Shown here: positions 1-64,000 of the stretch, in pieces | How positions within the stretch are numbered: the stretch's first letter is position 1 | Layout of the letters: each line of letters opens with the position of its first letter | Position numbers and translations under genes: made by a program | Notes under the pieces: model-generated | Told to the model about the DNA's origin: nothing | Database searches by the model: none | The model's input: the letters and a program-made list of their open reading frames with translations, nothing else | DNA from: Chiloscyllium plagiosum | Taxonomy: Eukaryota | Direction: 5' to 3' | Assembly: GCF_004010195.1 (NCBI RefSeq) | Contig: NC_057753.1 | Span: forward strand, 12,576,415-12,640,414 | Length of the DNA: 64,000 bases

Positions 1-1077
1 TGAACATTGCGAGTAGAAGACAGGTGCTGAATATCGGCATGGCTGCTGCCGACTGACACTGTCGGTTTCTTTAAAAGCCCAAACTCGGACAGGAAGACAC
101 AGCATGAGAGGCTCCGATTGGCTGAATGCCAGTTTCTAATGTAATGGTTCCATTACAACAGTTTAATCTCAGAGACAGAAACCAAAAAAAAAGTTGAGAT
201 TCAAATTAGATCCTGGTCACCTGCAGCTGTTTCCAATTGTGCAATCTCTCTGATTGTGGAGAGTTGTGACAAGGAATTTGCTAATCATCTCTGAAAGTGA
301 AAACAGCAGCACAAATATAACAAATGGCCAATAATTCTTAAAATGGAGATTGGAAATAGAAAGAGGAACGGATTTATTTTTAGGAATGTCCCTATTTCAC
401 AAAACTATGCTGGATAAAGTAACTACTGTGAGGCAGAGTTTCAACTCAATGATGAAACTCCGGTCTTAGCTCCACAAGCACAATTCAGATAACTGCTTGG
501 AGAAAACACAGAATGGTAGAAACTAGAAGAATACAGTTATCATCAGATGGGCTGGAATTCCTCTTCACACGTTTCACAAGAAACGTCTTGTGGAGGAGGG
601 ATGGGAAACTGTCACAAAGCTAGACACTTTTTTTCTGAAAGTTGTTCCTTGGCTCAAGGACGCTCTGTCCTTAATTTTTTTTCCAGATAAACCAGGCCGG
701 GCTCCAATCAGTCTGGTTTGGTACAGAAAAAGATTTTGAGAGGCCTTTTATTTATATGTAAGTAGATGAGACTTCAGTCTAAAGTTCGTGTTTTAGAAGT
801 GGCCTGTAGGATGAAAGAGGAGTGGTTAGCTCTCTTGCTGAGCTGTTTAGTTCAGTCCTGAACTGCTGAGGATTTCAACAGAGAGCTGTGTGGAAACTCT
901 CTCTCTCTTTATGCTCTTGAAATTCAACCTGCCACTTGTCCAAAAGCATCGGTCTCCTTTACGTTTAGAGTACGCCCAGGTACTTTCCAGCATATCATTG
1001 TAAATACTGGGGTGTAAAATACACAGTAAACCGTCGAAAGCTCCCTCGACGGTATGATAGCTTGATGAAAATGTATG

Positions 1078-1217
1078 AGGTAAAAACAATGACTGCAGAT
1101 GCTGGAAACCAGATTCTGGATCAATGGTGCTGGAAGAGCACAGCAATTCAGGCAGCATCGAGGATCTTCAGCAAAATCGACGTTTCGGGCAAAAGCCCTT
1201 CATCAGGAATAAAAAAA
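1078..1217 (-). mobile_element. Short Penelope-derived pLTR end fragment with target-site duplication
   Basis: Same terminal sequence as the element at 26708 (ACTGCAGATGCTGGA...GGCAGCATC...TCGACGTTTCGGGC). Flanked by AAAATGTATG at 1068-1077 and 1218-1227. Confidence 0.7.
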
Positions 1218-1289
1218 AAAATGTATGTGTGGTTTCACTTGCATGGATAATTGGGGAAGACAGTTTTGAAAAGGTGGCATAGGCTCAGC

Positions 1290-4010
1290 GGAGGTAACTA
1301 AAGATACCAGAAACTGTAAAAGTGTTGACAGATTGTGAAAACTGTCAGGAATCTAACTTCAGGAATCGCTGTCAATGGCACAACTCTGAGAGGGTGCGGT
1401 CAATGCAGGACTGAGAGCGTACAATATACTAAATAAAGGAAGTGAGCTTGCAGAGTAGATTGAAATTGCCGGGTACGATGTTATGGATATCAGATACACG
1501 TGACTGCAACGGTATTAGAGCTGTTCACGAACCATCCAAAGATACTTAAAGGACAGGCACTTGGGCAGAATGGTGGTGTTGTTTTGTTAGGAAGAAATGA
1601 ATTTTAATCATGAATATGAAGTAATTTAGGGTTGGGATGCGTCGAATGTGTGTGGGAATGTGTTGAGAAGCAACAAAGGAAAAGAGACCCTGGTGGAATT
1701 AATGGAAAGGCCTCACCGGGCGCAAAAAACAATCAGGAAATGGATAAGGCATGTAAGAATTACAACAATCATGGGGGATTTAAGTATGTAGGCGGATTGG
1801 GTAAGTAACGTTGGTCACGGATTCCCCAAAAATGATTCTGTGAAATATCTACAAGTTGTTGTTTTTAACGCATCTTGTGGTAGAACCCATGAGCAAAGGA
1901 TAATTCTGAATTTGGCGAGAAGCAATGAGGCAGACCTGAATTGCTAGCATAAGTTGAAGGAAATCGTAGGTGATAGTGACCATACTATTAGAGAATTTAA
2001 CTTTCAGTTTAAGGGAGAGTTGCTTGAATTAGAAGTATCTGATGAAAAAGAACCCCACAAACACATAAACAACATCGTCATCGGTATAAAGTTCACCAAA
2101 GAGGAAGAGAATATTAAGAGACTCCCATTCCTAGACGTAACAGTCGAACGAAAAGGCAATGGAGAGCTGCAGACTGGCATTTACTGGAAAGCGACATAAT
2201 TGATCATACACTCAACAACAGGAAGAGCCAACCCAGCATCCACAAACAGAACTGCATCAGGACATTATTTAAAAGAGCGCCAACACACTGCAGCAACCTG
2301 GACCTCTGAGAAGTAGAGGAAAATATCTATACAATCTATTCAGGTACAACAATTATCCGATAAGTGCAGCCCACCACTTCTGACACAACAGAAGTAAACA
2401 ATAAGACACAACACACTTAGAGACGATGGGCACCCTTCTAGACATTAAATGCGTCTCAGAAATGGAAACCAGACTCATGATAGTCAACAGACCTACTACC
2501 ACACTGACACAGCTCAGAATGATTTTAAATTACCCCTTTCCAACAAGTAGCAGAACAAACCTCATTTCTAAATATCCTGCAAGGCCTGCAGAAAACATTA
2601 CATTGGACAGACGAGCAGGAAGCTAGCCACCAGGTTACATTAGCACCAAATTGCCACCAAATGACAAGACCAAACATCACTAGTATTCATATACGCAGAC
2701 GAAGAGTGACATCAGTTCGACTGGGGCAATACATCCTTCCTGGGACAGAGTTGACAAAGACATGCACGGGAATTCCTTGAGGCCTGCTTTTCAAATTGGA
2801 AATCCATTAACAAGCATATCAATTTGCGCCCTATTTACCATCCTCTCAGAAAAAGAACCGGAAGTCATACCACCACCACAACAGACCAAGTGAAATGGCA
2901 AGCGGAACAGAACACCAGCACTTCATCGGAGGGTCACTGATGGTGTTAGTTACCTACTGTGGTGACGAAACGTGTGAGAACGAATCTCCAGCTCAGTGAG
3001 CAAAATTTCAACCCAAATGAAAAGAAAACGAATGGGGATTGATGGAAGGTACTGGCATGGATTGAATGAGAGACCTGTAGAAAACAAAGATTGGAGATAA
3101 ACTGGTCGCTATCGGGATGGTGGTCAATGACCAGTGGAGTTCTGCACGGGTCAAAGTTTGGACCACAACCAATCACATTATATATTGACAATCTTGACGA
3201 TGGAACTGAGGTCATTGTTGCAAAGTTTGCAAGGGACACAGTTAGGTCGTGTAATAAGTAATGTTGGCGAGCTGGGAAGGCTGCAATAGGATTTGAGGGA
3301 GCTAGGAACGTGAATAAAGAACTGGCAGACGGAGTATAATATGGGAAATGTGGGGTCATGCACTTTGACATGAAGAATAAAGGCATGCACTGCATTCTAA
3401 AAGCTTTCGCAGTTTGAATCACAAACATGCTTTGTTGTGCTAGTTTAGGATTCTCGTCAAGGTAACATGAAATTTCAGTTGTCAGTGAGGAAGATGAATT
3501 CAATGTTAGCATTCATTTCAAGAGGCCTGGTAAACAACAACCGAGATGTATTACAGGCGCTGTATAAGGCTCAGGTAAGGCCGCATTTGGAATATTGTGA
3601 GCAGTTTTGAGTTCTGTATCTCAAGAAGTATGTGAAAGCCTTGAAAGGAGTCCCAATAAGGGGTGCAAGAATCATCTGGTGGACGAAGGCCTTGTCACAT
3701 TAACGAACGTTTGTGGATTCTGGGTAGGTACTCGCTGGAGATTAGAAGAACGAGGTGGGATCTATTTTAAACTTACACAGTATTGGAATGCCAGGATAGA
3801 GTGAATTGAAAAGGATTTCCTCACAATGGGAGGGTGTGGGACATGTGGGCATAATCTTCGAGTGAAGGGTAGACGATTTCAAAATAAGGTGAGGAGGAAT
3901 GTATTCAGCCAGAATAAGTGATAAATATATGCAACTCATTGTGGAAGAACGCTGTGCAGGCCAAGTCACAAGTGCCTTTCCGGCAGAGATAGATATGATG
4001 AGCTGAATCA
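1290..4010 (+). mobile_element. Decayed CR1 LINE (endonuclease part about 1400-2037, RT/3' part about 3020-4010), split by a Penelope insertion
   Basis: Endonuclease-like remnants (GDSDH), then [32 protein letters not shown] and the CR1 ORF2 C-terminal region. Confidence 0.75.
2038..3015 (+). mobile_element. Penelope-like element 3' half (RT C-terminus, GIY-YIG remnant, pLTR end)
   Basis: HKHINNIVIGIKFTKEEE..RLPFLDVTVER...YWKAT (ORF 1954-2199), a degenerate C..C.HYIGQT.RKLATR endonuclease segment near 2570-2650, and a CTGATG...GACGAAACG end. Confidence 0.8.
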
Positions 4011-4303
4011 TGTTGTCCTGCTTTTTTCTATCAAGCTATTAAGCGATTGTCTCAAAGGCGAGATTGAGACTGAAGTGAAGGAATTATTGCACAGATTTTC
4101 AATCACAAACTAGCTGCACTTTTCCCCCATCGATTACAACCGTATTTTTGCCACGTCAGTGAAAAGAAAAGGTGGCATCATATTGTTCAGCACTCGTTTT
4201 CCTTGACTCCCAAGGATTATTCACCTTGCATCACCAGAGTAAATAATGCAAAAATAACAAAGTGCAATTCGGTAATTATTTGGAATAACCACCCACGCCG
4301 TTC

Positions 4304-5214
4304 CTAATTCATTAACTTAACAATTAGTCTCCAAAGATAATTTGCTGCATTCTTCAATTCCACTCTGAATTTTCTCTGTGTCACGGCATAAATACAAGTG
4401 TTGGTGCAACAGCTCAGGAGCTGAAGCATATTTCCACTTTCTTGTCGAATGAATCTTGAATCATTGAAATCGGACCCTGAGAAATAAGGTTCGTTTGTAA
4501 TTTTCACATAGAGGAAATCTACCACATACGTCATCCATAACAGGATGAAGCTTCCTGAGATGGTGAAGAGTAAAACAATGGACTTTCTCCGGCTCTCCAT
4601 CTCCGGATCATTATGATTTTCTCCACTGCTCGTGCTGGCTCGCAGCCGCCTCCGGGCTCCACTGGCTGCAAGGATGTGTCTGACAGTCAGAGCATTGAGC
4701 AGTAAAATCAGGAGGAAAGGCAGACCCGGATTTAAAACACGTGCAAACCAATCATAGGCAGTCCACCCTAATGAAGTATAGAAGCTTGATTTTACGTTAC
4801 AAAACCATGGCACCTTGTTGATTGTATACAGTGGTTCATACATAAAGTACCAGGGGATACTTTTTAAACAGCTCAACAAACCGACTAGTCCTATGACCAC
4901 AATCGCTGTTTTCTCTGTGCAATATTGTGTTTTTAGATTCTGACAACAAATGGCTATGAATCTATCGAAGGTGAAAGCAACAGTTAACCAGACAGAACTT
5001 TCTGTGGCTGCGTAGATGATCACCGTACTGAGTGTACAGGCCGGCGTCATGGACATAAAACTAACTGGGTAATAAATGCCAGTGATCCGATTGAATATCA
5101 CAGCACTGATAACCACCAAGAGATCTGCCACGGCCATGGAAACCAGATACCGAGTGATGCTTCCAGAAAGATCACATCTTCCACGGGAGAGGATCACGAT
5201 AGCCATCACATTTA
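4304..5214 (-). CDS. GPR139-like class A GPCR gene A, coding exon 2 (TM1 end to TM7; spliced protein 326 aa, intact)
   Basis: Polypyrimidine tract ending TTTCAG (AG at 5216-5215). Open frame with NVMAIVILS, YLVSMAVADLL (TM2), SVWLTVAFTFDRF (TM3), WFC (ECL2), P..LILLLN (TM5), LFTISGSFILLW (TM6), NMLQLLSCCTNTCIY (TM7). Motif pattern and TM1 intron position match GPR139/GPR142. Confidence 0.93.
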
Positions 5215-6394
5215 CTGAAAGGGGGAAAGTAATTGTAAGCGACGAACCAGATACATAATTGTGCAAGGTTTGATATTTTAGCATACTTTCTGAATGGAAA
5301 CAAAAGCATTTCTGTTTGCATCTCCAGTGACACCTCCATCTCACTAATAAAAGCACCAACTTACATTTACATAGCACCTTTAATATAATTGTCATAACAT
5401 GCTTCAGATAAAAGTTCTAGGGTAAATTTCGATGCTGATATACAGAAGGTAATTTACATATTCAGGGAAAACTAAATTTAACCTTGGGTTACCATATATT
5501 CTTCAAATAAACTATAATCAGACTTGAAAACGTAAAGATAATACTGGTGTCAAATCAGATTCAAACATCATGAACATTGATATAGCTGTACAAGTACTTT
5601 CACATTCATGCTGCCTTTCAATCAAAAGTACATTCTGCTTATCCAAATGTAGGGCAGGGTCGTCCTTGAAGAGCAAACTAATTATGGCTCAGAATTTTTG
5701 CCCATCAGGAAATGTTGCCGAGTCAAGCGTTTTACACTTCAGAGGGGCATAAAGACTCCAGTACGAGGGTGTGGACTGAATCATAATGAAAGTTAAAATC
5801 ATCACAATTCCAGAGGATCTTCGGGCTATGTACTCACTGGAGAGGTGACTGGTGGTGGTTTAACGGAAGGCTGTCCGCATGTCAGGCGACTGAAGTGGTT
5901 TGTTCCCAGAAATAGCATTAACAAAGCAGTTGGAGTTTTTGAGACAATCCACTATCCAAGATTGAGATTGGCACTCATGTCAAATTTGTTTTGGAGATTT
6001 ACTTATTCGGAAAAAAAAGTGAAATTTTAACTCATATTAAAGCCCTTCAGAATACTAATCAAGGCATGTAACTGCATGCTTCCATGCAGGTAATACGAAT
6101 CAATTGAATACAAATGCTAAATGTCCTATGCTAAGCCTTGAAAATCCAACCATGAACTCTCGATCTTGAATAACTGGCCAAATATTAATCGTTCCTTTCA
6201 TTCAGTCAAGGAATATTATCATCTTGAGGTTTAACAGGTTTTAATTAGGACGACTCGGTGTTGAACGTTTCCTGAGCATATTTAATTACCACAGCTAGCT
6301 GTCGATCGTTATGATATGTTTTCAGTTGCCAATGGCCGCACTAACTTACTGAATCAGTTCTTTACACAATTATTTATTCAGTACAATGACTCAC

Positions 6395-6464
6395 CGGGGA
6401 CTCCAATGGCAGCAAGAATTGGATAGTAAATTGCATACACTGGACCATCTATTCGACCATGCAT
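6395..6464 (-). CDS. GPR139-like class A GPCR gene A, coding exon 1 (70 nt, MHGRIDGPVYAIYYPILAAIGVP + 1 nt)
   Basis: ATG at 6464, 23 codons plus G, then GTGAGT donor starting at 6394. Joins in frame (G+TA = Val) to the exon starting at 5214. Confidence 0.93.
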
Positions 6465-6543
6465 TTTTTTAATATTTGAAAAGTTGCTCTCTGCTCTCTG
6501 TCGATCACAGGCATTGTCTCTGACAGGCTCAGAGATGCACCAA

Positions 6544-6549
6544 TTTATA
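6544..6549 (-). promoter_or_regulatory. Putative TATA box of gene A
   Basis: TATAAA on the minus strand about 80 nt upstream of the ATG; TATA-like motifs occupy similar positions in genes B and E. Confidence 0.5.
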
Positions 6550-7339
6550 ATGGTTGCAAGTCCACAGAGAGCCAATTATGCTCTCTAGACCTTTAGAGTT
6601 CTTTGTACAAAAGACACTGCTTGCCACTTCCTATTTGGAAGACATGTAAACGTTGGGAAAAGTAGTCAAATCCTGATTTCCGATGCTGATGTCCAGTGTA
6701 TAATCAAAATAAAAATGGTTTTCGTCCTGTGGGATTTTGCTTCAGTGATACAAAAAAGGAATATCGTTGGTCAAGAAACCAGGCTAAGAACACTGTGATT
6801 ACATTAAAACAAGTGAGAATGGTGATGGAAATGATGATCACATGCTATTTAAAGTACTTAAACAACGGAAGTTGTACTGATGCAACAGAGAACGTTTCCA
6901 CACAATGGAACTTATATACACACAAATGAAAGACAGAAGGTCTAAACTCACAATGATAATTATGGAAAATAAATTGTAAATGGGGAAATTTCCAAACTAA
7001 ATCGGGATAGAACCTCGGTCATTATAATGAAACATAAGTGTTTGTGAGATATTAGAGGAGATGTAGGAGCGATATTTCAAAATTTCTGACACCGCGACAG
7101 TGAAAAACCTCGAAAACGTTTCAAGTTAGGTCGATTCGTGTTCATATTTATAGCTGTTTGGGTTGTTCTAAGCAGTGGAGTTCGCAGGATCGAAGGTGGT
7201 GTTCGAGGGACCTCCGTGAGTTATTGCAATGCACATTGTGCGTGGAACACGCTGATCCTAAATTGCATTGATGATGATTTGAACTTTTATATAATATAGT
7301 GAATGGGAACCAATCATGTGGATTTCTCATTTTGGATCC

Positions 7340-8700
7340 TGCCAAGCTTCTTGAGTCGTGTTGGACCTAGACTCATCAGCCAAGCGGAGTGTTTTCAATC
7401 ACAAGACCTTTTTCTTGTAGGTGGTGGATGGTGGACAGAAAGTGTGAGTTGAAAAAAAAAGAATTAATCGCCACATAATTTCAGGCCTCTGGCCTGCGTT
7501 TACAGCAATAATATTTTCTTTGCTACTCTTGTTAAAATTTCTAATTAGTGCTAACCCAGAATGTCGATAGTCATGCATTCAGCTATAGTAATGTCATTGA
7601 ATGTCAAGGGACGATTGTTAACTTCACTTGTTACTGATAGTCACTTCCAGGCACTTACGTGCTGCACAAGTTATTTTACTTAACATTGCAAAGCTGAATG
7701 TCGACCTGATCTTGTTGCAAACAAGATTGACTGATTCAGTAAACGTCGAGTTAGCAATGATATTGAACATTGGATAAATATCAAAAAACATTACGCATCT
7801 AAGAATGTAATGGAGAGAGCATCCTTGAAGAAGCAGCAGAACAAGTTTTGATATTGAAGACTACACTAAGGAACTCGTGTGGTGATAGTGCTGTGGTTGA
7901 GATGAATGAGCTTCGAAATCCACCGTCCTCTCTGTTCCTACCAGTTATCACTGAAACCACGAGATATTAAATCAGTTTCATCGATTTTAGATTTTTTAAA
8001 ATGCCGTCTGGTTATGAAGAGTAGTCACTCTCAGTTCACCTCTGGAGTTTACTATTTATTCCTGTTTGGACGACCGCTGTAATTTGGCCACCAGCTGAAT
8101 GGATGTGACATAACCAAATCTTCATATCAGTTTGCACGTTATTCTATTCCATGTGCTGGTTGGTGGGTACTGTTGACGATGGCTTCCACCATTTTCAGAG
8201 AACACGAAGGTGTCGTTGGTTAGATTGCATTTTTCTTGAGTTTTAAGAACAGAACAATGCTAACAAACTTTGCACATTCGTCTTTAGCATTCTTCTCTCT
8301 TGGATAGCAGGTAACATTCATGCCACACATGTGTGAGACAGTACAAATCTGCAACATCTGATAATCTAATCATCATCCTTTATATTTTGTGATCAGCAGC
8401 ATCCTTTAACTCCCCACTGTCAAAATGCTAGTGGTAACAATTGACTGAATCTGAAATGTACTCGCAATATTAACATTGCAGATAAAACGAACCTTAACAA
8501 GAAATGAAGGATAATCTGTAACAGACACATCATCGAATAACTGAACTGCTAACTGCACAAATCCCTAAACCCTGCCCATGAGCTACAATACACAATTCAA
8601 GATGGTGATGCAAAACCTCAGACTTGCCTGATGAATGCAGATCCCCATATCTGGGATAGACCATCTAGTGTGATGGGCATAATTTTTTTTAGAAGCAATC
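7340..8700. mobile_element. Old L2/CR1-clade LINE fragments in both orientations
   Basis: Degenerate RT C-terminal remnants (for example QVTFMPHMC near 8308) and a minus-strand copy of related sequence at about 7340-8230. Confidence 0.4.
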
Positions 8701-11700
8701 ACGCCTTACAATACAAATGCATTACAGAATTGGCTTCTAGGTGTAAGAAGTATATTACGTAGTAAAGTATCATTGTGTTTTTTTTTAGTGGAGTCTGGTA
8801 AGCTGGTCAGCTGCCACAGGTGAGAAGTGACACGAAACTCTACCATTGTGCAGATTTTAAAGTTAATTTTCATTACCTCTTTCTGTTATCATCAGTACAA
8901 CCGAAAGCGTATTGAACCGAAAATTGAACCATTTTATAAGGAAGATCTTCGATTGCAGTTTTCTGTTTGGTCAGAAGCGTAGCAGGCCTGTGTTTAAAAG
9001 CAGATATGGTCAACATCAAACCCCAAATGCAGGCTGCCGTCAGTGAAGTGGGTGTATTTTACTTTTTTTCATTTCATTGCAAACATCGTTGTTTTTGTGA
9101 AGTAATTCAATGATTGATCTGATATCATGGAATCTCTTTCTCTCTCTCTCAAAGAAAAAAAATCTATGTGCAGGCAATGTATAGAATGCTAATATTTGAG
9201 AGAAAGGACTTCAGTAGCTTATGGGCGTTTCCTGTCAGGGACTATTTTGAAAAAAATGAGAGGGGATTTAATTGAAACAAATTAATTTGTCAAGTGCTCC
9301 TTTCAGGGTAGAGGCTGTGGACGCTTGATAGTTTAACAATTGATTTTTACACAATAATTAAATCAGCTTTTGTGGAAATATATTGTGGTGGTTGAATAAA
9401 GATGGATAATCATCCATGATCCCATTGAATAATAAAAAACGCTCAAAACTTTGACTGACTCGAATTATCGCAGTTCTTATGTTCGTACAAAATTAATTGA
9501 CTCTTCAACTGTCTGTTGCAAAGCTCATCAGCTGCAAATTGCACCGACCTGAAATTCTTGAGCTGGCTGGGCCTTTTGTTTACATAGTAACATGGAACCA
9601 GAAGGCGAATTCAATCAAATCATTTAAATTATGAGCGGGTCCAATAAGATAGATATGGAGCCATTTTCTTTTGGGATTAGGTCTCGAATAAATAGGAACC
9701 AATCGCATGACAGACCTTACGATGGAGAGCGTTTGTGCACAGTATTACAATACGGTGCTGAACTCTTCTGTTTATTCCAGCAATTTCTAGAAAAGCTCAC
9801 TTCACCTCGTAATCTGTTAAAATGTGAGTGACCGTGAACTTCCAATTTCCACTATTTAAAGAAAATAAAATGAACACTAAACAACAAATCTTCACATCTC
9901 TAAGACTCGCTTCCACTTAACTGCTTATTAACTGCCTCCAAGTCTGTGACAATATGCTGTTCCAATAAGATACTTATGAAAATATCAACAAGGTAATTTC
10001 AAAACCACACAGCAGCTATCGTTTTCGGTTTCTGTCTTTTTCCAGCTGAAATATCCCTTCGTCGTCTTCTTTCTTTTTACTGTGAGTAAGTTTCAAATGA
10101 AAAGCTTCTTTTGATAGAGAGTGCTTCGACATTCTTGGATCTGTGTTGATGGCACTTGCTCAATATGATGTTCAAATGTCTGCCTTTTTTACATTCTCTA
10201 CAACGGACCATCTTTTTGATTCAATGTTGGCAAAACAATAAATTCAAACTCAATTGCGTTTCAGTATCCTGCATCATAATTTACACTGATAGATTAAGTT
10301 TGAATTTCTATCAAAACAGCAACCAACACAGGTATCTATTTTGTAGCCAAATGTTACATATTTTCAGTTCTCCAGGACACTCTGAGACAGCTAGCTAGTC
10401 ATATACACAGGTGCTTGTGAGCTCTTAAGATAGCACACCATTCACTGTCTTATAGGTACAATGCACACCTTCAACTTCATAACAAGAGAAATGCATGAAA
10501 ACAATAATCTCGTTGAAATGTGGAGTGAGTGGAGAATAAAAATTGAGTTCGAAGGAAGGAATATGGAGACACACATATTTAAGGGCAATAGCTCACTATT
10601 GGTAGATTGGCTCCAGTGGAGAATAAACGTGTGTATCCTCATTATGAATCGACCAACGTGTCTCAAGATCGTAGAGTGATTTTAAAGTAAAATTCAGACA
10701 AAGGTGCGCTCAGTGAACACGGGAGAGAATTGTCCAATTGGTTGTTGGGAACTGAAATTGCCACACATGCAGAAAAGACACTTTTCTCTGAGCAATAGTA
10801 AAACCGCAGCAGAATATGCACAAATGGAAAACAAACAACAGTTGAGAGACTTAAAGGCACGATCTCTCGCTGGTCACACCACAACCTCTGTGTTGTCGGT
10901 GTAGAATTCACGTTAACCTTCATGTGAAAACTGAAACAAATGTAAAATTGAAAAAAAAATGTCGATCCTCTTGCTGCACGTAAACAATGAAACGGAATGC
11001 AAAACAGGCAGAAGCTCTCATGGCTTGTTCAATTTATAGCGATGCTTTGTTTCTCGCGTGATTTTCATTGTCATGAAATCTGTCCTTTCTATTGCATTTT
11101 CCTATGTGCCCTGAAGCAACACTGTTAGATTACTCTCGGAATTACCCGTTTGGGAAGTTATTCTTTTATTGGCATTCGAATGTTTCATTCGATTTGTCTT
11201 TTCACAAGAAAAATAGAAAAATAAATTTCTAATTGTGAAATGGGCAACATGGAGGAATTTTATTCATGCATTTTCCCATTCCAGTAACACGTAATCTAAT
11301 TGCTTCTGATCCTTTGCTGCTTCTCCACTTATTCACGTACCTGGCCATCTTCATCGTTCGTCAAATTAAAGTTGGTAATTTATTGTTGAATCCACAGACA
11401 CTTATGTAAATTTTAATAGTCCATTTTTCTCACATGAATCATATCACTTTGTCATCTAGTAAATTGGAATATAGATAAAATACGAATACAGATTTAATCC
11501 AGAGATTAACGGGTTTTATTTATAAAATGGGAAGAAGAAAATCCATAAAATGAAAATAACCTGTAGATTCAGTTCACTGGCATGTACAAATCATTATAAT
11601 TGTCTGCCTGTACAAAGCATTATAATCAGGTTTCGTTCTGCTCTGTCTTTGGTCTACATCAATGTGTACATAATCGCACCATATTTAGTTTTTTGTACAG

Positions 11701-13278
11701 CTCTCTCTGTGCTCTGGATTATTGCGTCTGTCATCGTCATCCTGTTCATGTTTTTGCACAGCTCTCGACGTCTCTGTATCACTGTGCGTGCCGAGCACCG
11801 ACTCAGTGTACAGTAATGCAGAGTGGAGTCACCCAGTTGTACTTTAGAGATCTTTTACTGGCCGAATTTAGCTGCAGAACCCATGGAAGCAGACAAATTT
11901 TCAGTGGCAACCCTTCTTTTTCTTCTCCTCTCCTGAAGTCTGTCTCCGAAGCAGGTATTTCAGTGCTTGCTTTGTTGCTTGGCACTAACAGTAAACTGTG
12001 TAATGAGGGAACCCTGAATATTCGTAGCCTAAATTAGTAGCGCTGTCGGCAGTGGAGATTTGTAAAGGGGGACTCTGGGACACCAAAAACTGGATTCTGT
12101 TGGATTAAACACGAAGTTGTTAAGTTACCGTTTATCTAGGAAACGTCCAAGTGGTGATAACAGCTATTAAAGCATATTTCTTCTTTTGTAGCAGGTTCCA
12201 GACGTCTTCTCTCTCATTAACATCAAAATGACAAGCAGGGAGATGTCCAATTTTTTGGGGAAAATAGAACAGCAAGTTGTTCTGATCAGGAGCACATAAC
12301 AGAATGACTCTAGAATAACTCGCAAACAGGAATTCGTAAAAAAAAATGAAGCATTGAATAATTCCAGGAACACGGGAAAATGTCAGGGGAATCGTCGCAA
12401 TTTGAAAGTAAATTTGAAATATCTGCAGGAAGATGATGGAGAGTATAATGAGAGTCTGCTCTTTCCAATTCCTTGATTTTAATTGAATACTCTGTATAAT
12501 ACAAATATTTCAGAGATAGTTTAACAGTTAATTCTCCTTTTCACTGAGCCACGTGCTTTCAGAATAAGTTGATTGAGAGTAAAATCACGGTATGTGTTTG
12601 TGTTTTTATGCATATTTGAAATCTGGAACCCACTGTCCAAATCCGAGCTCAATGCTCCTTCCTAGTTACGCTTTAGTAGTTAGTACGGAGCTGTCCTCTC
12701 GGACTACTTCAATCTATTGAGTGCAAGTACATCGAAAATTCGTTTGAGGAGTGATTTCCAGGATTTGACTTATCGACAATCAAGGAATGAATCATCTTCA
12801 GCAGTCAGGATGGTATTGGAACTTACAGTTATTGGTTCCCCCACTTATCCACTTTCTTGGTTATATCACTGTCCACAGAAATATTCATTTGAGTGCAGCT
12901 TGGTCCAAGCTGAGAGCAGTCAAATGAAAATTGAATTGAATAATAAATAGACCGATCACAGAAGAGAAGATGGCCATTTGACCCGGCAAGCTTGCACTAA
13001 CTGTCTGAAGGAGAATCTCATATGTATGGACGAAACAAGTTCTTTCCCAGCTCCACTATAACTTCTCTGCTTTTGTAAACTATGCTACGATGAATTAACG
13101 CAATTAACATGTATGCTTTACTGACCATTATTTTGACTGATCTTGCTGCCTCAGCAAACTATGCACAAGCATCCCAACATATTCTGCTCAGCTCACTAGA
13201 GCTCGACAGTTTATGAAGAAAGTCTTATCTTGTTACATCTTCCAAAATATAAGTTACATATATACACTCACGGAGACT

Positions 13279-13344
13279 TTCTCTCTCTCTCTCTCTCTCT
13301 CTCTCTTTGTGTGTGTGTGTGTCGCCCTCTCGCTCTCTCTCTCT
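13279..13344. repeat. Compound (CT)n/(GT)n microsatellite
   Basis: Directly visible. Confidence 0.9.
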
Positions 13345-14739
13345 ATTTTGACGGATTATACTCTTTGCCGGCTCGTTTATATTTACTGTCCATCCCTCAT
13401 TACCCAGATGGCGTTTGAGTGTGATTGCCGTGAGTCTGGAGTTAAATGTAGTCTTGAACAGGTAAGGATTGAAAATGTCTTTCCCAAAACTGTATTATCA
13501 AATTTAGATTCGATTTGCACTGATTTGCCAATATCATCATTTAGAAAATCCTGGATTAGAAATCTCAAGTCTTTTTGCACTGAGTGATATGCCAGTGGAC
13601 ACCCAGCCTCTAGTCACACAAGCAACATCCGAGGACTCAGCAAACATGGATACAAAATGCTAAGCGATCTCACATTCCACGTCCTTTTCGCGTTTATGTC
13701 AGTATTGCGTGTGGGAATCTTTGAAAGGATTTTCTGAAATCCGGATGAACTACATCAAGTACATTATCCACATCTACGTTACCATCACCTCTTCAAAACA
13801 GTCAACTTTGATATGATTGGCATGAGTCAAAAGCATGTTAGCGATCCCTGATAAAAGCTTGCCTCTCGAAGCAGAGTGTAATTCTGTCTATCAGAAAAGA
13901 AGTCAATGTGGCAATCACTGCTCTGCTACTTCCAGGTATAGTCAGACCATATTTCTTGAAAATTGGAAACCACACTAGCTGGTCTCCAGTACTCTGGCAC
14001 CCGCTCTGAGACCGGAGTAACATTAAATGTTTTGGGGCAACTACCCTTTGATTTTCTTCCTCATTTTCCACAGCAGACTGAGAAACAATACACTCGGACC
14101 TTGGATTTCATCTCTGATCTCCCAGATGGAGTGAAGCATGTCTCAAAAATAAACTGAGACTGAGAATTAATTCAGACAGTCTGTAACAGGAGGCATTTGG
14201 AGTTATTTACCTGCTGTGACAGACACAATGGTTCCAGATCCATCCACAGTATCATATTTCCAACAGAGTGACTGCTCTCTCAGGCAGCCCAGAAAAATAA
14301 CGACTGTTTGTTTATTCCACCAGCCACATTTTGCAAAACAATCCACCCTGCCTCTAATTACTCAAAAGATTTCCATCAATTAATAATATTTCATATTTGT
14401 CACATTCTGTTGAATCGAACAATAATTCAGGAGACTCTGGGATCTTAGCAAGTTGACCCAGAAACAAACATCACCGATGAACACTTGATGGAAATGCAGA
14501 CATAATGCCATGAAAAGATAACAGAAGAAGGACATTTTGACAATTTTTTTCTCACCCAGGACACATAATCTAATGAATCCATTTTTCAAATGGGAGGGCA
14601 AAGAATGTATCTTAATTGCACTGTGCTATTTGTTCAGACCTCATCAATAGTAGATTCCAAATAACTGTACACAGTGCTTCCAATCAACATAAACATCTCC
14701 GGTTACCTTCTTTATTCCAAATCTGCAAAAGTAAGATGA

Positions 14740-17700
14740 TTTGGCCATGTTATTTTGTCCCATTGGTCAAGGTATGAGCAAGATAAGGGAATTAGCCATG
14801 GGAATGACATAGGCAAAAACTGGGATGAGATCCTAAAAGCAGAATTCAGGGAGTTAGCAGCCAAGTTAAAAAGCAAGACCCTAGAAGTCATAATCTCCAA
14901 ATTGCTACCAGTGCCGCTTGCCAGTCAGAGTAGAAATGAAAAAAAAATGCAGGATGAATGCATGACTTGATATATGGTGCAAGCGAGAGGGGTTAAGATG
15001 TTTGCAACAGTGGGACCGGTTCTGGGGGTGATGGTACTGTTTACGGGGGTTTGGATGGTTTATGCCTGGGCTAGACAGGAACCAATGTCTATGGCGGTGC
15101 TTTTACTAACTCTTCTGGGGAAGGTTAAACTAATTTGTCAAGGTGGTGGGAAATAAATGAGGAGGACAGTGGGCAGTAAGGAGTTAGTAACTAAAGTCCG
15201 TAAAGAACTGGATCATGAAGTCACCATGACTAAGGTGAAAAATAGGCAGGGAGCAGATGATGAATGCAAAGGGAGAGATGGTCTGAGGTGCATTTGTTTT
15301 AATGTGAGAAGTGTAGTCGGCAAATCAGATAAACTTTGGTCTTTGATTAGTACCTGGGAGTATGATGGTGTTGCTATTACTGAGACTTGGAAGAGGGAAG
15401 GACATGATTGGCAACTAAATATCCCAGAATATAGATGCTTCAGGAGGGATAGAGAGGGAGGCAAAGGGGTGGTTGAGCTGCATTACTGTTCAAGACAATA
15501 TCACAGCTGTGCTGAAGGAGTGCACTGTTAAGGATTCGAATAGTGAGGAAATCGGTGCATAGGTCAGAAATAGGAAGGGTGCAGTAACAATGTTGGGGTT
15601 GTACTGCAGGCCTCAACAGCAAGTGTGAGGTAGAGGTGCAAATATATCAACAAATTATGGAAAGATATAGGAACAGCGGGGTGGTGGCGATAGGAGATTT
15701 TATGTTTCCCAAATTGACTGGGGATCAAGTGTGTTAGAAGTTTAGATGGAGCAGAATTTGTAAGGAGCATTCAGGTCAGATGTATAAAGCCGTATGCAAA
15801 TACTGCAAACGGAAAGTTGGATTTGGTGTTGTCGAATGAGCTCGGTCATTTGTTTGAAGTTCCAGTAGGGTATTAATTTGGGAATAGTCATCACAATAAT
15901 GTAAGTTTTAGAATACTCATGAACAAAGATAAGAGTTACACTCAAGGAAGAGTTTTATACTATGGCAAGGCCAACTAGCAAATTTCGGCAGGAGTTGGGG
16001 AATGTGGATTGGGATCAGCTGATGAAGGCAAATCCGCAGTTGATATGTGGAAGGCTTTTAAAGAGAGATTGGTTTTTAAACAGAGGACAACTAAGTCCAT
16101 GTGAAAAGGAAGGGGGAGAATTGGCAAGATTAGGGAACCATGGATGACAGGTGAAATTATGAAATTAGGTAAGAGGAAGAAACAAAGCATGCATAACATC
16201 CAGGTGACTGAAAACAGACGAAGCTTTGGAAGGATATCAGAAAAGGTTTACCAATCTGAACGGAGGTATTAAGAGGGCAAAAAGGGGTCATAAAACATCT
16301 TCAGTAAACGGGATTAAGGTAAATTCCAAAGCGTTCAGATATAAGGAGCAAGTGGGTAACTAGAGAAAGGGCTGGCCCACTCAAGGGCAGAGGAGTAATG
16401 TTATGCGTAGAGTCAGAGAAAACGGATATGATTCTTCATGAGTACTTTGCGGCGATATTTTGCGAGGAGAGGCACGTGATGTGTGAGGTTAGGAATAGAC
16501 ATTTGATTATTCTCGGTCAAGTCAGCACAGGAAGGAGGAAGTGTTGTGTGTTCCAAAATGCGATAAGGTGGACAAGTTACCAGTTCAGGATGGGATTCAT
16601 CCCAGGTTTAGTGAAGGAAATGTGAGAGGAAATACCTGGGGCCTTCACAGATAATTGTGCAGCATCTTTGAGCACGGGTGAGGTCCCAGAGGACTGGAGA
16701 ATTGCAAATGTTGTCCCCTACTTTTGGAAGGGTGGCAGGGATAATCCAGATAATTATAGATCAGTGAACCTGGCGTCAGTGGTAGGGAAGCTGCTGGAGA
16801 AAACAGTGAGGGATGGAATCGAATCCCATTTGGAACAAAATGTCTTTATCAGTGATAGGCAACATTGTTGTGTGCGGGGAAGATTATGTCTTACCTACTT
16901 AACAGAACTGTTCGAGGAAATAACACAGTTTATTGATGGAGGATAGGCTGTATATGTCATATACACGGACTTCAGAATTGCGTTTGATTTAGTTCCCCAT
17001 GGTAGGCTGATGGTGAAAATGAAGTTGCAAGAGGTCCAGTGTGTACTAGGTAGATGGCTGTGCAATACGACAAAGAGAGTAGTAGTGGAAAGGAGTTTCT
17101 CAAAATGAACACTTGCGAACAATGATGTTCTACACGGGAACTGTATTGCGAACACATTTGTTGGTGGTATACATAAACGATCTGGGAGTAGGTACAAGTG
17201 GCCTGATTAATAAGTTTGCAGTGGGCACTACGATTGGTGGACTATCAGATACTGAAGGGAACTGTCAAAATATGCAGCAAAATACAGATAGATTGGAGAG
17301 TTGGGTGGAGAAATGACAGATGGAGTTCAATGCAGCAAATGTGAGGTGATGCATTTTGGCAGAGCCAATTCAAAAACGAAATATACCATAAATGGAAAAG
17401 CCCTGCGGAAAACTGATGTACAGAGAGATTTGAGAGTTCAGATTCATTGTACCCTGAAGGTGGCAACACTGGTCGATAGATTGGTTAACAAGGCATGCTG
17501 CATCCTTTCCCTCATCGGAAGGGGAATTCAGTATAAGAGTTGGCAGGTCATGTTACACTTGTATAAAATTTTAGTTCGGCCTAATTTGGAATACTGCATA
17601 CGCCTCTGGTTGTCACAGGACTAAAGGATGTGCATGCTTTGTAGAGGGTGTCGAAGAGGTTCCCTGGGATGTTGCCTAGTATGGGGAGTGTGAGCGATGA

Positions 17701-18135
17701 AGAGAGGATGCACAGATTAGGATTACTTTCATGAGAACGACGGAGGTTGAGCGGGGGAAATGACTGAGGTCTACAAGATCATGAGAGGTGTTCACTGGGT
17801 GCACAGCAAGAAGCTTCTTTTCCTGACTGGGGCATTCAATTACCAGGTGTCACGAGTTCAATGTGAGAGGGGAACAGTTGAAAGGAGGTATGTGTGGAAA
17901 GTTCTGTATGCAGTGGGTAGAGGGTGCCTGGAATGCGTTCTCAGTGGAGGTGGTACAGGCGGACATGATAGCGTCATTGATGACGTATCTAGACAGACAT
18001 ATGAATGGGTAGGAAGCAGAGGGATCCAGATCCTTCGAAATTAGACGATAGGTTCTGATAGAGGATCTGGATTGGCGCACGCTTGGAGTTTCGAAGGACT
18101 TGTTCCTGTGGTGTAATTATTTAATTGTTGCTTGT
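14740..18135 (+). mobile_element. Near full-length decayed CR1 LINE (ORF1 esterase remnant, ORF2 endonuclease-RT, 3' UTR)
   Basis: ORF1 GNDIG...EFRELAAKLKSKT..VIIS.LLPVP; endonuclease CFNVRSVVGK...AITETW; RT VPEDWRIANVVP...NYRSVNLASVVGKLLE, YINDL, KCEVMHFG, LVRPNLEYC. Confidence 0.9.
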
Positions 18136-18808
18136 TCTAAATAAATGGTTATGGTGCATTTGAGTGGGATAATCTTCGGAAAGTCAATTCAGTCTCGATA
18201 AGCTGATTGGCGGCCTCTTTCGGCACCGTAGCGATTCTAGGATTCCAGTCACCTAACACTTAACTAAATTGAGGTATTTTTGCATCTTAACCCATGCCTG
18301 TGTCTTGTCGCTGAAACATATGTCATGTTTTACAGTATAAACTCATTTCCGAAAACATACGAGGTTTTCTTGAGATTGGAAGATCTTTCATTCTTCTTTG
18401 TTGATGGCGATTGATTTTTAAAGTGGGGAAGGTTGCAACGAGGTGTGGATGTCTTGCACACCAGTCAAAGAAAATAAACACTTCGCAGTAGCAGGATTGA
18501 AGGCTGGAGGAAGAACATGAGTTAATTATAGTTACACAATTCACTGAATTATTCAGTGACAATCACAAGCTTTACATCTCATTCTATAACTTCCAGCTAA
18601 AAGGCAGGTATCCTAGCTGTAAAATTCTGCTGAATGGAAGTCCAGAATTGGAGCGAGATAAAATAACAGATAATTGGTATCACTTATTTTAAATTTTGTC
18701 TAGAGACTCTGCGAATAAGGCTTCCTCAACGTTTTTTTTAAGTAAAGAGCAGAGGGCTACTTTTGAACTCTATCGTGCTCAGTGGACATGCACCGAAGAG
18801 AGGAGGAG

Positions 18809-19198
18809 GAGAAAGTTAGGACTGCAGAATCTGGAGATGACAGCGAAAAAGTGTGGAGCACAGCAGGTCAGGCAGCATCTGAGAAGCAGGACAGTTGACG
18901 TTTCTGGCATGAGACTTTCATCAGAAATCTTGAAGGCCCAAGGGAGCTGAGAAACAAACGGAAGCAAGATAGGACTAGGGTATGGTAGCTGGGATGACGA
19001 CAGGCACATGAAATTTGGGGTTAATGGTGGTTGATCGGAACAGGGCATCGGGCAGACAGGTAGGAAGAAAGATGAACGGGCACCTTGCCACACACCACGC
19101 CCCCCATCAAGTTCCTGATGGAGTACTTAGACCTAAAATGTCGACTCTCCTGCTCCTCGGTTGCTGCCTGACCTGCTGTGCTTTTTTAGTGCCACTCA
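18809..19198. mobile_element. Penelope-derived fold-back (inverted pLTR ends)
   Basis: Left GCACAGCAGGTCAGGCAGCATCTGAGAAGCAGGA is the reverse complement of right TCCTGCTCCTCGGTTGCTGCCTGACCTGCTGTGC. Confidence 0.75.
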
Positions 19199-19299
19199 TT
19201 AACTGGAGTGAAGCAGCCCCTCTAGTGGTTCCTCATTCCATCGATTTTGGAAACAGGAGACTGTTGATGGAGGATTCTGAGCACCCATATCAGTGGAGT

Positions 19300-20040
19300 G
19301 TGGGAGTTTGAATAAACTTCTTTGTGATGAAGGTGACAAAGACAAAAATTACTTTGTTATTTGACGTTCTGGAAGGTATGAATTCAATACAGTGGATATC
19401 GATAGAGATATCGACTATGGATTTGGGGTGCATAGATCTTTAAAATGCCACGAACAGGTAGAGAAAATAATAAAGGAAGCTTATGGACTGTTGACACTTT
19501 TATGTTTTGATCACTGCATTATAAAGACATAACAGCAATATTCTAGCTATACAAACTCGACTTGAAGTACTGTTGAGCAGATTTCAGCAACACACTTTAG
19601 AAACGATATGTGACTCTGAGAGGGAGTACAATGGAGCTTTATATGAATGATACGTGGATGTCAGGAGTTATGTCATGAGAAGACATTAAACAAATTATGC
19701 TCGTTTTCTCAAGAATTTGTAAGACACTGGTGTGATCTGATCGAATTCTTCAAGATATGAAAGAAGAAAAGACAGGTTCGATGAAGATAAATTATTCCAC
19801 TGGTTGAGGTTTCTATCACTCGGGGCCACAGTCTTAGAATGAGAGTCAAGCCATTCAGGAGAGATGTCAGGAAGGTCTTAGACATACAACAGGCGTTTGA
19901 GATTTGAAACACACTTCACAAATGGTAGCTGATGTTCAATCAGTTGTTAGTACTAAAGTTGAGATAGTTAAGTTATTCTTCAGGGAATATTTTAAGGGAT
20001 ATGAGCCAAGGCCTGGTAAATTGAATAAGTCCACACATCA
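19300..20040 (+). mobile_element. Old CR1 3' fragment
   Basis: Degenerate LEYC and CR1 ORF2 C-terminal remnants. Confidence 0.55.
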
Positions 20041-20049
20041 GACAAGAGA

Positions 20050-20620
20050 TTCAAAAGACCATAAGACCATAATGCATAGGAGAAGAAATTATGCTATTCT
20101 GGCCAGTGAGTCTGCAATGCCACTTAATCATGGCTGTTAAGTTTTTCAAACCCATTCACCCATTTTCTCTCCGTAACGCTTAATACCTTTGGCACTCATA
20201 AGCCTATGTATTTCCATCTTAATTATCCTCACTGAACTGCCTCCACAGCCTTCTGTGGTAAAGAATTGCTTCTCTACTGGGGTTACACTAAGGTTCTCTA
20301 CTGTCTGGCTGAAAGGCTTCTCCTGCTCTCTGTTCTAAGAGGTCTCCTCTTTATTCTAAGGCTAAACCGTCGGGTCCAAACGTCTGCTCCCAGCGGAAAC
20401 AACTTCCCAACATCTACTCTGTGCAGGGCATTCAGTATTGTCTTTGTTTCAATTAGATACCCCATCATACGTCTAAACTCCATCAAGCACAAACCCACAG
20501 TCCTCATCTTTCCTCATATGTGAAGCTGTAAATTCCTTGGAACATTCTCATAACACTTCTCCTGAGGTAATGCGACGAAAAATGCGCACAATACTCCAAA
20601 TGTGTTCGTGCCAGAGCTTT
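20050..20620 (-). mobile_element. CR1 3' fragment
   Basis: ARTHLEYCAHF and LHRVDVGKLFPL...SLRIKRRPLRTE on the minus strand, with a GACCATAA-type tail at about 20057-20072. Confidence 0.75.
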
Positions 20621-20746
20621 ATCGAGGATGGTGGAACGAGCTCTGCGTGATAAATGGCAGACTCCGTGGCCTATGCTCCTATGACAGAGATTTGCACACA
20701 CTGGGAGGCTGGGGATGGGGGAGAATCTGAAAGAATTAATTGTATT

Positions 20747-21648
20747 TCACGGTTTAATGAAACTGATAAGCATAGCGAAAGGACATAGAAACATTTTCTT
20801 TACTTCCTCACGAAACTTGTTCTGGGATAGCACATAGATGAAAACGTTGTTGCAGGAACTGAGCAAAGTGAGCACAATGCTCGTCTCTTGGATAATGTAT
20901 TGGGGGTCATTGAAATTTAGGTTGCTGATATAGCCCTTACCTATAGCCCGCACGAAGACGAAGTTTCCCACATAAGTCACCCATAGGAGAAGGAAACTCA
21001 GAGAGATAGCAAAAAGCAGAATTATGGATCTCCTACGGTTGGCCATTTCCTTGTCGCCACTGTCCTCGATACTTCGGAGCCTCCTGCGGGCTCTGCTCGC
21101 TGCTAAGATGTGTCTCACAGTCAAAATATTGAGCAGGAAAATGAGGAAGAATGGGAGAAAAGGCGTTAAGATGCGGTCGAGCCAGTGGTAGGCTTGCCAG
21201 GCAGGCAGGGTGTAATAGGTTGACTTAATGTCACAGAACCAGGGGACGCCATCTACAATGACTAATGGCTGGCAGACAAAGTAGAACGGGAAGTTTTTAA
21301 TACAGCTGAGGGCACATATTGTTCCTATGACGATCGATGCAGTTTTCTCCGTACAGTATCTCACCTTCAGGCTCTGCCAGCAGATGGCCACAAAACGGTC
21401 GATGGTGAATGCTGCAGTCAGCCAAACTGAGCAATCCCGACTGATATAGATTAACACCGCACTGAGTGCGCTGGCAGGTGTGGTAGACATGACACTGTAC
21501 CGGAAGTAAATGCGTCCAATGCGTTTGAAGATGACAGCCGTGAGGATGACAAGGAAATCAGATACTGCGATTGCCACCAGGTAGTAGCTGATACATCGGG
21601 AAAGATTACACCGACCTCGGGATAGGATTATGATCGCGACCAAGTTGG
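20747..21648 (-). CDS. GPR139-like GPCR gene B, coding exon 2 (spliced protein 323 aa, intact)
   Basis: Acceptor TGTCACAG (AG at 21650-21649), phase 1 (G+CC = Ala). Open frame with NLVAIIILSRGRC, SVWLTAAFTIDRF, WFC, SFLLLWVTY, SCNNVFIY and stop at 20747. Confidence 0.92.
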
Positions 21649-23256
21649 CTGTGACAGACATAAATACAAGAAGATGTCACTAACTGAAAACAAAGACTAA
21701 TCCAGCATTTTGTGCAATTTTGATCCGTGAATTTTCCACCTCTTTACTCCGATTATCCCCCAAACAATGACATTGGTAGGAGATCAAATGCTGCAGTAAA
21801 TATTTGTCAAGAACACACTTATTCCAATCATCAGCACTAAACCCTTTCACGCCCGTCTTCTATGTACTGCATCAGTACCCGTAGCTAATTTTCCAACTTA
21901 AACTCACCAGTAATGTTTCCTCCCGTGCCCCATCAATGCCAAGCCTATCAAACTTATGTTCTACGTTGACCTACGTTGAATTTCCTTCCTAAAATCTCTC
22001 AGCTTTTATGAGCTCATTCATTGAAATTTCAAACATTTCTATAATCTCACCATTCCCATCCTGTAGCATTCTATGAATGTCTGACAGCGTAGCCGAACTC
22101 CTATCCGGACTGGAGGCAAAACACTGAATCAGTGCAAGTTAAACCTGCAGAAGGAGGTGACCTGAACTTTCAAACATTTCCCTTTCACTGCGTATTTCTT
22201 TCATTCCTTCTTTCGAGTGTTCTTTCCAATTGAACACGTTGATTTTATTTTCTGATTATCAGTGTTAATATCTACTTGTCTTATTCAGGTTTGGATTGTT
22301 AGTTAAATCTCCTGTGAATAATAGTCACTGGTTATATGACAGCAGCTGAAGAAAGAAGCTCAACTTCAATTTCTGAAATGAATATGAGAGACAGGCCCTT
22401 GAACACAAACAGAAACTGCTGGAGAGTCTCAGGGGGTCTGGCCTTGTCTGTGAAGACAGAAACAAGTAGCATTCGCAGTTTGATGTGGTACTGCTTTTGA
22501 ATCTCTACATGAGCAACGTAGATTCACTATGACAATGATATTCCAACCTTAACAAAGATTAAAAAACATTTAACTACTTTAAAAATAAATACCAAATATA
22601 GAGTCCTAATCGGTAAATGAAAAAAACGCAATAAATACAAAATCTTCCATCTTCACTCGCCTCTTTCACATGTTTTCCGAATTAATTCATAAGAGTACGT
22701 TATGAGTTGGAATGCCTAACTAGTGCTTACTATGCTGTAAGAATTTCATCACTCCAGAGGTCTGAAAATCCTTCATTATAATGATCAACAATATCGCATG
22801 TTGCAGTTCGTCAAATAAATGTAATTATTCATTTTCACATACAACTGCAAAAGGCGGTGATGCACTTTACAATACGATAATACACTATTAATTTGAACAG
22901 TACTAACTAGATAGATTCTATTCTACGGCATTGTGGTAAATCCGAGTGATCAATAATGACAATTGTTCATGTTTCAGGCAATGCCGTACATTTCACAAAT
23001 CAAATGGAAAGTGTTTCTTTAAATGTTGAGAATTTCAATTTGAATGATATATTGTTTTATTGCATAACATAGACATAATTGCTCCAGTATGTTTTGGGAG
23101 GTTGATCATCACGTTGTGTGTAGTATAAACTGTGCCAGGTGAAATTCAAGCAGCACTGATCAGTAGAAATTGAAAGGTGACCGATTCTGAAGAGGATGAG
23201 ACACAATTACTGGAGATCCTCAAAACAGTAAATAACTTGATGAGATCATGACTTAC

Positions 23257-23326
23257 CAGGGACACCAACAACAGCGAGAATTGGATACAAAATGGCAAAG
23301 ACAGGGCCAATCGCTGCACTGTGCAT
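23257..23326 (-). CDS. GPR139-like GPCR gene B, coding exon 1 (70 nt, MHSAAIGPVFAILYPILAVVGVP + 1 nt)
   Basis: ATG at 23326, 70 nt, GTAAGT donor at 23256. Clearly homologous to exon 1 of gene A. Absent from the ORF track because it is short. Confidence 0.92.
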
Positions 23327-23398
23327 TGTCTTTCGGAAACTAATAGAACTACAGAAGCTCTAATGCATTGCTCTGTCGAAATTTCAAAGCATTCCTCA

Positions 23399-23405
23399 TA
23401 TATAT
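23399..23405 (-). promoter_or_regulatory. Putative TATA-like box of gene B
   Basis: TATATA run about 75 nt upstream of the ATG at 23326, matching the position in gene A. Confidence 0.4.
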
Positions 23406-23829
23406 CTAATGTGAGTCTCCAGATGAACCAGCAAATGAGAACATGCACATTACTCGCACATCTGTAAACAAACAGATGATGTAACAGTCGCCTAATTTCT
23501 ACTCGTCATGTTGACGAAATGGACGATTAAATTATTCTTGTCGATGAACAACTGTTTCTAAATTATTTGATGCCCTCTTTATCCTCTAATGAAGCCTTTC
23601 TTCCATCATCAACTGGAGCTGCTGGTAGCAAGCACTAAACTACATTGCAAGTCCTTTATTATCAAATTGCAGACACGATCCAAAGTATTTTTTGCTTTCA
23701 TATGTCAGAGCAGTTCATTTATCTTTGCTTAGTCCCTGCGTTTTTATTGCTTTCATTTCACCTACGTTTAGGGGGAGATGGTAATTGCACTGAAGTAACA
23801 ATCCAGAGATGGAGGCCAACATTTGCCTC

Positions 23830-26375
23830 CTCAATAGAGCCAGCATAGGTGGAAGGCAGAAACAGGAAAGGCGAAGTCACTTTATTGGGAGGTTTCTACT
23901 GATCCCCCAATAGCAACAGAAAAGCGGAGGTGTAGACTAAGTAGTGGATTTTGTAAAGGTACAGAAGTAATAGGGTTGTTGTAATGGGAGACTTTCACTT
24001 CCCGAAAACTGATTAGAACCTCCTTAGTTCAAATAGCTTGTGTGAAGCTGTTGTTATCTGGTATGTCCAGGACGCGTTCCTGACTCAACATTTAGATAGG
24101 CAGACCAAAGCGGCAGAAATATTAGATTGCATTTGTGCTTAGCAATGAATCATTCCAAGTGAGAGAGCATTTCAGCTATCGTGACCATAACTCCCTGACG
24201 TTTTCTATACCCTTGAAGAGGGATATGAGTAGAGATATGGGAAAGTAAATTGTCATTAGGCAGGAACTGGGGCACCTAAATTGGGAAAGATGTTCTCAGA
24301 GAAATTCAGGACAGAAATATAGAGACTGCTTTGGGGTAACTGCTTTTCGTGTTTGACAGGTTTGTCCTACTGTGGCAAGGAAGGGATGGTACGTTGAAAG
24401 AACCTTGTGTTACGAGAGATGTGCAACATCTCGTCAAGAGGAAGAAGGAAGCTTACTTAAGACTGGGGAGGCATGGATCAGGCAAGGCCCGAGAAGGTTC
24501 CAAGGTAGTCAGGAACGAAGTGAAGAAATTACATAATGAGAGCTGGAAGGCGGCATGAAAAAAGCTTTATCACGTAGGACTAAAGAAAACCTGAAGGCAT
24601 TTGACACTTACATGAGGAAGAAGAGGTTGGCCAGTTTGAGTGGAGGGCCGATCAGGGATAGTGGAGGCATCTTGTGCCTGGAGTCAGACGAGGTTGGGTA
24701 GAACCATTAAAAGAGTAATTCGCTTCAGTATTAATTTCTGGGAGAGATATTAACTTTTTTGAGGACAGTCTGGTGTAATGCCGGATGATTGGATGGTGGC
24801 AAATATTGTTCAAGAAATGGAAAATGGATAAACCTTGGAATTGTAGAGCAGTTTGTCACACGTCTATGGTGGGTAAAGCATTGAGAGAATTCTAAGGGTA
24901 TCTAAGAGTATCTAAGATTTATCATTATTTGGAAAACCATAGTTTGGTTGAAGAGTGTCAGCATGGCTTTGTGACAGGCAGATCATCCTTTTCAAACATA
25001 TTTGCATTCTTTGAGAATGTGGCAAAACACATTGATGAAATTAGAGTGGGGATGTGGTATACAAGGAATTGAGAAAGGCGTTTGGTAATGTTCTCCATGG
25101 CAGGTTCATTCAGAAAGTGAGGAGGCATGAGAACAGGGAAATCTGGATGTCTAGATACAGAATTGACTGCCTTAAGGAAGACACAGTGTGGTGGCATGTG
25201 GAAGGTTTTCAGATTGGATCTTGGTGATTAGTGATGTTCCACATGGATCTATTCTCGGATTTCAGCACTTTGCGAATTTATATTTTTTGCTCATTCACTG
25301 GAAAAGGGTGTCGCTGTAATACCAGCATTTGCTGTCCATCCAAGTGGGCAGTTAAGTGTCTACGACATTGATATTGGTCTGGGGTACCACGTTGGCAAAA
25401 CCAGGTAAGGGCAGGAGAAAATGTCTTTCCCGAGTCTAGCGATAATACCATTACGCCATTACCTTCCCATTAGATTACCTGGATAAGGACCCGGAAGGGT
25501 AGCTTTGTAAGTTCACCGATGACATGAAGTTTGGTGGATTGGTTTGTACAGTGGAACGCTGTTTTAGCTTGCAAGAGGACTTTGACAGGATGTAGAGCTG
25601 GGCTGATAATTGGCAGGTGGAATTGAACCTGCAAAAGTGTGAAATGAATAGAATGTTAAAGGCTGCATTCTTGACGGTGTGAAGGAACAGAGGGATGTTG
25701 ACGTTCATGTCCATAATTCCCTGAAATTTGCCACTCAACTTGCTCAGGTTTTAAAGAAGGCGTTAGGTGTGTTAACTTTCATTAACAGTGGGTTCAGTTT
25801 GAGAGCCGTTAAGCTATGATTCAGCTCATAGAGCACTGTTTAGAGCACACCTGGAATATTGTGTTCAGTTCTGATCGCCTCTTTATTGGAAGGATGTGGA
25901 GGCTTTAGAGAGGGTGCAGAGGAGATTTGCCCGAATGCTGCGTGGATACAAGAGCGTGTTTTATGTCAAAAGGGTTGACGGACGGAGGGTTGTTCTCACT
26001 GGACCGATGAACCATGAGGTCTGACTTTGAATGAGGGGAACAAGTTGATCACAGGCACAGATAGAGTGGATGACCTGTGGTGTATCTATATCAGACATGT
26101 TTGTAACAAGCGGGCATAATTTTAAGTTATTGGTTGTAGGTTTAGGGGAGATGTCAAGGGTAGGTTCTTTAAACAGAGAGTGACGGGTGCGTGGAATGCA
26201 CTGCCAGCATTGGCAGGAGAGTCAGATACTTAGGGACATTTAAGCGACTCTTGTGTAAGCACATGGAAGAGAGGTTAGACTGATTTAGATAAGGGTAAAA
26301 GATCAGGACAACATCGAGGGCTGACGGCTTGTACTGTGCTGTCCTCTTCTATGTTCTATGCTCCACGTTCTATGT
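23830..26375 (+). mobile_element. Decayed CR1 LINE ORF2 and 3' UTR
   Basis: MGDF.FP endonuclease segment, QHGFVTGRS, KFTDDMKFGG, HLEYCVQF, and a TTCTATG-type tail near 26347-26374. Confidence 0.85.
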
Positions 26376-26484
26376 AATGGTCTAGAATTCATGTCGAACA
26401 GAAGATGGTATAGATGGGTAGTCCAGGACCACATGGTGTAATCACAGACTAAGTTTTCGCCTTTAAGACAGAATTGTCAAGAGC

Positions 26485-28058
26485 AATGGTTCATTGATAA
26501 GCACTGCTGCTTCACAGCGCCAGGGACCCGGCATCGTTTCGGATGATTGTCTGAGAGTAGTTTGTGCATTCCCCCGTATCTGTGTGGTTTTCCTCCATGT
26601 GCGCCGGTTTCCTCCCACAGCCCAAAGGATGTACAGTTTTGGTGAATTGGCTATGCTAAATTGACCAAAGAGTTCAGGAACATGTAGGTTAGGTGCAATA
26701 GTCATAGAGGAGAAAGTGAGGACTGCAGATGCTGGAGATCAGAGCTGAAAATATGTTGCTGGAAAAGCGCAGCAGGTCAGGCAGCATCCACGGAGCAGGA
26801 GAATCGACCTTTCGGGCATGGGCTCTTCTTCAGGAATGAGGAAAGTGTGTCCAGCAAGCTAAGATAAAAGGTATGGAGGATGGACTTGGGGGAGGGGCGT
26901 TGGAACTGTAATAGGTGGAAGGAGGCCAAGGTGAGGGAGATAGGCTGGAGTGGGGGTGGGGGCGGAGAGGTCAGGAAAAAGATTGCAGGTTAGGAAGGTG
27001 GTGCTGAGTTCGAGGGATTTGACTGATACAAGGTGGGGGGAGGGGAAATGAGGAAACTGGAGAAATCTGAATTCATCCCTTGTGGTTAGAGGTTTTCTAG
27101 GCGGAAGATGAGGCGTTCTTCCTCCAGCCATCGTGTTGCTATGGTCTGGCGATGGAGGAGTCCAAGGACCTGCATGTCCTTGGTGGAGTGGGAGGGGGAG
27201 TTGAAGTGTTGAGTCACGGCGTGGTTGGGTTGATTGGTCCGGGTGTCCCAGAGGTGTTCTCTGAAACATTCCGCAAGTAGGCGGCCTGTCTCCCCAATAT
27301 AGAGGAGGCCACATCGGGTGCAGCGGATGCAATAAATGATGTGTGTGGAGGTGCAGGTGAATTTGTGGCGGATATGGAAGGATCCCTTGGGGCCTTGGAA
27401 GTAAGGGGGGAGGTGTGGGTGGAAGTTTTGCATTTCTTGCGGTTGCAGGGGAAGATGCCAGGAGTGGCGGTTGGGTTGTTGAAGGGTGTGGACCTGACGA
27501 GGGAGTCACGGAGGGAGTGGTCTTTTCGGAACGCTGTTCTAAGAGGGGAGGGTTGGAGGAAGAACACCTCATCTTCCGCCTAGGAACCCTCCAACCACAA
27601 GGGATGAACTCAGATTTCTCCAGTTTCCTCGATTCCCCTCCACCCACCTTGTCTCAGTCAAATCCCACGAACTCAGCACCGCCTTCCGAACCTGCAATCT
27701 TCTTCCTGACCTCTCCGCCCCCACACCCACTCCGGCCTATCACCCTCACCTTGCTCCTTCCACCTATCGCATTTCTAACGCCTCTCCCCCAAGTACCTCC
27801 TCCCTACCCTTTATCTTAGCCTGCTGGACACACTTTCCTCATTCCTGAAGAAGCGCTCATGCCCAAAACGTCGATTTTCCTGCTCCGTGGATGCTGCCTG
27901 ACCTGCTGTGCTTTTCCAGCAACACATTTTCAGCAATAGTCATAGGTAAATATAGGTCGAAGGAGTCGGTCGGGGTTAGTTAGTCTGTGGAGTTGTGGTC
28001 GTGTTGCTCTGAAGGGTCTATGTCCACATTGCAGAGATTCGATGATTCTATGATTCTA
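26485..28058 (+). mobile_element. HE1-type tRNA-derived V-SINE, split by the Penelope insertion
   Basis: AGCACTGCTGCTTCACAGCGCCAGGGACCCGG head, V-domain GGTTTCCTCCCACAG.CCAAA, and a GATTCTAT tail at about 28036-28058. The SINE resumes after the 13-bp duplication. Confidence 0.8.
26708..27934 (-). mobile_element. Penelope-like element (GIY-YIG endonuclease) with about 385-bp inverted terminal arms and a 13-bp target-site duplication
   Basis: ORF 27086-27433 FTCTSTHIIYCIRCTRCGLLYIGETGR...FREH...HFN is a PLE GIY-YIG domain, preceded by PCNRKKCKT. Arms about 26741-27129 and 27551-27934 are reverse complements. GCAATAGTCATAG occurs at 26695-26707 and 27933-27945. Confidence 0.9.
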
Positions 28059-28379
28059 AAAGAAATAGTAGAGTTTCCTAAGCCTGTAACAAAGAAAATT
28101 TTCCATTCATACCTGATTGGGACAGATTCATTCCAGACTCACAGCAAATTAATTAACTCTAAACTGAAAACTGAAGTTGGTTACTAACCGAGACGAATCT
28201 TGTCAAGAGCAACAAATGGGTAAAACAAAATGGAGCCATCACTGGATTCAGTAATATCAATATCCTGTGATTGGAATTAACTGAAAACAGAACTGCATTA
28301 GTAACGTAAGGATGGTCACTAGCATGGCCGAAGCTGCGTTTCCTCCAGCGAATGAATTGAAAAGACATTGAGACTCAGG

Positions 28380-28680
28380 AACAGATGAAGCCATTTCGCC
28401 CAACGAGTCCACTCCACCATACAATGGGATGAAGGCTGATCTCATAATTCACAACTTAACTTCCCTGCTTGTTTGCTATCACCCTTGTTTCCCTTACTTA
28501 TTAATAATCTGTCTCTTTTACCTTTAATATATTTAACTACCCAACTTTTACAGCTCATTGCAATAAAAATCACCACTGATTCACGATCTTGAAGTGAGAG
28601 GGAGAAATAATCAATTTCGGCTGAAAGACTAACGCTTAATCTATGATTACACGTTCTGGTCCTCAACTGTTTTGAGTATA
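28380..28680 (-). mobile_element. Old CR1 3' fragment truncating the ERV
   Basis: Resembles the reverse complement of the CR1 3' ends elsewhere in the window. Confidence 0.5.
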
Positions 28681-28689
28681 ATTCAGAAC

Positions 28690-31190
28690 AGAACAAGTCA
28701 CTTATAGCTGAACATGAATTCACCCAAGTCTCCAGTCAGGCGAAGAATAGAGTTTTTTCCCCATACATAGAAAAGTGATACTAGCCAATGATCTGACTTC
28801 TATGTTCAGACAATTGATGAATGACTTCTTCAGCTCTTTCTACAACCATTCCCACGTCTACAGCCACAAGTGGAATCGGTGGCAATTCTGTTGGCAATTT
28901 TTTTGACAGTTCTAAACGTACGTTAGTTCGCTGGTTTGTGAGATTCATCACTGCTTGTCATGTCGGTTTAGATAAGGTTCTTAGCTTAATAACGATACGC
29001 TGTTTTGGCTTGATAGTAGCAATATTAGGTCAAATTGTATTGCATTGCTTTGAACCCTTCTGGTAATAGCCCCGATGGCTAAATAGCACTTTGTTCCAAT
29101 TAGGGAACACTGCAAGGACTGGTTGTTCACCGACAAAGTAGATTACATTGTCACATATTACAAAATACGAACTGAAAGATTTTGTCTGGTCATGTTATCA
29201 GAGCATGATCACTGATTACTTCCTTGATGAAACAACGTTAATTCAATTCCCTTTTTGGTAGCACTCATAATAAACTTATGAAACGGGCAGTCTTTTAGTA
29301 ATATCAGGTTCCTTTCATGGTATATCCCAATATTGTAATCCTTCTCAGGCGGAGAAAGTGACAACTGCAGATACTGGAGACGAGAGTCGAGAGTATGATA
29401 CTGGAAAAGCATGGCAGATCAGGCAGCATCCGAGGAGCAGATGAATCGACGTTTCGACGCTCGGATTGAGGCTTGTGGGCGGGGGGAGGGGTGCTGAAAG
29501 ATAAATTGGAGGGGGATGGGGTTGTGAGAAGATAGTTTCCTAATTTCACCTCCACCCACATTATTCCAGTGCCAAGCCTCGAATGTGACACCTCCCTCCT
29601 GACCCATCCCTCACTTTTCCCATCTCTGTCCTCCCCCAATCTATCACCTTCTCCCTCACATTTATCTACCTATCGCTTTCACAGCTACATTCACCTTCCC
29701 AACCCAAAACACTCTCATTTATCTCTTAGCTCCCCGGCTCACAAGCGTCATTCCTGATGAAGGGCCTTTGCCCAAAATTTCGATTCTCCTACTCCTCGCA
29801 TGCTGCCAGATCTGCTGTTCTTTCCCAGATAATAACACTACCCCGGTTTAACGTTCCTTTTCATCAGCGTTCTCACTACCCAATACTGTGCTCACAAGTG
29901 TTATACATCTTATGTTTCGCCGACACATTGTCTCAATTGTTTATCAGTCACTCAGTCGGGGAACTTGATGCATATTCTGTTTTAGCAGGTTAGTACTGAT
30001 CATTGTAAATAGTCAACCTGAGCAGATCCTGCACGTTTCTGTTCTATATTCTTCCTTAGGAGTATTAACCAGTCAGGCAATAAATTATTAAGCCATATTT
30101 TGCAGAGGCTTCAGAAACTTAATGGCATTGAACACAACCTGGGATTTTCTCTGTATATCCAATTAGTTTTGACTTGGTCTTGACAGCTCCATCTACAAGT
30201 CTACTCATTTGCTCCTGCAGACTCGAAAGCCTTTTAGCTCTCTTGTTTATTTCTGATATGTTTACAGCCGTTATTCCCCAGGTGCAACTTGCTCCTGCCA
30301 TTTGAAATATCCTGTCATTTTCCTTAGAAGGCTTTTCTCTGACCTGAACTTCTGACTTTCCACCTGTAATCCGAATAGGTGGACAAACAATTATTTTGTG
30401 GTTTTGGAGCATCATTCTTGTATTTTTGTTGGGTCAAAAAATAATGGACATGCATATATCCCAGCACAAGTGTCACGCTTTTTCCAGAATGTTTCATTAC
30501 TAAGCAACCTTTCCTTTATTAATGTTGAGGACTCATTATTAAACTCTCTTGGTTCGGGATCGTGACCACATTTTCACTCAAATCGTGAAATTGGGTCATG
30601 TGTAAATTCTGGAGAATCATTATAGTCTTTTGTAAAGAGGATCTCCGTGCAGTCCACAAGTCATTTACTGAACTTATCATTTTTCCATCCCTTTCGTTCT
30701 ACTACCTTTACTAAATCCACAATGACACACAGTGACACAACTTGCAGGTAGCATCCAATACTTGGGGCAAGCCGAGCATATTGTGACTCGCTGTTCTTCA
30801 CAAATACATTTCACTGGTATTTGCAATAAACCTCTAATTTGGGCTTGATAAATATAATACTTGTTGAGGTCCATGTTAACCGAGCAGTTTTCTTTATATT
30901 TCAATTTTTGATGTGCCTAGAAGGGGAAGGCCTGTTAGAGATGGTCTCATACATTCCCTTTCTGTTCGACTGTGACATAAATTATAATCGTCAATCCTCC
31001 CAATGTTATCGCCTACATGCTATCCACTATTTAATTTTACAGTTACAATGTTCTATATGTAATCAGACTTCCTTTTCTCTACTTCAGTTGCACTCGGAGT
31101 CCATTGTCCATTCCAAAACGAGGTGGCAGTGGTGGCCACTACAGTATGAAGAACAAGGATTCAACACAACTTCCTGAAGGATTCATTATA
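28690..31190 (-). mobile_element. env: Endogenous retrovirus env-like relic, interrupted by a Penelope-derived fold-back at about 29351-29840
   Basis: Directly follows the pol end on the same strand. Hydrophobic leader-like start, RTKR furin-type site at 30545-30556, REK(P) followed by a fusion-peptide-like AGASCTWGITAVN and heptad-like EINKRAKRLSSLQEQMSRL (ORF 30119-30415), then a long Cys-containing segment. Confidence 0.6.
29351..29840. mobile_element. Penelope-derived fold-back inserted in ERV env
   Basis: Left end ACTGCAGATACTGGAG...GGCAGCATCCGAGGAGCAG...TCGACGTTTCG; the right end is the inverted copy CCTGATGAAGGG...CTCCTCGCATGCTGCCAGATCTGCTG. Confidence 0.75.
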
Positions 31191-31194
31191 ATAA

Positions 31195-33850
31195 TTAAGT
31201 TCATTTAACCTAAATTGAGGACAGTGATTCCACTTTTCCAATACCCCCCACCCCCGCAATTCCTATATACTAAAGCGCATGTTTCACTTGTGACAATAGT
31301 TTCGTATGGTGCACCCCATCGTGTTTGCAGTTCCACATGTTTCAGTAATATTGTTCATCCTTACTTGATCTTCTGGATTAGCAGCACTTGCCAAGGATAT
31401 TGTTGTGATCACTTTCTCAATCGCTAATTCTCTGTCTATCAGCAACTTATGAAGTTACTTCACCAGTTCTTCCACAAAATGTTTAACCCTATTCTTTCCA
31501 TTGCACATGTTTTGTCGTCCTATTATCACATCCTCTGGTATTTGGATAGTCCATCCACTCACTAATTCAAAGAGGATCAACCACTTTCTCTTTACTGGCG
31601 TTGACTTCAATTTCATTAAGATCGCAGCAAGTACAGTAAAGCATCATTCAGCTTTAAGTGATGCGTTTATTCAGTCTACTATTTATGAACTTTGGCAGTG
31701 GTATGGGAGAAGACATTTCTGTTTAATGTCCTGTCTAACAGGACAGATCCTTGCTTAAGTTATATTCCTGTAAAATGTGACCTTTGGTCAGAATCTATCT
31801 GGAAGTTGCACCCCACTCCCGCCCGACCTGGGTGTAATTTCTTTTGCCAATGTTATTGCAACGGTTCCTGCTGAGAAATCCCTGCAGGAGAATGCTTCCA
31901 CCCATGGAGTACATCTACCTTTCCAGACCTGCTTCCTTCTCTGAGGTTGGGGTATAGGTCCCGTAAAGTCCATGTGCAATTGCTTCAATGGGCCCCAAGA
32001 CCTAGCTAATGACTCTATCTTATCTTGGTTGCTTGCTTTGGCTCACACTGCGCACAGATTGCACATTTCTGAAATAATTTTGCTGTGTCTTTTCCTATTC
32101 CAGGCCACTTGATATTGCGTTTTATCCCGCCTTACGTGGGCCAGACAATGATATGTTTTAATAACTGATGTCATATACAATGTGGTGACACTACGTGATC
32201 CATCGTCCTACATGCTCTATCTTGCCCTGTCATCGCCCCACTGAATTTCCCATTCCGTTTTTTTCTTCTTGTGGGCCTGTTTCTTGGAGAGTTGCAGTTT
32301 GTAACGTACCTCCCTTGCTTTTGTGAAAAATGCGACTGCCAGTTTCTCAAATGTCATTTCGATTTATGTAAGTACCTTAGCTGCTTTTTTGTCAAACTCA
32401 TTACCCCGTTGTTTCTGGTGTTTCTACCTTCAAGCTCAGATCAACATATTATCACGCACTATACCAAACGCACATCTACTATCTCCTTCTCTACCATCAA
32501 TTCTGCTGGAGTTACTAAACTGCTGGTTTTACTAATCCTTGAATATTTGTATATGCTTGTCTGCAGGGGCATTGTCCTTGATTTTTATAATTCTAATAGA
32601 GTCAACAAATTATGGGATGTGCGTAGGACAACTTGCCCCATCAGAATAATGGGTTCATACACTGAAACTACCCATGGATCACAATCAAGACCCTGAGGAC
32701 AATGGTAAACTCTGGCGACATCGTTTTTCTTTATTAGAATAATATCCTACTGCCCTTATACTATCATCACTCGTTTGACACATTACTCTTTAGTGTCCAT
32801 TCTCAATATCAAAGGAAATATGAAATTTCCTTTGACATATCTGCCGTAGGCTTGCTGTCACCTAGTATACGCTATGTCTGGTCGAGGGTCATACTGTGTT
32901 CTTTCCCTTGACAGTTCCATAGCCTCGCTTCCTTGCCAGGACTTGTAAGTGTTCTGTCAATTCTGAATAATTCTCCACAAAATACCTTTAATAAATCAGC
33001 AATCTTAAATTTTGCCGTGCATCTTTTAAAGTGTGTGTACGTTGTAATTTCAGCTTTACACTCTGCTGGGAATATTTTCTCCCCTTTCCTAAAGTGATGT
33101 CCCAAATATCTATATGTTACTTCTGGTCTTCGCAATTGTACTTGTCATGGAATAATTGCAAGCCAGCTGACTGACTGATCACTTTAAAAAAAAAAAATCA
33201 GCAACTGTGGCGATCAGAATGCCATGTGCATACTGCAAGATAATAGTTCAGTGTCCATCAGATAAATTTGATGAACACAATAAACCTTACATCAGTCAAG
33301 CATGGCTGGACAGTTGTGGATTTTGGGATATAACCAGGTCAATTAATTGGTTTTCTTCGAACAGCAAACGCCAGCTGATTGTGGGATTCCATTTCCACAG
33401 GAACAGACCAGACGTTGTTCACTATGTCAAGAACTGAGAACAGATCCTGTTGCACTGTCATTCCATTAAATATAGTGGTGGAATTCGCTACTATTAGATA
33501 GTCTTTACTGGCATATCTGTTTAGGGAGGTATAGACAATGATGAGGTGATGTACACTCCGGCTTACTGACCTGCCTATTAAATGATTTAGTTTGGGGTAT
33601 GGTCAGTTTGACGATTCACTTCCTCACTACTACCGTCGGAGTTTCTGCTTCCTGAGCCTGCATTGAGATACTATTTATGCCATGCTGGATTACGGGGGAA
33701 AGGTGGTCGAGGAGTTGGTGAGAGCATCCCTCGATCTTCACAGGTTTTCCAAATAACCCATTCTCGATCATCTTCTTGACCAGCTTCTCAGTGCAGTCTA
33801 GTACACTTCATATCAGCGAGTCTTCTGGGCCCCGTAGCCTTTTCTCTTTC
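31195..33850 (-). mobile_element. pol: Endogenous retrovirus pol relic (RT, tether/RNase H-like, RNase H end, integrase)
   Basis: Hand translation across frameshifts gives motifs in retroviral order: FSVLDIVNNVWSVP (about 33400-33440), LQYAHGILIAT from YVDD (33221-33232), VQLRRPEVT..YLGH, RAVGYYS, GNEFDKKAAK, HCLAH...CAIC zinc finger, QLHMDFTGP, WVEAF...TVA..LAKEI.PR.G, IDSDQRSHFTG, PYHCQSS, RWGAPY. Confidence 0.85.
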
Positions 33851-33969
33851 AAAATTGAAAGAACTGCAGGTACTTTAAATTAGGAACAAAGACACAAGTT
33901 GCTGGTTAATCTCAGGAGATCTGGCAGCAACTGTGAAGATAAATCAGAATTAACTTCTCGGGTCAGAAC

Positions 33970-36120
33970 ATTCTTAAGGTGAAAGAACCTTTTGGAGGCA
34001 GTGACCATGATATAATCGAATTTACTTCGCAATTTGAGAGGGAGAAACTGGGATCAGCTGTAACAGTTTTCTAGTTGAATAAAGGCAACTGCAGCGGGAA
34101 GAGCTGACCATAATTGACTGGGAGAGGAGACCAGTAGAAAATCAGTGGAAAAGCAATGGCAACTATTTGTAGGAATAATTCAAGAGGCACATAAAAATTC
34201 ATTCCGAGAAAAACGAAGCATAGGAAAGGGAGGGCTAAGCAACCATGAGTGACAAGGAAAGTCGCAATGGCAGAGAATCAAAAGGGAAAGCATATAAGGT
34301 GGCGAAGGGCAGTGGAAAACCAGATGATTGGGAAGTCTAAAAAGACCAACAGAGGAGAACAAAAATAGAAATAAGGAGGGAGAAAATTAAATACGATGGT
34401 AAACTAGCCAGTGAAATAGAACATTTCAAGGGTGTCTTTAAATATATAAAGGAAAAGAAAATGAGAGGCAAGAGTGGATAATGTGCCACTGTGAAATGAC
34501 GCTGGAGAAGGTTTCTTGGAAGAAAAGATATCGTGGAGGAACTGAATAAATAATTTTCCTCAGTCTTCTTGGTGGAACACTGACATAATATGCCAATAAC
34601 TAAAGAGAACTGAGGGCAGATGTGAATGTGATGGCCATCTCCAAGGAGAAGATGCGATAAAATCTGAAAATTGATATGAAACCATGACAAGATGGATTAC
34701 AGATGGAATTCTGATGGAGCAAGCTGAAGAGATAGTGGAGAAATTCGTTGTTAACTTTCAGGGATCATTAGAGCCAGGAAGGGTTCAAGAGGACTTCAAA
34801 ATCCCAAATGCAACTTTTCTGTTTAAGAAGGGCATAAGGCAAGAAATGAGAAATTACAGGTTGATTAGCCTAACCTCGTAGTTAACATTTTGGAACCCAT
34901 TATGAAGGATGAGATTTCTGAATATTTGGAAGTGCATGGTAAATTTGGACAAACTCCGCATGGTTTCGTCAAGGGGCGATCATGCCTGACAAATCTGTTA
35001 GAGTTATTTAAAGTGGTAACAAATAAGTTTAACCACGGAGAGAAAATGGATGTTATCTAATTGGAATTCAAGGAGGCCTTTGAAAAGTAGGCTGTTCAGT
35101 AAGATAAGAGACCATGGTGTTAGAGGCAAGGTACTGGCATACATAGAAATTGGTTGCCTGTCAGAAAGCAGAGACTGAGGATAAAAGGGGGCTTCTTAGA
35201 ATGGCAGCCGTTGATTAGAAATGATTGACAAGGGTCAGTGCTTGGGCCACAACTTTTTCACTTCACACATAAATGATCTGGCATTCTGTCTAAGTTTGCA
35301 GACCATACAAAGATAATTGGATGAAAATGCAGACAGTATTTAGGCAGGGTAGGAACGAGGGCAAAGAGGTGGCAGGTGGAATACAATGTGGGGAAGTGTA
35401 TGGTCACACACTTCTGTAGGAAGGATAGAGACATATACAATTTTCGAAACGGGAGGAAATTCGGAAAGCTGAAGTGCAGAGAGTCCAGGAATCTTTTAAG
35501 ATAAACTTGCAGCTGGAGTTTGTAGTTCATAAAGCAAATTCAATGTTGGCATTTATTATGAGAGGACGCAATTTTAAAAGTCGCAATGTGCATCTAAGGC
35601 TCTGGTCATACCACATTTAGAATATTGCGAGCAATTGTGGGCTCCTAATCTCAGGAAGGATGCATTGCCCCTGGAGAGTTTACAGAGGAGGTTCATGAGA
35701 ATGACCTCAGAAATGAGAGGTTTAACACATGAGGAACTCTGGGTCCAGACTCAATGGTGTTTCGAAGGATGAGTGCGGATCGAATTGAAATTTACAGAAT
35801 ACAGAACGGCCTGGACAGCTTGGATGTTGGAAAGATGTTTCCATTGGCAGGGGAGACCAGTACCCTAGGTGGGAATATTTGCATAAACGCAAGATACTTT
35901 AGAATGGAGATAAGGAGAAATGTCTTCTGCCAGAGAGTGGTGAATATTTGGAATGCATTACCAGAAAAGATTGTGGTGGCCAGGTTATTGAGTATATTTA
36001 AGGCAGGGATCGATACGTTATTGATTATCAAGATGATCGAAGGTTATGGGGAGAAAGCGGTGAATGTGTTTGAGAAACTTGTCAGCCACGATTGAATAAC
36101 GGATCAGACTCAATGGGCCA
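33970..36120 (+). mobile_element. Decayed CR1 LINE ORF2
   Basis: [61 protein letters not shown]...RRNVFCQRVVNIWNALP. Confidence 0.85.
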
Positions 36121-36309
36121 TTTCCTTAGCTGCAAAATATCTGTCTCTTTTGTTTTCTGTTTCAAAATTGCTCAGCGAAAATTTCATTCACCTTCTAATT
36201 CTGCAAAAACGGACTGTTCACAACTGAAAAATCTCTGCCTTCAAAATCACAGAAAGAGGTAATCACCTCTTGAACTGGTTTTGAAGTGATATTTTGAACT
36301 GCAAAACTA

Positions 36310-36392
36310 GGCGGCACGGTGGCTCATTAATTAGCAATACTGCCTCCTAGCGCCAGGGACCCGGGATTTATCCCTACCTTGGGCGACTGCCT
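36310..36392 (+). mobile_element. HE1 SINE 5' tRNA-like head fragment
   Basis: GGCGGCACGGTGGCTCA...GCGCCAGGGACCCGGG. Confidence 0.7.
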
Positions 36393-36806
36393 TTAATTTT
36401 TCCACTGCCTTACCTCTGTGCTGAACTTCTTCCTGGCCAAATGCAGGGCTCTAATCAGAAACTGCAACATTTGCAAACTGATTACAAGGAAACGGACGTC
36501 ACTAGCTGGGACATGATTTATTGCCCTCCTTAATTTGTGTAAACTGAAGAGCCAGTTTCTTCAATCTTTGAACTCCTCGGCATGTCGGTACAGCCATGTT
36601 GTCAGTAGGCAGGGAGTTCCATGATTTAGATCGAGTAACACTGAAGGAATAGAGATATATTTCCAAGACAAAATTGTGCAAAGATTTCAAGGGTGTTTGT
36701 GGGTGGCAGTTATCTCATTCATTTCACTGCCATTTTCCATCCAGACATTATCAAACTCTTACTGGACTCACTCTAGCAGATTAAGTATATATATTTTATT
36801 TGCAGC

Positions 36807-36808
36807 AA

Positions 36809-36861
<53 letters not shown>

Positions 36862-36891
36862 GAAGGAAGGAAGAAAGAAAGAAAGAAAGAA
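36807..36891 (+). repeat. (GAAA)n/(GGAA)n microsatellite
   Basis: Directly visible. Confidence 0.95.
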
Positions 36892-37179
36892 CAGTTTTAA
36901 ACACTGCCTGACAACACTTGGAGAGTCACCAGTGTGGTCAGAGATGCAAACTATAGATTAGTATCACGTCTAAAAACTCTCCAAATTCACAAGCTTTCAA
37001 TAGTTAAGACAGCAATGCATCAGAGCACAAGAAAAGACTTTCCATTTCACTAGTGCAAGAGCTTGCTCATATTTCTTTCTCATTCTTGTTTGAGACAGAT
37101 CGTAACGAACTGTGCCTCTGTGATGGAAGAGAAACAGCGTCGGTAGATATGTATGTTTTATTTACTCTAGAAGCTTTTA

Positions 37180-39517
37180 TCATTTAACATTAGTGACAGT
37201 CGTGAAGGGACACATACGCTTTGTCATCTCTTCTCGAAATTTGTTCTGGGACATTGCATAAATGAAGACATTGTTGCAGGATCTACGTATCTGAGGCAAG
37301 TTGGTCGTTTCTTAAAGAATAATATCAGGGTCACTGAAATCCAGGCCATTGAAGGATACTTCACTTAACAGTTGCACATAAAGATAATAGCTGCACCAAA
37401 GGAGGAGGAAACTGAACGAAACGCCAAAAAGCAACAGAATGAATGTCTTGCGATTGGCCATCTCTGGTTCTACATCATAGACCTGCCAGAAAGACGAAGT
37501 ATTGGTATAATGTCACAGAAGCAGGTCACCCTATCCACAATGTACCGTGACGGAGGGACTAAGTAGACAAAGACGTTCTTAACACAGCTCAGATAACAGA
37601 TCATTCCTATTACCAGCGTTGAAGTTTTCAAGTTGCAGTATCTGATCTTCAGATTCCGACAGCTGATGACCACAAAACAATCGATGGTGAAAGCCACTGT
37701 CAATCAGACAGAGCTACCTCGCGGAGCATTGTCCACATCACTGGTGATTGTTCACCCAGGGGTGGTAGATAGGGCACTGTTTCTGAAGTAGATACCACCA
37801 ATACGGTTGAGGACACTGCCAGCCACAATGACAGGTTGGTTAGCCATTATGATTCCCACCAGATAAAAGGTGACGCAGAGAGAGTGCCTAATTTGCCTTT
37901 GGCACAAGGCAATGATCACCAACAAGTTTGCTATAAGGACAGTGGAGACAAATATGTTACAGAATGAATCCCAAACTCCAGTCAATTATCCTCCCTATTT
38001 TGTTACTGAAAATGCTATCTCTCCACCTTCATCCATCCTTTTACTCAATCCTGATACCAACTGTTACCAAGCAGTTGGTTTTTCTTCAAGATTCAGTCAT
38101 GAATTAAACATTTGTACATATAGTAGCCACTCCAGTCAGCCCATGTGCAAACACCATTCTCTTTCCATTGAATCAAATCTTTCCGAAGCTCATCACTTTA
38201 ATCATACGCATACTTTTGTTTTCCGATCAAAGTCTATATTGATACTATCATCATTTCTTTCAAGGCAATGCATTTGTCTCCGGTCTGGCAATGCAGGATT
38301 TTAATAATGTAAACATTTTAATTTTCAATTAGCTCCATAGGCTCTCTCTTCACATCCCAGAAGTCTCAATTTATCCGTAATACTGCAATATCGTGTTTTA
38401 ATTCTTCTAATCAATCTGTCAGTGGTTATCTCGTGATCTACCGACGTGGTAACCTCTGGAAGCCACCTCCAAAGCCAGCCTCAATGTTCATATTTCTCTT
38501 TCTTTCTTTAGTTTGCACCTCACAATCAAACTTGATGTTCACGAATGTGCCAGCATGTAAAACCTGATTCTTTATCACCCTCCAAACCAATGGTTTGCTA
38601 GGCTATTTCAAACAGCAGTTAATCATCAGTCCGATTGCTGCCTGTCTCCTGCCACATACAGACCAGTGCAGGTAACAACAGTGACCTTCGTTTTCTGAAG
38701 TGCATTCGTAAACAAAATGGTATTTACGAAATTCCTCACTGATTATATGGCCATCATTAGATTTTTTTTTAAAATGCCACATTCCTTTATGAAATTCAAA
38801 TGAGCTCAAATATTTCCTAATGACAACAACAGAACCCATAACAAATTAAAATCTCGTTATTTTTAGACAAATCCACAAAAAACTTTATACGATACGATAC
38901 TAATAATGACACAACAAAGTTGAAACATATTAGCTTCTAATCACTATATTCCTCCACCAGTAAAAACTGCTGTGATTATTGCATGTACACTTATCTTGCA
39001 GTTCATCTACTACAACAATTGCTTCTCATAATATATTGTGATTCGTGTTTAACGACCCTAAGATAGTAAGTTTTCTACCTGGTATGTTACCACATGGATT
39101 TTAACGTGTTTTTTTTTAACGTTTATACCTTTTAATATTCATGTAAAGCTGGGTATACCAACTTAGATTTTAATTAAGTACCAAATGGAATTTCTATAAA
39201 TTGATTACGAAACATTAGTTAATAGCTTGAATTGTACCACAATGAAATTGCAATTTATATGCACATTTTAGCATAAAACCTGTGCTAAATGTACGTAAAG
39301 CACCTGTGCATGCTATAGCCACGTGCGAGCCCCGAACTTGCAAAGAGTACTGAAAATTACGCAATAATACAGCGCAACACAAAATGTAAGATACGACACG
39401 TTTGGTGATTTACAGGTATAAACGATAACATTTCGGGGATTAAACGCTTAGAAAGGGCGCCAATCAAAGGGATAAGTGTATAATGACAAAGAACGGGGCA
39501 ATGACTGGCTCATTCAT
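37180..39517 (-). pseudogene. GPR139-like pseudogene C (decayed exon 1 at 39452-39517, exon 2 at 37180-37930)
   Basis: Exon 2 starts after TCCTTATAG and reads NLLVII...LNRIGGIYFRNSALSTTPG*, LTVAFTIDCF, SCNNVFIYAMSQNKFREE. Stops at 37752, 37704 and 37312, a frameshift, and loss of TM5. The exon 1 relic ATG AAT GAG CCA GTC ATT GCC CCG TTC TTT aligns to gene B exon 1 with a 4-nt deletion and donor GT changed to CT. Confidence 0.85.
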
Positions 39518-39939
39518 CGTCTTTAAGAAGTTAAGAAATTTCCCAAATCTATACATGCAATCTCTACGAAACATTCAGATCTTCCCACATTTATTTTGAG
39601 CAAGAGTCTACAAAGGGACGAATCATGAACAGCAAGCACCTCAGTTACAGTTAGGTGAACAACCAAATTAACTAATGATTCCATGTCTTCCATTTGCAAC
39701 AACAAAAATGTTGAATATCTCATTTCACTTTTTTGACAAATGACTGAGTTGAACTCTGCCGTCCCACGTCGCCAGTTACCATGCTTTTGAAAGTGCCACT
39801 GATTGAGTATGCTGACTCCTGATTGTGTCGTTATTAAAAATTGTATCCTTCCTCATTCCCATTTCACACGCATAAAGAGAATTTAATTGCCAGATTAGTG
39901 TACGTATTACTTTTTATTGTGAAGTATTTTAATCGTTCA

Positions 39940-40735
39940 TGGTTTAATTGAACCAATGCCTCCCTAAATTCCATACGCTAGACCGCCACTCTATGGCTGT
40001 TGAACCAGTTTGTTCCTGCCACACTGAGTTCGTTTCCTCCTACCTTGACTCCATCCTCGCTCACGTTTTTGGACCCTGACAACCGACATAACTGATTCCC
40101 TGATGCCCTCCGCCTTATTGTCCATTTCAACTTCCCAGCCCTCATTGCCGTTTGTTCACTGTGGATCTCCAATCCCTCTACACCTCCATTCCCGACGAGG
40201 ATGAACTGAGAGCTCACAGCTTCTTACTCCTCCGGCAGCCTCAACAATCCCCGTCCACCATCACTCTCCTCCGCTTGGCACTCCATGGTCTCTTACTGGC
40301 ATGGCTTCCTTCCTTCATAACGGTGGTTTCCTGCCTACTGTGCTTGGCAGGGGCATAATTGTACCCTACCTTGTTCTCAGGTTTCATGGCATAAGTGTCC
40401 GCATTCAATGAATCATTCTCCGTTATTTCAGACAACTGCAGCTGAACTTCCCACCAAACGCTTCTATCGTTCAATTTCCCTGTCTGCATTTGGCAAGGAT
40501 TTTTTTTTCTTTCCTGGACACCTGAGCCCATTCCTCGATCACCAATACCAACCCACTTCCCATGTAACCGCAAAAAAGTGCAATACCTTTCCCTTCACCT
40601 CTTCCCTGCTCAACATGCAAGGGCCTAAAGAGTCCTTCCAGTTGAAGCATGATTTCACCAGTACCTCCTCAAATCTTTTGTATTGTATTCACTGCATCGA
40701 GTGTGCCCTACGTTGCATTCAAGAAAGCAAGCAAG
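39940..40735 (+). mobile_element. Internally deleted Penelope-like element (RT and GIY-YIG remnants)
   Basis: FTVDLQSLYTSIP (PLE RT motif) and KCNTFPFTS...QGPKESFQLKHDFTSTSSNLLYCIHCIEC, homologous to the ORF at 27086. Confidence 0.8.
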
Positions 40736-41119
40736 ACTTGGCCTGGCGTAAAGCGACGGGCAGACCAGGAAAGAACAGAGATTTCTTCCCCTTGCGGACA
40801 TTATTAAACCATATGTGTCTTTTTTTATGAACAGAAAACAGTGTTGTTTTGGCCATGATTCGATTAAATCTTGTTTTTCCCCAAATTCAGTTTCCGCCAT
40901 TTGCCATTTGAAACCACCTTTCTGAAATATTACTAATCCAGTAGCATTATCGCTACATACACAACATTTCCTAAATTGTATGATATATTGTGATGCAATT
41001 CAAGCACTGCACGAAGTATACCAACCTGTGTCATTGAATAAATAAATGCGTAACAGTTCCACTGTTCCACAGTCATTGCATTTCCTTGTACTTCAATTAC
41101 ACCTGAACATGTCATTTTT

Positions 41120-41458
41120 AGTCATATAAAACATAGAATACCGTGAGTGTGGAAAGAGGCCACTTGTCCAAACAAGTCCACAGCGACACTACAAAGAGTA
41201 GTCCACCCAGGCCCATTCCCCTTTTCTATATTTCCGTTGACTAATGCACCCAAACAAAATACCTCTGACCACTATGGGCAAATTAATATAGCCAATTCAC
41301 CGAAGCTGGACAAGTGTAACTGTGGGAGGAAACCGGACTACCTGGAGGAAACCCACGCAGATACGGGGGTAACCTGAAAACACCGCGCAGACAGTAGATC
41401 GAGGGTAGCATCGAACCCAGGTGAAGCAGCAGTGCGAACCACTGTGCTACCGTGCCAC
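41120..41458 (-). mobile_element. HE1-type SINE
   Basis: Reverse complement of the V-domain (TGTGGGAGGAAACCGGA..ACCTGGAGGAAACCCACGCAGA) and of the head (AACCACTGTGCTACCGTGCC). Confidence 0.8.
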
Positions 41459-42314
41459 AGTGCTGTGTTTACGCTTCTTCTACGGACTCAAAAGTTTCTC
41501 GTGGTCTCATGAAACCATAACTAGGTAAATAGTTTACTGTTAACTTGATGTGTTATGTATTTATAATTACAGAACATGATCATGGAATTCCATTTAACAC
41601 GATTATAAATGATCTTCAGAAAATATCGCCTGCACTGCAGATACCTTGGGTCATCCTTATGTGGTAAATCCATTTGTTCATAACCATACAAGAGGCAGAG
41701 TTGAGACAGTAACCAAACCAAGGACCGATTGTTGAATGAACGTGGAAGTTAGATGCATGCCTCTATATTTTAACCAAATATGCCTTTATGATGTATCGAT
41801 TCAATGCCAGTTTGAATTTCCCATTTACTTCACCTCCACCCCCTGCCCCCCCCCCAGTAAGGCAGCAAATTTTATTCCAACATTGATTCGTTTCAGAGCA
41901 AAGGACTTGTCATATTCATGGGCATTCTGTTACATTCAAACGTTAGTCAAGAGTCTTCTGCTGTGGCAATTGTGGAATTAATATCTATCCACATCTTGCA
42001 AAGTGCTTATGTTTTTGCTTGTGTATTCCATTCCATCGAAGTGATTCAGAAGGCAAATATAAGCCTCATTCCCGTTCAAAGAGGTTAAATTTCCAACAGT
42101 GTCATACTCCTGCGCAGGCTATCGGAATTGTATTGTAGGGTAAGGGGCTGAATTGTAGAGTTTATATCTTTGAACTGAGATTTGACACTTCCACTTGATA
42201 ACACGTATGAGCGAGATTAATTTTAGGCGAGCCACCCGGATCAAGAACAATCAGTATAAAGAAGGAGAGAACAATTTAGTTTCCATAGAGGAACGTGAAT
42301 ATGTTATTTGTTTC

Positions 42315-43200
42315 TCAACGTTTGATGGAAGGAATGACGGTGATATTAGGATTGAATACTAGTTTTCTTGACTCCACTCTGAACGTTTTCTTGGTCACCA
42401 AATAAACATTATTGCAGGAGGACATTTGTATTGGGATGATATTCGTCTTCTTTGAAAGGATTTACTGCATATCATTGAAATGCAGTCCACTTATGTAGGG
42501 CTCACCCAGAATCCGTACGTCGAGATAATGTCCAGCATAAGTTCTCCATAGAATGAGGAAGCTGAGAAAGAAAGTGAAACGCCGAGCAGTTGATCCCTTG
42601 CAGTTGGAAATCACCGGGTCTTTGTGGTTATCATCACAACGAGGCCTCCTCCGGGCTTCGCTGGCTGCAAAGACGATCGCAGCATTGGAAGGCAGAATGA
42701 GCAGTAATGGCAGAAATGGTTTAAAGATGTGGTTCAGTTGTGGTAGCTCTGCCAGGCGGGAGACGTGTAAAACAATTGACCTGACGCTAGAGATTCGAGG
42801 CATGCTATCCAGCATGTTCAAGAACCTGGAAGTCAAGTAAGACAGAGATTCTTGATGCATTTCAGTAGATAAGCTATTCATTTGGCAAGCAACGCAGTTT
42901 TCACCGTGCAGTATCTATTCTTCAGGTTATGGCAGCAAATGGCCACGTAACGGTCAACAGTCAAGGCCACTATCAGCCAAATTGAACAATTCCATATGGC
43001 GATGACAAGGACAGTTTTGACCTATACAAGGAAATGATGAGCAAAAAGCTTTCAGAAAAATAGATATCTCTAATACCGTGGATAATGACAACAGTGATGT
43101 TGACATAGAAATCAATTACAGTATCGTCATTAGAGAGTAGTTGATGCACCGGTAGAGTTAACATCGTCCCACTGATAGTTTCATAATTGTTAACAAGCTG
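42315..43200 (-). pseudogene. GPR139-like pseudogene D (exon 2 relic, many frameshifts and stops)
   Basis: Recognisable segments SIWLIVALTVDRYVAICCHNLKNRYCTVKTA, LNHIFKPFLPLLLILPSNA, AASEARRR, SFLILWRTY, EPYISGLHFND and SSCNNV. No exon 1 found. Confidence 0.85.
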
Positions 43201-43929
43201 CTTGTAGGAAAAAAGACGATCTTTCCAGAGCGGTCATCAAACACCAAATATTTCCTCATTGAAAATAGATTAAAACACGCAAATCTTATACTTTCAAACG
43301 TCCTAACTCTGATTTTTCTTAGGATAAACAAAATTTGTCAGTGTTCACTTGTGCATTAAACAATTGCCATGGAGTCACTGCAATCAGTCACTGCCTCAAA
43401 CTCTGCTCGTTGGCCACTGAGAGCATTCCATGCCTAACTATTGCATGTAACCCCATCATCAGCAAATTGTGGTCTATCCTATTTTCGAACCAAGATTCAA
43501 TTAGCAACAAAACCCTTTGCTAACTGACCTGCATTTACTCGTCATCTGATAAGCTCTGAGTTTCTATAACCAATATCCAAGTACCTAAATAGTGGTGACA
43601 TTCCTGCCCTAATTCATTTTTCAGTGATAACGGTTTTTTGGCGAATCTACAATTGCATTATTTTGATTTTCATTGAAATTAAATGCTCCATCGATGGCGG
43701 TTACGCACTTAGGTTTCAAGACCTTGATCTCTGGAACTTCGGACTTCTAGCAGTGAGAATGTCTTCTTTCCTTAAGATGTCCCTGTAATTCTAATTATTT
43801 GATCAAAAATTGAGTCAAATATATCCTGATGTTGAATCTCGCTTGTTATCAGATATCTTGGTAATGCTGCTGTGAAGCTTCTCCGCAATTTCAATCCGAT
43901 GATTGAAGAACAAGGTCGAACTTTATCGT

Positions 43930-44400
43930 CACATGTGGAATATAGAAATGAGCAAAACACTGCGACTTTCTTGGAGACAACCTGACTTATGAATTAGGGA
44001 CAGAAGTAAACGATTCTGTCTTTCAATCATATTCCACGATTTTAGAAGAACAGTGCTGATCAGTTCGTGTTTCAAATTCCTCATCTCTGTCGATCTACAA
44101 TAACGTTCGATTCCCTTGTCTAGCAACACTCGTTCAGCCTCTGACTTAAAATAATACTAAATGGCGTGCATTCACGTAGTTCTAACGCAGCTTTCCGACT
44201 TCGTACAACTATCTGCGATGAAAAAAAAGGCTCATTTTGTGTATCCTCAAAGGGAATGCCGAATTTGGAAAAAATGTGATCACTCATTTTGGGTTGGGAA
44301 CCATGAGAAATTATCACTTCCAACTTAACACTTCCAACTTGCCAAGATTATTCAGGATCTTATAGGCTTCAATCATAGCACTTCTCACTCTTCTGAACAC
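43930..44400 (-). mobile_element. Old CR1 3' fragment
   Basis: Degenerate ORF2 C-terminus (FFSSQIVVR...DKGIERY) on the minus strand. Confidence 0.45.
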
Positions 44401-45208
44401 TGCAATTCATGCATAAGAAATACAACTACTCAAATGTAACAAAACCTATGAATCGAAACGAAAGTGCAATACAGATTAAAATTCTTATATATTCATTCAA
44501 ATCTTTCAAGCTTTTCTGCAATTAATTGTTATGGTCTTATTGATTATGGGTAGAATTCACTCGGGACTAACTATACTGCAATTACCAGCAAAGGCATTCC
44601 TCTAATGGATGTGTTTTTCCTTCATTTTACAATAAATATAAGGTTAATTATGGACCATATTAAGTTATTCTTCAGCATTATCATAATAACAGTGCAATAA
44701 ATCATTTGTAATAAACTATGGTAAGCTATAATGCAACGCAGCACAAAAAGAAGCAATATATGTTTTACTACGTAAGAATAGAACCGAGATTTTGTGTTCA
44801 GCTGCTGCCTTGCACAAAAATAAACACGAGCCCGAGCAACTCGTGCATGGCGGATGGGTTCACATTGTTAGTTCATTGGAATCACTTTTGGGGTAGAAGC
44901 GACCTGCACAAGAATAATCGATTGCACTTGAATTTAAATAGGATAATATACTGACAGGGATATTTGCTAGAGCTCCAATACGTTGGAGGGGGTGTGGGCG
45001 TACCAGCGAGATTGTGAGGAAAGAGATAAAACGGAGACTAGTGCAGCCAGGGGCAAGAACGTGTCAAACAGTTGGGGCAGGCAGGGACAGAGCAGAGATC
45101 AAGGCTGGAGCTGATAAATTAAATTGTTTATATTTCAGTGCAAGAGAACTAACAAGGAAGTCAGATGAATGTACGTCATGGTTCGGAACATGGGAAAGGG
45201 ACATCATA

Positions 45209-45660
45209 GCTAAAAATGTGTTGCTGGAAAAGCGCAGCAGGCCAGGCAGCATCCAAGGAACAGGAGAATCGACGTTTCTGGCATAAGCCCTTCTTCATAA
45301 TGAGGAAAGTGTGCCCAGCAGGCTAAGATAAAAGGTAGGGAGGAAGTACTTGGGGGAGAGGCGTTGGAAATGTGATAGGTGGAAGGAGGTCAAGGTGAGG
45401 GTGATATGCCGGAGTGGGGTGGGGGCGGAGAGGTCAGGAAGAAGATTGCAGGTTAGGAAGGCGGTGCTGAGTTCGAGGGATTTGACTGAGACAGGCGGGG
45501 CTCAAGGGCGGAGGAGCGGGAAGTGGAAGAGATGCGGTGGAGGGCATCGTCGACCACGTCAGGGGGGGAAATTGCGGTCCTTGAAGAAGGAGGCCATCTG
45601 GGTTGTATGGATTTGGAACTGGTCCTCCTGGGAGCAGATGCGGCGGAGACCGAGGAATTG
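45209..45660 (-). mobile_element. Penelope fragment with about 17-bp target-site duplication, nested in CR1
   Basis: Near-identical to 26745-27030. GGGAAAGGGA(C/T)ATCATA at 45192-45208 and 45661-45677. Confidence 0.85.
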
Positions 45661-47476
45661 GGGAAAGGGATATCATACCAATTACAGAAACGTGATCCAG
45701 GGATGAACAGGACTAGCAGATTAATGCTCCAGGACATAATGCTATGAGTAGGTGAGAGAGAGGGGCAAGAGAGGAGGGGGGAGTGGTGTTTTCGATAAGG
45801 AATAGAATGTCAGCTGTACTTACGGAAGATATTCCTGGAAATACATCCAGGGAACATTATTGAGTATAATTGAGAAATAAGAAGGGATGGTCACTTTATC
45901 TGGATGGTGTTGTGGACCCCCCCCCCCCCCTCCACCCAAGAGTCAGCGGGAAATTGAGAAGCAAGTTTGGAAAAAGATGTGTGTAAAAATAAAAGGCTGG
46001 ATATGGTAGAGGAATTTAACCTTCCAAATATAGAACGTGACAGCCATAGTGTTAAGAGTTTCGATGGAAATACATTTCTTCAGTGTGTAAAAGATATTTT
46101 TCGAATGTAATATGTGAATGTATCTACGAGTGAAAGCGGAAAACCTGACCTACACTTGGGAAATAATTCAAGGCAGTTGACTGACGCATCCATGGGAAAA
46201 TATTTTGGGGCCAGTGACCATAATTCGTTTCGTTTTAAAATAGTGTTAGAAAGAGATAGACTGGATCTAAAAGTTGTAGTTCTAAATTAGAGGAAGGCTG
46301 TTTGATGATATTTGGCAAGAACCTTCAGAAGCTGACTGGGGGCAGGTGTTCACAGGTAAAGGGATGGCTGGAAAATGGGAAATTGAAAATAAGATAACGG
46401 GAGTCCACAGACAGTATATCCATGTTAGGGTGTAAGGAAAGGTTGGTAGGTGTAGAGAACTTTGGATGACCAGACAAATTAAGGTTTTGGTTCCGAAAAA
46501 CAAAGACACATATGTCAGATATAGACAGAAGAGGTACAGAAATTCCATTGAGGAGTATCAAGGCAGTAAGCGTATACTTTAAAGGGAAGATGGGAGAGTA
46601 AAAAAGGCGAATAGGGTTAAGGATAATCAAAAAGGTTTTTATAAATATATTGAAGTCAAATCGGAAACTAGGGAGAGAATATGGCCACTCAAAGATCAGC
46701 AGTGCAACATATGGATGGAGCTGCAGAAGATGGGATCGATGCTAAATGAGTATTTTGCATCAGTGCTTACTTTGAAGAAGGACATGGAAGACATAAAATG
46801 TGGGGCAATCGATGTTAACATCTTGAAAAATGTCCATATTACAAGGAGGACGCACTGGATGTCGTGGAGCACATAAACGTGGGAAAATCCCCAGAACCTG
46901 ATCAGGTGTGCCTTGGCAGTCTGTAGGAAACTGGAGAGGTTATTACTGGACTCCTTGCTGAGATATTTCTCTAATCTATAGTCACAGGTAAGATGCCAGA
47001 AGACTGGAGGTTGGCTAACGTGATATCACTATTTCAGAAAAGTGGAAAACAAAAGCCAGGGAACTCTCGACTGGTGAGCCTGCCATTGGTGGTGTTAAAG
47101 TTCTTGAACGGAATCCTGAGGAACAGGTTTTCCACGTATTTGGAAAAGCAAGGACTGATTATGGTTAGTTATCAAGGCTTTGTGTGTGGAAAATCATGTC
47201 TCACGAACTTGATTAAATTTTTGAAGAAGTATCAAAGAGGATTAATGAGAGCAGAACGGTTTCCCCACAGAAGCGGTTGTAAAGGTTAGCTCTCATGCAA
47301 TGCAGGGAGAACAACCCTTTCGATATGGATCTGGCTCGGTGGTGGAAGATAGATGGTAGTGGTGGAGAATTGCTTTTCAGACTGGAGGCCTGTGACTAGT
47401 GTAGTGCTACAAGGATCGGGTTCACTACTTTTCATCATTTACCAAAATGATTTAAATGTGAACATAAGAGATACAG

Positions 47477-47692
47477 AGTTAAAAATTACACAATGCCATG
47501 TTATAGGCCAAGAGGTTTATTTGTAAGAACTAGCTTTCGAAACACTGCTTGTTCATCAGATGTTTGTGACAACCACCTGATGAAGGAGCTGAACTTTGAA
47601 AGCTAGTGGTTCCAAGTAAACCTGTTGGACTATAACCTGGTATTACATGATTTCTAACATTGTACACCCCAGTCCAACACCGGCTCCTCCAA
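47477..47692. mobile_element. Short palindromic Penelope-derived element nested in the CR1 RT
   Basis: Hairpin centred near 47567 (TAGCTTTC...TTCATCAG / CTGATGAA...GAAAGCTA). It interrupts the CR1 frame between NDLNVNI and SKFAEDTKI. Confidence 0.7.
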
Positions 47693-48802
47693 TTCATAGG
47701 CAGTATACTTAGCAAGTTCGCAGAGGACACCAAAATTCCAGATGTAATGTTCAGCAAAAAGGTTTACCTCAGATTAAAACAATATCATGATCTGATGGGC
47801 CATGGGCTGAGGAGTGGTAGATGGAGTGTAATTTAGGTGAATGCGAGGTGCTGCATTTTGGAAAAGCAAACAATAGCAGGACTTATACACTTAATGATAA
47901 GATTCGAGGGAGTGTTGGTGAGCAACGAGACCTTAGACTTCATGTTAATGTCTACTTAAAAATAGAACCACAAGTGAACAGGATAGTGTAGAAGCCGCTT
48001 GGTATCTTTTCCTTCTTTAGTCAGAATATTGAGTATTGGAGTTGCGAGGTCATGTTGCGGCTGTGCAGGACATTGGTTAGGCCAGTTTTGGAATATTGCG
48101 TGCAATTCTGTTCTATTTCTTATCGGAAGAATGTTGTGAACCTTGACAGTGTTCAGAAAAGATTTACAAATATGTTGCCAGATTTCGAGGAGTTGGGCAA
48201 GACAGAGAGCCTGACCAGGCTGTTTCCCCTGGAAGTTTATAGAAGTTTATAAAAACTTGAGGGGCATGAGTAGGGTAAATGGAGAAAGTGTTTTCTCTCG
48301 TAGGGGAATGTAGAACTCAATGGCGTAGTTTCATGGTGAGCAGTGAAAGATATAAAACAGACCTAAGGGGCAACATTTTCACACAGAGGATGGTGCGTGT
48401 ATGGAAGGAGCTGCCTGAGGAAGTCGTGGAGACTCGTATATTTGCAGAATTTAAAATGCATCAGAATGGGTATATGAATAGGAAGATTATAGAGGGATAT
48501 GGGCCAAGTGATGGCAAATGGGACTAGATTAGATTAGGGATATCTGGGTCAGTATGGACGAGTTGGACTGGGGTCTGTTTCCGTACTGTACGTCTGTATG
48601 ACTGCATGACTGTATAATTAGGAGAGTTCTACAATCTCTGGCGATGTCATGTTGGAACAATATTTTAACCTATGGTAAACAATCTATTCCATCTGCTCAG
48701 AAACATCCATCGAACAGCAGCTGCACTGCTCTATTCATATTCAATGAATACAACTACAGTAAAAAAAACATCTAATTATCTCCCTGCAGACTTTCCACCC
48801 GA

Positions 48803-48808
48803 TATAAA
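48803..48808 (+). promoter_or_regulatory. Putative TATA box of gene E
   Basis: TATAAA about 50 nt upstream of the ATG at 48859. Confidence 0.45.
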
Positions 48809-51499
48809 CATGATCATTTTGCCGTGGAGTACGTAGTGTACCACAGTTTGTGCTGGAAATGCACGGAATACCGAAAGGCCTGGTATTTGCCATTTATTAT
48901 CCCGTTCTTGCAACAATCGGAGTGCCAGGTGAAGTATAGAATTTCAGTCTTACGTGGATCATCGGTCAACTTCATCAATTCTTCATTTTTCCAATAGCTC
49001 AATTCCATGATATATATCCTTTCTGATTTTCACTAGCTATGTCATCAATTCAGTGGTACAAATTGTTCTGCTTTTCTGATAGTACTTCTGCCTTTTTACA
49101 CTTTCATTCGTCTACTCTAACAGTGTTTCTTTGCCAGTTAATCTTATAATTTATGTCATGAACAGAAATGATTTTTCTCCAAATAATTGTGTTAATATCT
49201 CTCATTTAACGTGTTATTTTGCCAGCTTATGCCCGTGGTTGCTTCTCATGGCCTGGTCAATTTGCCCCTTTAATGCTTATGGAACTTTTTGTGACCAGTA
49301 TCACTTCAACATTTTACACTTTCCCTCATTTATACTTTCCCTCATTTATCCTTATAACATCAAGATACAAACATGGTTGTGTTGGCTTTTCACACTCCGT
49401 TTTAAGGATTTATAGCATTGTTATCTCGGTTGAATGCAATTATTAAATGCATTCAATGCAGGCGTTGCATTTTTCACAACGCTTTTAAGGGCCAATTACC
49501 ACAAAGGTACTGCAGTTTAAACGCGCTACATTGAGTATTGACAATATTGCTTTGGGAAAGTTACTATAATATTATCACAATGCAAATGGATCCCTCGTGT
49601 TCTTGGCGCTGTTACAGATGGTGACTGATCACATTGTTATCAGCATGAACATTTGGATGTATTATGTTTATCCATTTTTTACTGCAGGCATATTATGAGG
49701 ATGGAAATGGAGATCTATTGTTTAATGGACTGCATAACTCTGACAGAGTAATTTTGAATGAGAGCGTGGGACTTTTACATGATTGAACCAGAGAGCCCAG
49801 ATGCCTCCCGGTGGGCCAGTATTTATTGCTATTTCCTTGTTGCCCTTACAAAGGCAATAGATAGTTCCATTCCTGAACTGTGGTAATCATTAAGCTTAAT
49901 TTGACACGTAATGCCCAGGATTTTGACCTGCTTCCTAATGGCATTATTGTGAATCTGAAGAAAAATTAGTGAAATGGATCAAGAAGACAAATCACCACCT
50001 TCTGCAGAACAATGAGTGACAAGTAATTCAGGGAAATGGTTTCAATCAATGAAGCACTATTATGCATTGTGTTATGACTATTGTTACTAGGAGGGGATCG
50101 TCGCCTTGCAATCATGGTTTCAATTAATTAGGAACGGAGTGATTTCCAGAAATTAGAGCTTGGGATCTTTGACTCAGTGAGTTAAAGCATTTGAAGGGTA
50201 TTATTTTCGAGTTGTTGCCAAATATAGAAGGAAAATATTTTCCTCAGATTGGTTGTTTGTTCTTTGTCCCGATCTCACAATGCATTGTTTCTGCTTTCAG
50301 AGTGTAGTTTGTAGGTCTGCCATTACACACTGATTACTGTTCATGCTTCCATATATATGTCCATTGAGGCATAATTTTGTTCTGCTCCAATCACCCTGCA
50401 AAGCCTCATATTCTCCCCAGGGCGATTGACCTGAAAGCAATGAGTCAGTATAAACGTGATTTTGTCAGTAAAATCGAAATTACTGATTACTTGACCTTTT
50501 TTTTTAATTGGTGACTTGACAAGTGAATGTGGAGGAACAGCCAGATGCACACATATTTCCAAAATGTATTAGGCAAGCTACCATATCATATTTATTGTAG
50601 AGAATGAACTGCCATGATGCAAGAATAAGTGTGTTTCCATACGTAGATGAGTTTGCGAACAGGGAGAAATGAGTAAGTAAAAATGGTTCTTGTTTTCCTA
50701 AGCTGCAAAGTTTGGCGTTCCGTAAGTGTCAGTGATGAGGCTTCTAAATATTGCAGTGTTGATAAATGTCATGGTTAATAGTACGAAGGTATGGTTTCCA
50801 AACATGATAAACAACTGGATGTAGATTTGCAGGCTGAACTGGAAACTGAAAACGAATCTTCCACCTGAACGAACAAAAAAACATCCAGAACCTCAACTTG
50901 AGCTACAAAGCTTCTCAAAACTCGAGAATAATGAGCAATCAAAATAGATTTGAACTAACTCTGTGAAGAGAATATGAGCAGGTTACGAAAGAAAAGTAGG
51001 TTCAGTGAATAGATAAAAATGTGAAAATTGGAGTAAAATGCAAAATAAATGTGAAAACGCCCATTTTGGAAGAAAGAATAAGCAGGGTATCCATATGATG
51101 AGAGCTTGCAGAGTTTTAGGCTGAGGATATTCCCATGTACGTGGATCACCAAATGCTAGTTGCAGATGCATCAAGTAACTGGGGAAGTGAATAGAAATTA
51201 CTGTTAATGTCGAGAGAAATTGAATTCAAAAACAGTGCAATTGTGCTTCATTTTCAAGGGCATAATGAGTCCACATGTAAACAATTGACTAAAACACTGG
51301 TGTCCTTCTTTAAGGAATGTCATCAGTGATTTGTAAACAGTTCCGATAAGGGATTATTTACCAGACTGATTCCTGGAAAGAAAGGACTGCCCAGCAAGTG
51401 CTTGTGATGATCAGCTGAAGAACTCGGTACTACTGTTGCATCCTGTCCACTTTTACTTCCGAAACAAGAGAAATGCAAATTGGCCACTTATCTCCTTCC

Positions 51500-54400
51500 A
51501 TTTCAGACCATAAGGTATTGGAGCAAAACATCAGCTCTTCAGCACATCGAGCCTATTCTGACATTGAATAGTGGCTGATAAGTTTCTCAAAATCATTGTC
51601 CCATTTTCTCCCCTTAAGCTGTTTACCAGTTTGATATCCAAGAACCTCTCTATCTCCGTCTGAAATATGGTCAATGATCTATCCTCTACAGCCTTTTGTG
51701 GCAAAGAATTCCATAAATTCACCACTCTCTGGCTGAAGAAGTTTCTCCTTATTTCCGTTCGAAAAAGTGTTCCCTTTACTCTAAGGCTATGCTCTCGAGT
51801 TCTAGTCTCTTGTACAAATGGAATCATCTTCTTAGCATTTACACTGTCCAGGACATTCAGTGTTCTGTAATTTTCAACTAGATGCTCTCTCGTCTTTCTG
51901 AAGTCCATCGACGATAAACCCAGAGTGCTCAAATATTCCTCATATGTTGAGCATTTCATTCCTGGTACCATTCCTCTGAATCTCACCTGAACATGCTCCA
52001 GGGGCAGTCCATCCTTCCTGAGTTATGGGGCACAAAACTACGCACAATACTTCAATTGTGGTCTGACCTGCGCCTTACAGAGTTTCAGAAGCACACCCTT
52101 GCATTTGCCTTCAAATCTTCTTAAAGTAAATGCCATTATTTTATTTACCTTCCTCACTACTGACTCAACCTGCAAGGTTACATCGAAAGATTCCTGGACT
52201 AGAACTCCCAAGACCCTTTGCACGTCAGACTTTGAGTTTTCTTCCCATTTCGAAAATAATCCTTGCCTATATTCTTCCTACCCAAGTGCATGACCGCACA
52301 CTTCCTCACTTTGTACTCCATCTGCCACTTCGTAGACCACACTCTTCACGTGTCCAAATCCTTCTGCAGCCTCGCTGCCTCCTTAATGATGTCTATCCTT
52401 CTACCTGTTTTCGTATCTTCAGCAAACGTATGCAGGATGTTTTCAATTCCTTCATCAAGATCATGAGCGTGTAAAGTGAAAAGTTGTGACACAAACACTG
52501 AGCCCTGTGGAAGGCTGCCATCTTGAGAAGGACACTTTTATCCCCCACCTTCTGTTTTCTGCCAGACAGCCAATCTTCGATTCATGCTGGTACCTTGCCT
52601 CTGACACCATGGGCTCTTATCTTACTTAATAGCCTCCTGTGCACCAAGGTGTCAATCACCTTCTTGAAGTCCAGTTATTATACATCCATTGGCTCTCCAT
52701 GTTACTTTCTCAAAGAAGTCGAGCAGCTTTGTCAGGCATGGTCTCCCCTTAATGATACCAGGCGGAGTTTCCCCTATTTTACCTCACATATTTAGAACGC
52801 TCATCCTTCACATTTGATTGCAGGATGGTGGTTCACTTAATCAGTCTGTAACTTTCCGTCTTTTGCCTTAATTCCTATATAAACACGGGTATCATGTTAA
52901 CGAATTTCCAGTCCTTTGGGACCATCCCTGATTCAAGCAATTCTGGAAAGATCATCACTACTATCTCTTCACGTATTTCCCTTAGAACTCTGTGGTGCAA
53001 TCCATTTGGTTCAGGTAATTTGCCCAACTTCAGGACATTCAGTTTTTCTTGCATCTTCTCCTTTATGATGGTCACCATATTCAGTTCGGCCCCCTCACGC
53101 TCTGAAAGGTTTGGGGATTCTACTTGTCTCTTCAACCATGAAGACTGATACAAAGTAATTATTAAGTTGCTCAGTCATTTCTTTGTTCCTCACTACTCTC
53201 TGTGCAACGTCACTTTACAGCGGCCTCTCTTTTGCCCTCCTTAGATATAAAGAAACCCTTACAGTCTTCCTTCATATCAATGACTAGGTTACTGTCATAT
53301 TAACTCTTCTCCCTTCTTACTTCTTCCTTTGTTGCTCTCTGTTGCTCTTTGTAAGTTTCCCAATTCTGTAGTTTCCGACTACCTTTCGCCACATTATATG
53401 TTTTCTCTTTTGTTTTTATGATAACCTTGACTTTCCCAATCAGCCTTGGTTGTCTCTTCGTCCCCGTACCATGCTTCTTTTCCTTCAGATAAATCTCTGC
53501 AGTGACTCCTGACTGACTTCAAGAGACCCCTAACATTGCTGTTCCACTGCCTTTCCTGCTAGACTTCTCTCCCAGTTAATTCTAACCTGCTCCTCCTCAT
53601 GACTCTGTAGTTATGTTTGTCCAACTGCAATAGCGCTACCTTTGATTCTATCTTCCACCTCATAAATTTTAGAATAAATCCAATCATACAAAGATCACGG
53701 CCCCTATGGGTTCCTTTCCCTTCAGCTTCCTTATCAAGTCTGCCTCACTGTACGAAAATAAATCCAGTTTTGCCTGTTCGCCAGCGTGTTCCACCACAAG
53801 CTGCTCCAAAACGCCGTCTTGTCAACTTTTCACAATTTATTTTTCTTGCAATCCACTACGAACCTTACTTTCCTTGTCTATCTGCATATTGAAATCCCCA
53901 TAATCTCTGAATCCTTTCATTTCCAACACATCTTTTCAATCTCCTTGTGTATTTTGCATCCATCTCCTGACGACTATTTGGAGGCCTATATTTTTATTTG
54001 CTTCTGCAGTTCCTCAATACTACGTTATCCTTCATTTCTTGCTATTCATTTAGTTATGTTTATTACTAATTAGGCGATCCCACCCCTCTGCCCACTTGTC
54101 TATATTTTGAAAAGACATATATTCTTGAAATATTCAGCTGTCAATCCTGATCACCTTGCAGCAACATCTCCGTAATGCCCACCACATTTGAGGTGCCAAT
54201 TTTCATTCACGGCCCAAGCGTTTGCCTTATTAGTTACACTGCATACATTCAGATGTAACACCTTCAGTCCTGTAATAATCGTTCCCCTTCTTATTGTCAT
54301 TCGTTTGTACGGCGTGTTTGACGTTTGATTGCTCACACCTTCCATGCAGTCTGTCCTATGTGAGTCTGTGCTGGTGATTTTAATAACCCCTCCCAAGTTT
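51500..54400 (-). mobile_element. Decayed CR1 LINE inside the intron of gene E, antisense to it
   Basis: Minus-strand ORFs GLKVLHLNVCSVTNKA (endonuclease), VPKDWKFVNMIPVF, VRPQLKYCA, RRNFFSQRVVNLWNSLPQ. Confidence 0.88.
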
Positions 54401-54769
54401 CACCACGTATCTTAGCAAATCTATTGCTGATGTTCGAAACTGTGAACAATTTCAGAACTTTTCAACAAATGGCGCTGTATTTGACCTTCAATGAACTGTA
54501 AACGGTGTTCCTGCCAGCTTCCATACTTAATTATGACTTTACTATTTACTTCCTGCAATATTTTCTTTCATGTTTTGCTGTTGAATTTTCTCAGGTTTAC
54601 TTATTGGTTCAAGGTTTTTCTAGAGATGCCTCATTGTCTTTTCTTATTCTCCACTAAATATCCAACAAAATATCCTGTATTTCTACACTATTAACAAGCG
54701 TATACATTACCCAGATACTATTTTAAATGCAGTAAGCTAAACATATCACGGAGTAATACATTTCAACGT

Positions 54770-55100
54770 GACATGGTGGCTCATTAGTTTACACTTTTGT
54801 CTTACAATTCCACACACCTGGCTCAATTCCAGCCCCACACGAATGTCTGTGTGGTGTTTGCACATTTTAACTCTCTGTGTGTGAGTTTCTGCCACGCGTC
54901 ATTATTTTGCCACTGTCCAAAAACGTGCAAATTGGTTGGCATTTCCATGCTGGAAGATTGCCTACATTGCCCAGAAATGTCTTGATTAGGTGTGTTAGCC
55001 ATCCGACTTGCAGGGTTTCAGCGACGGAGTCAAGGGTCTGTCGGTGTGGACTTGTGTTAAATGGCTTGTTTCCACACCGTAGGGATTCCATAAGTATTCA
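54770..55100 (+). mobile_element. Degenerate HE1-type SINE in the gene E intron
   Basis: GTCTGTGTGGTGTTTGCACATT...TCGGTGTGGACTTG...GTTTCCACACCGTAGGGATTC. Confidence 0.65.
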
Positions 55101-56386
55101 GCAAAACCATTAATTTTACTTCGGGTCGAAGAATTACTTTACGTATTCTGCCATTTTATGAAGCACTGATGTTATCTCTATCTCTCTATCTCTCTGTTCT
55201 GCCTCTCACGACCTATCTATCTCTATCTCTTGCTCTCTGTTGCAGCAAATTTGACTGTGATTGTGATTCTGTCTCGGAAAAGGTGTGGTCTGTCTGGGTG
55301 TATGACAATTTACCTGGTATCCATGGCGGTGACAGATCTCCTGCTCCTGGTCACCACAGTAATATTAAACCGGATTGCTGAGATTTAATTTCCATTCAGT
55401 TTCCTGTCCATCACTCCCGTTTGCAGTCTCCGTATTGTCTTATCTTCGATTGCAGGAGACTGCACCGTTTGGCTAACTGTATATTTCACCATTGATCGAT
55501 TTGTGGCGATTTCCAGTCAGAAGCTGAAAATAAAATATTGCACGAAAAATACAGCAGCACGAGTTATAGGAATCGTGGCTGCAGTATGTGTTATAAAAAA
55601 CGCATTTTTGTATTATATATATATGAACCTCTGTACACATTCAACAATGTACCCTGGTTCTGCAAACCAATATTGATATTTTATGTGTCACCTGCATGGG
55701 CTGCATATGTCTTAATACGTTGCATTTTCAGCCCTGTTCTTCCATTTACTCTGATTTTACTATTCAATGCTTTGACGGTCAGAAGCATTCTGTTGGCGAA
55801 TTCAGCGCGCAGGAGACTCCGGGCCCACAGTTACGTTGTGAATCAGAATGACCCAGCGATGAAAAAACGGAGAAAGTCCATTGTTTTACTCTTTTCCATT
55901 TCAGGTAGTTTCCTCTTGCTGTATTTGTTATGTTTTATCACGATTTTCTATGTCCGAATTGCCAAAGTTACGTATTTCTCAGGTTCAGATTTCAGTGAGT
56001 CAACATTTGTCCTTGAGGAGAATGGATTTATGCTTTTATTTTTGTGTTCCTGCATCAACCCGTTTATTTATGCTGGAACCCAAAATAAATTCAGAATTGC
56101 GTTAAAGAATGAGCTTAAATATCCGTTGTGTCGATTTCTTCAATAATTCGAAATATGAAAATGGAAATATTCTATGTTAGCCATGTGCAATGTTCCAAAA
56201 GTATAACGTAACAATACTAGACAAGAAATATGCCATTTAAACAGAATGTGTAGTAAGAATGAGTAGTATCAGGATTTCTTGCACGTTTTATTCATTTGAT
56301 GTTGTTTTTTTGTGACCAGATAAACCAATGTATGTTGTTTCCCATAATTACATACATATTGTTAACTTAAAAGACAATTTGTCTGA

Positions 56387-56392
56387 AATAAA
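56387..56392 (+). terminator. Possible polyadenylation signal of gene E
   Basis: AATAAA about 240 nt after the stop codon; weak evidence in AT-rich DNA. Confidence 0.3.
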
Positions 56393-58689
56393 TCAAAACG
56401 CTATCTCCTGTACAATTGACTGAGGCTGTGTTTCGTTAAATCAATGGATTTTAATGATCTATTGTACAAGTAACTGAGCTATTGTAAATTGTGACAAGCT
56501 GTTGTGTTATGAACAGAAATGCAAGGGATTTCAGTGATCAGTCAAAAATAATCCAAAATAAATTAAGCGTAAATAGACAATTGTGATTGAACTTAACCAA
56601 ATGCTGTACCATGGAATCTGAGACAATAATGTTTCTATACTCTCTAGAAATAGCTTTGTATCACTGAGTTTGAGTGATCAGACCGCAGATCGAATCAGCT
56701 CCATTTCCTAAATAGAAGAAGAGCTGAATTTATTTAATTTTTTGAGCTTGAGAAAGGTTTCAAAAGAATTTTCTGTGTGTTCAGAACCTCTCGTGTGTTT
56801 CCACACAATGAGCTAAGGTTGTGAGTCGAAGTATTGCCGGTAGCAGAATAAATAATATTCATTGCTGGTGGGTTTATACGAACAAGTTGAAATCCCAATT
56901 TCTCATTAGGTCTAACCACCTGAGAACAGCAGTTGAGTCATACATTCTCAATGACACAGATCTGAAAAACGTTTTCTACAAGGATAAGAAAATCAGAGCA
57001 GGTGGATATTTCAAATTCAGATTCGAACCAGTTTCGGAAAATAAAAAAAAATGTAATGCCTTCAGTCACAATTTTTTGTCAGAAATGCTCCCCACACAAC
57101 CCCGACTCCAAGAAGCTGCACTATCCTATCTGCTCTTTGCTGGGCGATGTTTGAATTTTACTGACTTTGGTTCTAATCTCTCTCCTCAATAGTCTTCTGT
57201 AATGTATTATCTCACTGACATGTGTCTTCAGAATTTAATTGTATCGAGAGTAGGGAGTACTAGTTCCTATTCAATGGAAGAGTTCCAAAATGGGCTACCT
57301 GCAGCCGTCACTTTGGAAGGGGTTTTTTGTTTCACAGATGTGAAGGTGGTTTAAAACCCATTCCAGATGTTCTCATCTTTTATTTCAAAACAGGAATATC
57401 GTTGGTTTGCTCATCATTTATTTCTCATCACTAATTTCCACGTCGTGCTGATGGTGATGGTGTGCTTTCCTGAAGCCATAAAAGGCATACGCTGTTGGGG
57501 CAAAATGTTATTGTTTGGGATGGTGGGTGCATCGTGGGAGATTTTTATCATGCCAGTGAAACTGATGAGCATTCGCAATGTTGCAAGTCAGGATGGTGTA
57601 TAATTCGAGATTAACTTGTAGGTGGTCGTGCAACGCTGAAGCCCAGAGTTTTACATTGGGTTCGTTTGTTTGGACCACATATCATGTCTGGAATTACGCT
57701 AATCTAATCGCCTGTGTATTGGTCGGAGTGACTCCCGTGATCTGATCTGGAATCAGCTTAATTTAAATGACACTTTTTTTTTGAAACAGTCCACACTTCC
57801 TTCATGATACGAGAATGGCATCTTCCAGTATTTAGCAAAACATAATGAAGAATACATTTGTTTTTTGTAAATGCAGCCAGAATTAATTGTCACGCATGAC
57901 TGTTATTCATCATTAATATGTTATTTCTGTTCTATCTCCTGGAACCTCTCCTCCTTTTTGCCTATCAACATTCACTGGATAACCCATCGTCATCAGATTC
58001 AAGATGTTCACTGAGAGAGGAGAGTGAGTGCTGCATAACTGTGGTCCATCCATCTATCTTTCCTCTATTCACCTGACATAGCAGTGAAGCGACGGCGCGT
58101 GGATCAAACCAAACACCATCCTCAACCCCCAGTTTGAGTTTGGTCAGGTTCCCGCCAACAGGTTCGTTGGAACATCGTGTGCTGAAGGACATGTACTGCG
58201 CTGTGATGCTCTATGTTCTTTGTTCTCAGTGCTCAATAGAATCATAGAGGCATACAACATGTTTCATCGTGTGTGCAGGGGTAACAGAGTGCACGAGAGT
58301 GGGAGTAAGTGTGAACTGGTTTGCGTATGAATGAAAGAACCTGTCACCCTTTGCAATCCGCAAGCACCAGCTGTTCTAAAACAATGGAACAATGGTATTT
58401 CTTCATTTTACAATGTTGGATTTATTATTTTTGAATATCTAACGCATTAACATTCATCTGTGAGAGAGTTTTCGTGAAGATGTTGGTCGTGTGAGAGTGA
58501 AAGTGTGAGAAAACGTGCCTTTGGCTGTGACATAATTTATGTAATTGAGAGCAGGAGCAAATTACTGCCGAAACTGAAATCTAATGAAAACAGCAAAAAA
58601 ACATGCTGGAAATCCCAGTGTGTCAGGCGGCATCCATGAAGAGAGAAAAATCTAATGTTTCGAGTCTAAAATGTCCTGCTTCAGACTAG

Positions 58690-59035
58690 GAGAATAAAAC
58701 TTCATCAATACGCGAGGTCGGGGAGTCCAGAACGAGAGGGTATAGGTTTAGGGCAAGAGGGAAAAGATATAAAAGAGACCTTAGGGGCAACTTTTTCACG
58801 CAGAGGATTGTACATGTATGGAATGAGCTGCCAGAGGAAGTGGTTGAGGCTGGTGCAATTGCAATATTTAAGAGGCATTTGGATGGTATGTGAATAGGAA
58901 GGGTTTGGAGGGATGTGAGCCAGGTGCTGGCAGGTGGGACTAGATTGAGTTGGGATATCTGGTCGGCATGGACGGGTTGGATCGATGTGTCTGTTTCCAT
59001 GCTGTACATCTCTATGACTTTATGACTCTATGACT
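58690..59035 (+). mobile_element. CR1 3' end
   Basis: GNFFTQRIVHVWNELPEEVVEAG, a 3' UTR and a TATGACT tail, matching 48300-48612 and 63460-63765. Confidence 0.85.
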
Positions 59036-59717
59036 TTCATTCGTTGTTCAGCACGTGTCTGTTACTCCAACTTCATCATCAGGCACATATCCATCTTGCG
59101 TAAGGCATCTGTGTGTCTTTGGGCAAAACGTGCGTTTACTTAAACACCTGTGAGAAATACAGTGTACGCACTACAGAAACCGCAATTCTATCTTTTAAAG
59201 TGGAAATTTGATATTAGGAATATTGTTCGAAATTGCCAGGGAGCTTCTTATCACACTAATACTTCGCAATAGAGCTATAGGATATGATTACCTCATCAGT
59301 GTAAGGCAATGTGCACTATATACTAAGCATTTCGCACCTGGACTTTCCAGTTTTAATCATTTCCTTCTTAATTCCAAAAAATAATGTCCATTATGATTGA
59401 CGACAACTTCGGTCGGCCTCAGGATACTGCAAATAATCCTGACTTCTGGAGGTTTTGCAATCGACAAAACAATTTTTATGTTACAATGAACTTAATGTAT
59501 TGCTTGAGTTATCATAACTCATATCCTATACCGTAATAAGATTTTAGTACAATGTGCAAGCTGCTGGTTAAGGAAAGTTCATACATCCCAAAACGGAAAG
59601 AAGAGCCGTTTGTCAATTTCGAGTCAATGTAATGTCCAACAGTATAACAGATTAATCTGACGAGACCATGCACAAAAAAAAAATCAACTTCGGCCTAATA
59701 ATATGGTACGTAATAGA

Positions 59718-60552
59718 GTCATAAGTTATTTACCATAGTTCACCATAGCAAAGCACAATTTCATGACCATTAAATTCCTTTACGTCCAGACAGCGTTCAA
59801 GATTTGGAAGAATTCATCCTGATTCTGAAAGTGCAGAGAGAATTTTTCCAGAGTTTATTTTTAACAGATATGAAAAGCTTATTATCAAAACTATTTGTTC
59901 TTAAGAATACCAAAACTACTGGAATCAGACAGCAAATGATGACGTCTTATGCATTCAAGGCATTTCAGAGAAAAAATTATTTCCAAAAGTTGTGAAGCTC
60001 AGCTGTCTTATATTCAAGTTGCAGTCCGTTATATATAGAAAGACTGCCCAGAAAGATAACGAAATTACAATCTGAACTTCACTTAGAATTCATTAGGCAT
60101 GCAGATTAAATCACGCTGCAACATAATTGTCACAAGTGATTATCCATAGTTGACCATAACAAAGCACAATATCATGCATGGCACAATATCATCACAATTA
60201 AATTCCCTTACAGCCAGACAACATTCAGTTTTGGGAAAAAAAAATCCTGATCCCAACAGGCGAGTCAGAATTTTTTTCCAGATTTTCTTTTTAAATGAAA
60301 TGAAAAGTGTATCATCAAATCTATTTCTTCCAAGGAATACTAAAGCCACTGGAATCGGATAGCAAATGATGATGACTTATGCATTCAAGGTATTTCAGAA
60401 ACGAAATTGTTTCCACAAGTTGTGAAGCTCAGCACTGCCACAAGTTGCCGTCAGTTATTCAGAGAGTGAGTGTGCAGATAGACAACAAAGTTACAACCTG
60501 AATTTCACTGAGAATCTATTGAGAATACACATTAAATCACGCTTCTACACAT
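59718..60552. repeat. Diverged tandem duplication of an approximately 410-420 bp unit (59718-60128 and 60129-60552)
   Basis: Collinear shared blocks such as CCATAGTT.ACCATA.CAAAGCACAAT, ACTGGAATC.GA.AGCAAATGATGA, CTTATGCATTCAAGG, AAGTTGTGAAGCTCAGC and ATTAAATCACGCT. Confidence 0.85.
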
Positions 60553-61043
60553 TTAATTTTCGATATTATGAGGATGATCATATTGTTATACTTGTGTGCG
60601 AATTGCTAACCGCGTGCATATCATAATGCAACATGTTTTTCAGCCTCTATGTAGTGAAACTGCTCAGTCTAGATACTGACACGAGGTCTAATCACTAACC
60701 GAAAGCAATCTCATCCAAGTTCTAAATTTTTCTGAATATGTATGTGGTGGATTAGTTGGAACTTTTGATTATTGCGAAATATTTTAGCATTTCAGCATGA
60801 ATGTCACACAGGTATATCAATAGATTTATATCATGTCCACTCGAAATCAGTATGCATAAGGTGAGAAGGAAAGACATAACAGAAATGTAGGGGGCAACGT
60901 TTTCACGCAGATAGTGGTGTGTCTATAAGATGTGTCCATTTCCAGTGCGAGCAGCAGCGAAGGTATGACCGTTTGGTTTTAAAAGTGCTTACCGGTAGCG
61001 GGCAGCGGTGTTTATTTTTCTCTTTCACTCTCTCTTCACAGAA

Positions 61044-61543
61044 NNNNNNNNNNNNNNNNNNNNNNNNNNNNNNNNNNNNNNNNNNNNNNNNNNNNNNNNN
61101 NNNNNNNNNNNNNNNNNNNNNNNNNNNNNNNNNNNNNNNNNNNNNNNNNNNNNNNNNNNNNNNNNNNNNNNNNNNNNNNNNNNNNNNNNNNNNNNNNNNN
61201 NNNNNNNNNNNNNNNNNNNNNNNNNNNNNNNNNNNNNNNNNNNNNNNNNNNNNNNNNNNNNNNNNNNNNNNNNNNNNNNNNNNNNNNNNNNNNNNNNNNN
61301 NNNNNNNNNNNNNNNNNNNNNNNNNNNNNNNNNNNNNNNNNNNNNNNNNNNNNNNNNNNNNNNNNNNNNNNNNNNNNNNNNNNNNNNNNNNNNNNNNNNN
61401 NNNNNNNNNNNNNNNNNNNNNNNNNNNNNNNNNNNNNNNNNNNNNNNNNNNNNNNNNNNNNNNNNNNNNNNNNNNNNNNNNNNNNNNNNNNNNNNNNNNN
61501 NNNNNNNNNNNNNNNNNNNNNNNNNNNNNNNNNNNNNNNNNNN
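61044..61543. other. Assembly gap (500 N)
   Basis: Run of N; the round size suggests a placeholder. Confidence 1.
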
Positions 61544-63765
61544 TTAGTTTTAAATTAGTGATGTAAAAAGACAGACTGGATCTAAAAGTTGAGTCTCGAC
61601 ATTGGAATGAGGCAAGAACATTCAAAAGCTAACTTGGGGCAGATGTTCACTGATAAAGGGACGGTTGAAAAATGGAAAGCCTTCAAAAATGAGATAACGA
61701 GAGTCCAATAAAGGTATATTCCTCTTAAGGTGAAAGGAAAGGATGTTAGGTATAGGGAATGCAGAGTGACTAAAGAAGTAAAGGGTTGGTTAAGAAAAAA
61801 AAGGAAGCGTATGTCATGTACAGGTAAGACAGATCGAGCGAATCCTTAGAGAATAAAGGCAGTAGGAGTATACTTAAGACAGAAATCAGGAGAGCAAAAA
61901 GGGGACATGAGATACCTTTTGCAAATACAGTTAAGGAGAATCCAAAGGATTTTTACAGATACATTAAGGACAAAAGAACAACAAGGGAGAGAATAGTATC
62001 CCTCAAAGATCAGGAAGGTGGCAATTGTGTGGAGCCGCAGGAGATGGAGGAGACACGAAACGAGTATTTTGCACCGTTATTTACTGTGGAAAAAGACATG
62101 GAATATATAGAATGTCGTGAAGTAGATGGTGACGTCTTGAAAAATGTCCATATTACAAAGAAGGAAATGTTGGCTGTCTGAAACGCATAAAAGTGGATAC
62201 ATCTCCTGGACCTTATCAGGTGTACCCTAGAACTCGGTGGGAAGTTAGGGAAGTGATTAATGGGCCTCTTACTGAGATATTTGTATCATCAATAGTGACA
62301 GATGGAGATGCCAGAAGATTATAGGTTGGCTAACGTGGTACCACTGTTTAATAAAGATGGTAAGGACAAACCCAGGAACAATGGAACAGTGAGCTTGACA
62401 TCGGTGCTGGGCAAGTTACTGGAGGGAATCCTGATGCCCATAATGTACATGTATTTGTAAAGGCAAGGACTGATTTGCGATAGTTAACATTGCGTTGTGC
62501 GTGGAAACTCATGTCTCATAAACTTGATTGAGCTTTCTTTGAAGAAAGAACGAAGAGGGTTGATGAGGCCAGAGCGGTAGTTGTGACCTATATGGACTTC
62601 GGTAAAGCGATCGTCAAGGTTCCTCATGGGAGCCTGGTTAGCAAGATTAGATCTCATCGGACACAACGTAGAACTACCGATTTGGATACAGTACTGGCTC
62701 AAAGGTAGAAGACAGACGGTGGTGGTCAAGGGTTGTTTTTCACACTGGAGGCCTATGACCAGTGGAGTGCCACAAGGATCAGTAATGGGTCCACTACCTT
62801 TCATTATTTATCGAAATGATTTGAGTGTAAAAATGACAGGTATAGTTAGGAAGATTCCAGATCACACCAACATTGAAGGTGCAGTGGACAACGAAAACAG
62901 TTACCTCAGATTACAATAGTATCTTGTTCAGATGGGCCAATAGGCTGAGAAGTAGCAGATGGAGTTTTATTTAGGTAAATGTGAAGTCTGCTTTTTGGGA
63001 AAGCAAATCTTATCAGGACTTCAACATTTAATAGTAAGCTTCTAGGAAGTTTGCTGAAAAAAAAACCTTGTAGTGCAAGTTTATAGCTCCTTGAAAGTGA
63101 GTTGCAGGTAGATAGGAGAGTTTCGAAGGCGTTTAGTGTGTTTTCTTTTATTGGTCAGGAGTGTAGAAGTTGGGAAGTCTTGTTGCGGCTATACGCTACA
63201 TTGGTTAGGCTACTGATGGGATATTGCGTGCAATTCTGTTCTTCTTATCGGAAAGGTGTTGTAAAACTTGAAAGGGTTCAGAAAGATTTACAAGGATGTT
63301 GCCAGGGTTGGAGGATTTGAGCCACAGGGAGAAGTTGAATAGGCGAGGACTGTTTTCCCTGGATCATCGGAGGCTGAGCGGCAACCTTATAGAGGTTTTT
63401 AAAGTCATGAGGGGCATGGATAGGATAAATAGACAAAGTCTTTTCCCTGGGGTGGGGGAGTCCAAACAAGACGGCATAGGTTTAGGGTGAGAAGGGAAAG
63501 ATAAAGAAGAGACCTAAGGGGCAACTTTTTCATGCAGAGTGTGGTATAGGTATGGATTGAGCTGCCAGAGGAAGTGGTAAAGGCCTGTGCAATTGCTATG
63601 TTTAAAAGTCATCGAGATGGGTATATGAATAGGAAAAGTTTAGAGCGATATAGGCAGGTGCTGGCAGGTGGGACTAGATTCGGTTGGGATATATGGTGGG
63701 CATGGACGAGTTCGACTCAAGGGTCTGTTTCCGTGCTGTATGTCTCTATGACTCTGTGACTCTAC
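61544..63765 (+). mobile_element. CR1 LINE ORF2 and 3' UTR, same subfamily as 44815-48612
   Basis: WRPMTSGVPQGSVMGPL, LVRLLMGYCVQF, LERVQK, and a TCTATGACTCTGTGACTCT tail. Confidence 0.9.
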
Positions 63766-64000
63766 AAGTAAAATAACTTCTGCAAATGCTTATGATTTAA
63801 AAATTTTGCTTGATTTTTACTGTTTCATCCAAAGTGCACAATTTCACATTTATCTCACATTACGCTCTGATTATCAGTTTTCTCTGCTCACTTGACTTTT
63901 TTTTAAGAATCAGCTTACGTACTCTTGAATCATATGTTCAAATCTATTTCTGAGACGTATCATGTTTGATAATGATACCTTCTTACCGTTATCCATGGTA

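What the first reader, a model, noticed from the sequence alone, without database searches (positions are those of the whole stretch)
4304..56146. Birth-and-death cluster of GPR139-like orphan receptors: candidate uncharacterised chemosensory or metabolite-sensing family
Seen: five paralogous 7TM loci in 52 kb, two intact and three pseudogenes at different stages of decay, with compact two-exon genes, a very short N-terminus and variable extracellular loops. Known: mammalian GPR139 and GPR142 are single-copy receptors activated by aromatic amino acids (L-Trp, L-Phe), and cartilaginous fishes have few classical olfactory receptor genes. Inference: tandem expansion with frequent pseudogenisation is the genomic signature of OR, TAAR and V2R-type sensory families, so these may be a lineage-expanded amino-acid or peptide sensor repertoire. 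Such genes are usually auto-annotated only as 'probable GPR139'.
Basis: partly seen in the sequence, partly recalled or inferred. Interest (0 to 1): 0.75.

Follow-up and report, generated by a model that had tools for sequence, protein, structure and literature searches.

The report
Overlooked large shark receptor gene family
These five genes belong to a large family of cell-surface receptor genes in sharks and rays that databases label as GPR139; its evolution and promoters look like those of a smell- or taste-type sensor set in animals thought to have few such genes, but where the genes are switched on is still unknown.

Summary
Observation confirmed: five paralogous class A GPCR loci, two with open frames (A, B) and three broken (C, D, E). 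They sample a large elasmobranch family: 119 of the 120 best hits are named shark, ray or skate proteins, 47 from horn shark alone. They are not GPR139 orthologues. Their sister is a single-copy gene of amphibians and sturgeon (99/97), and 0 of 190 members keep four of GPR139's five Trp/Phe-site residues; the basic 6.51 is mostly lost and acidic pocket residues appear. A has 72-89% identical orthologues across sharks and rays, so the cluster mixes old subfamilies with later losses. New here: the window's only two matches to an Lhx2+Ebf-type composite motif lie 29-30 nt before the TATA boxes of A and E. Best reading: a chemosensory, probably olfactory, repertoire, perhaps for cationic ligands (about 0.5). 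There are no expression or ligand data; B lacks the motif and the TM3 cysteine; true GPR139/142 could not be put in the tree. Seven searches of the open-access library found no paper on the expansion.

The parts
4304..5214 (-). Gene A exon 2 (TM1 second half to stop); spliced product 326 aa, open frame
   Evidence: AlphaFold2 model of this exon is a 7TM bundle with an ECL2 hairpin, mean pLDDT 83.6
6395..6464 (-). Gene A exon 1 (70 nt, ATG to phase-1 GT donor)
6544..6549 (-). TATA box of A, 85 nt before the ATG
   Evidence: sequence match only; no transcript start seen
6561..6578 (-). Homeodomain site + 2 nt + O/E(Ebf)-like site (TAATTG GC TCTC TG TGGA), 29 nt before the TATA box
   Evidence: compared with probes in PMC5608512 supplement file 27
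20747..21648 (-). Gene B exon 2; spliced product 323 aa, open frame, but Ser in place of the TM3 disulfide Cys (codon at 21472)
23257..23326 (-). Gene B exon 1 (70 nt)
23399..23404 (-). TATA-like box of B, 78 nt before the ATG; upstream only the 3' part of the A/E motif is recognisable, with no homeodomain site
37180..37930 (-). Pseudogene C exon 2, B subfamily: 3 stops, 7-nt and 126-nt deletions; acceptor AG kept
39456..39526 (-). Possible decayed exon 1 of C (not significant)
   Evidence: nhmmer E 0.19
42315..43200 (-). Pseudogene D exon 2, B subfamily: several frameshifts and at least 3 stops; no exon 1 found
48773..48790 (+). Homeodomain site + 2 nt + O/E(Ebf)-like site (TAATTA TC TCCC TG CAGA), 30 nt before the TATA box of E
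48803..48808 (+). TATA box of E, 56 nt before the ATG
48859..48928 (+). Gene E exon 1 (70 nt), intact
55246..56146 (+). Young pseudogene E exon 2: one stop (55386) and one +2 insertion in a TA run (about 55615)

Best explanation
The five loci are a sample of a chemosensory receptor repertoire of sharks and rays, most likely used in olfactory or other chemosensory neurons. It arose from one copy of a GPR139/GPR210-related class A receptor that stayed single in amphibians and sturgeon and multiplied in elasmobranchs; several subfamilies were in place before sharks and rays split, and later copies keep being gained and lost. Shown: family size, ancestry, gene structure, lesions, pocket residues, the promoter motif. 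Inferred: (1) Lhx2-type and Ebf-type factors bind the composite site next to the TATA box and drive expression in sensory neurons; (2) each receptor has its own ligand range, set by variable pocket positions (2.64, 3.28, 3.32, 3.37, 5.42, 6.51, 7.39); (3) loss of the ancestral basic 6.51 and gain of acidic 3.37, 5.39, 5.42 and 7.36 shift many members from carboxylate ligands towards amines or basic or amidated peptides; (4) signalling runs through a G protein by the kept DRF motif, type unknown.
For: Size: 119 of the 120 best hits are named proteins of 17 elasmobranch species, 47 of them horn shark, 32 of those with one longest-contig length; 122 clusters at 50% identity reach E 1e-30, and 18 of 18 shark-type ones looked up are elasmobranch. 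The catshark has 32 canonical v2r and 2 canonical OR genes (PMC11979771, passages). Contrast: the sister gene gives one row for each of 20 amphibian species, plus one sturgeon; sister support 99/97 and 99/98. Birth and death: 3 of 5 loci here are broken. Pocket: entropy 1.93 at 36 pocket positions against 1.23 at 165 others (p 1e-5); 9 of the top 20 subfamily-specific positions are pocket positions (p 0.003). Charge: 6.51 is Arg/Lys in 24 of 24 amphibian rows and 6 of 6 other outgroup rows shown, but in 5 of 190 family rows; 3.37 is Asp/Glu in 156 and 5.42 is Asp in 99 of 190. Promoter: with the spacing of the Sfaktiria composite and the OMP O/E site, the only 2 matches in 64 kb at up to 2 mismatches lie 29 and 30 nt before the TATA boxes of A and E, on the sense strand; chance per 200-nt promoter about 1e-4, or 3-6e-3 if any spacing 0-10 and either strand is allowed. 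Room in the nose: seven probes label 12.6 cells per mm in all, in an almost continuous neuron monolayer (PMC10116579, passages; the sum and the gap are my inference). Look-alike invertebrate clusters carry the Srw chemoreceptor family on 17-74% of members (a lead only).
Against: No expression or ligand evidence at all. Against the extracellular-half non-pocket positions the pocket excess is not significant (entropy 1.93 v 1.64, p 0.07; specificity score p 0.12), and the sample is biased to relatives of A. Motif: the count of 2 matches is itself not unusual (18 of 100 shuffles reach it), only the placement is; A and E share an ancestor, so this is one event; B lacks the homeodomain half; I looked up the composite after noticing the motif; each O/E site has 2 mismatches; A-E upstream similarity is modest (1% of random segments reach it). 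In mouse the composite is enriched in enhancers, not in OR promoters (PMC12547500, passages), and Ebf also acts in B cells (recalled). All catshark olfactory neurons appear Go- and TRPC2-positive, which the authors read as a V2R-dominated nose. The top 50 brain-plus-olfactory genes hold no GPCR, though that is expected for sparse receptors. A is well conserved (72-89%), more than many odorant receptors (recalled).
Confidence: 0.5

Rival explanations
1. An innate-immune or barrier sensor family, on leukocytes, mast-like cells or skin and gill sensory endings, that detects microbial, parasite or damage-derived cationic peptides, as FPR, MRGPR or C5aR-like expansions do in bony vertebrates.
For: Same genomic signature. 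Acidic pocket and peptide-receptor fold with an ECL2 hairpin. Cartilaginous fishes lack MAS1 and its relatives (PMC8455134, passages), leaving that role open. Catshark OR genes are often highest in spleen or ampullae. Ebf sites fit B cells too (recalled).
Against: The homeodomain site sits at the composite spacing next to the O/E-like site in A and E. Deep one-to-one orthologue groups across sharks and rays suggest stable ligands rather than a fast arms race (inference).
Confidence: 0.2
2. Internal nutrient or neuropeptide receptors like GPR139/GPR142: aromatic amino acid or Wamide/RFamide-type peptide sensors in brain, gut or pancreas.
For: GPR139 is the best match among solved structures by sequence (E 1e-10 for A, 4e-17 for the profile). 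W6.48 is kept in 170 of 190 rows. The wider clade is activated by aromatic amino acids and amidated aromatic peptides (PMC8557429, passages).
Against: 0 of 190 rows keep 4 of the 5 GPR139 site residues, and Arg6.51 is in 2 of 190. Dozens of diverging copies per genome with many pseudogenes do not fit a small set of internal ligands (inference).
Confidence: 0.12
3. Mostly non-adaptive copy gain: a few useful genes, such as A, are carried along by unequal crossing-over in repeat-rich DNA, and most copies drift to death.
For: 3 of 5 loci are broken and B has lost a conserved cysteine. The region is rich in high-copy repeats. Near-identical recent copies exist in some species.
Against: At least 8 well-supported multi-species subfamilies, with 87% within-group identity at pocket positions. 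Second codon positions are far more conserved than third between paralogues (0.75 v 0.40-0.46). A promoter element is kept between A and E.
Confidence: 0.1

Closest known systems
GPR139 (and GPR142), class A orphans activated by L-Trp and L-Phe
   Same: Best sequence match among solved structures; same wider clade; W6.48 kept, N7.39 kept in 78 of 190 rows.
   Different: Only 44 bits against A, while the amphibian gene scores 174 and the coelacanth gene 144 against A's horn-shark orthologue. No GPR139-type motif among 276 stored relatives. F3.33, H5.42(5x43), P6.50 and R6.51 are mostly replaced. The family has a TM3-ECL2 cysteine pair (183 and 184 of 190) and a longer ECL2, where the aligned GPR139 shows no such cysteines. 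Multi-copy rather than single-copy.
GPR210A/GPR210B and a third subtype (orphans of coelacanth, gar and fishes beside GPR139/142; PMC6504862, passages)
   Same: Describes low-copy bony-fish orphans next to GPR139/142. The coelacanth and teleost proteins found here (P0230, P0240, P0250) fit that description.
   Different: The word 'shark' does not occur in that paper's main text. Its Ensembl ids could not be mapped to my rows. The coelacanth/teleost clade lies outside the elasmobranch + amphibian/sturgeon clade.
Single-copy amphibian and sturgeon gene annotated 'probable GPR139' (e.g. XP_069092602.1)
   Same: Sister group of the family, 99/97 and 99/98; about 32-34% identity.
   Different: One row per species; pocket positions nearly invariant among amphibians; keeps P6.50 and K6.51.
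Vertebrate chemosensory families (OR, TAAR, V1R/ORA, V2R, T2R, FPR)
   Same: Tandem clusters, pseudogenes, short N-terminus, nearly the whole coding sequence in one exon, variable extracellular face, homeodomain + O/E-like promoter sites. Asp5.42 recalls the non-canonical amine site of teleost TAARs (recalled, no call).
   Different: Not members by sequence: Pfam gives 7tm_1 only, and no TAAR or FPR is among the best PDB matches shown. Expression in sensory cells is not shown.
Invertebrate Srw / FMRFamide-receptor-like chemoreceptor expansions (nematodes, molluscs)
   Same: Same broad receptor neighbourhood. In a deep-sea snail, Srw genes are expanded and a 'probable GPR139' is high in the osphradium (PMC10638732, passages).
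   Different: Independent expansion. PF10324 is precomputed on only 2 of 120 hits and not found on the window proteins.

Membership tests
GPR139/GPR142 orthologues | Closest human receptor of known structure is GPR139 | tested here: met
   E 1.3e-10 for A, 4e-17 for the profile, next TRHR 7e-12. The fold search did not single it out: not in the 50 rows shown.
GPR139/GPR142 orthologues | Groups with GPR139 or GPR142 to the exclusion of other vertebrate receptors | tested here: inconclusive
   No GPR139/142 sequence could be fetched for the tree (one search returned 3 amphioxus rows). Scores and trees put an amphibian/sturgeon gene much closer.
GPR139/GPR142 orthologues | Trp/Phe site F3x33, H5x43, W6x48, R6x51, N7x38 (PMC5430874) | tested here: not met
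   A keeps 2 of 5, B 1 of 5; of 190 rows 8 keep none, 74 one, 97 two, 11 three, 0 four or five. Positions were assigned from sequence alignment, not from a superposition.
GPR139/GPR142 orthologues | Single-copy, highly conserved gene | tested here: not met
   47 horn-shark rows among 120; 5 loci in the window.
GPR139/GPR142 orthologues | Activation by aromatic amino acids; brain or pancreas expression | not testable with these tools
   No assay; no informative RNA run.
GPR210 (PMC6504862) | Orthology to the named coelacanth Ensembl proteins | tested here: inconclusive
   Ids not found in the supplement; the candidate coelacanth/teleost clade is separate from the family.
Known vertebrate chemosensory families (OR, TAAR, V1R, V2R, T2R, FPR) | Sequence membership in one of these families | tested here: not met
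   Only PF00001 at E 0.001; best PDB matches are GPR139 and peptide receptors.
Chemosensory-type repertoire (works like) | Lineage-specific tandem expansion with pseudogenes | tested here: met
   the pseudogene share is known for this window only (3 of 5).
Chemosensory-type repertoire (works like) | Excess variation at ligand-pocket sites | tested here: inconclusive
   p 1e-5 against all other positions, p 0.07 against extracellular-half non-pocket positions; no dN/dS possible without coding sequences.
Chemosensory-type repertoire (works like) | Lhx2 and Ebf (O/E) sites in the regulatory DNA | tested here: inconclusive
   Present at composite spacing in 2 of 3 promoters, absent in B; binding untested; no other promoters available.
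Chemosensory-type repertoire (works like) | Sparse, mutually exclusive expression in sensory cells; response to external chemicals | not testable with these tools
   No tissue-labelled RNA run; the catshark atlas supplement could not be read.

The most novel reading that the evidence does not exclude
This is an unrecognised vertebrate olfactory receptor family and the largest chemoreceptor repertoire of sharks and rays. It was recruited from the GPR139/GPR210 neuropeptide-receptor lineage, as Srw was in nematodes, and is switched on by an Lhx2/Ebf composite site in each gene's own promoter. It would account for olfactory neurons that no known receptor labels and overturn the view that the shark nose runs on a few dozen V2Rs.
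Probability: 0.35. Interest if true: 0.92.

Novelty: new variant of a known kind. Interest (0 to 1): 0.72.

Why it matters
Sharks have large olfactory organs but very small known receptor families, and genome papers speak of a paucity of GPCRs in cartilaginous fishes. A family with at least 51 distinct horn-shark proteins in my lists alone is hidden under one automatic label and changes that count whatever it does. If it is sensory, it is a new vertebrate chemoreceptor family and answers a standing question about what the shark nose uses. That is directly testable with existing catshark tissue atlases and one in situ experiment. The single-copy amphibian sister gene offers a Xenopus or axolotl handle on the ancestral function.

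Tried and rejected
No whole genome was held, so no genome-wide count, synteny or promoter survey. No RNA holder was listed for gene A. Two single-cell runs of unstated tissue were laid on 4150-23450: X5 (about 2% read) gave 111 partial reads, none in the exon bins, and X6 (about 6% read) gave none; the 3' end of A may lie outside the stretch, so this says nothing on expression. X1 and X3 turned out to be DNA. A search meant to reach true GPR139/142 through an amphioxus region returned 3 amphioxus rows. The metagenome scan gave 26 distant loci (best full-length match 29%), no shark-type gene, and was not used. The fold search confirmed a class A peptide-receptor fold without ranking GPR139 in the 50 rows shown. 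A 26-bp satellite before the promoters, reported for another genome, is not here: best periodicity under 0.48 in five upstream stretches. No Rfam match. With 3 mismatches the composite pattern is at chance level (8 v 9.55); spacings 0 and 10 each gave one hit away from any gene. One regular expression was faulty and its two zero counts were dropped. Literature: searches found no paper on this expansion; the library is open-access only; the supplement of PMC11979771 was unreadable and 12 of 24 supplements of PMC8455134 were not searched. PMC13113109 was checked and does not bear on this. Rejected: artefact of assembly duplication (paralogues 49-64% identical in DNA); recent local burst (three subfamilies); GPR139 orthology by annotation alone.
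Full report
OBSERVATION. The window holds five paralogous class A GPCR loci among LINE-like and other repeats, and no sixth. A (exon 1 6464-6395, exon 2 5214-4304, minus) and B (23326-23257, 21648-20747, minus) splice to open frames of 326 and 323 aa through a phase-1 GT..AG intron in TM1. E (48859-48928, 55246-56146, plus) has the same structure, one stop at 55386 and a +2 insertion in a TA run. C (37930-37180) has three stops and deletions of 7 and 126 nt. D (about 43200-42315) has several frameshifts and at least three stops. Exon 1 was not found with confidence for C or D. The loci are 49-64% identical in DNA, so they are not assembly duplicates, and two DNA runs cover A and B at the depth of unique flanks. 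B has Ser at 3.25, where 183 of 190 near-full-length family rows have Cys; its frame is open but it may be impaired. An AlphaFold2 model of A's exon 2 is a 7TM bundle with an ECL2 hairpin (pLDDT 83.6) and matches peptide receptors at TM about 0.7.

THE FAMILY. A's exon 2 finds 2,533 proteins at E 0.001 among 6,208 candidates; that total includes non-members. Of the 120 listed, 119 are named proteins from 17 shark, ray and skate species, 113 of them labelled probable or putative GPR139; 47 are horn shark, 32 of those with the same longest-contig length. An exhaustive search of 50%-identity representatives gave 122 at E 1e-30. Three of these are bony-vertebrate genes; of the other 119 I looked up 18, and all 18 are elasmobranch. 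No chimaera appeared among named rows. No genome was held, so I have no per-genome count. The nearest hit is whale shark at 89%, which points to a carpet-shark-like host (inference).

ANCESTRY. Outside elasmobranchs the best relative is a gene found once per species in 20 amphibians and once in a sturgeon; that word-limited search listed no amniote or teleost among 25 hits. Further out lie a coelacanth/teleost clade, an anchovy/lamprey pair, amphioxus, and annelid- and bivalve-type receptors. IQ-TREE on 64 rows makes 47 elasmobranch-type rows one clade (98/90), sister to the amphibian/sturgeon gene (99/97). A mixture model on 30 rows keeps the sister link (99/98) and weakens family monophyly to 87/85. 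C and D were left out of these two trees. In the 256-row FastTree, A sits in a 14-row orthologue group spanning sharks, skates and rays (99; identities 72-89%), B, C and D sit together with basking shark and bamboo shark genes (99), and E sits with horn shark, sevengill and zebra shark genes (100). So subfamilies are old, and gain and loss went on within them. True GPR139 and GPR142 are missing from all trees (one search failed to reach them), so the deepest relations stay open. By score GPR139 is far: 44 bits for A against 174 and 144 for the amphibian and coelacanth genes with A's horn-shark orthologue as query, and none of 276 stored relatives bears GPR139-type motifs. PMC6504862 (passages; supplement search) named GPR210A/B for low-copy fish and coelacanth orphans beside GPR139/142 and does not mention sharks in its main text; I could not map its ids.

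POCKET. PMC5430874 (passages) places Trp and Phe between F3x33, H5x43 and W6x48, with the charged end at N7x38 and R6x51 (R6x51 from the model, since its mutants did not reach the surface). By alignment A keeps two of these five and B one; 0 of 190 rows keep four. Position 6.51 is Arg or Lys in 24 of 24 amphibian rows and 6 of 6 other outgroup rows shown, but in 5 of 190 family rows (Tyr 103). Acidic residues are common at 3.37 (156), 5.39 (132), 5.42 (110) and 7.36 (133). From this I infer a shift towards cationic ligands; Arg at 3.36 (86) and 5.43 (104) may neutralise part of it. Asp5.42 recalls the amine site of teleost clade III TAARs (recalled, no call). Pocket positions are more variable than other positions (1.93 v 1.23 bits, p 1e-5), and 9 of the top 20 subfamily-specific positions are pocket positions (p 0.003). 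Against extracellular-half non-pocket positions the excess is not significant (p 0.07 and 0.12). Extracellular loops vary more than intracellular ones. The pocket list is a generic class A set from memory, and the sample leans to relatives of A.

PROMOTER. A, B and E each have a TATA-like box 85, 78 and 56 nt before the ATG. A and E share an element just upstream. The Sfaktiria enhancer probe of PMC5608512 has a homeodomain site, 2 nt, then an atypical Ebf site, and the OMP probe gives the canonical O/E site (supplement file 27; passages). A pattern built from these two has exactly two matches at up to 2 mismatches in 64 kb, at 6561-6578 and 48773-48790, on the sense strand 29 and 30 nt before the TATA boxes of A and E. 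The count alone is unremarkable (18 of 100 shuffles). The placement is not: about 1e-4 per 200-nt promoter, or 3-6e-3 with free spacing and strand. Cautions: A and E share an ancestor; B lacks the homeodomain half; I sought the comparison after seeing the motif; in mouse the composite marks enhancers rather than promoters (PMC12547500, passages; PMC7804114, passages); Ebf also works in B cells (recalled). It is a lead towards sensory neurons, not proof.

EXPRESSION. None could be shown. The laid single-cell runs are of unstated tissue and uninformative. The catshark atlas supplement was unreadable; its main text reports no GPCR among the top 50 brain-plus-olfactory genes and never names GPR139 (PMC11979771, passages). 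PMC10116579 (passages and section 13) finds all olfactory neurons Go- and TRPC2-positive and reads the nose as V2R-dominated. Its seven probes, covering up to 16 V2Rs plus ora2 and taar1a, label 12.6 cells per mm together in an almost continuous monolayer. That this leaves many neurons without a known receptor is my inference; I saw no neuron density figure.

MECHANISM AND RIVALS. Most likely (0.5) this is a chemosensory repertoire in olfactory or other sensory neurons, with ligand range set by variable pocket positions. Rivals are an immune or barrier sensor family (0.2; sharks lack MAS1-type receptors, PMC8455134, passages), GPR139-like internal amino acid or peptide sensors (0.12; PMC8557429 and PMC12208981, passages), and mostly neutral copy gain (0.1). 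The same broad receptor neighbourhood holds the invertebrate Srw chemoreceptors (PMC10638732, passages), so recruitment to chemosensation has a precedent.

NOVELTY. The genes are in RefSeq under an automatic name. Searches of the open-access library found no paper on the expansion; subscription papers and unread supplements may hold one. An earlier AI note on a ray genome reached a like reading, which is not independent support; its 'only in sharks, rays and chimaeras' needs the amphibian/sturgeon sister added. New in this report are that sister gene, the charge switch at 6.51 and the promoter composite. Verdict: real, a new variant of a known kind, interest 0.72; 0.92 if olfactory expression is shown.

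Noticed in passing
window 26744-27934: A 389-nt inverted repeat (90% identical arms, 26744-27132 and 27548-27934) flanks an ORF remnant (27089-27505, minus) that looks like the GIY-YIG endonuclease end of a Penelope-like element (recalled; no Pfam hit). Related ends occur near 1091, 18806, 29351, 29724 and 45199, and the 18318-19605 bins reach very high depth in DNA runs.
   Followed up: partly
window 4902, 5070, 5107: Three coding differences of gene A seen in other individuals' DNA all change a residue (I128T in X1 and X3; Y72F and S60C in X1). The table of differences was truncated, so silent ones may be missed.
   Followed up: partly
window 6464-6459, 23326-23321, 48859-48864: All three first exons start Met-His, as do 109 of 190 family rows. 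A conserved His2 on an 8-residue N-terminus could reach the pocket or bind a metal; untested.
   Followed up: no
P0216, P0294-P0313: A conserved single-copy orphan GPCR of all three amphibian orders and sturgeon, labelled GPR139, with no amniote or teleost hit in that search; it seems unnamed.
   Followed up: partly
P0264, P0277-P0279: The lamprey relative carries a long ECL2 insertion of repeated units rich in N-x-T sequons.
   Followed up: no
window about 15100-17700, 33973-36118, 46229-48620, 51542-53725, 61544-63770: Decayed LINE-like copies lie between and inside the genes; the one at 51542-53725 sits in E's intron and explains part of its 6.3-kb length.
   Followed up: no
window about 61044-61543: A run of 500 N (assembly gap); further family members could lie in or beyond it.
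   Followed up: no
window 48859-56146: E faces the other four loci in the opposite orientation and has only two lesions, one in a microsatellite; it could be a very young pseudogene, a null allele or an assembly error.
   Followed up: partly

Follow-up and report, generated by a model that had tools for sequence, protein, structure and literature searches.

Endogenous retroviruses (ERVs) resembling snakehead retrovirus (SnRV) are known from a cartilaginous fish through CmiERV lineage I of the elephant shark (Han 2015, PMC4422223), and SnRV-like ERVs constitute the clade named Huo (Xu et al. 2018, PMC6001957), both as given in the accessible portions of these papers. The accessible parts of two further papers describe unclassified ERVs of the Ovex1/SpeV type (Carre-Eusebe et al. 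2009, PMC2717909; Chong et al. 2014, PMC4299795), and the second of them presents a GPY/F module after the integrase core as a class I trait that is common to some SnRV/Ovex1 relatives. Foamy-like ERVs have been reported from sharks as CmiFLERV (PMC5512871) and ERV-Spuma.0-Sca (PMC10699275), again according to partial texts. Here we compare with these systems a decayed element on the minus strand of a 64-kb stretch of DNA, referred to below as the window.

A retroviral pol remnant between receptor genes

The element lies, as a preliminary description had stated, between receptor genes: its flanks are 7tm_1 G protein-coupled receptors (GPCRs), one with an open frame at 20795..21673 (minus strand; Pfam E=1.3e-19; 52% to a GPCR at 4304-5251) and a paralogue broken by stops at 37225..37937 (minus strand; two tblastn pieces, 38-45%). 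No tRNA genes were found in the 64-kb window. Six-frame translation recovered every pol motif that had been quoted, all on the minus strand and distributed over three frames by frameshifts: LDIVNNVW of the reverse transcriptase (RT; 33431-33408), RAVGYYS (32756-32736) and VVLRTSH (32632-32612) of the tether, GNEFDKKAAK (32405-32376) of a second RNase H, the H-x3-H (32150-32136) and C-x2-C (near 32065-32045, with two overlapping readings in different frames) of the integrase zinc finger, and DFTGP (31970-31956) of the integrase catalytic core. The retroviral order RT, tether, RNase H, integrase was likewise borne out. Frameshift-aware retroviral profiles aligned to the minus strand gave a score of 222 for RT plus tether (about 33860-32500), compared with 37±2 for shuffled sequences (maximum, 42; n=10), and of 215 for the integrase (32170-31255), compared with 35±5 (maximum, 48; n=30). 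The retroviral pol remnant is real, and the homology of both regions is far beyond chance.

Frameshift-aware alignment to SnRV and walleye-virus Pol placed the RT fingers, palm, and thumb at 32890..33575, where stops and frameshifts interrupt the sequence and the catalytic motif is not intact. The region 33576..33861 probably contains the N-terminal part of the RT and the sequence just before it, a weak assignment that marks the 5′ limit of the surviving sequence (the alignment of reference P0041 starts at 33861 and that of P0026 at 33744, and profile alignments start at 33545-33560). The tether, a degenerate first RNase H, occupies 32495..32830 together with a linker and aligns to the tethers of SnRV, the walleye viruses, and lokiretroviruses. 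The integrase zinc finger and catalytic core (31554..32170) also carry WVEAF and IDSDQ, and the C-terminal domain at 31255..31402, with the GPY-like motif WGAPY (31318-31304), scored 47 with the gamma profile and 45 with the epsilon profile (shuffles, 26-27±4; maximum, 37-38; n=30). All of these features are on the minus strand.

The preliminary description had claimed both a tether-like domain and a separate RNase H. The tether aligned clearly; the second RNase H is weak and consists of two scraps (32483-32450 and 32420-32376, within 32376..32483, minus strand) in the right order and position, with the bulk of the domain missing. Their score was reached by 38 of 300 shuffles with the all-group profile, by 6 of 300 with the epsilon profile, and by 58 to 215 of 300 with the other four group profiles.

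Pfam searches of whole frames and pieces of the element returned nothing besides Integrase_H2C2 on the integrase (E=0.0028, below the curated cut-off). Single-frame protein searches matched none of 484 candidates in one case; in two others, which used a frame different from the intended one and are therefore weak nulls, none of 1,091 candidates and none of 1.84 billion representatives matched. No close protein relative of the element was found in the protein searches. Motif scans of viral contigs gave no loci in the first scan and three in the second, none of them matching the window.

Placement of the RT

The reference tree comprised 55 of 97 cut sequences, picked for coverage and spread, and the free maximum likelihood tree comprised 30 sequences (29 of the 55 references plus the element) over 154 guide-independent residues. 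The reference set held one SnRV-clade sequence and was without CmiERV-I, CmiFLERV, ERV-L/S, ERV4, Ovex1, and fish foamy-like viruses; its only two loki references were near-identical and of the teleost type. Only two well-placed pieces of the window entered the search alignment, and MAFFT scattered the short pieces. In the free tree, the element RT was sister to SnRV, the single SnRV-clade reference, with UFBoot 79. The clade of lokiretroviruses plus Retroviridae that contained the element had UFBoot 99, its position in Retroviridae to the exclusion of loki had UFBoot 98, and classes I and II together excluded it, also with UFBoot 98. When the all-group row was placed on 107 branches, each of the best seven placements was basal within Retroviridae proper, and they differed by no more than 2.2 lnL; with the guide-independent row (154 residues), SnRV was the best branch and six other basal branches were not rejected. 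RT placement shifted with the guide alignment: with the epsilon-only-profile row, the orthoretroviral stem was best, class I was not rejected, and SnRV was 10.7 lnL worse (AU 0.17).

The RT did not fall within Ty3/Gypsy, a position that the preliminary description had raised. If the element were a Ty3/Gypsy retrotransposon, possibly env bearing, the second RNase H would be a chance motif, which suits its statistical weakness, and the Gypsy group profile scored 139 on RT plus tether. However, Gypsy branches were 18-20 lnL worse on the guide-independent columns (AU 0.05 or less) and 29.9 lnL or more worse with the all-group row, and the clade of loki plus Retroviridae contains the element. The Ty3/Gypsy reading is largely refuted, and we consider it highly improbable.

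An RT within epsilon/gamma, likewise raised, was not found on the guide-independent columns, where the class I stem was 11.2 lnL worse (AU 0.003); with the all-group row, that stem was 15.5 lnL worse and positions inside epsilon/gamma were 26 or more lnL worse. The element could be a divergent class I ERV (epsilon-like, clade Mu) whose basal appearance comes from decay, since its highest pairwise scores over RT plus tether were with walleye epsilon viruses (152 and 141; SnRV, 118; loki, 62-72) and its highest RT identities on agreed columns were with epsilon-like proteins (34-40%; SnRV, 29%; mammalian foamy viruses, 21-25%). The class I stem was also not rejected on the RT-only agreed columns (101 residues; AU 0.07), and neither was the stem of two chondrichthyan epsilon-like proteins on agreed columns (AU 0.12). 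Against this stand the exclusion of the element by classes I and II in the free tree and the low identity to 95 RT relatives, none of which exceeds ~40% when short stretches are included (the best-scoring relatives had 25-33%). Moreover, simulated sequences that matched the element in mask and branch length returned to their true position in 9 of 9 cases for an epsilon truth and in 9 of 9 for a loki truth; branch length by itself thus does not pull a sequence toward the base, frameshift misalignment being outside the model. A class I origin therefore seems to us improbable.

A lokiretrovirus would be the first from a cartilaginous fish; the accessible part of the screen by Wang and Han (2021, PMC7947760) has loki in none of six chondrichthyan genomes, and no report of one was found in literature that mostly excluded subscription papers. 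The loki stem was disfavored but not rejected with the guide-independent row (AU 0.06), the Gypsy-guided row (AU 0.06), and the RT-only agreed columns (AU 0.11). With the all-group row, however, it was 15.2 lnL worse (AU 0.009), the free tree separates the element from the two teleost-type loki references, and RT plus tether scored just 62 with the loki profile. Two RT segments common to the loki rows of the Wang and Han supplement, as far as that supplement was available, are absent from the element RT. We regard a lokiretroviral identity as distinctly improbable, although, as described below, the integrase has some likeness to that of loki.

The element might also belong to a shark foamy-like lineage of the CmiFLERV/XtrFLERV, CFEFV, or ERV-Spuma.0-Sca type, basal to the true foamy viruses, and be a dead provirus of the same mechanism. 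CFEFV is reportedly a shark foamy-like ERV described by Wang, Chen and Cui in 2023. The foamy stem and the basal protein P0033 were 0.9-2.9 lnL from the best placement and were not rejected, and the one useful match among the three listed in a PDB search of three minus frames was a foamy PR-RT chain (7kse_A; E=0.032, one frame). Shark foamy-like ERVs, compared with the element by description only, are likewise basal, outside classes I and II, and present in cartilaginous fishes, according to the accessible parts of PMC5512871 and PMC10699275. On the other side, RT identity to mammalian foamy viruses was lower than that to SnRV, the free tree joins the element to SnRV and not to foamy viruses, and the integrase points elsewhere. 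We judge a foamy-like affiliation to be unlikely.

Affinities of the integrase

In the integrase tree, the element was sister to class I integrases (UFBoot 67-77), with loki next, and lay outside the foamy clade. Its best pairwise scores were with one epsilon virus (157) and, second, with real loki integrase (143), compared with 58 for SnRV, and the SnRV profile scored 39 (shuffles, 34±5). By these comparisons, the element integrase probably resembles those of class I and loki more than those of SnRV or the foamy viruses. The class I trait of a GPY/F module after the core is present as the GPY-like end. That end, like the RNase H scrap, suits a class I ERV in the accessible table of PMC4299795, and its score is of the gamma/epsilon type, which speaks against loki. 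A foamy-type integrase without GPY/F was set aside, given the position outside the foamy clade and the GPY-like end, and so were ERV3/ERV4 of Repbase, which are expected to be without GPY/F according to the same partial table.

Epsilonretroviruses (WDSV, WEHV-like viruses, and epsilon-like shark ERVs) resemble the element in pairwise scores, integrase, and GPY-like end but differ from it in that the RT tree puts the element outside class I. SnRV resembles it in best RT placement, free-tree sister position, putative tether-plus-RNase H layout, H-x3-H finger, and GPY-like end (SnRV Pol has MLVIN_C) but differs in the low identity on agreed RT columns, in the integrase, and in the absence of Env similarity. 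Lokiretroviruses, in the portion of PMC7947760 that was available, share the putative tether-plus-RNase H layout, integrase similarity, and possibly a long F-like Env with the element but differ in the RT signature segments, in RT placement, and in having no detected Env homology to it.

Repeated integrase swaps have been described for retroviruses, and the different directions indicated by the RT and the integrase fit such swaps.

Putative env and missing parts

A region of about 2 kb that follows pol, in the right place and with the same A-rich strand bias as pol, may represent env, as the preliminary description had suggested; it has env-like features, and homology to any reference Env was not found. 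The putative 5′ part (29829..31170, minus strand) follows the integrase and, by eye, has a hydrophobic signal-like stretch (31169-31113), a Cys-rich part, and a possible cleavage site and fusion-peptide/heptad region near 30340-30170; no intact RXKR is present at the putative cleavage position. The putative 3′ part (28690..29350, minus strand; 3′ limit approximate) resembles a long TM subunit and, in one of its frames, is interrupted by 4 stops over 170 codons. Long TM subunits are also found in WDSV and in SnRV Env.

None of the six env frames had a Pfam match, and PF00523, which the loki reference Envs do match, was not found in the putative env. None of five reference Env profiles exceeded the maximum of 25 shuffles; scores were reached by 8-12 of 25 shuffles with strict penalties and by 1-22 of 25 with lax ones, and the loki Env profile was at noise (11 and 22 of 25). 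Seven of 18 pairwise comparisons exceeded the maximum of eight shuffles, by 1-6 points, about two being expected by chance, and the displayed alignments (four loki, two SnRV, and two WDSV) had no consistent register; the slight excess may reflect coding origin, not kinship. The long TM-like part and a top-scoring local alignment with two loki Envs at the cleavage/fusion-peptide position, at noise level, would suit a lokiretrovirus, as would a by-eye likeness of the 3′ part to the Loki-Xtr Env tail (~37 when hand scored with BLOSUM62, also noise level). A single-sequence fold of the 3′ piece (pLDDT 40) was unusable. No report of an F-type Env in WDSV or SnRV was found in literature that, again, mostly excluded subscription papers.

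As in the preliminary description, gag and long terminal repeats (LTRs) were not recognized: a search of the window found no LTR pair, visual inspection of 27000-42600, translated in all six frames, revealed neither gag nor protease, and alignment of reference gag ORFs to 28300-34000 gave nothing above the noise level. A LINE-type retrotransposon with RT-like text (33973..36118, plus strand; matched at 65% along 2.3 kb by another copy, at 51542-53725), which from its motifs we take to be CR1-like, adjoins the 5′ end, in the place expected for gag, pro, and the 5′ LTR. Since the 5′ end is truncated at this LINE, the absence of gag, protease, LTRs, and a primer-binding site does not argue against retroviral membership. 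The putative env is interrupted by a high-copy repeat (29351..29828; read depth up to 650,000, compared with about 35 in ERV bins) related to a palindromic element at 26709-27934, with 80-81% matches to 26709-26814 and 27839-27919.

Copy number, decay, and age

Read depth and sequencing-run contigs indicated that the element is single copy. In contigs of the same kind, the locus and its flanks were recovered from two further organisms, about 7% diverged, and the three organisms look like related species; the env repeat was at the same site in organism C and was partly seen in organism B. From stop counts, decay since loss of function amounts to ~0.15-0.19 substitutions per site, compared with a divergence of ~0.036 per lineage since the split of the organisms that share the locus, which suggests an insertion age some four to five times that of the split. 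Co-option was rejected because the 583 aligned codons contain some 15 stops and 10 frameshifts, and no functional protein can be made from the element today. One single-cell RNA run, of which about 2/100 was read, had no reads on ERV-only bins, a weak null. Ovex1, compared by description only, differs in having open frames, purifying selection, and expression (PMC2717909, accessible part), whereas this element is shattered.

Discussion

We lean toward reading the element as a decayed member of the SnRV-like retroviruses, a deep-branching group (clade Huo in a broad sense, including Ovex1-type ERVs), integrated on the minus strand of a GPCR cluster. Its earlier characterization as a spuma/loki-like basal type holds insofar as it is ancient, deep branching, outside classes I and II, and not Ty3/Gypsy; a loki identity is not the best reading by the RT tree, nor a strictly foamy one by the integrase. 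A retrovirus of the SnRV-like group would have infected an ancestral germ line, its RT copying RNA, RNase H removing the RNA, integrase inserting the DNA, and Env mediating entry. After insertion, the provirus would have decayed as neutral DNA, gathering stops and frameshifts; the 5′ LTR, gag, and protease would have been lost where the LINE now sits, along with most of the RNase H, and the repeat would have been taken into env. A bolder reading, which we hold to be improbable, makes the element the fossil of an unsampled deep lineage between loki and the rest, with a basal RT, a class I/loki integrase, an F-type loki-homologous Env, and one orthologous site retained for well over 100 million years.

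The novelty attached to a shark host was overstated, because SnRV-like and foamy-like ERVs were already reported from cartilaginous fishes in the accessible parts of PMC4422223, PMC5512871, and PMC10699275. Most likely, the element is a new member of a kind already known, and, as it stands, one more dead basal-type ERV would not surprise a specialist. A true lokiretrovirus, or a true retroviral RT combined with a loki-type Env, would matter far more. The conflict between RT and integrase would provide a further example of integrase exchange close to the root of the retroviral phylogeny, and the single-copy orthologous insertion in three organisms could serve as a dating marker.

Structure of the element and its pol domains

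The minus-strand element at approximately 28690 to 33861 is genuine and represents an endogenous retrovirus (ERV) in an advanced state of decay. Six-frame translation recovered all of the pol motifs quoted in the preliminary description, in the retroviral order RT-tether-RNase H-integrase and spread across three frames. The sole Pfam match was Integrase_H2C2, under the cut-off; a PDB search returned one foamy PR-RT chain (E = 0.032), and three single-frame protein searches, two of them in a frame other than the intended one, gave zero matches. With a frameshift-aware aligner, which placed an X at each break, RT plus tether scored 222 against the all-group profile (shuffles, 37 ± 2), the integrase scored 215 (shuffles, 35 ± 5), and a GPY-like integrase end scored 45 to 47 (shuffles, 26 to 27 ± 4). 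The pol of the element thus comprises recognizable RT, tether, and integrase domains; it is interrupted by many breaks, and the RT catalytic motif is not intact. Two RNase H-derived domains had been proposed. The first of these, the tether, scores together with the RT, but the second RNase H consists of only two scraps with ~10 codons between them, and the spacing from tether to integrase is ~115 codons, versus ~280 in the epsilon reference. Because the scrap score was equalled by 38 of 300 shuffles with the all-group profile and by 6 of 300 with the epsilon profile, the dual-RNase H argument is plausible yet weak by itself.

Reference sequences

All references were natural sequences. Motif scans of viral contigs yielded gamma, delta, foamy, and epsilon viruses and snakehead retrovirus (SnRV), and another 95 RT proteins, three of them from cartilaginous fishes, came from a profile search. 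L030 and L102 correspond to the SnRV and walleye dermal sarcoma virus (WDSV) rows, respectively, in the Wang and Han supplement. The labels WEHV-like, gamma, delta, and foamy for other loci are presumptive and follow from length and position in the tree. A metagenome scan gave three lokiretrovirus loci among 12 (L147, L152, and L155, from public metagenome assemblies), whose Env matches Fusion_gly; in L152, gag, pol, and env are all long open frames, with env reaching the contig end. Another metagenome locus, the Gypsy-like L148:1133-5431, pairs its RT-type RNase H with a further, strong one (Pfam E = 6e-34), an example of the dual-RNase H layout in a nonretroviral element, and branches among Gypsy in the reference tree. 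P0033, an unnamed reference protein with RT and tether, branched before foamy viruses, SnRV, and orthoretroviruses, with UFBoot values of 95 in the reference tree and 74 in the free tree, and might be a foamy-like ERV or an Ovex1-type element.

Phylogenetic placement of the RT

The 55-sequence reference tree showed the expected order of Gypsy, lokiretroviruses, P0033, foamy viruses, SnRV, and classes II and I. When the element RT was placed on all 107 branches, the seven best placements differed by no more than 2.2 lnL, and all were basal in Retroviridae proper. The lokiretrovirus stem was 15.2 lnL worse (AU 0.009, KH 0.016, SH 0.50), the class I stem was 15.5 lnL worse (AU 0.050), and positions inside class I and in Gypsy were worse by at least 26 and at least 29.9 lnL, respectively. 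On the agreed columns (154 residues on which three guides concur), SnRV was best, with six other basal branches within 3.8 lnL, and a chondrichthyan epsilon-like pair was 13.5 lnL worse (AU 0.12). In a free tree of 30 sequences, the element RT grouped with SnRV as its sister (UFBoot 79); the clade of Retroviridae that excludes lokiretroviruses contained it (98), and classes I and II together excluded it (98). When sequences were simulated under the mask and branch length of the element RT, leaving out misalignment at frameshifts, an epsilon truth was recovered in 9/9 cases and a lokiretrovirus truth in 9/9.

Placement varied with the guide. With the epsilon-guided row, the orthoretroviral stem was best and class I was not rejected, in favor of a divergent class I element; raw similarity, which is highest with the walleye epsilon viruses (scores of 152 and 141; SnRV, 118), points the same way and counts against an SnRV-side reading. 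On the agreed columns, however, the class I stem was 11.2 lnL worse (AU 0.003), and we judge class I membership distinctly unlikely. With the Gypsy-guided row, a lokiretrovirus position was not rejected, and on the agreed columns it was 9.5 lnL worse (AU 0.06); by eye, the element RT is without two segments conserved in the lokiretrovirus rows examined, and its spacing matches the SnRV row. The element is probably not a lokiretrovirus; we consider membership of that group very unlikely. A Gypsy element, 18 to 20 lnL worse on the agreed columns, is extremely unlikely. From these alignments, the RT is basal within Retroviridae proper, where a position next to SnRV fits best, and we lean toward regarding the element as SnRV-like in a broad sense. 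The basal position proposed in the preliminary description stands, with SnRV rather than a spuma/loki type as the best neighbor. Its remark that a shark lokiretrovirus would be notable agrees with the available text of Wang and Han (PMC7947760), in which 0/6 chondrichthyan genomes carry lokiretroviruses, but the RT evidence points away from that group.

Integrase and putative env

In the integrase tree, the element was sister to class I integrases (UFBoot 67 to 77), with lokiretroviruses next and SnRV and foamy viruses elsewhere. The integrase and RT of the element thus disagree in placement. Integrase replacement happened repeatedly in retroviruses, as a section of Wang and Han (PMC7947760) states, and Ovex1, by its description in part of PMC2717909, has a comparable mix.

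The ~2 kb downstream of the integrase, interrupted by a high-copy repeat at 29351 to 29828, would by position be env. The region begins with a hydrophobic segment, contains parts rich in Cys, and has a heptad-like stretch after ~30340, whose position would imply a long TM-like subunit of ~385 codons, like that of lokiretrovirus, SnRV, and WDSV Env and unlike gamma-type Env. These env-like features hold, but none of the tests established homology: Pfam was blank, none of five Env profiles scored outside the range of 25 shuffles, a single-sequence fold failed, a by-eye match to the Loki-Xtr Env tail was at noise level when hand-scored, and 7 of 18 pairwise comparisons were slightly above 8 shuffles, a hint at most. 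A bridging lineage, combining a basal RT, a class I/loki-type integrase, and a loki-type F Env at a very old orthologous site, is a doubtful proposition.

Two reference Env proteins gave leads of their own in an ESM Atlas feature search, whose scores have no alignment behind them and are uncalibrated for protein parts. The TM part of WDSV Env (L102:5962-9648, residues 460 to 900) was nearest to F-type fusogen clusters (Baculo_F, 0.92 to 0.94; Fusion_gly, 0.92; coronavirus spike, 0.90). If this is true, an epsilonretrovirus has an F-like Env, and the trait is not special to lokiretroviruses and foamy viruses; the literature searched contained no statement of an F-like WDSV Env. SnRV Env (L030:6131-9532), to which Pfam assigned no viral family, gave weaker F-type leads (Baculo_F, 0.83; Fusion_gly, 0.82).

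Flanking sequence

As in the preliminary description, neither gag nor long terminal repeats (LTRs) were recognized: no LTR pair was found in 24000 to 40000 or by self-BLAST, and no gag or protease was seen up to 42600. A LINE copy starts at 33973, the expected site of LTR, gag, and protease. It is one of two old copies (33973 to 36118 and 51542 to 53725) that are in opposite orientation and 65% identical. The element does lie between receptor genes, in a cluster of five GPCR paralogues (4304 to 5251, 20795 to 21673, 37225 to 37937, 42372 to 43021, and 55221 to 56122; 38 to 55% identity to the first). Open frames remain in two of the five, and the other three are in pieces, which suggests birth-and-death evolution. 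A large palindromic element at 26709 to 27934 has arms (26744 to 27132 and 27548 to 27934) that are 91% complementary around a core resembling a GIY-YIG/Penelope-type fragment; related pieces lie at ~1100 to 1210, 18800 to 19185, 29351 to 29828, 40556 to 40709, and 45206 to 45500.

Orthology, age, and history

Sequencing runs of three coded organisms contain the stretch, and the element is single copy and orthologous. In organism B, one 3,846-base contig spans 29756 to 33664 with 263 letters differing, and further contigs cross both element ends. Most of the element is also present in contigs of organism C, which differ from it by 7 to 8.5%; one of these spans the 3' end, and one contains the env insert at its site. 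Since depth in ERV-only bins was mostly single copy, with short local spikes, a family of close copies (≥85% identity) is absent from these runs.

Corrected divergence was 0.07 to 0.09, or ~0.036 per lineage for B. The 10 to 15 stops in 461 to 583 aligned codons correspond to 0.15 to 0.19 substitutions per site (95% range, 0.07 to 0.32) accumulated after function was lost. The estimate is rough, being inflated by misaligned codons and deflated because the aligner avoids stops. Compared with the per-lineage divergence, this decay would place the insertion at about four to five times the age of the species split. Even at 2.2e-9, the mammalian rate given in a passage of PMC4422223, the age would be 70 to 85 million years; because the slower shark rates assumed in portions of PMC10699275 and PMC4422223 yield implausibly old dates, no absolute age is given. 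An exogenous retrovirus may have entered the germ line by integration inside the GPCR cluster, with little amplification afterward, and the provirus would then have decayed neutrally. The element now has no coding function.

Cartilaginous-fish foamy viruses are reportedly the subject of a 2023 paper. Parts of PMC5512871 and PMC10699275 describe foamy-like ERVs from elephant shark and catshark, respectively; that the present element is likewise a shark foamy-like ERV is unlikely, and foamy integrases fell apart from its own. For the SnRV-like reading that we favor, the accessible text of Han (2015; PMC4422223) reports an SnRV-like lineage in elephant shark, and that of Xu et al. (2018; PMC6001957) names all of the major vertebrate lineages as hosts of Huo, the clade related to SnRV. 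Basal ERVs of this type have thus already been published from cartilaginous fishes.
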